From Octopus bimaculoides (lineage: Eukaryota): a stretch of 62,221 nucleotides of DNA. Location of the stretch: assembly GCF_001194135.2 (NCBI RefSeq), contig NC_069003.1:29628045-29690265 (forward strand). The letters run 5' to 3'. This document shows positions 1 to 62,221 of this stretch, piece after piece; within the stretch, counting starts at the first letter, position 1, and each line of letters opens with the position of its first letter. The notes under the pieces are model-generated. The model was not told the DNA's origin. It saw only the letters and a program-made list of their open reading frames with translations, and made no database searches. The position numbers and the translations under genes are program-made.

Positions 1-14067: not shown

Positions 14068-15223
14068 CATACATACATACATATATATGTTTGTTTGTAT
14101 ATATATATATATATTATTATTATTATTATTATTATTAATTTGCTGGTCTTGGTGGGCCATATCGGAAGTGGAAATCTATGTGGGTGTCTTTTCGGAACAT
14201 TGGTTTTAAAAAGCCACGTCAGATGCCATGATGGTGCTAAGGTGTAGGTACAGGAGGTTATCAAACTCTGCATAAGGAGTACACAACCACCATATNNNNN
14301 NNNNNNNNNNNNNNNNNNNNNNNNNNNNNNNNNNNNNNNNNNNNNNNNNNNNNNNNNNNNNNNNNNNNNNNNNNNNNNNNNNNNNNNNNNNNNNNNNNNN
14401 NNNNNNNNNNNNNNNNNNNNNNNNNNNNNNNNNNNNNNNNNNNNNNNNNNNNNNNNNNNNNNNNNNNNNNNNNNNNNNNNNNNNNNNNNNNNNNNNNNNN
14501 NNNNNNNNNNNNNNNNNNNNNNNNNNNNNNNNNNNNNNNNNNNNNNNNNNNNNNNNNNNNNNNNNNNNNNNNNNNNNNNNNNNNNNNNNNNNNNNNNNNN
14601 NNNNNNNNNNNNNNNNNNNNNNNNNNNNNNNNNNNNNNNNNNNNNNNNNNNNNNNNNNNNNNNNNNNNNNNNNNNNNNNNNNNNNNNNNNNNNNNNNNNN
14701 NNNNNNNNNNNNNNNNNNNNNNNNNNNNNNNNNNNNNNNNNNNNNNNNNNNNNNNNNNNNNNNNNNNNNNNNNNNNNNNNNNNNNNNNNNNNNNNNNNNN
14801 NNNNNNNNNNNNNNNNNNNNNNNNNNNNNNNNNNNNNNNNNNNNNNNNNNNNNNNNNNNNNNNNNNNNNNNNNNNNNNNNNNNNNNNNNNNNNNNNNNNN
14901 NNNNNNNNNNNNNNNNNNNNNNNNNNNNNNNNNNNNNNNNNNNNNNNNNNNNNNNNNNNNNNNNNNNNNNNNNNNNNNNNNNNNNNNNNNNNNNNNNNNN
15001 NNNNNNNNNNNNNNNNNNNNNNNNNNNNNNNNNNNNNNNNNNNNNNNNNNNNNNNNNNNNNNNNNNNNNNNNNNNNNNNNNNNNNNNNNNNNNNNNNNNN
15101 NNNNNNNNNNNNNNNNNNNNNNNNNNNNNNNNNNNNNNNNNNNNNNNNNNNNNNNNNNNNNNNNNNNNNNNNNNNNNNNNNNNNNNNNNNNNNNNNNNNN
15201 NNNNNNNNNNNNNNNNNNNNNNN

Positions 15224-15275
<52 letters not shown>

Positions 15276-15952
15276 GGTTCGCATACAGGGCAACGAAATA
15301 TTATTAGCGATTTTCACATAAATACATAACTATGATAATATATTTTAGCAACCAAATATATTTGATTGATATATTTTTGATTCAGATTGAAACCCCGTGA
15401 TGCACGTGTGAATGTGTGTGCACGTGTATGTGTGTGCCTCTGTGTGCGTGTCTGTGTGTCTGTGTGTCTGTGTGGCTGTGTGGCAGTGTGCGTGTGTTTT
15501 GTAGTAGTGTCTGCAATATAATATGTAACGAAGCCAATGTATCTCAGTATCCATATATATATCTGTGTGTGTGTGTGAGAGAGAGAGTGTGTGTGTGTGT
15601 GTATCAGTGACATATATTCAATTGATTTTGAGGCACCATATAATTTGGCATTTGAAGAATCTCATCGAATCTCCCAGTTCTTGTCATCCATTGTTAAATC
15701 TGAAATTGATAACTTTTCTGACAAGCGATGGCACTCTTAATCCAGTAACCCTGTCTAATGTTTGTTGTTGGTGCCGTCGTCGTTGGTCGACCATGACAAA
15801 GCAGAGATGAAAAACAAACCGCTTTACAGCAGTTTTTAATTATTCCGAAATTTGGGCTTCGACGTCTGATCTAGTTTTCAAGTATCTTTTGACAGCAGAG
15901 TCGCAGCGTTTTAAAAGGCAAATAACTCTTTCGATCTGTAGGATTTTATTAC

Positions 15953-16215
15953 TTCTCTGAAGCCACATGCCAGGCGAAATGCTGCCGCTACGTTCTAAGT
16001 TCAAATTCCAACGAGGTCGACTTTGCCTTTCATCCTTTCAGGGTCGATAAATTAAGTACCAGTTGAGTATTGGGGTCGATGTAATTTACTAGTCCTGTCC
16101 CAAAAATTTCAGGCCTTGTGTCTATAGTAGAAATAATTATTTCTCTGAAGCCACATGCCGGGCGAAATGCTGCCGCTACGTTCTGAATTCGAATTCCGCC
16201 GACGTCAACTTTGCT
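15953..16215 (+). mobile_element. SINE family C fragments, locally tandem-duplicated
   Basis: TTCTCTGAAGCCACATGCC(A/G)GGCGAAATGCTGCCGCTACGTTCT occurs at 15953 and 16141. Contains the core GGTCGACTTTGCCTTTCATCCTTTC. Confidence 0.7.
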
Positions 16216-17459
16216 GAGTTATTTCGCTGTTTGTTCCAAGAGCATGTTCCAGCTGAATGGCGCTTATTCATTGCTTCATCTAAGAGAGGCCTCAAGGCAG
16301 TACTACTACACAACGGCAATAAGAAACCATCCATTTCCCATAGGACATTCAGTGCACAAGAAGGAGTGTTATGAAAGCATGCAAGTACTCCTCAATGCCA
16401 TAAAGTATACAAACTACAGCTGAAAAATATATGGAGACTTGAAGGCAATTGGAATGTTGATGGGAATGCAATCTAGGTTCACGAAATATTGTTGCTTTTT
16501 ATGCCTATGGGACAGTCGTGCAACTAACAAGCACTGTGTGCAATTCGAGTGGCCTTTGCGAAAATCATATGAGCCAGGAGTTTCTAGCGTCCAGAGTAAG
16601 CCACTTTTAAACCCAGAAAATGTTCTTCTTCCCCCTCTTCACGTAAAGCTTGGCCTCATGAAACAATTCGTGAAGACACTTGCCCGGAAAAGCTCAAAAG
16701 GTTTTGAATATGTGAAGGCCAAATTTCTAAAAATCACCGAGGCAAAACTAAAGGAGGGCGTATTCATAGGTCCGCAGATAAAAGAACTCTTGAAGGACAA
16801 CGAATTCTTCACAGCACTGGATGAGATTGAGCTTAAAGCCTGGGAATCCTTCAAATGGCTCTGTGAAAATTTCCTAGGCAACAAGAAATCTCTCGAGTTT
16901 AGAAATGGAGTGAAATGTCTTCTAGACTCCTACGCTGCAATGGGCTGTCGGATGTCACTAAAAGTTCATTTCTTTGATTCACATCTGGACTTTTTTGCAG
17001 AGAACCTTGGAGCAGTGTCTGACGAGCAAGGGGAACGCTTTCATCAAGATATTGCATCGATGGAACAACGATATAAAGGATTTTGGAATGCAGGAAGGTT
17101 AGCTGACTACAGTTCGATGTTATACAGGGATGAACCTGAGACAAAACACCATAGAAAATCCAAATCCCAAAGATTTTATGTTGTTTTGCATTTGAGTGCA
17201 TTTTAACTTATTTGTACACGATAATGTTACCTTTGTACAATAAAAAGCCATGAAATTATCGTATCTTGTATTCAATATACTTCATATAGACATGCTTTAT
17301 GTATCCTATAAGTTAAAGCAGCAGGTATTATTAACATGAAAATGTGACCTGATAGAGGAAATCGGACTTCAGATTCGTAATCAGCATTAAAAATTAACCC
17401 AGAAAAGTCAATCAGCAACTCTAATGATTAAAAAAAACGTTTCATTTTGTTGACCAGTG
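16216..17459 (+). mobile_element. 5'-truncated Chapaev3-like (CMC) DNA transposon, pseudogenised transposase with right terminus
   Basis: WRLFIASSKRGLKAVLLHNGN (frameshift) PIGHSVH...YS*KIYGDLK...YCCFLCLWDSRA...LLPPLHVKLGLMKQFVK...SDEQGERFHQDI. Ends ...TTGACCAGTG followed by TTA (TWA-type TSD). Family assignment from recall. Confidence 0.75.
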
Positions 17460-17724
17460 TTATTTGTGCAGGTAGGACGGCAAAATCTCGTGTGAATGAG
17501 ATTCTGTGTCTGTTTGTCGGTGTACGCTTGTGTTGACATGATTCTTTATATTGAAACCGACTGAGACTGATAAATTAATTCCCAATGGGGAATATGTTCT
17601 AGGATCGATATAGTTGACTACAACCTTTCTATGATCGAAATCGATGAAAGGAATTAATTAATGTGTTGTTTTACTTTAAAATATTGATTTACAACGACGA
17701 GTTGAGCCGATAGAGAAAACGATG

Positions 17725-17825
17725 GCTGCTGCTGCTGCTGCTGCTGTTGTTGTTGCTGTTGTTGTTGTTGTTGTTGTCGTCGTCGTCGTCCTTGTCGTCA
17801 TCGTCATCGTTGTCGCTGCTGTCGT
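17725..17825. repeat. Compound (GCT)/(GTT)/(GTC) microsatellite
   Basis: Seen directly. Confidence 0.9.
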
Positions 17826-17984
17826 TTAAATCAATTTTCATCGATCGGATCTATGATCAAATATGATCCAACGGTGACTAACTCATCTTTAAGTAAATGA
17901 ATGACTACATTGTTTATTGCATCATTTAAGACGATTAGGTTTTAAAGAAAGAGTGGTTTGACTGCTATTTTTAAGAGCTCGAGA

Positions 17985-18153
17985 GTAGGAGTGGCTGTGT
18001 GGTAAATAGCTAGCTTACCAACCACATAGTTCCGGGTTCGTTCCCACTGCGTGGCACCTTGGGCAAGTGGGTTCTACTATAGCCTCGGGCCGACCAAAGC
18101 CTTGTGAGTGGATTTGGTAGACGGAAACTGAAAAGAAGCCCGTCGTATATATG

Positions 18154-18235
<82 letters not shown>

Positions 18236-18445
18236 TGTGTCTGTGTTTGTCCTCCTAGCATTGCTTGACAACCGATGCTGGTGTGTTTATGTCCCCGTCA
18301 CTTAGCGGTTCGGCAAAAAGTGACCGATAGAATAAGTACTAGGCTTACAAAGAATATGTCCTGGGGTCGATTTGCTCGACTAAAGGCGGTGCTCCAGCAT
18401 GGCCACAGTCAAAAGAGTGAAACAAGTAAAAGAGAGAAAGAGAAA
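17985..18445 (+). mobile_element. SINE family A, full length (tRNA-like head, internal (TA)/(GT)n, ...CAGCATGGCCACAGTC tail)
   Basis: A-box-like TGGCTGTGTGGTAA and B-box-like GGTTCGTTCCC; high identity to 46802-47223. Confidence 0.85.
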
Positions 18446-18544
18446 GAGAGAGAGAGACAGCATAGAGCTGCGTTTCCCAGCCCGGGATCCTCTGTTCTTT
18501 AGAGCGTGGATGAGGAAATCGAAAACAAAAATGTAAAGCTACCA

Positions 18545-18785
18545 TCCCGAATCAGGCCAACTCTTAATGGCTGGTTTTCCGGTTTCCTTGGTGTTTATAT
18601 TCCCCACTTGGACAGGACACCGATCTGTCGCAGGATTTCTCATTTTTGCCAGCTGTGCGGACAGGAACAACGTGAAATGAAGCATTTTTCTCAAGAACAC
18701 AATGCGTCACCCGGTCCAGGAATCGAAACCACAATCTTACGATCATGAGTCCAACACCCTAACCACTAAGCCACGTTCCTTCGTT
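18545..18785 (-). mobile_element. SINE family D (tRNA head + CORE-like domain)
   Basis: - strand reads GTGGCTTAGTGGTTAGGGTGTTGGACTCATGATCGTAAGATTGTGGTTTCGATTCCTGGACC, then a CORE-like ...TTCATTTCACGTTG...CAGCTGGCAAAAATGAG. Confidence 0.7.
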
Positions 18786-19410
18786 GAGGAAGGCGGCGGA
18801 GCGGGGATCTTCAAATATAGGAACTTGAGGTTACGTGATCTATGTCGAAACTTTTAAAAGCTAAATGGCGTAATTCAGTCACAGACAAACTGTGCCCCGT
18901 GAAGCATTCTGACGAAAAGTTACCTTGAATTCTTTTTTCGTAGTGCGGCTCGCCTATTGATGAGCCATGTTTCATGCGGCCCGCTTCTTGAAATGGAGTA
19001 GTAAAGAGACCATAAACTGAGTCCAAACTTTTAAAATGCTAAACTATGAAGCCTGTATACTTGATGCGTTACATTTAATTAGTCAGTCACATGTAACTGA
19101 TATTTAGAGATCAAACTGAGATTACAAGTCTATTGTTAGTAAATTCGTCGTATATATTATTCAAGTCATGCAGAAGATTGGACCTTGTAGTAGAATTGAT
19201 TTAAAAAGCAGACGACATCCTCGGTGGTCAAAATGCTGGTAGCCTCTGTGACAGAGGCTCTCATCGCTGGTTAAAAATCTCCTAATTTTACGGCTGTTTC
19301 TTTCACTGTCAACCGTCACTTGGCGAGTGATTATAGCTTGGTAACATCCATCATGCGTTCAGTAATTGTATTAATTTTGAAGCAGACATATACCCACACT
19401 TGGTCTAACA

Positions 19411-19776
19411 CAGTGATTCCCAACGTGGAGCCTAAGAAAAATTATGGTGGGGCGTGGTGCCGTAGTCGCCAAGCACCAGGTTCTCGTTAAAACGGTTCAC
19501 TTTTTTTTTTCTTAATCAATAATGTACTTAAAAGAGTAACAAGTAGATTCTTTGGTATTTAGAATAAGTACTAGGCTTACAAAGAATAAGTCCCGGGGTC
19601 GATTTGCTCGACTAAAGGCGGTGCTCCAGCATGGCCGCAGTCAAATCACTGAAACAAATAAAAGAATAAAAGAGTAAAATATCAAAAATAAAGTTTTTTT
19701 CCAAACACCAGTGGCGCATATGTCTTTCTGGAATATTATAGTAGGACCAAGGGCGAAAATAGTTTGGGAAACACTG
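19411..19776. mobile_element. hAT MITE interrupted by a 5'-truncated family A SINE (~19561-19680)
   Basis: TIRs CAGTGATTCCCAAC / GTTTGGGAAACACTG; TCTA-centred 8-bp flanks GTCTAACA / ATCTAGCG. Confidence 0.6.
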
Positions 19777-19849
19777 ATCTAGCGGAACATCTAAGACGTG
19801 ACGGATGGCTGTACCAGCATCCAGTTGATAATTACAGCTGATGGAGCAA

Positions 19850-20075
19850 CGAGCTGGCAGAATTGTTAACACACCGGGCTGAATACTAAGCGGAATTTCT
19901 TCCGCTTTTACGTTCTAAGTTCAAATTCCGCAGAGGTCGGCTTTGCTTTTCATCCTTTCGGGATCGATGAAATCGATAAAATAAGTTGAGCACTGGGGGT
20001 GAGGGTGGGGGTCGATGTAATCAACTTAACCCCTCCACGGAAATTGCTGGCCTTGTGCCAAAATTTGAGACCATT
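19850..20075 (+). mobile_element. SINE family C
   Basis: GAGCTGGCAGAAT head and GGTCGGCTTTGCTTTTCATCCTTTCGGG core, as in the other copies. Confidence 0.75.
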
Positions 20076-20639
20076 AATTACAACTGAATAGACTGAAGTA
20101 AAATTAAATAAAGGGATTTGCTCAAGTCACAACGTTACTCACGACACGAAACCGTCTTCATTATGTTCATATGCTGCATGCCTTAACCACTAAACCACAA
20201 GCATTCAAAGACAAAAAAGCGTTAAAAATATGCAAAAATACAAAATTGACTAGTACGGACTTGGAACCGTACTGTAGTATGCTACATCATTTATTTCACG
20301 GCACAAATTTAATCAGATAAATATCTCATTATTGATAATGACATAAACACCTAATTACTGCGATTAATCTAAGCTTTCTATTGTTTACCATTCTTCATTA
20401 GAAAAGCAGAGACTTTCTATAACAAGGAACATATTTTACTATTTTACTATACGATATTAAAAAAAAAAAATCTGTGTTACAATCTAGCTACAATCGGGAG
20501 TTACTTCCCCTGATGATTTCAGGAACAAGGAATTGGCTCCCATGGATTATTCGTAATTACAGTTCCTATACGATTGTATATCTTTCAGGTCTGTGTATTC
20601 ATCTCCAAGGAATATATAATTATATATGCATAAATATAA

Positions 20640-20752
20640 CTATATCTATCTAGCTAGCTAACTAGCTAGCTATTTCTCTATCTGTCTGTCTATCTATCTA
20701 TCCATCTATCGATCTATCTATCTTCTATCTATCTGGTTATCTATCAATCTGT

Positions 20753-20817
<65 letters not shown>

Positions 20818-20990
20818 GTCTGTCTGTCTGTCTCTCTGTCTGTCTCTCTGTCTACTTATCTATCTATCTATCTATCTATTTATCTAATCCATCTATTTAT
20901 CTGTTTGTCTGCCTATCTTTATATCTGTCTATCTGTCTGTTGTCTATCTATCTATCTATCTCTCTGTCACTCTGTTTGTTTGTCTGCCGG

Positions 20991-21036
<46 letters not shown>

Positions 21037-21120
21037 GTCTGTCTGTCTGTCTACTTATCTCTCTGTCACTCTGTCTGCTTGTCTGCCCGTCTATCTATCT
21101 ATCTATCTATCTATCTGTTT
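20640..21120. repeat. Compound (TCTA)/(TCTG)n microsatellite
   Basis: Seen directly. Confidence 0.9.
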
Positions 21121-21749
21121 TTATATACGTATATATACGTAACGTATGTAGTTTAATGCACACACTCTCATCTACCCACGTATGCATATCTATACTCTTT
21201 CACAACTATGTACACGAGATGTTTCCGCCATGCACGTCGATCCCACAAGCACATACATTACATATGCATGCAAGAGTTCACTTGCAAATACACACACACA
21301 CATGCACACACTCCTATATTTATTCATTCATGCATAAACGCAAGCCAAAGTCACATCAATATATGCCAGCATATAATTAGCTATATAAACAAAGGCGGAG
21401 CGGTATAGCGTAAAAAAAAAACGTATTTTTAGCGTAAGGGAGATGAGTCGGATAAAAATTTAATGCGTTTTTCGTTGTGTTTTGTCAAGTATGATACCTC
21501 ATAGTGAGCAAAACATATCAAATATTGAGAATCTCTTAATAGAGTGGCTCAATGTGTTGATGAGGTGAAGCATGGGCTTGTTGGGAATGTAGCGGTGAAC
21601 ACTTGGTTTCTGTAAGTAGATCGTCAGTTAGTTTCACAAGTATACAGGTCACGCATGAGATTGTATATCATATATATATAATGATTTTAATGGGATATAT
21701 TAATCCTGGCGGTTACCATGTTTTCTCTTAAGTCAGTTTCAGATGCCGG

Positions 21750-21960
21750 CTAACTACAACTGTCCTTTTGTGGTACCGGAGCTAACAATACATTGCTAGG
21801 TTCTAGTAAATTTTCTCGCTGAGTAAATCCAAGTTTCCTGTTCAGGAGTGAATATTTTCCATGGTGTAAGTAATAATATTCATAATGATAAAGAGAACGG
21901 AGATTTTTCAAGAATACACATCCAAGGTAATTTTTCATGTATGTAACGTGTCAGCTGAAA
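21750..21960 (-). pseudogene. Possible highly decayed Chapaev3-like transposase fragment
   Basis: ISADTL...YMKNYLGCVFLKNLRSLYHY...NLLEPSNVLLAPVPQK loosely parallels IYGDLK...FTKYCCFLCLWDSRA...PLLNPENVLLPPLHVK of the 16.2-17.2 kb copy. Confidence 0.3.
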
Positions 21961-23127
21961 TACTGAGGACAATGTAATCGACTAACTTCCTCCCCTGACA
22001 TTGCCAGCCTTGTGCCAAAGTTTGAAACCAGTATAGTTCCTCGAAACAATTTCTATCATAAAGATACATAATATCAGTAACCTATTGTGTCCATAATTGT
22101 GTGTGCTAGCCGCAATATCAATAAAATCACACTTAATCTAACCGGATTTATTATTATTATACTGAACTTCATTGTTACTTTATCTCATTTTGTATCTACT
22201 ACACAGAAGCACTAGTTCTTTTCATCTTCAATTTCATTATCCTTCTTCTTCACATTTATCAACTTCCATTGTGATTATCATCCTTATTTTCCTTTTTATG
22301 TTTCCCCATTTCTCTCTTTTTATCCTTTTACCATTTTCCATTCATTTTTATTATTCTACGTCCCACCCCCACCCCCTCGATTTCCCCTTTTATTTTTCCC
22401 ATTTTCCAAGCTTTTCTTCATAGAACTGACCTCTTTTTACAGAAACTCCCTTCCCTCTTCTACTCAACGACCCTCCCGATTTTATCATCTCCTCTTTGTG
22501 TGTCAAACACCTTACTCTTCAATTCCCTATTCTCTGGTCTACTCTCTCGCTTTTCTCCATCCTTTTATCGCATCAATTATCTTCTCCCATACTGCTCACT
22601 TGTAGAGATATTGTGTCTCATTTCGTCTCATTTTCCCTTCGTGCTTTCTTCCACTTCTCTATTCTCACCTTTTTCTTTCCTCCTCCCTCTTTATGTGTTA
22701 AGATAGCTTTTGGCGTTAACATTATACTCCTTCATCTCTCCTGTCTCTTTTTTCCCTCACTCTCACCCTCCTCTCTCTTTCTCCCCTCTCTCTCCCTTCT
22801 CTTTCAGTTGTATAGTCTCAAGCTTTCTTGCTTGCTTCCCTTCCTTACACACACGTATGCACTCACATATATGTGTATATATGCATACACACATATTCAC
22901 ATACATGCATACATGCAGACATACATATATACGCGCGCGTGCGTGTACGTATGTGGTGTGTGTGTGTGGCTGTTGGTGTGAAAGCATGTGCCATCGTGTT
23001 TAGAGTGTTGTACACACGATCACACAACCATAGTTTCGGATTACAGGTAAGTTTCGGATTACAGGTGAATTTCGGATTACAGAGAAAAAGGTAAATAAAT
23101 AAATAAATAAATAAATAGCTATATACT

Positions 23128-23167
<40 letters not shown>

Positions 23168-24382
23168 AGTAAAAATAAATACAAAAAAGGTGGGGTTTTT
23201 TGTATGATTGTGTATAGAGGAATATATTATTTTGCTTAAAAGAGTTCCAACACTGTCTGTTTTTTATGTTTTATTTATATTCCTGCAGAACTAATGTGGG
23301 GTATAGAATATGGAATATACAATATATAATANNNNNNNNNNNNNNNNNNNNNNNNNNNNNNNNNNNNNNNNNNNNNNNNNNNNNNNNNNNNNNNNNNNNN
23401 NNNNNNNNNNNNNNNNNNNNNNNNNNNNNNNNNNNNNNNNNNNNNNNNNNNNNNNNNNNNNNNNNNNNNNNNNNNNNNNNNNNNNNNNNNNNNNNNNNNN
23501 NNNNNNNNNNNNNNNNNNNNNNNNNNNNNNNNNNNNNNNNNNNNNNNNNNNNNNNNNNNNNNNNNNNNNNNNNNNNNNNNNNNNNNNNNNNNNNNNNNNN
23601 NNNNNNNNNNNNNNNNNNNNNNNNNNNNNNNNNNNNNNNNNNNNNNNNNNNNNNNNNNNNNNNNNNNNNNNNNNNNNNNNNNNNNNNNNNNNNNNNNNNN
23701 NNNNNNNNNNNNNNNNNNNNNNNNNNNNNNNNNNNNNNNNNNNNNNNNNNNNNNNNNNNNNNNNNNNNNNNNNNNNNNNNNNNNNNNNNNNNNNNNNNNN
23801 NNNNNNNNNNNNNNNNNNNNNNNNNNNNNNNNNNNNNNNNNNNNNNNNNNNNNNNNNNNNNNNNNNNNNNNNNNNNNNNNNNNNNNNNNNNNNNNNNNNN
23901 NNNNNNNNNNNNNNNNNNNNNNNNNNNNNNNNNNNNNNNNNNNNNNNNNNNNNNNNNNNNNNNNNNNNNNNNNNNNNNNNNNNNNNNNNNNNNNNNNNNN
24001 NNNNNNNNNNNNNNNNNNNNNNNNNNNNNNNNNNNNNNNNNNNNNNNNNNNNNNNNNNNNNNNNNNNNNNNNNNNNNNNNNNNNNNNNNNNNNNNNNNNN
24101 NNNNNNNNNNNNNNNNNNNNNNNNNNNNNNNNNNNNNNNNNNNNNNNNNNNNNNNNNNNNNNNNNNNNNNNNNNNNNNNNNNNNNNNNNNNNNNNNNNNN
24201 NNNNNNNNNNNNATATATATATATATATATAAAGGAGAACACTAGGTGGACTGTTAATGTGCTAGAAGAAGATCACATGTAATGCGTCTACTGAGACCGA
24301 ATTGTTCTTGAAGAAAATTCAGCGAAGCAACAAAACGTATACGGGCAAGACAAGTGAAAATTATATAAATACATATAATGTT

Positions 24383-24448
24383 ATCCGCAAACCAGTTTCG
24401 AAATCAATATTTCCTTACCGAAAATATCTGTTTCTCATCAGTACGGAC
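24383..24448 (-). ncRNA. Minimal type I hammerhead ribozyme motif
   Basis: GUCCGUA-CUGAUGA-[GAAA...UUUC stem II with G-C closure]-GAAA-C-UG-G-U-U-UGCGGAU. Stem I has 7 bp and the core is in exact register. Confidence 0.75.
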
Positions 24449-25539
24449 TGCCAAATAAATATAATTCCCAGAATCGTATACTAGTTGTTCCCCACAAATG
24501 AAGAACGTGCACATGGTTCTGTTAATTATATTTATGGTAAGATTCAAAAGTCTTAACGATGTATACATATATTTTTTTGTTGAATGGAAGATACCGTCCG
24601 AGTTTCGTCCCGCTTCGTTCTTACTATATGGATAAGATATTCACCCGATAAAATCAGTATCTAATTCAAAATAATTACCTAAACATCCTTGAGAACTGTG
24701 CTCCAGCATGAACCTCATGAATAAATGTGTGAAATACAACTGATAAACTCTCTTTGTGACACCCTCCACTCGACAATTAGTAAGATTCATATGAATAATA
24801 AATTATATCAATTAAATATAGAGTATCACCTGTGAATCCCTGAGATGCAATTATCAAACAAAAAATGCAGAAACAGCGTAGTGAATATATTCCACACCCC
24901 AACATTTAATATTTAGCTATTGCTAAAGAATTTTTCTAGAATCTTCTTTAAATATAAGTTTGGATAGTTATCTCTGTTTTAAAAACAGATATCTCACTTC
25001 CGCATTTTATTACACATAAAAATTTATTGATTTATGAAATTAATAGATTTTTTTTAACATTTAGCTTGTTTGTTTGGTTGTTTTGTTGGGTTGTTTTTTT
25101 TAAGTCAAGATTCTTTTTAAAATATAATTTCATCCATTGAATCACTTTCAAGAAATCAATAAGTTATAAATTATTGTCAAACACAAAACGGTTCAACGTC
25201 ATTTTTTTTTTTAATAATTGGTTTGTTTGTTTGTTTGTTTAATTTTTGGTTTGATATTTTACTTCTTTTTAATTGTGTTAATATCTTATAATTCCATAAA
25301 AATTACAGTCTATAAATCGTTGATTTCCGGTGTGTTATTGATGTTCAAATGCATTATAATTTAATGTAATTTTCTTTGGCATTTTCTTCATAATATCGAT
25401 ATATTTGTTGAAAGTGAGCTCAGGCCTAGTGCTGATTAAAATGACATATGATCATAAATAATCCATCCGTGACTAACCTGGGTTTTTATTCAGATGTAGC
25501 GCAGGGTCCAATGTTTTTTCTTGTTGTTTTTTTACACAT

Positions 25540-25744
25540 TTCAATCATTTCACCGCGGCCATACTGGGGCAAGGCCTTAAAGGATTTTAGTCGAACAATT
25601 CGACCCCAGGTCTGTCTTTAAAGCCTAGTACTTATTATATCAATTCTTTTGCCGAACCGCTAGTGTAACAGGGACGTAAACACACCAACACCGGTTGTCC
25701 AGTAGTGGTGGATGACAAACATAGACACAAAGACACATATGCAT

Positions 25745-25783
<39 letters not shown>

Positions 25784-25955
25784 AATATATACGATAGGCT
25801 TCTTTCGGTTTCCGTCTACCAAATCCACTCACAAGGCTTTAGTTTGCCCGACGCTATAATAGAAGACACTTGCCTAAGGTGCCACACAGTGGGGCTGAAC
25901 CTGGAATCATGTGGTTGGGAAGCAAGCTTCTTACCACACAGCCACGCCTGCGCCA
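25540..25955 (-). mobile_element. SINE family A, diverged
   Basis: Reverse complement of the family A head, internal microsatellite and tail. Confidence 0.75.
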
Positions 25956-26454
25956 GGAAGTACTACCTATTTCTATAAACATTCCGGATAACGTTTAGAT
26001 ATTTTTCCTCTTAATCCGCATTTTGCGTCCATAGCACTCTAATGGTTAAATTTGTGTTTGAAAGTACTTTTGAATGAAAACTGAAAATTACTCAGAAACT
26101 ATGTTCCGTATTTCTCAATATTGAAAACAGAACAGAAATTTGTTTTTATTTATTGATCCTTGAACACTTTTATGATTTATTTTATTGAAGTATTGACCAG
26201 CTGTTATCTCTGTACAGTCAATAAGTGTCTGTATGTGTGTGTTTTCACACTTTTTTTCGTTTTCCTCCTCATTTTCTTCATACTGCTGTAACTCTCTGTT
26301 CCTTTTATCATTCTTCCCGTCTAGCATAGACATTCATCTATTCACGTCTACTTCTCTTTAACTTCCTTATATTCTTATTACATTTACTCAGCTACATGCA
26401 TATTCATATAATATTTTCTTCTTCACTTTCAGACAACTCAATTATAAATATGTT

Positions 26455-26779
26455 GTTGGCACTCCGTCGCTTACGACGTCGAGAGTTCCAGTTGATCCGA
26501 TCAACGGAACCCTCGTGAAAGTAACGTGCTCGTGAAATTAACGTGCAAGTGGCTGAGCATTCCACAGACACGTGTGCCCTTAATGTAGTTCTCGGGGGAT
26601 ATTCAGCGTGACACAGTGTGACAAGGCTGACCCTTTGAATTACAGGCACAACAGAAACAAGAAGTAAGAGTGAGCGAAAGTTGTGGTGAAAGAGTACAGC
26701 AGGGTTCGCCACCATCCCCTGCCGGAGCCTCGTGGAGCTTTAGGTATTTTCGCTCAATAAACACTCACAACGCCCGGTC
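26455..26779 (-). mobile_element. SINE family B (tRNA-Arg-like head family), head lost in gap
   Basis: Reverse complement of the 34805-35265 body and tail. Confidence 0.85.
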
Positions 26780-28071
26780 NNNNNNNNNNNNNNNNNNNNN
26801 NNNNNNNNNNNNNNNNNNNNNNNNNNNNNNNNNNNNNNNNNNNNNNNNNNNNNNNNNNNNNNNNNNNNNNNNNNNNNNNNNNNNNNNNNNNNNNNNNNNN
26901 NNNNNNNNNNNNNNNNNNNNNNNNNNNNNNNNNNNNNNNNNNNNNNNNNNNNNNNNNNNNNNNNNNNNNNNNNNNNNNNNNNNNNNNNNNNNNNNNNNNN
27001 NNNNNNNNNNNNNNNNNNNNNNNNNNNNNNNNNNNNNNNNNNNNNNNNNNNNNNNNNNNNNNNNNNNNNNNNNNNNNNNNNNNNNNNNNNNNNNNNNNNN
27101 NNNNNNNNNNNNNNNNNNNNNNNNNNNNNNNNNNNNNNNNNNNNNNNNNNNNNNNNNNNNNNNNNNNNNNNNNNNNNNNNNNNNNNNNNNNNNNNNNNNN
27201 NNNNNNNNNNNNNNNNNNNNNNNNNNNNNNNNNNNNNNNNNNNNNNNNNNNNNNNNNNNNNNNNNNNNNNNNNNNNNNNNNNNNNNNNNNNNNNNNNNNN
27301 NNNNNNNNNNNNNNNNNNNNNNNNNNNNNNNNNNNNNNNNNNNNNNNNNNNNNNNNNNNNNNNNNNNNNNNNNNNNNNNNNNNNNNNNNNNNNNNNNNNN
27401 NNNNNNNNNNNNNNNNNNNNNNNNNNNNNNNNNNNNNNNNNNNNNNNNNNNNNNNNNNNNNNNNNNNNNNNNNNNNNNNNNNNNNNNNNNNNNNNNNNNN
27501 NNNNNNNNNNNNNNNNNNNNNNNNNNNAATCATGCAAACAAACCAACGCCATTTGTTAAGCAGTGGCGGAGCGAAAAACATAAAGACAAAAACGCATTCA
27601 CACATCATACACATACACACGCATAAGGTCTGAAATCGAGGTGGCGATGGGGGTGGGGTTAATCCGATGTATCCAGTGTTCAACTGCCCCCATGTATCTA
27701 GTGCTCCATCCGCCCCTAAAAGGTAAAAGGTAGAGTTTAATGTACTTCAAACTACATCATCCAATCAATGTGTTCTCTGTGTGTATGTGTGTGTGTGTGT
27801 GTGTGTGTTTAGAGGGTACGATGTTCATTGAGTGGTCTTTAACTGGTGTTTCTTACAAAACGAGTGACCACGTAGAGGATCTCTCGTTTGCCTTGCCCTC
27901 CGTATATTGCAGAAATACACACAGCAAACAAATATACTCCAGAGACAACAATCACAATGAATAATTTATATCAGTTGGAAGAATAAAAAAATGTAAAAAG
28001 AAAACCAGAAACACAAAAAAAAAAAACAATGAGGAAAACTAAAAAGTTTTAGAGAGCAATTTTTTTTAACA

Positions 28072-28129
<58 letters not shown>

Positions 28130-28917
28130 TAGATATGATAGTTGTGTTAAATGAAAGTCTATGTCAGAAGAAACATCGTGGCTGGCTATCTGCCTGATAC
28201 AAATCAATCGTCTGCAGTGTGAAGAAAGGAAACAAAAAACACACACACACACACACACACTATCAACCATGTTAGCCAGATACAATAGNNNNNNNNNNNN
28301 NNNNNNNNNNNNNNNNNNNNNNNNNNNNNNNNNNNNNNNNNNNNNNNNNNNNNNNNNNNNNNNNNNNNNNNNNNNNNNNNNNNNNNNNNNNNNNNNNNNN
28401 NNNNNNNNNNNNNNNNNNNNNNNNNNNNNNNNNNNNNNNNNNNNNNNNNNNNNNNNNNNNNNNNNNNNNNNNNNNNNNNNNNNNNNNNNNNNNNNNNNNN
28501 NNNNNNNNNNNNNNNNNNNNNNNNNNNNNNNNNNNNNNNNNNNNNNNNNNNNNNNNNNNNNNNNNNNNNNNNNNNNNNNNNNNNNNNNNNNNNNNNNNNN
28601 NNNNNNNNNNNNNNNNNNNNNNNNNNNNNNNNNNNNNNNNNNNNNNNNNNNNNNNNNNNNNNNNNNNNNNNNNNNNNNNNNNNNNNNNNNNNNNNNNNNN
28701 NNNNNNNNNNNNNNNNNNNNNNNNNNNNNNNNNNNNNNNNNNNNNNNNNNNNNNNNNNNNNNNNNNNNNNNNNNNNNNNNNNNNNNNNNNNNNNNNNNNN
28801 NNNNNNNNNNNNNNNNNNNNNNNNNNNNNNNNNNNNNNNNNNNNNNNNNNNNNNNNNNNNNNNNNNNNNNNNNNNNNNNNNNNNNNNNNNNNNNNNNNNN
28901 NNNNNNNNNNNNNNNNN

Positions 28918-29050
28918 NCTGTTTGCCGACATATCAAGTGTATCATGTTAATGTTGTTGGAATTTCCAATGAAGCAGCCTTGGATTTAGGTTAGAAACCG
29001 ACTCTTTCTCTAGCGGCAAGAAATCTTGAACAATGACATACATAACTGAA
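28918..29050 (+). mobile_element. 3' end of an RLE-type non-LTR element ((TACA)n family), followed by (TACA)n
   Basis: Homologous to 29590-29686 (GGTTAGAAACCG.CTCTTTCTCTA...GAATCTTGAA); ends AACTGAATAA then (CATA)n. Confidence 0.7.
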
Positions 29051-29054
29051 TAAC

Positions 29055-29088
<34 letters not shown>

Positions 29089-29150
29089 CATACATACATA
29101 CATGCATACATACATACATACATACATACATACATACATACATACATACA

Positions 29151-29686
29151 TTTGTGGAAATTAGCTGCCAAGCGGATGTTAACAGAAAGCTGAAGATCAG
29201 TGAAAAAGAGAACACCTATGCTGAAGTATTGAGAGATCTGAAGTAACTCTATACAGATTACAAGTTCAAGCTTATACGTGTAAATATTGGGGTCTTGGAA
29301 TATGTAACACACTGCCTAAATACCAATCTTGAGAAATTAGGCTTCTCAACGCCAGAAAGGAGAAAACTAATTCGAAGACTACAGATCCAATTCATCACTG
29401 GAACTGTAAAAATCTGTAAAACTTTCCAGAAGTTTATCATTTAAATATATATGAGCATGTCTAGATATGCAACTATATGCATTAGAATACGTAGAAAAAG
29501 CATACAAACCTGCACATTCATGCATACATACATACATACATACATACATACATACATACATACATGCATACATACAAACAAAAATACGCCGTTGTTTATG
29601 TTGAAATAGCAATGAAGGAGTCTCGGATCTAGATTAGAAACCGGTTCTTTCTCTATTGGCAACGAATCTTGAAATGCAATGAATAA
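29151..29686 (+). mobile_element. 5'-truncated RLE-type (R4/Dong-related) non-LTR element in (TACA)n
   Basis: FVEISCQADVNRKLKISEKENTYAEVLRDLK*LYTDYKFKLIRVNIGVLEY...GTVKICKTFQKFII* (stop 29442-29444). The 3'UTR contains an internal (TACA)n. Confidence 0.75.
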
Positions 29687-30001
29687 TGTGAGCGTGTGGG
29701 GAGTACAAGGTGTGGCCGTGTTGATATATAATGGGTTGTGAGAAAGGATGGTTGCAAAGATTATCTATCAATTTTCACTCAAACCGGCAACCCGAGGTGC
29801 TTTGTAGTTGATATTGTTTCTGTTAATAATTAATATTTCAACAAATTAGCATAGATCGCCTCTGATTGTTCCATGGTACATATGTAAATGAAGCAATAAA
29901 ATGCTAATATATACTCTCGAGTTTCAGTATTGTAATTATTCGAACTAAATTCTTCACACGATTTTATCCCTCTGACTATTTGTATACTGCTTCATGTTTC
30001 A

Positions 30002-30050
<49 letters not shown>

Positions 30051-30921
30051 CATGCATGCATGCATGTATGCATGTATGTATGTATGTATGTATGTATGTA
30101 TGTATGTGTGTGTGTATACATATATATATATATATATATNNNNNNNNNNNNNNNNNNNNNNNNNNNNNNNNNNNNNNNNNNNNNNNNNNNNNNNNNNNNN
30201 NNNNNNNNNNNNNNNNNNNNNNNNNNNNNNNNNNNNNNNNNNNNNNNNNNNNNNNNNNNNNNNNNNNNNNNNNNNNNNNNNNNNNNNNNNNNNNNNNNNN
30301 NNNNNNNNNNNNNNNNNNNNNNNNNNNNNNNNNNNNNNNNNNNNNNNNNNNNNNNNNNNNNNNNNNNNNNNNNNNNNNNNNNNNNNNNNNNNNNNNNNNN
30401 NNNNNNNNNNNNNNNNNNNNNNNNNNNNNNNNNNNNNNNNNNNNNNNNNNNNNNNNNNNNNNNNNNNNNNNNNNNNNNNNNNNNNNNNNNNNNNNNNNNN
30501 NNNNNNNNNNNNNNNNNNNNNNNNNNNNNNNNNNNNNNNNNNNNNNNNNNNNNNNNNNNNNNNNNNNNNNNNNNNNNNNNNNNNNNNNNNNNNNNNNNNN
30601 NNNNNNNNNNNNNNNNNNNNNNNNNNNNNNNNNNNNNNNNNNNNNNNNNNNNNNNNNNNNNNNNNNNNNNNNNNNNNNNNNNNNNNNNNNNNNNNNNNNN
30701 NNNNNNNNNNNNNNNNNNNNNNNNNNNNNNNNNNNNNNNNNNNNNNNNNNNNNNNNNNNNNNNNNNNNNNNNNNNNNNNNNNNNNNNNNNNNNNNNNNNN
30801 NNNNNNNNNNNNNNNNNNNNNNNNNNNNNNNNNNNNNNNNNNNNNNNNNNNNNNNNNNNNNNNNNNNNNNNNNNNNNNNNNNNNNNNNNNNNNTATATAT
30901 ATATATATACATACTTATGCA

Positions 30922-30966
<45 letters not shown>

Positions 30967-32684
30967 ATATATAGGCATGTACAAACGCGTATGAATACAC
31001 ACATCTATATATTTACATATATTTATAAATATCAGTATATATGTGTGTGTGTATACATCTGTATACGTACATATATATATATATTTGTACATGTATCCTT
31101 ATATACGAATAAACCCACATATATGTATATATGTGTGTATATTTGTATGTACGAGCATAAAACTGAATCCGAATGCAAATAAAAACGTATTCATGATATA
31201 TTTTACCTTGGAGATACGTAATAATACAAATATCTTGTGCACATACACACATACATGCGTACTTGCTTATGTATGTATATATATCTATACTTGTATAACG
31301 GTAAACTATATTGAAGTAAAGTAACTCTGACTAACCAGCTATCAAATACCATACAACTGGAATTGTTAGCTTATTTATACGAATTCATACGAATATTATT
31401 ATATATTTACAACTAATATGTATCAGAGCTTCACATTCATATACTCCTTGTGTGCTAATGCATTGCGTACTATTGTATGCATTGCCAGGGGGCAATACAT
31501 AGTGGTTCTTCAGTTACATACCAAGGTGTCATTGCTTTCAATGCTCAACTGGAAGAAGTTATGAGCATCTAGTGACATTCTAGTAGTATGACTGGAGCTC
31601 TGTCAAAGAGACAAACAACAGAGTCGTAAGTGATATTTTCGTCTTGGCCATCCTCTGCATCCGTCTCCATCCACAGTCGTCTTGGTCTGATCTTGCCACT
31701 GGGTTGAAGATGCTTATGGGAGAGAGACTGAAGATGACGGAGAGAAACTCTTCTTCACTTTAAACAAAGTCGCCACGCAAATCATTCATCCTTAAGGATG
31801 ACAGGATAGGCCTCATCGCTCCGACAGACGAACATTTCCTGTAACAATAAGTTGCTGATCTAATATCAAACCAACAACGCATTTTATTATATTCCTTCAT
31901 AAAGGATACGTACCCGAAACGTTAGATTTGAACTTTCTGATATTCAGCAAAGTCTACTTCTGTTTAATATTAATCGTTTCCAACACTAAAAGTTTCCAAC
32001 ACTAATCCACACCACTTGTCTAACCAATTTCACTTTTAACACCTTTAATATAACATGAAAAATAATTGTAGCATTTAAACAACTGTTTAACATTTTTTTA
32101 TCTTTAACGAAATGTATTTCTAATTATGATTCATAAATGTAACTTGTGAAAAGTTTCTGTATATTACTTGTGGCAGTGTAGCTATTAAAAATGTTATTTC
32201 AATCAACTACAATAAGGGATATTGATTGTAAAATATAACAAACTGCTTCTAGCTTTAGATAGAAACATAATTAAAACTAATACGGTTGGTAATTACCAAC
32301 AGAAACTATCAAACAATAGCATTTTCGAAAACGATATAACATTTCTAACAATACTGTTAATGAAAAGCAGAAGAAAAATCTACGAGGTTTGCTTTAATAT
32401 TCCCCATAAATCTCTTAATTTATACCATCGAAATATAATGCTTTTTTCTATATAGTTTGTGTGAAGTATTATGCTTTGTTTTAATAAGTTGTTAGAAACG
32501 AGAGCGAACGATAAATGCAAAAATAAAAATTTCAAACAGCAGGAGATGAAAGAATAGCATATATTTTGTAAATTATGAAAGAGAATTAAACCCTACTTTA
32601 TTTGACTTTGCTATGTTCTCCTCTCCCTTTCTCTCTCGCTCCCTCTCTCTATCTATCTCTCTCTCTCTCTCTCTCACACACACA

Positions 32685-32795
<111 letters not shown>

Positions 32796-33460
32796 CGCGT
32801 GTGTGTGTATTTATGTATATGTGTATGCATGTATACATACATACAAGTATATATGTGTTTGAGTGTTTGTGTAACATATATATAATATATACTTATATAT
32901 GTGTGTATAGACATTATTGTAGATATATATATATATATTTATATTTATATTTATATTTATATGCTGAGAAGCAAACACACACACATATATAATACATGCA
33001 TGTATCTATGCCTTTCATAGTATTCAAAACTATGACATATATTGGTATAATTCTAAATTCTAGGTAAGTTTAATGGAATATAGATAAGCGCATATATCTG
33101 TGTGTCTATTTGTATGTCTATATGTATGTGTATATAAACGCCAAGTTAGTAAATTACAAATGTATATATGTTTTTTTTTCTCCTTTCGTGACACATTACA
33201 CACATTTATAACATCAACATGAGATTATGTCCTAATTCCTCCATTTTTTTTTCTTTTCAGTTTGAAAGAATGATGTCCTTGAGAAAGAGACCCACTTTCA
33301 CAAGAGAAAACACAAGACAATATAGTTTTACTCCTACATTAACGTTGTTGCCCTAATAAACCCCGTCACCACCCAGTAACATTCTTTTATAAAGACTTAA
33401 TCGCTTTGTGGAATTCTTCACCAGTCACTTATTTTATCTTACCGTTGTTAAATACAAAGC

Positions 33461-33562
33461 ATGGCTAAGTCAAATATAGTGGTTCCTGTGAAATACGAAT
33501 TGAATTTCAACTGGGATTTGAACACCAATTCCTTTGAAGGGAAGGCAGACATAGAAATCAAG
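33461..33562 (+). CDS. Coding exon 1: MAKSNIVVPVKYELNFNWDLNTNSFEGKADIEIK
   Basis: PSA N-terminal (VxPxxYxL...FEGK) match; donor AAG|GTAAAT, phase 0. Upstream acceptor at 33260 suggests a 5'UTR segment. Confidence 0.85.
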
Positions 33563-33720
33563 GTAAATAAAACTACTGTTTTGTTACTCTTTGTAAGCCT
33601 AGTACTTATTATATCGGTCTCTTTTTGCCGAACCGCTAAGTTACGAAGACGTAAACACACCAGCATCGGTTGTCAAGCGATTTTGGGAGGACAAACACAG
33701 ACACAGACACAGACACACAG

Positions 33721-33767
<47 letters not shown>

Positions 33768-36700
33768 NNNNNNNNNNNNNNNNNNNNNNNNNNNNNNNNN
33801 NNNNNNNNNNNNNNNNNNNNNNNNNNNNNNNNNNNNNNNNNNNNNNNNNNNNNNNNNNNNNNNNNNNNNNNNNNNNNNNNNNNNNNNNNNNNNNNNNNNN
33901 NNNNNNNNNNNNNNNNNNNNNNNNNNNNNNNNNATATATATGACGGGCTTCTTTCAGTTTCCGTCTACCAAATCCACTCACAAGGCTTTGGTCGGCCCGA
34001 GGCTATAGAAGAAGACACTTGCCCAAGGTGCCACGCAGTGGGACTGAACCCAGAACCATGTGCTTGGCAAGCAAGCTACTTACCACACAGCTACTCCTAC
34101 GCCTGTTGCGAATTTTTCTTTTTATTTCTAAAAGTATTCAACTCTTTTCCTGTCCAAAGCATTTTCACAAGTTCTTTTACCAAACGCCCATGTCTGTTTT
34201 CAGAATTTTAGTTAGATATTATTTCATGTTCTGGTTGATATAAAGCTTTTTTCTTTTCGAACGTCCAGAATTACTCTGGCAGCTGGAAAAAAAACATCTT
34301 GAGATTTCGTATCATATATGACGCATGGATAAGACTGCGAGCTGGCAGAATCGTTACCGCGCCGAGAAAAAAGTTTACCAGCATTTCTTCCGAGTTTGCG
34401 TTCTGAGTTCAAATACCACCAAGGTCGATAAAATAGTACCAGTTGAATACCAGGGTTGATGTAACCGACTTAACCTCTCCCCCGAAATTACTCGCTCTAT
34501 GTTAAAATTTGAAACCACTATATGTTGCGTGGACACCAGAGAAATACGTCCTGTTTAGCATATATGATCATATGTTCTTAGTTATCTAAAGCTTTCCTTT
34601 CATAAAGTTAATCTGGTTGTTGAAAACAATTGAGAATGTTTAACATTTATGATGTCTGGACGTCTAGGAAATATGTCTATTGTATTACATTTAATCAAAC
34701 GTTCTGAGTAAAATAAAGCCTTGCTTTTCCTAAATCCTAAATTACTCTATTGGTTGAAATAGAATAGGAATGTGTATTATATATATATCGTATATGATAC
34801 ATGAGTGGAGGCGCAATGGCCCAGTGGTTAGGGCAGCGGACTCGCGGTCATAGGATCGCGGTTTCGATTCCCAGACCGGGCGTTGTGAGTACTTATTGAG
34901 TGAAAACACCTAAAGCTCCACGAGGCTCCGGCAGGGGATGGTGGCGAACCCTGCTGTACTCTTCCACNNNNNNNNNNAAAACACCTAAAGCTCCACGAGG
35001 CTCCGGCAGGGGATGGTGGCGAACCCTGCTGTACTCTTCCACCACAACTTTCTCTCACTCTTACTACCTGTTTCTGTTGTGCCTGTAATTCAAAGGGTCA
35101 GCCTTGTCACAATGTGTCACGCTGAATATCTCCGAGAACTACGTTAAGGGTACACGTTTCTTTGGAGTGCTCGGCCACTTGCACGTTAATTTCACAAGCA
35201 GGTTGTTCCGTTGATCGGATCAAATGGAACCCTCGTCGTCGTAAGCGACGGAGTGCCAACAACAATATGGTACATGGATGCCAAGGAAACATGTCCTGTG
35301 TATAATATGTGGGACACAGGACAGGTAAAGGGTTAAGATTGTCATTCTTCTTGCTGTTGTCGTTTAGACTCCAGGTCAGCTCTTAGAAAATAAATTTATA
35401 TTTAAAGCAATCCCGATCTTGGTGGAATTTCAACCCCGAACGTAAAAAGTGAAGAACTGCCGCTAAGCGCTTTGTCCAACACGCTAACGATTTAATAGTC
35501 CTTGTATAATAAGAATGTGAAAACATTTCTTGTGTGCTTTTGATTGCTTAATTAGTGGTGACCCGTCAAAGGGGAAATTATGCAAGTTACGCTTTGCAGT
35601 TCGGTGGCAGCCTATGTTAAGACTTTGATAAATCAGTTCAATTGTTTCTACAAGCGTAGGTTTGACTGTATGATAAGTAGCTTGCTTCCCAACCAAGTGG
35701 TTTCGCGTTCGGTCCCATTGCGTAGCACCTTGGACAATAACGTCGAGCCAACCAAAGCCTTTGTAAGTGGATTTCGGAAACAGAAACTCAAAGAAGCCAA
35801 TCGTACATATGTATTTTGTGCTTGTCTTTGAGTCTGTGTTTGTCCCCCCATCACCGATTGACAAACGGTGCTGGTGTGTTTACGTATCCGAAACTTAACG
35901 GTTCGATTTATCTCTTCTACTCTTACTCTCTGTCAGGTTGAGCAGCCGACGCAGCTTATTGAACTGAAGGCAAAAGATCTGTTCTTCAAAGATGCTCACT
36001 TCACAGGCGTTGGTAAGTAAATCGTTGAATTAATCACTAACAAAAGCGTAGTATCACCCAAAGCAAACGCCGCTTGATTTTGTGTGTGAGTGTGTGAATT
36101 AGTGAGAAAGAAAGCTTTTTCACGGCTCCCGACACGGGTCTGGTGGACATTGGAATAAATTCCAATAACAAAGAATGCTGTTTATTCATATTTAAATGCT
36201 CCTAGCAAAATTGCTTTAAAAGAGAAGTGGAATTATGAACAGCGTGAGCCAATATNNNNNNNNNNNNNNNNNNNNNNNNNNNNNNNNNNNNNNNNNNNNN
36301 NNNNNNNNNNNNNNNNNNNNNNNNNNNNNNNNNNNNNNNNNNNNNNNNNNNNNNNNNNNNNNNNNNNNNNNNNNNNNNNNNNNNNNNNNNNNNNNNNNNN
36401 NNNNNNNNNNNNNNNNNNNNNNNNNNNNNNNNNNNNNNNNNNNNNNNNNNNNNNNNNNNNNNNNNNNNNNNNNNNNNNNNNNNNNNNNNNNNNNNNNNNN
36501 NNNNNNNNNNNNNNNNNNNNNNNNNNNNNNNNNNNNNNNNNNNNNNNNNNNNNNNNNNNNNNNNNNNNNNNNNNNNNNNNNNNNNNNNNNNNNNNNNNNN
36601 NNNNNNNTTTTTTTTTTTTTTTTGCACTTATATAAACAACATTATTGACTTTTTGGCGTAGATATGTTACAACAAAAAGCCGAAGTCATCATCAACGAAG

Positions 36701-38998
36701 GAACCGAAACCGCCTCGTTGAAATTCCCGTACGAACTCAATGTAAGTAACATATTTTCCCACTTCACTGTGCAGTCCATTTGGTCATATATACGTTAGCG
36801 TGCTGTCTATCTTCACCTTCAGATTTAATGAGCTTTCTGCAATCAGGGAAGGCACGATCTTTTTCCTGATTTCGTTTTCTTTTCTTGTTCCATATCTTGC
36901 ACCAACCGTCTTCACATTTTTTTTTTCCACGTGTTTACTTATTTTCTTATATTTTCTTATATTTTCTAAGGATCTAATGATAGTTATATATGTGTTTTTT
37001 CGTGTTTTGTTCGAATGGTGACCACTCCTGAAGAAGTGCCAAATGTCTAAATCCAATGGACCAGTCACTGGATAAGTTTGGCACAGAAATGTTAACATAG
37101 AGTGGTGAATAAATCGATATATCGAATTTGAAGTCTCTGTCTCTTTTGAATATGAAANNNNNNNNNNNNNNNNNNNNNNNNNNNNNNNNNNNNNNNNNNN
37201 NNNNNNNNNNNNNNNNNNNNNNNNNNNNNNNNNNNNNNNNNNNNNNNNNNNNNNNNNNNNNNNNNNNNNNNNNNNNNNNNNNNNNNNNNNNNNNNNNNNN
37301 NNNNNNNNNNNNNNNNNNNNNNNNNNNNNNNNNNNNNNNNNNNNNNNNNNNNNNNNNNNNNNNNNNNNNNNNNNNNNNNNNNNNNNNNNNNNNNNNNNNN
37401 NNNNNNNNNNNNNNNNNNNNNNNNNNNNNNNNNNNNNNNNNNNNNNNNNNNNNNNNNNNNNNNNNNNNNNNNNNNNNNNNNNNNNNNNNNNNNNNNNNNN
37501 NNNNNNNNNNNNNNNNNNNNNNNNNNNNNNNNNNNNNNNNNNNNNNNNNNNNNNNNNNNNNNNNNNNNNNNNNNNNNNNNNNNNNNNNNNNNNNNNNNNN
37601 NNNNNNNNNNNNNNNNNNNNNNNNNNNNNNNNNNNNNNNNNNNNNNNNNNNNNNNNNNNNNNNNNNNNNNNNNNNNNNNNNNNNNNNNNNNNNNNNNNNN
37701 NNNNNNNNNNNNNNNNNNNNNNNNNNNNNNNNNNNNNNNNNNNNNNNNNNNNNNNNNNNNNNNNNNNNNNNNNNNNNNNNNNNNNNNNNNNNNNNNNNNN
37801 NNNNNNNNNNNNNNNNNNNNNNNNNNNNNNNNNNNNNNNNNNNNNNNNNNNNNNNNNNNNNNNNNNNNNNNNNNNNNNNNNNNNNNNNNNNNNNNNNNNN
37901 NNNNNNNNNNNNNNNNNNNNNNNNNNNNNNNNNNNNNNNNNNNNNNNNNNNNNNNNNNNNNNNNNNNNNNNNNNNNNNNNNNNNNNNNNNNNNNNNNNNN
38001 NNNNNNNNNNNNNNNNNNNNNNNNNNNNNNNNNNNNNNNNNNNNNNNNNNNNNNNNNNNNNNNNNNNNNNNNNNNNNNNNNNNNNNNNNNNNNNNNNNNN
38101 NNNNTATACATGAACACACATACATATACATGTATACTTTAAACTCTGTGTGTAAGAAAGAGAGAGTGAAAGGGATTAGTTTCAGCTTTTATATTCGATA
38201 TTAAAAATTTATTGCTAATACAATCGATGGGAACAAAATTAAGTTGAAGAATTTTGAGAAAACAAGTCAAGATTACAATCGATTTTAAATTTGCTTAAAA
38301 CGTAAATATTTTATTCTAGCTTTTGTGGCAAAATAATTACCATTGATTTTTCTGTATATATAAATGTGTGTGTGTGTATATGTGTGTGTGTGTGCGTGCG
38401 TTTGTGTGATTTGTGTACCTACCATCAGCAGTCAATAACAATTTATTTCAGTTAAATCTAGTTAATTCGCTGAACAATTTATTACGTTTTCGCTCACCTT
38501 TCCCACCTTTACCAAAACACCGATTCCATGATGAAGAAATCAATGAATCGTATCGACTTTTTTCTTTTTTAGGTTGGCGATGGTCAGTTGAGGCTGGCAT
38601 ACGGTGGACGAGTAAATTATTTCAATGGCGGAATATTCTTTGGTAGATTTGAGAACGACAGCAGTCACAGTAAAGTAATTGCAGCTGATCTGAAGGTGAA
38701 TTTTATTTTCTCTCTCTTACCATTATTTTTTGGCCTGTAATTGTTTGTATTCTATTTTATTTTTATCTATTCTTTTTTTATTTTTCTTTCATTTTATAAT
38801 TTTATATGTCCGGTCATTATTTTTATCTTTCTATTTCATTTGTCAATCTCAATATATTTAAAGTTAATTTAATTGCGAAAAATTCATTTTGACACTAAAT
38901 AGAATCTATTTTGTATATATTTAAATTTAGAATCAATTGGAAATTACACCTACACACACACAATTTACATACATATATATATATACTTACATATACTC

Positions 38999-39037
<39 letters not shown>

Positions 39038-40322
39038 TATATACCTGAAATTTCATATACATACAATTATGTATATATATATATGTACATACATACAATT
39101 ATATTTGTATATATATACATATGTATGTATGTATTTACTAACTGATAAGAGAAATAGAAAGTTCTGTCTACTTGTTTCGTTTTTGCTGTGTTTTTTATAT
39201 ATTTAGAGTCTCTGTCTGAGCTGTACCATTATCGGTCATAATATTAACAAACAAAAAGACAGTGTTTTAACAAGATTGTTAGTGCATCGAACGAAATTCT
39301 CTACGATATATAGCTAAGGTCCCCTACATTCTAATTTCAAATCCTGCTGTGAAAGATTTGGCATTTATTACCTAGCAGTCAAAGTAGCAGCAACACGTTT
39401 GAAAGGGCCTACCAGTCAAAATAGCAGCCATGTTGATTATGAGGAAGTCAAGGACAAAGAGTGTTCAACTATAATCTGGATAGTCAGAGGTTCAAGTCCT
39501 GTTCTGTTCTCTTCTTGCGTTCGTTCATTGAAACATGTAACCTCACTTGAGACAATTAACCTATTTCAATTAAGATCTTTGTAATGTTATGACTGTTAGT
39601 GGAGGCGCAATGGCCCATCGTTAGGACAGCGGACTCGCGGCCCAGTGGTTAGGGCAGCGGACTCGCGGTCATTTATATTTATTTTATATTTATTTACATT
39701 TTTCAAATATCTATCTTCAGAATGAAGGCTACTACCAAGTTTTTCCAACGTTGAGATCAGTCGGCCCAGTCTACTGCAACGTAACTATGAATGCACCAAG
39801 TGGTTATACCGCTCTGTCTAACATGGTATGTTCTCTCAACTTAACTGTCGTTAGAATTTCTTTTATAAAAATAAACTCAGATATTTTAGTAACATATACG
39901 TCATTGCTTTTGCTTTTGGACTACTTTATTGCCAGTTCTTTCCTGATCTAACAGAACTTTCTCCACGTCTTTTTCTTTTTGAAAGCGTTGTTCTAAGCGG
40001 CCCACTTTATCTAAAATGTATGGCTTCTTTGAGAGCGGCGGGATGTGGTTTGAGTGAGTTTTGAACGTTTCATTTTCAAACCTCACAGGCGATCAAGTTA
40101 CCTCAGAGCTGCAGAATGTCTGAATTGCATGCATGTCTTTCATAAAAAATAAGAAAAGATTTTCAAACTGATAGGTGATTGGTTTAGAAGTACGCTTCGC
40201 AGCCACGAGGTGGCTGTTTCGATTCCGACCGATGAATGCCATCTTGGACGTATATCTTGTATTATAAACCATCTATCAATTCAAACCGCGTAAGCAGAAA
40301 GAGGCAGGCAAAAATAGTGACA

Positions 40323-40365
<43 letters not shown>

Positions 40366-40512
40366 AAGCGTGGCTGGTGATAAGAACTTTGCTTCCCAAC
40401 CACAGGGTTCAGGCCCTCTGCATGGCATCTTGGGAAAATGTCTTGAACTATAGCCTCGAGCCTACCAAAGACTTATGAATGGATGATAAACTGAAACTGA
40501 AAGAAGCTAGTC

Positions 40513-40566
<54 letters not shown>

Positions 40567-41836
40567 ATAATTGATGAACGAAATGGAAGATGGATTTAGT
40601 AAGAATCTTTATTCTGCACGACGAGCGTTTCGACCCATCCTGCAGCTGTCCCTTAAGGGTAGGATATTGTGCACCAAGTTGTGTTGCATAAATCGGTGCA
40701 AGCTGTGTCACTTCAGGGTCTCGGTGTAAAAAAAAGTACCTTATTAGATATATTGAGTTCTCCTTGGCATGTTGTTCTCGCTCGTTGTATGTAGGTACAC
40801 TATGCATATGTGTGTGTGTATTTGCTCACCATCGCTTGACACCTTGTGCTAGTGTGTTTAGATCTCCATAATATAGCAGATCGGTGAAAGAGACCGATAG
40901 AATAAGTACCGGTGTTAAAAAGTATGTAGTGGGGTCGATTCGTTCGACTAAAAGTTCTTCAAGGCGATGCTCCAGCATGGCCGCGGTCAAACAACTGAAA
41001 CGAGTGAAGCATTAAAGACATACACAAGATTTACGCAAATCAGAGTTTAAAATACGGACAGTCAGAATTTTGGGCTTAAATCCGAGAAATGGACCATTAA
41101 ATGTGTTTATAAGGAGAAAAATATTGGAAAACATCAGAGCGACGAACAAACGATGAAGGTATTAGATGGTCGTGGATGTTCTAAAAATGACAGCCAAACA
41201 GCCCTTAAATCGCACCAAAATGTTTTTTGTCTTTTTATCATAATCGTATGAATTCCCGTGTAGAAAAAAAATTTGCCAAAATTTTCTGAAAATTCAAAAA
41301 AACAAAAAAGTTGGTGGGAAATAGATATAGGGGGTGCTTAAACCAGATTTCTGCCCCTATTTTTTATAGTATATTTTATATTACAGTCTCGAGTGTCTGA
41401 TGATGGAGATGTCAGTTTTAAAACAGCCATATTTTCAAAGCCTGAAGAATTGCGTATGGTTCTTGGACCTTTCAAAACCCTAAAAGAAGAGGGATGCAAT
41501 GATGTTAAACCCTTAATCAAAATCCACTCGTGTTCAGAAAATATCCATTTGGGTGATTGCGCACTGAAGGTGAGTGTTTTCTCAACGACGCATAAATTTC
41601 TTTTAAATACAAGATACACGATAAAAACTCTAAACTGGCAGAAATGGTGTTGCGTCGAACAAAATTCTCTAGCATTAGGCGAACGTAGATTGAAAATATT
41701 TGTGGAAAGCCGCTCAAGTGTTTTGTATTATTTTTTCCGATTATTTGAATTCGGAGTTCAAATCTAGCTATGATCAATATAACCATTCATTGTTCTAAAA
41801 TCGATAGAATTAGACATCAACCAAGTACTGAACTGC

Positions 41837-41886
<50 letters not shown>

Positions 41887-41938
41887 NNNNNNNNNNNNNN
41901 NNNNNNNNNNNNNNNNNNNNNNNNNNNNNNNNNNNNNN

Positions 41939-41981
<43 letters not shown>

Positions 41982-44900
41982 GAACCCGCGCTTCGCTTCA
42001 ACGTAGGAAATACCTTAAACTGTATCCCTTGCGATACATTTTCAGGCTGTTTACGTTCTGACTTCAAATCCCTTCAAATCTTTCTGAGTTCGATGAAATA
42101 TATAACAGCCAAGTAATGTCGTGGATGTAATCGAGAAGAGCCCTCTCTTCAACAGACGTTTGTGATAGATTGCGATGCATTGGGAAAATCGTTAGTGTGA
42201 AACAAAATAACTGCATTTTCAGTTAAGCCGAGCTCTATGAAGAATATGTGACTCAGGCTCTATGAAATATATACCGACAACATGGCGCAGGTATGACTCT
42301 GTGGTTGAGGAGTTCGCTTAGCAACCACGTGGTTTCGGTTTCAGAACCACTGCGCAGCACCTTGAGCAAGCATCTTCTACTATAGCCCCGAGCTGACCAA
42401 TGCATTGTGAATGAATTGTGAATTTGTGTGGAAGACTGTCATATATATTTATGAATACATGCATGTTTACGGACAGACAGACAGGCATCTTGTATCTGAA
42501 TTGGTATACTGTTATTATTATTTTTTTTTTTTCATCCATGTAGATAAATACGGAGATTATGAATCTGGGATTTATAATTTTTTTTAAAGTTTAATTTTTC
42601 TTAAAGAAACACTCAATGTTGTGTACATAGATGTGGAAAAGTGTAGGTACGTATACGTGAGCAGATGAGTGTGTGCATTAAACTACATGCGTGTACGTAT
42701 GCGTATATAAAAATAGATATAGCTATTTATATATGTCCTTGCGTCTGTCTATCCACTGCTAGACAACCGGTATCGGTTTATTTATGTCCACGTAACTTTG
42801 TGCGTCGGTAAAGAAGAGACAAATGGAATAAGTACGAGACTTTAAAAGATGTCATGGTGTCGATTTGTTCGAAGCCCAAGCGCCCTTCAAAGCGGTTCCC
42901 CAGCATGGCTGCAATCCAGTGACTGGAACCAGTAGACAGCTAAGAAGAAATAGTTTACTATGCCCTTCCTTGAAATGATTCATTGAAACCAGTTTTATCT
43001 ATTTGAACTAATGAGTTTTATTTAAACGCTTTCTTTCTTATAGCTGGCTGTTGATTTCAGAAACAAGATGCAGAAATATTTCGCTGAGAAAATTCCTAAT
43101 CTGGAAAAAATCGATTTGGTGGCTTTACCAGATTATTGCAAAGGTTTGAATTCATTCATATATTTTACATATTTACGATAAATGCAGGCGTGGCTGTTTC
43201 ATTAAAGGGCTTGCTTCCCTTCCAATCACGTGGTATCTTAGGTGCTTTCGACTATAGCCCTAGCCTCAGTAAAGCCTTGTTACTGGATTTTACTAGACGA
43301 AAATCTAAAGAATCACGTCGTATATATATATATATTCTTTACTCGAGCAAATAGACCATGACTTATTCTTTGTAAGCTTAGNNNNNNNNNNNNNNNNNNN
43401 NNNNNNNNNNNNNNNNNNNNNNNNNNNNNNNNNNNNNNNNNNNNNNNNNNNNNNNNNNNNNNNNNNNNNNNNNNNNNNNNNNNNNNNNNNNNNNNNNNNN
43501 NNNNNNNNNNNNNNNNNNNNNNNNNNNNNNNNNNNNNNNNNNNNNNNNNNNNNNNNNNNNNNNNNNNNNNNNNNNNNNNNNNNNNNNNNNNNNNNNNNNN
43601 NNNNNNNNNNNNNNNNNNNNNNNNNNNNNNNNNNNNNNNNNNNNNNNNNNNNNNNNNNNNNNNNNNNNNNNNNNNNNNNNCTTGCTTCCCAGCCACATGG
43701 TTCCGGGTTCAGTCCCACTGTGAGGCACCTTTGGCAAGTGTGACTTCTTTCTAACACGAAATTTCACATTACGGCAAAGTTTCATGAACGCTAGATTTCC
43801 GTGACGCGGTGGACGCCTGGACACATTCTTATTTTTACAATGAAACTGCACACCCTACGTCTGTATTCAAGAGGGAAGACGCGAACTGATATCATAAGTT
43901 CCAATTTTTTTTGTTTTTTTTTTGTAAGCGTGAGCCTTCGTCGCGCGCGCATGCGTGTTTTTCTGTGTAGTGATGTGTATATCTACGTATGATCATCTAC
44001 AAGCTAGCAGCGTCATTCAAATCAGTTGTAAGTATATTTGTATACGGACGTCTCTGTACTTGGATAATGCTTTTGACAAGTGCTTTATTGCAGTCGCAAG
44101 TCAATTTGTATCAATTATTTAATCTAGATATTAGCTCCACTTCCTCAAGTTGTGCTGGTCATAATTACTGCTTGATAATTTAATAATACATATTCTGGAG
44201 ACGGAAATAATTTTAATGAATCAAAAATTTTTGTTGCAAGTTATTTAATATACTTGTATCTGGCTATGGTATTGAAATAGCTACTGTCCACTTAGAATTT
44301 TTTTTTTCTAAGTTCATTTTAGTTTATATTATGCAAATTAACTAAGGCATTATTCTTTTCTACTATGTTTTGTATAAGTCTAAATCTGTTGTCTACTGGA
44401 GATTAAGCCGGTCGTTTGTCGTGCTAATGAACACTTGTCTACAATTCGATAATTATTTCCAGTCATTAAGTTTCTCCTATTCTATTGTGGCATCTCAATT
44501 TAGAAGAAATTCATATATTATGAGATTATCTCTTGTTCTCAAGTGATACTGTTCATAATTGCCGTTTGCTAATTATGTTATGCAAATTATGTGCGCTGTA
44601 GAGACGGAAGTAATTTAAATCAATCAAGAATTCTTGTAAGATATTGGACCGGTATTTGTCTGTGCTATAAAAGTACATGCCACTGGTCATTTCTACGAGG
44701 GAGCGCTGAAAAGTTTCTGGCTTTAAGGATATCGCAAAAGGTCTGGTTGAAGGCCCAACCTTCCGAGTGCTTTTACAAGGATTAGAGAAAGTGAAAAACC
44801 ACTGCATTAAGTGTGTGAATCTGAGAGGGGAATATGTTGAACAAAATCATAATTCACTGATCCTCTTGAATTTTCTTTACACATTTATAATTAAGAGTAT

Positions 44901-47900
44901 CTAAATGATACTATCATGCTAGCAGTCAAATAGATAGCAGTCAAAACTTAACTCTAAAACCACATCAAATATTCATACAGCACCAGGGAATTAGCCATTG
45001 TCAGTACATCTTGTCAGTACACACGCATGTAAGTAGGGAAAGCGAAAAAAAAAACATTAGAAGCAGGATCAGAATAAATAACATACGATAAAAGATTATT
45101 TGAAAGCATTCTCTTAAAGCCGTGCCATATAAGTAGTAAAGTTCATTCTGAAGTGATAGGGTTGGTTTGACGGGAGTATGCAATCCTCTTCTGGTCAAGA
45201 CATCGGTCTGTTTCAAGATTACTCATTTTTGCCAGCTGAGCGAACTGAAGCAACGTGAAATGAAGTGTCTTGCTCAAGATCTGGAATTATCCAATAATAT
45301 TTTGCTAGTTTATTTTGTCACTTTGTCTGCTGGTGCTGTATGAGTATTTGATGTGGTTTTAGAGTCAAGTTTTGGCTGCTATCTCTAGCATGATGGTATC
45401 TTGTAGATACCCATGATTCTAACAATATATACATATTTATATATAACATATATATATATATATATAAAATATATAGTTTTAGGGAAAATAACCAAGTTTC
45501 AAGAACTCATCGATGAAAATCCACTATCACATATAGAAAAATTAATAATTAAAAGCACAATAAATGAGTATAATATAAAGTAAAGTAAATATCATAAGAT
45601 AAATATAATAAAAAGATATACATATATACACAAACTAGCAAGGGGCAGGTAGATGCTTTATACGAAGCAAGCAGGCTCTTAAGTGGGCTAAAACTCGTTG
45701 CCTGATTGGTTATATATATATAAAGTGTAGTATATTGCCACTTAAGTGTGGCTGACCCCTACGGGTGGATGTTACTGTTGCTTTTAGCCCCAGGNNNNNN
45801 NNNNNNNNNNNNNNNNNNNNNNNNNNNNNNNNNNNNNNNNNNNNNNNNNNNNNNNNNNNNNNNNNNNNNNNNNNNNNNNNNNNNNNNNNNNNNNNNNNNN
45901 NNNNNNNNNNNNNNNNNNNNNNNNNNNNNNNNNNNNNNNNNNNNNNNNNNNNNNNNNNNNNNACACTATACATGTGCTGAAATGAGAAGCATGACTGCAA
46001 GCGAAACTATAAGCCCGTTAAAAGTTGTAAATTACACGCTTCCATTAAGCACGCTTCCAGTAAATTTTTCAATTAGCACATGGCCTAATATATATATATA
46101 AAGGCTGTCGACTGGTGAAGGGGCAACAGGGAATAGACAGCAGGAAGCTGTCAGCTGATAACCAATCAGGCAACGAGTTTTAGCCCACTTAAGAGCCTGC
46201 TTGCTTCGTATAAAGCATCTACCTGCCCCTTGCTAGTTTGTGTATATATGTAGACAAATATTATTCAGGGACTATTTTCAGTGGTGGGGAACAATTCTAG
46301 ACTGACAGAGTTAAGGGCCACTTTCTTCTAACATAGTTCAGCATAACTCATGGCACCAGCAGACAAAATGGAAAAGGCGTTGCCGCGGAGGATAGCAAGA
46401 GAGATACTTCGTAAGGAACACACAAAACTTGCGTAGTAGTGGGAGGAGCTAGTTGGCTTCCCTTAGTAGGCGAGCTGACAGAATCGTTAGCCCGCTGGTT
46501 AAAATCCCTTGCGGTATTCGACCCCGGCTTTTTTATATTCTGAGCTGAAATTTCGCCGATGTTAACTTTGCCTTCTATGCTTTCAGGGCTAATAAAATAA
46601 GCACCAATTGAGCACTCGGGCGAATGTAATCGGCTATACCCGTGCAACAAAATTTTCGGGTCTTCTCTCTATAGTAGAAAGAATTATTTAGTTCAAGTAG
46701 ACTGCTAAAGAAAGGTAATACAAGCAGGACTTGCCTTTCCCTCAGGCTTGTATGCACGCACTCTGCGTACTCGACAGACCAGTTTGAAATAAAATTTGAA
46801 TGTAGGAGTGGCTGTGTGGTAAGTAGCTTGCTTACCAACCACATGGTCCAGGGTTCAGTCCCACTGCGTGGCACCTTGGGCAAGTGTCTTCTACTATAGC
46901 CTCGGGCCGACCAAAGCCTTGTGAGTGGATTTGGTAGACAGAAACTGAAAGAAGCCCGTCGTATATATGTTTTTATATATATGTATGTATATATATGTAT
47001 GTGTGTATGTGTTTATGTATCTGTGTTTGTCCCCCCAACATCGCTTGACAACCGATGCTGGTGTGTTTATGTCCCCGTAACTTAGCGGTTCGGCAAAAGA
47101 GTACGATTGAATAAGTACTAGGCTTCTAAAGAATAAGTCCTGGGGTCGATTTGCTCGACTAAAGGCGGTGCTCCAGCATGGCCACAGTCAAAAGACTGAA
47201 ACAAATAAAAGAGTAAAAGAGTAATACACGTAAAACACACGGTAGGGGTCTTTAAAATGTTTTAAAGGCTGTAGGCGTAGATGGTAGGCAGATATTTTAT
47301 ACGTGGCAAGCAGGCTGTTAAGTAGGCTAAACATCTTTGCTGACTGGTTATCAGCTGATGGCTTCCAACAGGCTGTTAAGTTAGCTAAAAATCATTGGCT
47401 GCCTGGTTATCAGCTGATGGCTTCCAGCACTCTGTTCCCTGTTGCTGCTTCGACAGTTGACACTCAAGTGTGTGCATTTGTTCATCTGAAGAATCTCAGA
47501 TGGGGAATCTTTATAATGTTTTTCAAGGTTTACACTGCGCTGCTAATATATTGGGTTTGGAAAATCTGCGGCAGTTTCCTTTGATCTTTCTTCGAAAAAC
47601 CTAAAAATACTAGGCTTTTGAGTAAATCTGTAGGTACGTGGCCGGCCCATGTACCTATAATATATCTGTACGTATATATTCGTACGTATGTAGGAATTTC
47701 AACCATGTTTCGTGGTCTGCTACCACAACAGCTCCTTTATAGGATTCAGTTAGCTGAAGACATCATCAGGAGGAACCACGTCCGGTTTCGGCCCCTACTC
47801 CTCTACCGTTTTGACGTGGCGGGGCCCCTTCTTTCGGAGGTGTCTTCAGCTCTGGTGTTGGGTGCATGTCTTCTTTCACTGTTTGTGACTGTTCTAATTC

Positions 47901-50069
47901 AACTGTGGAATGTCCCTCGCTATGGTTATTTTCCAGGAGGTTCTTGGCCACACGTCTTACGGTTCATCAACCCGCGTTGTTGAATTACTTTCTTCTGGCA
48001 TACCTTCCCTTGGTGGATTAGGATCCAGTTAGCTCAAGACATCATCAGGAGGAACCACGTCCGGTTTCGGCCCCTACTCCTCTACCGTTTTGTATGTATT
48101 TATGTATGTATGTCCTTATTCAGTTTTATTTCAAGATTCTTTGCCAATAGAAAAAGAGCCGGTTTCTAACCTTGATTCAAAGCGCCTTCACTGGAATTGC
48201 AACATCAACAACAGGATATGTATGCATGCATGCATATATCTATGTATCTATGTATGTATGTATGTTTTTTTTTTTATCCAGCTTAATGCTGTTTTTTGCG
48301 TGGGGACAGAAATAATCGGACTGAAAACCCGATCGCGCGGTTAAACCATTGGGAGTGAAGGACCCCTAGCCCTTGTTAGGGCATCCTTCTAGGAAAAGGC
48401 AACTCAGGCAACTGGGATAACTCCGACATAAAACCTGTGGCTCAGTGGTTACCGATGATGTTGAATTGTTCTTCTTTTCGGGTTATGGCTACTGTTGCTT
48501 AGTGAGTGGGATTGGCTCAGTGCNNNNNNNNNNAGTGGTTACCGATGATGTTGAATTGTTCTTCTTTTCGGGTTATGGCTACTGTTGCTTAGTGAGTGGG
48601 ATTGGCTCAGTGCACAGCCTTTCCTCACTTAAAAAAAAAATGTTCTTGCACAGGCATTGCACGATAACAACATGTTAAGCTTCGTGCAATGGCCATACTT
48701 GATAACGAGGGGGCAGCCATCATATATATGTATGTATGTATGTATGTATCTAAAGGTGCAGATGTGTATGTTTTGTTTAATGCATGTCTTCTCATGCGTA
48801 TAGTTGCATATGTAGACATACTCATATTCAATTTCAGAATATTCCAGTCAATATGGTTTGGCATTCTTTCGTGAAAGTTCTTTGTTAGTTTCTGAAGATT
48901 CAACACTCGAAAACCAACTGAAGGTCCTCCAGTCTGTCTCCTCAGTGATGTGTCAACAACTTATTTTTGCTATGTATCCGGAGGTAAGTCATGTATGTTT
49001 TAATAAGGCTGCCAAAAGTCCCTAGTATTTTGAATGGCGTCACTGGTGCCGGTACAGCTTTGCACCAGTATCAACCTTTTTGTTTCCCTTGAATAACACC
49101 AGGGAAGACTGGTATGCATGGCTAACTGCTGGTCTTTCACAAACAACCTCACTCGGATTTGTGCCTCGAAGGGAAACTTTCTAAGTGCAATCCCGTGATC
49201 ACTCATGACCAAAGAGGGTCTTTAACCTAATTTGAACAAGTTTAAAACGATTTTTTTTAAACTTCATTATGCTCCTAATAGTATTCTCGTTAATCTTTTG
49301 ATATCAACCCGACTGAAACCGCCTCTAGCTCTGTACTACAAATGTCGTTTTCAAAAGTTATGAATTATAATCTTCCACAAAAATCTTAGTCACAATTCCT
49401 TTCTAACACGATCTGAGACCCCCTTCGGCCATGACTGACCATGGGATTGCACCTAGAAAGTTACCCTCCCAGGCATAACTCCGGGCAAGGTTGTTTATGG
49501 AAGACCAGCAGTCGCCCATGCATACCGGCCTCCACTCTCCAGTGCTATGCAAGGGAAAGGCAAAGGGGCCGATACAGCTTGGCACCTGTGACGTCGCAAC
49601 TCATTTCTACAACTGAGTGAACTGGAGCAACGAGAATTAAAGTGTCTTGCTCAAGAAGACAACACGCAGCCCGGTCCGGGATTCGAACTCACAACCTCAC
49701 GATCGTAAGCTCGACGCTCTAACCACTGAGCCATGCGCCTTCGCGTTTCTACCACTAGCTTAATGATATCACTACGTTATTTTACTAAATTCTTTGTTAT
49801 GTTTAAGATTAATTGAAAGAAACACTGGGCATGGTAACAAAGGGTTAATGATATTCTATTGAATAATCGATTTTGACTATTTTTACAGAAAAAAGCTTGG
49901 CTCATAGATGGCATACGTAAGTTTTTCAGTTATTTAGTTTTGGATGTGCTGCGTCCAGGCTTCGAATGTCTGAAACAATTTTACGCTGAGGTTACATCAA
50001 AGGCATTAACATTCAATTCGCTGTCCAGTAAAGAGGTGAGCATCTACTCAATTTGCAACCAATTATTTG

Positions 50070-50115
<46 letters not shown>

Positions 50116-53100
50116 NNNNNNNNNNNNNNNNNNNNNNNNNNNNNNNNNNNNNNNNNNNNNNNNNNNNNNNNNNNNNNNNNNNNNNNNNNNNNNNNNNNNN
50201 NNNNNNNNNNNNNNNNNNNNNNNNNNNNNNNNNNNNNNNNNNNNNNNNNNNNNNNNNNNNNNNNNNNNNNNNNNNNNNNNNNNNNNNNNNNNNNNNNNNN
50301 NNNNNNNNNNNNNNNNNNNNNNNNNNNNNNNNNNNNNNNNNNNNNNNNNNNNNNNNNNNNNNNNNNNNNNNNNNNNNNNNNNNNNNNNNNNNNNNNNNNN
50401 NNNNNNNNNNNNNNNNNNNNNNNNNNNNNNNNNNNNNNNNNNNNNNNNNNNNNNNNNNNNNNNNNNNNNNNNNNNNNNNNNNNNNNNNNNNNNNNNNNNN
50501 NNNNNNNNNNNNNNNNNNNNNNNNNNNNNNNNNNNNNNNNNNNNNNNNNNNNNNNNNNNNNNNNNNNNNNNNNNNNNNNNNNNNNNNNNNNNNNNNNNNN
50601 NNNNNNNNNNNNNNNNNNNNNNNNNNNNNNNNNNNNNNNNNNNNNNNNNATCGCGGTTTCGATTCCCAGACCGGGCGTTGTGAGTGTTTATTGAGCGAAA
50701 ACACCTAAAGCTCCACGAGGCTCCGGAAGGGGATGGTGGCGAACCCTGCTGTACTCTTTCACCACAATTTTCTCTCTTTCTTACTTCCTGTTTCTGTTGT
50801 GCCTGTATTTCAAAGGGGCCAGCCTTCTCACACTGTGTCACGCTGAATATCCCCGAGAACTACGTTAAGAGTACACGTGTCTGTGGAGTACTCAGCCACT
50901 TGCACGTTAATTTCACGAGCAGGATGTTCCGTTGGTCGGATCAACTGGAACCCTCGTCGTCGTAAGCGACGGAGTGCCTATCATCGTCGTAAGCATTATT
51001 GTATAACGTATCTTCATCGTACGAACTATTTTAATACGTATGGTCGTCTTATAATTGCGATACGTATTATCAGCGTCGTAAGTATTATGGAGAGTAATAT
51101 CCTTTTCTGCTCTAGAAATTTTGGGGGAAGGGGCCAGTCGATTAGATCGACCCCAGTACGCAACTGTTACTTAATTTATCGACCCCGAAAGGATGAAAGG
51201 CAAAGTCAGTCAAACTCGGCGGAATTTGAACTCAGAAATTAAAGACAGATAAAATACCGCTAAGCCTTTCGCCCGGCGTGCTAACGTTTCTTATTTCTTT
51301 ATTGCCCACAAGGGGCTAAACATAGAGGGGACAAACAAGGACGAAGGGATTAAGTCGATTACATCGACCACAGTGCGTAACTGGTGTTTAATTTATCGAC
51401 TCCGAAAGGATGAAAGGCAAAGTGGACCTCGTCGGAATTTGAATTCAGAACGTAACGGCAGACGAAATACCGCTAAGCATTTCGCCCGTACGCCCGGCGT
51501 GCTAACTTTTCTGCCAGCTCGCCGCCTTTGTCGAAAGTAATATCATAATCATAGCATGATTGTCTTAACTGGGGTTATTGCAAATCCTGTTAATTATATT
51601 CACAGGCTGCACTGAATAAACAAGATGATATAATTCAGAACAAAACAGCTTCTCTGATTGCTATGCTTTATAACTCCCCATATATGCAGGTAAGTAGCTT
51701 CAAATGTCATTGTGTGTGTATGTGTGTGTGCGTGCACGCGCCGCAAGATGGCGTATGTTCCTACGGCTGGAAAAGCTGTAGGAACATACGCCATCACTTG
51801 AGCACGTCCTTCATACTTATATATTCTTGCTTTTGTTGTTAAGTCTCTGGTCAAAACTGATTAATGAAACACAAGCTGAACTGTCGTTTTTCAGATAAGG
51901 TCGTTTAAACCAGGGGTTTTCAAACTTTTTGACTTGCGGACCCCTTTATATTTCAGGCTTTACTTTAGGGACCCCTTTATAAACGCTTATGAAATTTATA
52001 CATAAATATTTGCTTAAAATAACATATATTTTTACATTTATTTATTTAACAGTATTTAACAAATAGGTTTATTGTCAATTAAAAGATTTCGATTAAAAAA
52101 CATATATAAAATCAAATTGCCCCTGGTTTAAACTACAGTATCCGGAGTTTTTTGGGTGGTTTTTTTAAAGATTTCTTTTTGCTCGTTTGAACAACCAGCT
52201 ACTGTTTTTAATAAGAATGACATCACCGTATCTTCTTCATCTTATTCTTCTCCTCCTCCTTTTTTTCTACTTTCTTCTCTTCTCTCCGTCTTCCCTCTTC
52301 TTCCACCTCTTCCTTCTCTTTTTCTTTTCCTTTAATTTTCCTTTTCCTTCTTTTTCTTTTTTTCCTTCTTCTTTTCTTCCTCTTCAGCTTTCTGTCTTGC
52401 TTTCGTTATTTTTTTTGTTTTGTCCTTCCGTCTTCGTTCTTTTTTTATTCGTTCGTCATCTTCTCTTTCTTCCTCTTTCTTCTCTCTATTTGACCACCAG
52501 CTTGTTGTTTCTCTTTCTTGTTTTCTTTTTCTTCTTTTAACCCAAATACTTATTCTGCCGGTCTCTTATGCCGAACCGCTAAGTCATGGGATGTAAACAC
52601 AAAAACACCAGTTGTGATTGGGAAGCCAGCTTCTTACCACATAGCCACGCCTACGCCTAAATTACTGTTTTCCTCTAATTTTATTTTTCATTTATTTTTG
52701 TTTTGTTTTGTTTTTTTTTTACCAATTTATCTTCGACGATATTAGAACCGTGTGGCTGGTGTAGACAATGAATCAGAATGCAACGTTTTGGAGGTAAGTT
52801 TTTAAACTCGAATTTCAATTATGGTTGTAAAAAGAAAATAATAATCGAAGTCCATCTTGTCTCGTTTATAACTAATTTATTTATCACAGATCCGGAATAA
52901 CACGGTATGTTCAATTGTGAACCGTGTTACGCTTATCACGAATTGATCTGTAACGATACTCATCTCGAGAAGAGACATGCAACAATCCTCCTATAATCCC
53001 CTCCCTTAAATATGCTGACCTTTGAACCAAAATTTGAAATCATTGTTATTGTTGCTGTTATTGTTACCATTGTTGTTTTTGTTATTATTGTGTCCATTCT

Positions 53101-53325
53101 ACTATTTTTGTCAATTAGGAATTCGTGGACCAACTCGAAACTGGTGAGTGGTGTCCGCCATTCAATTTATTTGTTCATCCAGATTGCGAGGAAAGTTTTG
53201 AATCTTGGACAAACCAATCTTCGTTTCCTCTAGTCAAGGTAATTCTTTTATTCTTTTACATGTTTCAGTAATTTGACTGTGGCCATACTGGAGCACCACC
53301 TTTAAGTTGAATATATTAAATCATA

Positions 53326-53368
<43 letters not shown>

Positions 53369-55326
53369 ATGCATCAGTGTGCATATGTATGTTTAAGTGA
53401 AAGGGCCACTTAAATTATTTGTACCTGGCGAAAATGATTTGTACCTGGCGAGAATGATTTGTACCTGTAGTTTACAGGACCAGCCTTGTCACGTTCTGTG
53501 TCACGCTGGATTTTGTCTGAGAACTACGTTAACGGTATGCCAGTCTGGTGAGTATTCAGCCACTTGCACGTTAATTTCACGAGCAGGTTGTTCCGTTGGC
53601 TGGATCGACTCGATCACTCACCGTCGTAACCGACGGAGTCCCAGTTTTCACATGGCTTAATATAAAACCGTCTACGTGGTCGCTCAGCTTGCTAGAAAAA
53701 GCAACTGTATCACTGCTGTCTTTAAAAATGCCACACTAGGTAATGTTCTTACGGAGGCACACTTTGCCTTAAAGATTTGACTTCACGGCTGAAATATCTT
53801 TGATCAGAGGTCATCTGGTTCAGCTGCTTGACCTAAGGTTAAACAAAAACACCATTACCAACAAGAACGACAGCAATTCATAAAGAATTATTATGATTGT
53901 TTTAACATGAGATCATAACATATATATTAGGTTGGTGCATTATTATTGCGGCTTTTTTTCAATAAATTTTATTCAACAAAGAATTTATAATCAGGATAGA
54001 GTAACCGCAAATGTGTATGTATGTATATTTAAATCCCTCAACTCATGAGCAGAAGTAAAAAAAAAAAACGCAAAATCACAGCTAACTCTAGAAAGTCTTT
54101 TCATTTTTCGACAGGTTGAGCGGGAATTTGTCGATGGTGATATGAACCTGATTATAAAACAGGAACCATACTTAGGAAACGGTATGTTATATACTTGGTT
54201 GGCTTCAATGCAAACACAGCGTAAATTTCCATATGTGTGTGTTTATTCTCATACATACATATAGATAGATAAATGGATATATATATATATATATATATAN
54301 NNNNNNNNNNNNNNNNNNNNNNNNNNNNNNNNNNNNNNNNNNNNNNNNNNNNNNNNNNNNNNNNNNNNNNNNNNNNNNNNNNNNNNNNNNNNNNNNNNNN
54401 NNNNNNNNNNNNNNNNNNNNNNNNNNNNNNNNNNNNNNNNNNNNNNNNNNNNNNNNNNNNNNNNNNNNNNNNNNNNNNNNNNNNNNNNNNNNNNNNNNNN
54501 NNNNNNNNNNNNNNNNNNNNNNNNNNNNNNNNNNNNNNNNNNNNNNNNNNNNNNNNNNNNNNNNNNNNNNNNNNNNNNNNNNNNNNNNNNNNNNNNNNNN
54601 NNNNNNNNNNNNNNNNNNNNNNNNNNNNNNNNNNNNNNNNNNNNNNNNNNNNNNNNNNNNNNNNNNNNNNNNNNNNNNNNNNNNNNNNNNNNNNNNNNNN
54701 NNNNNNNNNNNNNNNNNNNNNNNNNNNNNNNNNNNNNNNNNNNNNNNNNNNNNNNNNNNNNNNNNNNNNNNNNNNNNNNNNNNNNNNNNNNNNNNNNNNN
54801 NNNNNNNNNNNNNNNNNNNNNNNNNNNNNNNNNNNNNNNNNNNNNNNNNNNNNNNNNNNNNNNNNNNNNNNNNNNNNNNNNNNNNNNNNNNNNNNNNNNN
54901 NNNNNNNNNNNNNNNNNNNNNNNNNNNNNNNNNNNNNNNNNNNNNNNNNNNNNNNNNNNNNNNNNNNNNNNNNNNNNNNNNNNNNNNNNNNNNNNNNNNN
55001 NNNNNNNNNNNNNNNNNNNNNNNNNNNNNNNNNNNNNNNNNNNNNNNNNNNNNNNNNNNNNNNNTATATATATCTTCGAAACGCCGGTGTTTTAATGGTG
55101 GCAGCTGATGAAGGAAATGTTTCTATGTGGCCTGCTTGTTTGTTGTACCTTGTTTATCATTTTGTCCATGTTCTTTTGCCACGTCATGTACCCAGTTATG
55201 TATCTATATGTACATGTAGATGAAGGTATGTACATACATGTACATATATATGCATATACTCATATATTGTTTGTATCACGACAGAACGCACGCGTTACCT
55301 TTATACAGTAAGTTTTATATATATGT

Positions 55327-55373
<47 letters not shown>

Positions 55374-56560
55374 TGATACATATGATATGATAGATATATC
55401 AGAGAAAGAGAGGAAGAGAGAGGGGCTGGGGACGAGGGGAGATAAAGCAAAGCTAATTCAACGTGTGAATATGTCAAAATAATTTTTTTGTTTATTTATC
55501 TAAAATATCTGTTTTTCCAGAAGGTCAAACCTGGCGTTTTCCTATAAATATAAGTGTGGAATCTAAGCAAGAGGTTCTTCGGGAAACAGTATCATCGATA
55601 ACTTTCAAAACCAACATAGAAAATGTTGACGAAAAACAATGGATTTTTGTAAGTAAATATTTTCTTCTCTCTTTTATCTGTTTTTTAGGCGCAAGCGTGG
55701 CTGTGTGGTTAGAAGCTTGTTTTCCAGCCATACGGTTCTGGGTTCTGTCCCACCAGTGGGATACTTTAGACATGTGTCTTCTACTTTAGCCTCGAGTCAA
55801 CCAAAGCCTTGTGAGTGGATTTGGTAGGCGGAAACTGAAAGAAGTACATCGTGTATATATATATATATANNNNNNNNNNNNNNNNNNNNNNNNNNNNNNN
55901 NNNNNNNNNNNNNNNNNNNNNNNNNNNNNNNNNNNNNNNNNNNNNNNNNNNNNNNNNNNNNNNNNNNNNNNNNNNNNNNNNNNNNNNTGGATGGAGGGGG
56001 TAACGAAGAAAGGGAGAAGGTGGGGAGGAGTGAAGAAAGGGTGCATGTGTGAGAGGAGTGAGGAGGGGAGTCAGATGGGGAGGAGAGTTCGAGCCCATGG
56101 GGCGCGAAGAGAGAAGACTAATTTCCTGTTCACAGCGAAGGCAGGAGTCTGGACGTGCAAAGACAATTCAAACACAGATAGGTGTTGAAACAAATGACAA
56201 GTAGAGCAAAAATGGCGCGAGACCCCGGTGTCGTTGCCGAGTCTAATGTCTCGGAGGTGTCTCGCCTGCGCCTATAAACCACATATTTACTCTCAAATTA
56301 AGTACCTACGTTTTGATTTTAAACTTCGATATTTTGAAATATCAACAATAGTCTATTTCTTTTATAATTGTCATTCTTACTGATGTTCTTCACAGATAAA
56401 TTCAACTGGTTTCGGCTGCTTCCGTACACTTTACAGCACGAGCATGCTTGAGGCTTTACTACGTGGAGTTCGTGAGAAGACTTTACCAGCCCATAATAGA
56501 AGCGTCTTGCAAAACGACTTATTTTCCTTGGTTTGTACTGATATGTTAGATGTTATTATT

Positions 56561-56605
<45 letters not shown>

Positions 56606-58243
56606 TTTTCGTTATCATCTTCCAATTCTGTTTCCATTTCTTGTCGAATGTCTTCCTGACACCTAGGGCAGGCAGAGAAACGCACTGTATATATTAGAAA
56701 GCCATTTGAATAAATACACCAAATTGCCCATTTACAAAGTCATGTGATAGAAAAAAAAAGAGGAAGAAGGACAGCGAAATAAAAGTAAACACAGAAAATA
56801 AAGGGGAACAGGGAAAGAAAACTCACAGCGACAATGCTCTTCTCAGTACGTGCGACGTACCAGTTAAGATTTTTAAAGTATTTTTTGCACTTCCCGTACG
56901 GCTGGTAAGCCAGGGATCAGTCTTCAATAATTTTTAGTTCCTTTTTTGGTTTATTATTATTATTATTATTACCTTGGTCACTGAGGTTCTCTTGTTCTAG
57001 TACAAGCTAGTGCGACTAGCTACTAATGCTTTATCGGTAGCAGGAATGCTTCTGTAAGTAATATAACTAAAAAATGGCGTGACTGAATAGCGAACTTGGG
57101 CGCACAGCTATGCTTCCACCTTTCTGTCTTGGAAGGAACATAACTAGATTCCAGTTTTCAACAGATGCATCGTTTTATCTACCACAGAAGAATTAAATGT
57201 AAATGTTTCTATCATAGCGTGATTCAAAATCAAAACATAAAGAGCCGGAAATAAATCCAGAAGGCTTTTTTTTTTCTTTCTTGTTTTGTAACATTAAAGA
57301 TTCTGCCTAAATACAACTGAAAATATTCCCCGTAAGTTAGCATTGGATAAAGTAACCCAACTAAAATAATGTTAAAATAAACAATGTTAATGTTTTCAGT
57401 GTGTAAAAGATGGAAAATATACATATCAATATTTCGGGCATAAGCTCTTTATCAAGATACAGGTGAGTTAAAAATTGTTTTCTTAAATGTTTTAACTACT
57501 ATCTTTCGTTTATTTGCAGACGTTTGACTCTAAAATAAGTTTAATCGATCTCATGAGTGCATTGCCAGCTTTTATCGAAGAGGACGACCATCACGTTCTC
57601 TACGATTTGATCAATAACTATGAGAGTATGGGATATTTGTTACAAGCTAAGAATCTCTTCGAAGACTGGAAGCTATTTGCCAGTAGCCTCTTTCGAAAAT
57701 CCTTTCAAACAGTAGGATTTGAAAGACAAAATGGTGAAAGTAGGTATTGTTTTTGTCGTTGTTATTACTGTTTTTGCGGTGGTACGAGTGGTAACGGTGA
57801 AGACGGTGGTAATTTTATAGGTGTGTTTTGTAGTGGGGGTGAGGGGGTGGTAGTGGTGGTGAGGGTGGTGGTAGTGCTGGTGACTTACTTACTTACTTAC
57901 TGCCAGATCACATTCAATGCACTAGTTCTCGTCCGACCACCGAAGTTGAGCAACATTGAGCTTAGTGAGAACTTAGATGGCAAACTTAAGCACTGTAAGC
58001 ATTTCACACATTTAAGGAGGCGAGCTAGCACTACTGTTAGCATGCTGGGCGAGATGTTTAGCGGCATTTCGTCTGTCGTTACGTTCTGGGTTCCAATTCC
58101 GCTGAGGTCGACTTTGCCTTTCATGCGCGGAAGGAATGGAAAAACCTTCGACGCACTTCGACAGCAATGGGGTGAGAGAAAAAAAAATAGAGAACGAAAA
58201 AACGGAAAGAGAAAAAAAAAATGTGTATCGATTAATGATTTAT

Positions 58244-58285
<42 letters not shown>

Positions 58286-61200
58286 ACATATATGCTACAA
58301 GACCTCCCAAAACCGGACACCTATATCTAAGTGTTATGCAAGCCTAAAAAGATTATCTATGAAAAAAAAAACAAGCAATGTCATTGTAAGCAATCTCCAG
58401 AGACGGCTTTCAGTTTTTGTCTACCAAATCTACTCACAAGAGCTTGGCCGACTATCTTATGAGACACTTACTCATGATGCCACGCAGTGGGACTGAACCC
58501 GAAACCTTGTGCTTGGGGGCAAACTTCTTACCATAGACCCATATCTCTATATATTTTTGTCAACGAAATGCGCATTAAACGTTGAGGATATTTCTATTTC
58601 CAGCCTACGTAACTGATTATACGCATTGTTTTTAATTCCTGTACATCTCTAATTGAGACGAATTCTTTTTCTCAATGACATTTCAACTGTGTCAATACAT
58701 TCATTCTTTTTTAAGGTTCTTTTTTAACTTACTTCTTTTCTTGAAGTCGGTAGGATGTGATCTGAGAGAGATTTGGCTGCTAGTTTGAGTGAGTCGAAAC
58801 ACTACCGTAATGGTTCAACACTCGCTCGCACCTTTGTGCATATCTATGTTAAAATGTTAAAAGAACTCTCACATTCTATTTGGGTTTTCCGCCTTATTTC
58901 CAGAAACGATTACTACCTTGCTAAGGGACAAACTGCTGTGTATGTTAGGAAAATATGGCGAAGATAGTGTACTTAAGGAAGCCAGGATGCTCTTCAAGAG
59001 TTTTCTCAATTATAGGAACTTCATCGATCCAAATATTCGATATTCTGTAAGTATATTTAATTATTTCTTTCTACTTTTGGCACAAGATCACTTCAACACA
59101 ATTCTCTTATGTTCTAACAACCTTGTCCATCGGTTGCCATATGTAATGGCTACATAATGTTTAATTATGTATGTTTTGTTTATGCATAGTTTATAGCTTA
59201 ATTTTTAGTGAAAAAAAGATGTCACCATCTTTAAAGTTTTTTTTTAAAGCGCTTTATTATAAGTGTCATTTTCTATTTCAATAATAGGTCTACACCACGG
59301 TTCTTTGTCACGATGAGGAAGCATTTGGTATGTTAAAAGAGGTAAATGTGTTCGTTTAACGTTGTTTTCGTTTAATAGCATAATTATTTCGACTTAACAT
59401 CCTCTTAACAAAATTGTTTCAAAATTTGGCTGAAAAGGGAGAGTGTTTGACGATTATATCATACTCAGTACATAATTGATTCTGCATTTTATCAACTCTA
59501 AAAAGGAAGGGCAAAGTTGATCTGATCGTGGTGTGATTTGAACTCTGAGCATAAAGAGACGAACAAAATGCTCTTAAACAACTTGTCCGATACGTTAACC
59601 ATTCTGCCAGTTCTCCTTCTTTTATATTTTACGTGTGTGTAATATATATGTAATATATATATATATATANNNNNNNNNNNNNNNNNNNNNNNNNNNNNNN
59701 NNNNNNNNNNNNNNNNNNNNNNNNNNNNNNNNNNNNNNNNNNNNNNNNNNNNNNNNNNNNNNNNNNNNNNNNNNNNNNNNNNNNNNNNNNNNNNNNNNNN
59801 NNNNNNNNNNNNNNNNNNNNNNNNNNNNNNNNNNNNNNNNNNNNNNNNNNNNNNNNNNNNNNNNNNNNNNNNNNNNNNNNNNNNNNNNNNNNNNNNNNNN
59901 NNNNNNNNNNNNNNNNNNNNNNNNNNNNNNNNNNNNNNNNNNNNNNNNNNNNNNNNNNNNNNNNNNNNNNNNNNNNNNNNNNNNNNNNNNNNNNNNNNNN
60001 NNNNNNNNNNNNNNNNNNNNNNNNNNNNNNNNNNNNNNNNNNNNNNNNNNNNNNNNNNNNNNNNNNNNNNNNNNNNNNNNNNNNNNNNNNNNNNNNNNNN
60101 NNNNNNNNNNNNNNNNNNNNNNNNNNNNNNNNNNNNNNNNNNNNNNNNNNNNNNNNNNNNNNNNNNNNNNNNNNNNNNNNNNNNNNNNNNNNNNNNNNNN
60201 NNNNNNNNNNNNNNNNNNNNNNNNNNNNNNNNNNNNNNNNNNNNNNNNNNNNNNNNNNNNNNNNNNNNNNNNNNNNNNNNNNNNNNNNNNNNNNNNNNNN
60301 NNNNNNNNNNNNNNNNNNNNNNNNNNNNNNNNNNNNNNNNNNNNNNNNNNNNNNNNNNNNNNNNNNNNNNNNNNNNNNNNNNNNNNNNNNNNNNNNNNNN
60401 NNNNNNNNNNNNNNNNNNNNNNNNNNNNNNNNNNNNNNNNNNNNNNNNNNNNNNNNNNNNNNNNNNNNNNNNTATATATAACCCGATTTTTTATATGCAT
60501 TATTAGGTTTACGAAAATCTGTTGTGGGATGAGGAAAGAATGAGAATTGAACGTGCGTTTGGTTCTGCCAGGAAAGAGAAAAACCTGAAGAAAGTCTTAG
60601 AGCTTTCACTTTCGGTAAGTAAGGATGCTTTCCTATTTTATGCCACTATTTTTTTACAAATTCATGGAAAAGATCTATTTCCATTGTATTTCACAGGTGA
60701 GCCTCTTTTCACCTTATCTACTATATAATGCATATATCATACACACACACACACACACACACACATACACACACACGGGGATTGCATGCATATGCAATAT
60801 AATATATTATTGAAGTTGGCAGAATCGTTAGCATACAGGGCGAAATACTTAGTGGTATTTCGCCTACCGCTACGTTCTGAGTTCAAATGCCACCGAGGTC
60901 GACTTTGCCTTTCATCCTTTCGGGGGTTGATAAATTAAGTACCAGTGAAACACTGGGGTCGATGTAATCGATTTAACCCCTCCTCCCAAAATATCAAGGC
61001 CTTGTGCCTTCAGTAGAAAGGATTATTATTATTATTATTGAGTGAGAAAGCACTGCATTCCATCAAAGTGACACTGGGGTAAAATATACGAAGCCCATTA
61101 TACCCATCATGACTACCCGTCTGATAAGGGTACACCAGGCACATGCATCACAACCATATGTGCGCGACAGTCAGAATAAATAGTGCATGACCTTGCAGGT

Positions 61201-61557
61201 GGGACTCAGTTAGAATTTTCTTCAGATCGAGTAGCCCATCCCGCTCAAAAGGTCCCTGAATAAGGGTTGTTTAAGGATGCTGAACAGGACCCATGTTTCC
61301 AGAGATGAATTATCCAAACCCTCAAAGAATTTCTCTCAGCACCTGGCTATGATGCTCCCCCACTACTTCTGCTCGTGATCAGAGATGCACATATCGTCAG
61401 CCACCAAGGGACATGCTCAACTGGTTAAGGTCAAACAACTGACAAGCAAATCTGTGGTATCGAGCAGAATATTTGCTGTAGCCCATCTTTTATACCAAAA
61501 CAAAACAATGTACATGGTAACACTTCCGATCAATTAAGATCAGAAGCCATGAGAGCC

Positions 61558-61615
<58 letters not shown>

Positions 61616-61818
61616 CTTTCAGAAACGCAGAAAAAGTAAATCTCTTTTCTCAATATCTTTCGCAGAATGAAGTTAAGAAACAAGCCATAGTGAATATGGT
61701 TGAAGGAATCACGCACACAGTGAAAGGGAGAGAACTTGCTTGGAAATTTTACAAAGAGAATTGGTCGGTTTACAACATTTATTATCGAAATTGTCCAATA
61801 GAAGCTAAACTTATTGAG
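33461..61818 (+). CDS. NPEPPS-like: Puromycin-sensitive aminopeptidase-like M1 family gene, catalytically degenerate paralog (23 exons traced, ~790 aa, incomplete at the 3' end)
   Basis: Hand-spliced exons with GT-AG sites align colinearly to PSA as recalled, e.g. KIDLVALPDY, YGLAFFRESSLL, SWTNQSSFPL, RSVLQNDLFSL, RIERAFG, AWKFYKENW. Most intron positions and phases match recalled human NPEPPS. One junction is unresolved. Confidence 0.9.
33590..34105 (-). mobile_element. SINE family A (intron 1)
   Basis: Reverse complement of family A, spanning a gap. Confidence 0.8.
34340..34520 (+). mobile_element. SINE family C
   Basis: GCGAGCTGGCAGAATCGTTA head; core partly deleted. Confidence 0.7.
34805..35265 (+). 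mobile_element. SINE family B (tRNA-Arg(TCG)-like head)
   Basis: GTGGAGGCGCAATGGCCCAGTGGTTAGGGCAGCGGACTCGCGGTC...GGTTTCGATTCCC with A and B boxes; tail GCGACGGAGTGCC(AAC)n. Confidence 0.85.
35937..36012 (+). CDS. Coding exon 2: VEQPTQLIELKAKDLFFKDAHFTGV
   Basis: TCTGTCAG| ... G|GTAAGT; phase 0->1. Confidence 0.85.
36662..36741 (+). CDS. Coding exon 3: DMLQQKAEVIINEGTETASLKFPYELN
   Basis: CGTAG| ... AAT|GTAAGT; phase 1->0; matches PSA 'EKVTLSFPSTL'. Confidence 0.8.
37021..37106 (+). ncRNA. Type I hammerhead ribozyme motif (Penelope pLTR-like), sense in intron 3
   Basis: ACCACUC-CUGAAGA-A-GUGCCAAA..UUUGGCAC-A-GAAA-UGUUAACAU-A-GAGUGGU. Perfect 7-bp stem I, 8-bp stem II, palindromic stem III; AATAAA at 37108. 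Confidence 0.65.
38573..38695 (+). CDS. Coding exon 4: VGDGQLRLAYGGRVNYFNGGIFFGRFENDSSHSKVIAADLK
   Basis: TTTTTAG| ... AAG|GTGAAT; phase 0->0; PSA 'TQFE' is replaced by 'ADLK'. Confidence 0.85.
39599..39672 (+). mobile_element. Family B SINE head only, internally duplicated
   Basis: GGCCCA..GTTAGG.CAGCGGACTCGCGG occurs twice in tandem. Confidence 0.75.
39721..39825 (+). CDS. Coding exon 5: NEGYYQVFPTLRSVGPVYCNVTMNAPSGYTALSNM
   Basis: TCTTCAG| ... ATG|GTATGT; ends in the M1 hallmark ALSNM. Confidence 0.9.
40360..41015 (+). mobile_element. SINE family A, diverged, with ~250 bp of non-family sequence inside its microsatellite
   Basis: Head at ~40365, (GT)/(GA)n, tail CGATGCTCCAGCATGGCCGCGG at ~40965. 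Confidence 0.6.
41387..41569 (+). CDS. Coding exon 6: SRVSDDGDVSFKTAIFSKPEELRMVLGPFKTLKEEGCNDVKPLIKIHSCSENIHLGDCALK
   Basis: TTACAG| ... AAG|GTGAGT; phase 0->0. Confidence 0.85.
43044..43143 (+). CDS. Coding exon 7: LAVDFRNKMQKYFAEKIPNLEKIDLVALPDYCK
   Basis: TTATAG| ... AAAG|GTTTGA; matches PSA 'YKDYFNVPYPLPKIDLIAIADF'; phase 0->1. Confidence 0.9.
44694..44860 (+). mobile_element. Mariner-like relic (left TIR fused to transposase C-terminus)
   Basis: TA+CGAGGGAGCGCTGAAAAGTT TIR-like start; later GLEKVKNHCIKCVNLRGEYVE resembles the mariner C-terminus GI.KL..RW.KC....G.YVE. Confidence 0.55.
45619..46252. repeat. 95-bp perfect inverted repeat (45619-45713 / 46158-46252)
   Basis: Arms checked base by base as reverse complements; a related diverged copy lies at ~47305-47460. 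Confidence 0.9.
46470..46690 (+). mobile_element. SINE family C
   Basis: GGCGAGCTGACAGAATCGTTAGC head and AGTAGAAAG(G/A)ATTATT tail. Confidence 0.7.
46802..47223 (+). mobile_element. SINE family A, full length
   Basis: High identity to 17985-18445. Confidence 0.9.
47741..48092. repeat. 73-nt direct repeat (47741-47813, 48020-48092; 2 mismatches)
   Basis: AGGAT(T/C)CAGTTAGCT(G/C)AAGACATCATCAGGAGGAACCACGTCCGGTTTCGGCCCCTACTCCTCTACCGTTTTG. Confidence 0.9.
48116..48828 (-). mobile_element. 3'UTR of the (TACA)n RLE element, split at its internal microsatellite by a ~460-bp insertion (48265-48722)
   Basis: 48116-48264 matches 29580-29686 and 48723-48828 matches 29447-29525 (reverse complement). 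Confidence 0.65.
48838..48983 (+). CDS. Coding exon 8 (active-site exon): EYSSQYGLAFFRESSLLVSEDSTLENQLKVLQSVSSVMCQQLIFAMYPE
   Basis: ATTTCAG| ... GAG|GTAAGT; phase 1->0. Aligns to GAMENWGLVTYRETALL...VALVVGHELAHQWFGNLVTM. Confidence 0.9.
49400..49742 (-). mobile_element. SINE family D, near full length
   Basis: tRNA head GGCGCATGGCTCAGTGGTTAGAGCG...GAGTTCGAATCCC plus CORE-like domain. The 3' part is inverted relative to 49095-49225. Confidence 0.8.
49889..50035 (+). CDS. Coding exon 9: KKAWLIDGIRKFFSYLVLDVLRPGFECLKQFYAEVTSKALTFNSLSSKE
   Basis: TTTTACAG| ... GAG|GTGAGC; WLIDG aligns to WLNEG. Confidence 0.9.
50650..50980 (+). mobile_element. SINE family B
   Basis: Matches 34855-35260. Confidence 0.85.
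51085..51530 (-). mobile_element. Dimeric SINE family C
   Basis: Two head-to-tail units; the upstream unit has a different tail (...GCCCCTTGTGGGCAATAAAGAAATAAG). Confidence 0.75.
51606..51688 (+). CDS. Coding exon 10: AALNKQDDIIQNKTASLIAMLYNSHIC
   Basis: TTCACAG| ... CAG|GTAAGT; QDDIIQNKTASLIAML aligns to FDAISYSKGASVIRML; ends in phase 2. Confidence 0.85.
51747..51795 (+). other. Intronic hairpin, 18-bp perfect stem
   Basis: GATGGCGTATGTTCCTAC-GGCTGGAAAAGCT-GTAGGAACATACGCCATC. Confidence 0.85.
51911..52125. mobile_element. hAT MITE with perfect 8-bp TSD
   Basis: GTTTAAAC|CAGGGG ... CCCCTG|GTTTAAAC. Confidence 0.8.
52746..52793 (+). CDS. Probable coding exon 11: NRVAGVDNESECNVLE
   Basis: Long T tract + ATTAG| ... 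GAG|GTAAGT; only one open frame; phase conflicts with exon 10. Confidence 0.5.
52890..52904 (+). CDS. Probable 15-nt micro-exon 12: IRNNT
   Basis: TTATCACAG| ATCCGGAATAACACG |GTATGT; position corresponds to PSA 'QKNAAT'. Confidence 0.5.
53119..53143 (+). CDS. Probable coding exon 13: EFVDQLET
   Basis: CAATTAG| ... CTG|GTGAGT; parallels PSA 'DLWESLE'. Confidence 0.6.
53183..53238 (+). CDS. Coding exon 14: DCEESFESWTNQSSFPLVK
   Basis: CATCCAG| ... AAG|GTAATT; SWTNQSSFPL aligns to TWTKQMGFPL. Confidence 0.85.
53475..53640 (+). mobile_element. SINE family B, 3' part
   Basis: CAGCCTTGTCAC...CACTTGCACGTTAATTTCACGAGCAGG...CGACGGAGT. Confidence 0.75.
54115..54181 (+). CDS. Coding exon 15: VEREFVDGDMNLIIKQEPYLGN
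   Basis: TCGACAG| ... ACG|GTATGT; phase 0->1. Confidence 0.85.
55521..55648 (+). CDS. Coding exon 16: EGQTWRFPINISVESKQEVLRETVSSITFKTNIENVDEKQWIF
   Basis: TTTCCAG| ... TTT|GTAAGT; matches W.VPI.I...NVKPDQWVK. Confidence 0.9.
56396..56530 (+). CDS. Coding exon 17: INSTGFGCFRTLYSTSMLEALLRGVREKTLPAHNRSVLQNDLFSL
   Basis: CTTCACAG| ... TTG|GTTTGT; strongest PSA similarity (GFYRTQYSSAMLESLL...LQNDLFSL). Confidence 0.92.
57400..57462 (+). CDS. Probable extra 63-nt exon 18: CVKDGKYTYQYFGHKLFIKIQ (no PSA counterpart)
   Basis: GTTTTCAG| ... CAG|GTGAGT; phase 0->0, open frame. Confidence 0.55.
57520..57739 (+). CDS. Coding exon 19: TFDSKISLIDLMSALPAFIEEDDHHVLYDLINNYESMGYLLQAKNLFEDWKLFASSLFRKSFQTVGFERQNGE
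   Basis: TTTGCAG| ... GAAA|GTAGGT; 220 nt, phase 0->1. Confidence 0.9.
57895..58003 (+). pseudogene. Degenerate 5S rRNA-derived sequence (5S pseudogene or SINE3-like head)
   Basis: GCACTAGTTCTCGTCCGACCACCGAAGTTGAGCAAC...ACTTAGATGG versus 5S GCACCGGTTCTCGTCCGATCACCGAAGTTAAGCAAC...ACTTGGATGG (recalled); deletion after box C. Confidence 0.75.
58017..58128 (+). mobile_element. SINE family C, 3'-truncated
   Basis: GAGGCGAGCTAGC...GAGGTCGACTTTGCCTTTCAT. Confidence 0.7.
58904..59046 (+). CDS. Coding exon 20: KTITTLLRDKLLCMLGKYGEDSVLKEARMLFKSFLNYRNFIDPNIRYS
   Basis: TTTCCAG| ... TCT|GTAAGT; matches LLRGLVLGKLGKAG...EEARRRF. Confidence 0.92.
59288..59341 (+). CDS. Coding exon 21: VYTTVLCHDEEAFGMLKE
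   Basis: AATAG| ... GAG|GTAAAT; matches VYLTVLKHGD...MLK. Confidence 0.88.
60507..60614 (+). CDS. Coding exon 22: VYENLLWDEERMRIERAFGSARKEKNLKKVLELSLS
   Basis: TATTAG| ... TCG|GTAAGT; matches EEKNRIERVLG...KVLTFALS. Confidence 0.92.
60812..61022 (+). mobile_element. SINE family C, near full length
   Basis: Head TTGGCAGAATCGTTAGC, core GAGGTCGACTTTGCCTTTCATCCTTTCGGGG (resembles the Nin domain, from recall), tail AGTAGAAAGGATTATT. Confidence 0.8.
61040..61557 (-). mobile_element. ~520-bp non-coding interspersed element flanked by (TAT)n on both sides
   Basis: GC-richer unique-looking block between (TAT)n at 61022-61039 and 61558-61613. Confidence 0.5.
61666..61818 (+). CDS. Coding exon 23: NEVKKQAIVNMVEGITHTVKGRELAWKFYKENWSVYNIYYRNCPIEAKLIE
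   Basis: TTCGCAG| ... GAG|GTAATT; matches EEVRPQD...GRKAAWKFIKDNW. Confidence 0.92.
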
Positions 61819-61888
61819 GTAATTACGACAATTAATAATTAATTAGATAATTGATTAACTACTCATATACATAAAATTAATTCTCTAC

Positions 61889-61940
<52 letters not shown>

Positions 61941-62221
61941 AATAAATTATAGGGTGGCAAAGAAAATTTTAGAAATTTTATTTACCACCAGTGGCCTAGC
62001 GAGAGTAAAAACAGTCAATAGACTATGTATTATTCATTAGAAATGCAGAGACGCCTATAATAGGACATCTACTCGCTAGAAATAGCAGCAAAAATACTAC
62101 ATACCACAAAAGTTAGGGATAATTTCGAAAGGAAATGAAAAATAAAAACTTTTACCAATCTATATTCTGTACCATGGTTTCAAGTCAATTTTAGTAAGAT
62201 AAAGATTATATCTTACAAGGT

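What the first reader, a model, noticed from the sequence alone, without database searches (positions are those of the whole stretch)
33461..61818. Puromycin-sensitive aminopeptidase paralog that has lost its entire catalytic apparatus (candidate pseudo-peptidase)
Seen: splicing exon 43044-43143 to 48838-48983, 49889-50035 and 51606-51688 gives ...PDYCK-EYSSQ-YGLAFFRESSLL...VLQSV-SSVMCQ-QLIFAMYPE-KKA-WLIDG...QDDII-Q-NKTASLIAML. Established: M1 peptidases need GAMEN (exopeptidase motif), HExxH-x18-E (Zn ligands and general base) and a transition-state Tyr (SYSKG). Here GAMEN->EYSSQ, HELAH->SVMCQ, NEG->IDG, Tyr->Gln, and TQFE->ADLK. Flanking structural residues, open reading frames and splice sites are retained over 23 exons, and the C-terminal ERAP1-like domain is the best conserved part. 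Inference: a lineage-specific, intron-retaining duplicate kept as a non-catalytic scaffold or peptide-binding protein, comparable to the M1-fold non-enzyme TAF2.
Basis: partly seen in the sequence, partly recalled or inferred. Interest (0 to 1): 0.85.

Follow-up and report, generated by a model that had tools for sequence, protein, structure and literature searches.

The report
Catalytically dead octopus PSA paralog
This is a real, intact octopus gene copied from the puromycin-sensitive aminopeptidase family that has lost every residue needed to cut peptides yet is still protected by natural selection, so it is a conserved "pseudo-enzyme" and not a dead gene.

Summary
The window is Octopus bimaculoides chromosome CM046623.1. 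The region 33461-61818 carries 20 coding exons, 774 codons with no stops and canonical AG/GT at every junction. They translate exactly to residues 1-774 of the public model XP_014781587.1, "puromycin-sensitive aminopeptidase-like".

All catalytic elements of M1 peptidases are replaced: GAMEN->EYSSQ, HELAH->SVMCQ, NEG->IDG, Tyr->Gln and TQFE->ADLK. Every N gap lies in an intron. The gap-free orthologous loci of O. sinensis and O. vulgaris have the same exons and the same dead motifs, with no alternative intact exon.

Selection is clearly purifying. pN is 0.024 against pS 0.137, and dN/dS is 0.16-0.23 (Fisher P = 2e-20). No indel occurs in any exon. A decaying pseudogene is therefore rejected.

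The closest solved relative is human PSA, collinear over the full length (E = 1.3e-73). The C-terminal ERAP1_C domain is the best conserved part, and the catalytic domain falls below Pfam's threshold.

There are 20 exons in the window and 22 in the complete orthologues, not 23.

The proposed function, non-catalytic binding or scaffolding, remains inference. This is a new member of a known kind, the M1 non-peptidase homologues such as MNP-1 and TAF2.

The parts
33461..33562 (+). Coding exon 1 (start ATG; M1 N-terminal domain begins)
   Evidence: identical to the start of XP_014781587.1
35937..36012 (+). Coding exon 2
36662..36741 (+). Coding exon 3
38573..38695 (+). Coding exon 4; ends in ADLK where PSA has TQFE (the N-domain Glu that holds the substrate amino group is lost)
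39721..39825 (+). Coding exon 5 (FPCWDEP -> FPTLRSVG)
41387..41569 (+). Coding exon 6
43044..43143 (+). Coding exon 7 (strand before the former GAMEN motif: KIDLVALPDYCK)
48838..48983 (+). Coding exon 8: GAMEN->EYSSQ and HELAH->SVMCQ (both Zn-ligand His residues and the general-base Glu lost)
49889..50035 (+). Coding exon 9: WLNEG->WLIDG (third Zn ligand Glu->Asp; spacing from the former HExxH is 3 residues shorter)
51606..51689 (+). Coding exon 10: SYSKG Tyr->Gln (IQNKTAS); donor CAG|GTAAGT at 51689
52746..52793 (+). Coding exon 11 (NRVAGVDNESECNVLE; replaces a PSA helix)
53119..53238 (+). Coding exon 12
54115..54181 (+). Coding exon 13
55521..55648 (+). Coding exon 14 (beta-sandwich domain; tandem cagAAG acceptor 55521/55524 matches O. 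sinensis isoforms X1/X2)
56396..56530 (+). Coding exon 15 (start of ERAP1_C helical domain; LQNDLFSL identical to human PSA)
57520..57739 (+). Coding exon 16 (its first 73 codons, 57520-57738, were the query that recovered the orthologues)
58904..59046 (+). Coding exon 17
59288..59341 (+). Coding exon 18 (VYTTVLCHDEEAFGMLKE)
60507..60614 (+). Coding exon 19
61666..61818 (+). Coding exon 20. The gene continues beyond the window: exons 21-22 (59 aa in O. sinensis) are not found in the 9.6 kb assembled downstream, which contains several N gaps

Best explanation
The region is the Octopus bimaculoides gene already modelled as XP_014781587.1, a multi-exon paralog of puromycin-sensitive aminopeptidase (PSA/NPEPPS, MEROPS family M1). 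Shown: it keeps the four-domain M1 layout, with no N-terminal extension ahead of the M1 N-domain. Every element of the M1 catalytic machinery has been replaced: both substrate-N-terminus anchors (TQFE Glu, GAMEN Glu), both His zinc ligands, the general-base Glu (now Val), the third zinc-ligand Glu (now Asp) and the transition-state Tyr (now Gln). Shown: the same dead motifs, exon lengths and splice sites are kept in O. sinensis and O. vulgaris, and the coding sequence is under purifying selection in all domains, including the former catalytic domain. Inferred: the protein cannot work as a zinc aminopeptidase and acts as a non-catalytic binding protein. It would use the retained M1 cavity and C-terminal helical domain to hold peptides or protein partners. 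This parallels the engineered PSA Glu->Val mutant, which becomes an inactive binding protein, and the catalysis-independent partner-binding role of human PSA. Inferred: the extreme divergence of the N-terminal and catalytic domains, set against the slow present-day amino-acid change, implies an old duplication or an early burst of change followed by renewed constraint.
For: Gene model and frames. Identity with the public model and with the O. bimaculoides record. Motif replacements; the motifs are identical in the three species. No intact motif exon in the window or in the orthologous loci, where O. vulgaris has no N and O. sinensis has N only after the gene. Selection, O. bimaculoides vs O. 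sinensis: 109/2322 nt and 43/774 aa differ; pN 0.0236 vs pS 0.1365; Fisher P = 2e-20; omega 0.159 by NG86 (bootstrap 0.107-0.23) and 0.234 by ML; catalytic-domain segment 0.113. O. bimaculoides vs O. vulgaris gives 0.15/0.22. Alignable introns differ by 9.3%, close to pS. All 20 exons have equal lengths, whereas intron lengths differ. Family placement: PSA 251 bits and E = 1.3e-73, collinear over residues 7-831, against ERAP1 at 123 bits. Pfam gives ERAP1_C 185 bits, M1_N 41 bits, and Peptidase_M1 19.6 bits, below its 27.7 cut-off. Identity to human PSA is 24% (N domain), 25% (catalytic), 32% (sandwich) and 37% (C-terminal). Precedent for non-catalytic PSA function and for E->V giving a 'catalytically inactive binding protein': PMC12407707.
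Against: No direct evidence of transcription or protein was obtainable here; RefSeq isoforms X1/X2 are only indirect. No activity, metal-binding or partner data exist. The 3D model is unreliable for residues 1-436 (pLDDT < 50), so retention of the catalytic-domain fold rests on collinear sequence homology alone. Ser/Cys/Gln/Asp at the former metal site could in principle bind a metal. Selection was measured on only one informative species split, because O. sinensis and O. vulgaris are nearly identical. The presence of a separate canonical PSA in octopus was not shown directly. The only hint is a peptide AFPCWDEPSFK in an O. vulgaris ink proteome.
Confidence: 0.8

Rival explanations
1. A decaying (unitary or duplicated) pseudogene whose exons merely look open.
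For: All catalytic residues are gone. The catalytic domain scores below Pfam's threshold. An ancestral-looking peptide at exon 11 lies in another frame. The O. bimaculoides public model ends in an intron read-through.
Against: There are no stops in the 774 codons read from the window or in the 833 codons of each complete orthologue. All splice sites are kept and no exon carries an indel. pN/pS is 0.17 with P = 2e-20. The synonymous rate is close to the intron rate. The truncated O. bimaculoides C-terminus coincides with N gaps just downstream of the window.
Confidence: 0.03
2. A still-active peptidase: intact catalytic exons are hidden in assembly gaps or used alternatively, or a relocated or new active site does the chemistry.
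For: The window has 12 N gaps in the gene, and one (43382-43680) is large enough to hold an exon. Cys, Ser and Asp now sit at the old metal site.
Against: Six-frame motif scans found no GxMEN/HExxHxW/WLNEG-type exon in the window, in the O. sinensis locus (no N inside the gene) or in the O. vulgaris locus (no N at all). tblastn with the human catalytic segment on the O. sinensis locus gave the same negative result. Five separate catalytic elements on four different exons are all replaced, so three or four alternative exons would be needed.
Confidence: 0.04
3. A conserved protein whose selected function has nothing to do with binding peptides, for example a purely structural or regulatory subunit of a complex. 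The M1 cavity would be irrelevant and only surfaces such as the N-terminal or C-terminal domain would matter.
For: Human PSA regulates LRRC8A channels through its N-terminal domain, independently of catalysis (PMC12407707). TAF2 and MNP-1 are M1-fold proteins with non-proteolytic roles. dN is similar across all four domains (0.018-0.032).
Against: Nothing here discriminates this from peptide binding. The PSA residues E81 and E107 used for LRRC8A binding align to Gly and Arg in the octopus protein (my reading of the alignment). To my knowledge LRRC8 is chordate-specific, so that particular partner is unlikely.
Confidence: 0.13

Closest known systems
Puromycin-sensitive aminopeptidase (PSA/NPEPPS), e.g. 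human PDB 8sw0 / 9o5k
   Same: Collinear full-length homology (E = 1.3e-73). Same four-domain order. No N-terminal extension ahead of the M1 N-domain. The C-terminal domain is 37% identical, including LQNDLFSL. Best Foldseek match for the confidently modelled C-terminal half.
   Different: All catalytic motifs are replaced. The N-terminal and catalytic domains are only 24-25% identical. There is a 3-residue deletion between the former HExxH and the third ligand. A short unrelated exon 11 replaces a helix.
Engineered PSA E309V ('catalytically inactive binding protein', Thompson et al. 2003) and catalysis-independent PSA as a VRAC auxiliary subunit (PMC12407707)
   Same: The octopus protein naturally carries Val at the general-base Glu position (HELAH->SVMCQ). 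This shows that a PSA scaffold can work without catalysis.
   Different: The engineered mutant keeps its zinc ligands, GAMEN and Tyr, whereas the octopus protein has lost them all. The LRRC8A-contact residues E81 and E107 are not conserved.
C. elegans MNP-1 (matrix non-peptidase homologue 1), an M1 pseudo-peptidase
   Same: [quoted passage not shown]
   Different: To my knowledge MNP-1 is a membrane/extracellular protein of the aminopeptidase-N type. The octopus protein is PSA-type and starts directly at the M1 N-domain with no N-terminal extension.
TAF2 (TFIID subunit with M1 fold)
   Same: An M1-like architecture used without peptidase chemistry (from general knowledge; not tested here).
   Different: TAF2 is an ancient pan-eukaryotic orthologue group. 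The octopus protein is far closer to PSA than to any other solved M1 protein, so it is an independent loss of catalysis.

Membership tests
Active M1 zinc aminopeptidases (MEROPS M01, gluzincins) | GxMEN exopeptidase motif | tested here: not met
   EYSSQ aligns to GAMEN; same in the three species
Active M1 zinc aminopeptidases (MEROPS M01, gluzincins) | HExxH-x18-E zinc-binding and general-base motif | tested here: not met
   SVMCQ ... WLIDG, with spacing 3 residues shorter
Active M1 zinc aminopeptidases (MEROPS M01, gluzincins) | Transition-state Tyr (SYSKG) | tested here: not met
   Gln in IQNKTAS
Active M1 zinc aminopeptidases (MEROPS M01, gluzincins) | Pfam Peptidase_M1 (PF01433) at or above the gathering score | tested here: not met
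   19.6 and 17.1 bits against a cut-off of 27.7
Active M1 zinc aminopeptidases (MEROPS M01, gluzincins) | Aminopeptidase activity and bound zinc | not testable with these tools
   Needs recombinant protein
M1-fold homologues (four-domain architecture) | Peptidase_M1_N and ERAP1_C domains in order, collinear with a solved M1 enzyme | tested here: met
   PF17900 at 41-45 bits and PF11838 at 165-185 bits; PSA alignment over residues 7-831
M1-fold homologues (four-domain architecture) | Thermolysin-like fold of the middle domain retained in 3D | tested here: inconclusive
   The AF2 model has pLDDT < 50 for residues 1-436 because only 6 sequences were available. The C-terminal half matches PSA.
PSA/NPEPPS subfamily (as a paralog) | Closer to PSA than to other M1 subfamilies | tested here: met
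   251 bits to PSA against 123 bits to ERAP1. For the C-terminal part alone, E = 7e-32 against 2e-5.
PSA/NPEPPS subfamily (as a paralog) | Phylogeny with the canonical cephalopod PSA, to date the duplication | not tested
   No cephalopod canonical PSA could be retrieved with the available searches
Pseudogene | Disabling mutations, lost splice sites, dN/dS near 1 | tested here: not met
   No stops or frameshifts and AG/GT kept in the three species; omega 0.16-0.23, P = 2e-20
Pseudoenzyme (non-peptidase homologue) | Enzyme homologue lacking catalytic residues and maintained by purifying selection | tested here: met
Pseudoenzyme (non-peptidase homologue) | Expressed as RNA and protein | not testable with these tools
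   Only indirect: RefSeq and ENA gene models in three species, and two isoforms differing at a tandem acceptor

The most novel reading that the evidence does not exclude
An old PSA-derived pseudoenzyme, cephalopod-wide or wider. After losing catalysis its former catalytic domain was remodelled and is now under constraint for a new role. One candidate role is a peptide 'trap'. Another is a regulatory partner of canonical PSA or of another complex, in a lineage noted for nervous-system innovation.
Probability: 0.15. Interest if true: 0.6.

Novelty: new member of a known kind. Interest (0 to 1): 0.4.

Why it matters
Public databases name this protein "puromycin-sensitive aminopeptidase". Any functional annotation, degradome count or proteomic interpretation in octopus that treats it as an enzyme would therefore be wrong. 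It is a clean natural example of a PSA scaffold kept by selection after complete loss of the M1 catalytic apparatus. This fits recent evidence that PSA has catalysis-independent binding roles, and the protein could serve as a natural probe for what the M1/PSA architecture does beyond proteolysis. The finding is modest in scope: pseudo-peptidases are common, and M1 examples are already known.

Tried and rejected
- The word-indexed protein search failed or found nothing useful. Two calls timed out. Two found nothing. One returned only three distant metagenome M1 proteins (37). No cephalopod relatives were reachable that way.
I used the first 73 codons of exon 16 (window:57520-57738) instead. That recovered the Octopus cluster, but the query was too short to detect canonical PSAs or distant orthologues. 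Its other two hits (P0002, P0003) are repetitive, unrelated proteins.
- My first guess for exon 11 (52777-52849, 'MQRFGGKFLNSNFNYG...') was rejected. It is out of phase with the true exon-10 donor, and it changes non-conservatively between species. The real exon 11 is 52746-52793.
- A SINE-like repeat at about 52.5 kb that weakly aligned to PSA was discarded as a repeat.
- Structure prediction was uninformative for the N-terminal and catalytic half.
- Rfam and tRNA scans of the window found nothing.
- Literature searches for the accessions found no paper. The one octopus + PSA paper concerns canonical-type peptides only.


Full report
**Observation**

That 158-aa piece matches Pfam Peptidase_M1 only weakly (22 bits, below the 27.7 cut-off). 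It also matches solved M1 enzymes (ERAP2, E = 4e-6). The residue-by-residue alignments put EYSSQ on GAMEN, SVMCQ on HELAH and WLIDG on WLNEG, with a 3-residue shortening in between.

As a reference I used human PSA. I wrote the sequence from memory and then checked it as 100% identical to PDB 8sw0_A residues 29-902. Global alignment to it adds Tyr->Gln (IQNKTAS against SYSKGAS) and TQFE->ADLK. So the motif claims are correct.

**Gene model**

I defined the exons using tblastn with human PSA, frame-aware lists of splice sites, and later the public protein. The window holds 20 coding exons from 33461 to 61818 (coordinates are in 'parts'). They total 2322 nt, or 774 codons, with no stop. Every acceptor is AG and every donor GT.

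- Exon 10 ends at 51689 (CAG|GTAAGT), not 51688.
- There are 20 exons in the window and 22 in the complete gene, not 23.

All 12 N gaps inside the finding lie in introns. The two 10-N gaps are unmerged overlaps with 65 nt and 80 nt exact duplications on both sides.

**What the locus is**

A full HMMER scan of 1.84 billion representatives used the first 73 codons of exon 16 as query. It returned one specific hit at 99% identity. Its 90% cluster has four members:

| Accession | Species | Length | Public name |
|---|---|---|---|
| XP_036368355.1 / XP_036368356.1 | O. sinensis | 833 / 832 aa | puromycin-sensitive aminopeptidase-like, isoforms X1 / X2 |
| CAI9739623.1 | O. vulgaris | 833 aa | puromycin-sensitive aminopeptidase |
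| XP_014781587.1 = A0A0L8GGI9 | O. bimaculoides | 781 aa | puromycin-sensitive aminopeptidase(-like) |

My 774-aa translation equals residues 1-774 of the O. bimaculoides protein. The window is base-for-base identical to GCA_001194135.2 CM046623.1 at that gene.

The last 7 residues of the O. bimaculoides model (VITTINN) are read-through of the exon-20 donor. N gaps of 1819 and 2487 lie just downstream of the window. Exons 21-22, which encode 59 aa in O. sinensis, cannot be found in the 9.6 kb assembled downstream.

**Is an intact catalytic exon hidden?**

No. Six-frame motif scans find no GxMEN, HExxHxW, WLNEG or SYxKG exon in three places:
- the readable window;
- the O. sinensis locus, whose only N run lies beyond the gene;
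- the O. vulgaris locus, which has no N at all.

tblastn of the human catalytic segment against the O. sinensis locus agrees. The three species share the same dead motifs.

**Gene or pseudogene?**

All 20 exons have orthologues of identical length, with AG/GT kept, in O. sinensis. All 22 are kept in O. vulgaris. Intron lengths differ; for example intron 7 is 5.7 kb in the window and 17.5 kb in O. sinensis.

| Measure (O. bimaculoides vs O. sinensis) | Value |
|---|---|
| Nucleotide differences | 109 / 2322 |
| Amino-acid differences | 43 / 774 |
| pN vs pS | 0.0236 vs 0.1365 (Fisher P = 2e-20) |
| omega, NG86 | 0.159 (bootstrap 0.107-0.23) |
| omega, ML | 0.234 |
| omega, former catalytic domain | 0.113 |
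| Mismatch in alignable introns | 9.3% |

Comparing O. bimaculoides with O. vulgaris gives omega of 0.15 (NG86) and 0.22 (ML). Intron mismatch is close to pS, as expected if synonymous sites are near neutral. This rejects a decaying pseudogene. It also shows constraint on the former catalytic domain, not only on the C-terminal domain.

**Family placement and pattern of divergence**

The full-length protein aligns collinearly to human PSA over residues 7-831 (E = 1.3e-73, 251 bits). The next best match is ERAP1 at 123 bits. Identity to human PSA and Pfam scores by domain:

| Domain | Identity to human PSA | Pfam model and score |
|---|---|---|
| N-terminal | 24% | Peptidase_M1_N, 41 bits |
| Catalytic | 25% | Peptidase_M1, 19.6 bits (below cut-off) |
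| Beta-sandwich | 32% | - |
| C-terminal helical | 37% | ERAP1_C, 185 bits |

To my knowledge the catalytic domain is the best conserved part of canonical PSAs, so this pattern is inverted. Amino-acid change across the O. bimaculoides–O. sinensis split is slow (5.6%). Taken together, this implies an old duplication or an early burst of change followed by renewed constraint. That is an inference.

AlphaFold2 with the only six admissible sequences is confident only for residues ~437-833. That half matches PSA best. It says nothing about the former active site.

**Mechanism**

Shown: the canonical chemistry is impossible, because there is no general base, no His ligands, no N-terminus anchors and no Tyr.

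Inferred: the protein acts by binding. Two literature facts make this plausible. [quoted passage not shown] Human PSA also inhibits LRRC8A/SWELL1 channels independently of catalysis, as shown with the E309V mutant and with tosedostat (PMC12407707; PDB 9o5k). That particular partner is unlikely here. The contact residues E81 and E107 align to Gly and Arg (from the alignment), and to my knowledge LRRC8 is chordate-specific.

**Comparison and novelty**

M1 non-peptidase homologues are a known kind. C. elegans MNP-1 lacks three of the four HExxH+E residues (PMC10368266). Non-peptidase homologues in general are discussed in PMC4242634. TAF2 is another M1-fold non-enzyme.

The octopus gene model is public, but it is named as an enzyme. 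I found no paper citing its accessions. I therefore rate it a new member of a known kind and of moderate interest.

**Limits**

- There is no direct expression evidence.
- No relatives outside the genus Octopus were reachable.
- Selection was measured on essentially one species split.
- A separate canonical octopus PSA was not shown directly. The only hint is the peptide AFPCWDEPSFK in an O. vulgaris ink proteome.

Noticed in passing
window 34968-34977 and 48524-48533: Both 10-N 'gaps' are flanked by exact duplications: 65 nt and 80 nt left of the gap recur immediately to its right. They are unmerged contig overlaps, not missing sequence. Both lie in introns (1 and 7).
   Followed up: yes
window 55518-55526 (acceptor of exon 14): Tandem cagAAG acceptor (55521 / 55524). 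The same site explains O. sinensis isoforms X1 and X2, which differ by one Glu (LGNEGQTW against LGNGQTW). It hints at real transcript evidence behind the RefSeq models.
   Followed up: partly
window 52778-52849 (overlaps exon 11 and intron 11, other frame): A peptide MQRFGGKFLNSNFNYGCKKKIIIE faintly resembles the PSA helix DFKKGMNMYLTKFQQKNA that the real exon 11 replaces. It is open in all three species but changes YG->PR and I->T, so it is not constrained. It may be a relic of the ancestral exon frame, or chance.
   Followed up: partly
window 16424-17203 (+): A 260-aa stop-free stretch (…FTKYCCFLCLWDSRATNKHCVQFEWP…KLGLMKQFVKTL…) with no Pfam hit. It looks like a transposon-derived ORF of a type common in invertebrate genomes. 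Not identified.
   Followed up: partly
window 6052-6247, 17987-18430, 25621-25951, 33595-34100, 35656-35810, 46804-47201, 55697-55858, 60864-60981: An interspersed SINE-like repeat family (4-8 self-matches each), with several copies inside introns 1, 7, 14 and 19 of the gene. No tRNA or Rfam match. In translation it produced a spurious weak similarity to PSA.
   Followed up: partly
window 62221 onward (L003 38762-48382): The O. bimaculoides assembly just downstream of the window has several N gaps, the largest 1819 and 2487 N. Exons 21-22 are not found there, so the public 781-aa protein is truncated and ends in intron read-through (VITTINN).
   Followed up: yes
window 1-33460: No other M1/PSA-like exon upstream (tblastn with human PSA). 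No neighbouring gene was called within 10 kb of the O. vulgaris or O. bimaculoides gene. The paralog is therefore not in a tight tandem array with a canonical PSA.
   Followed up: partly
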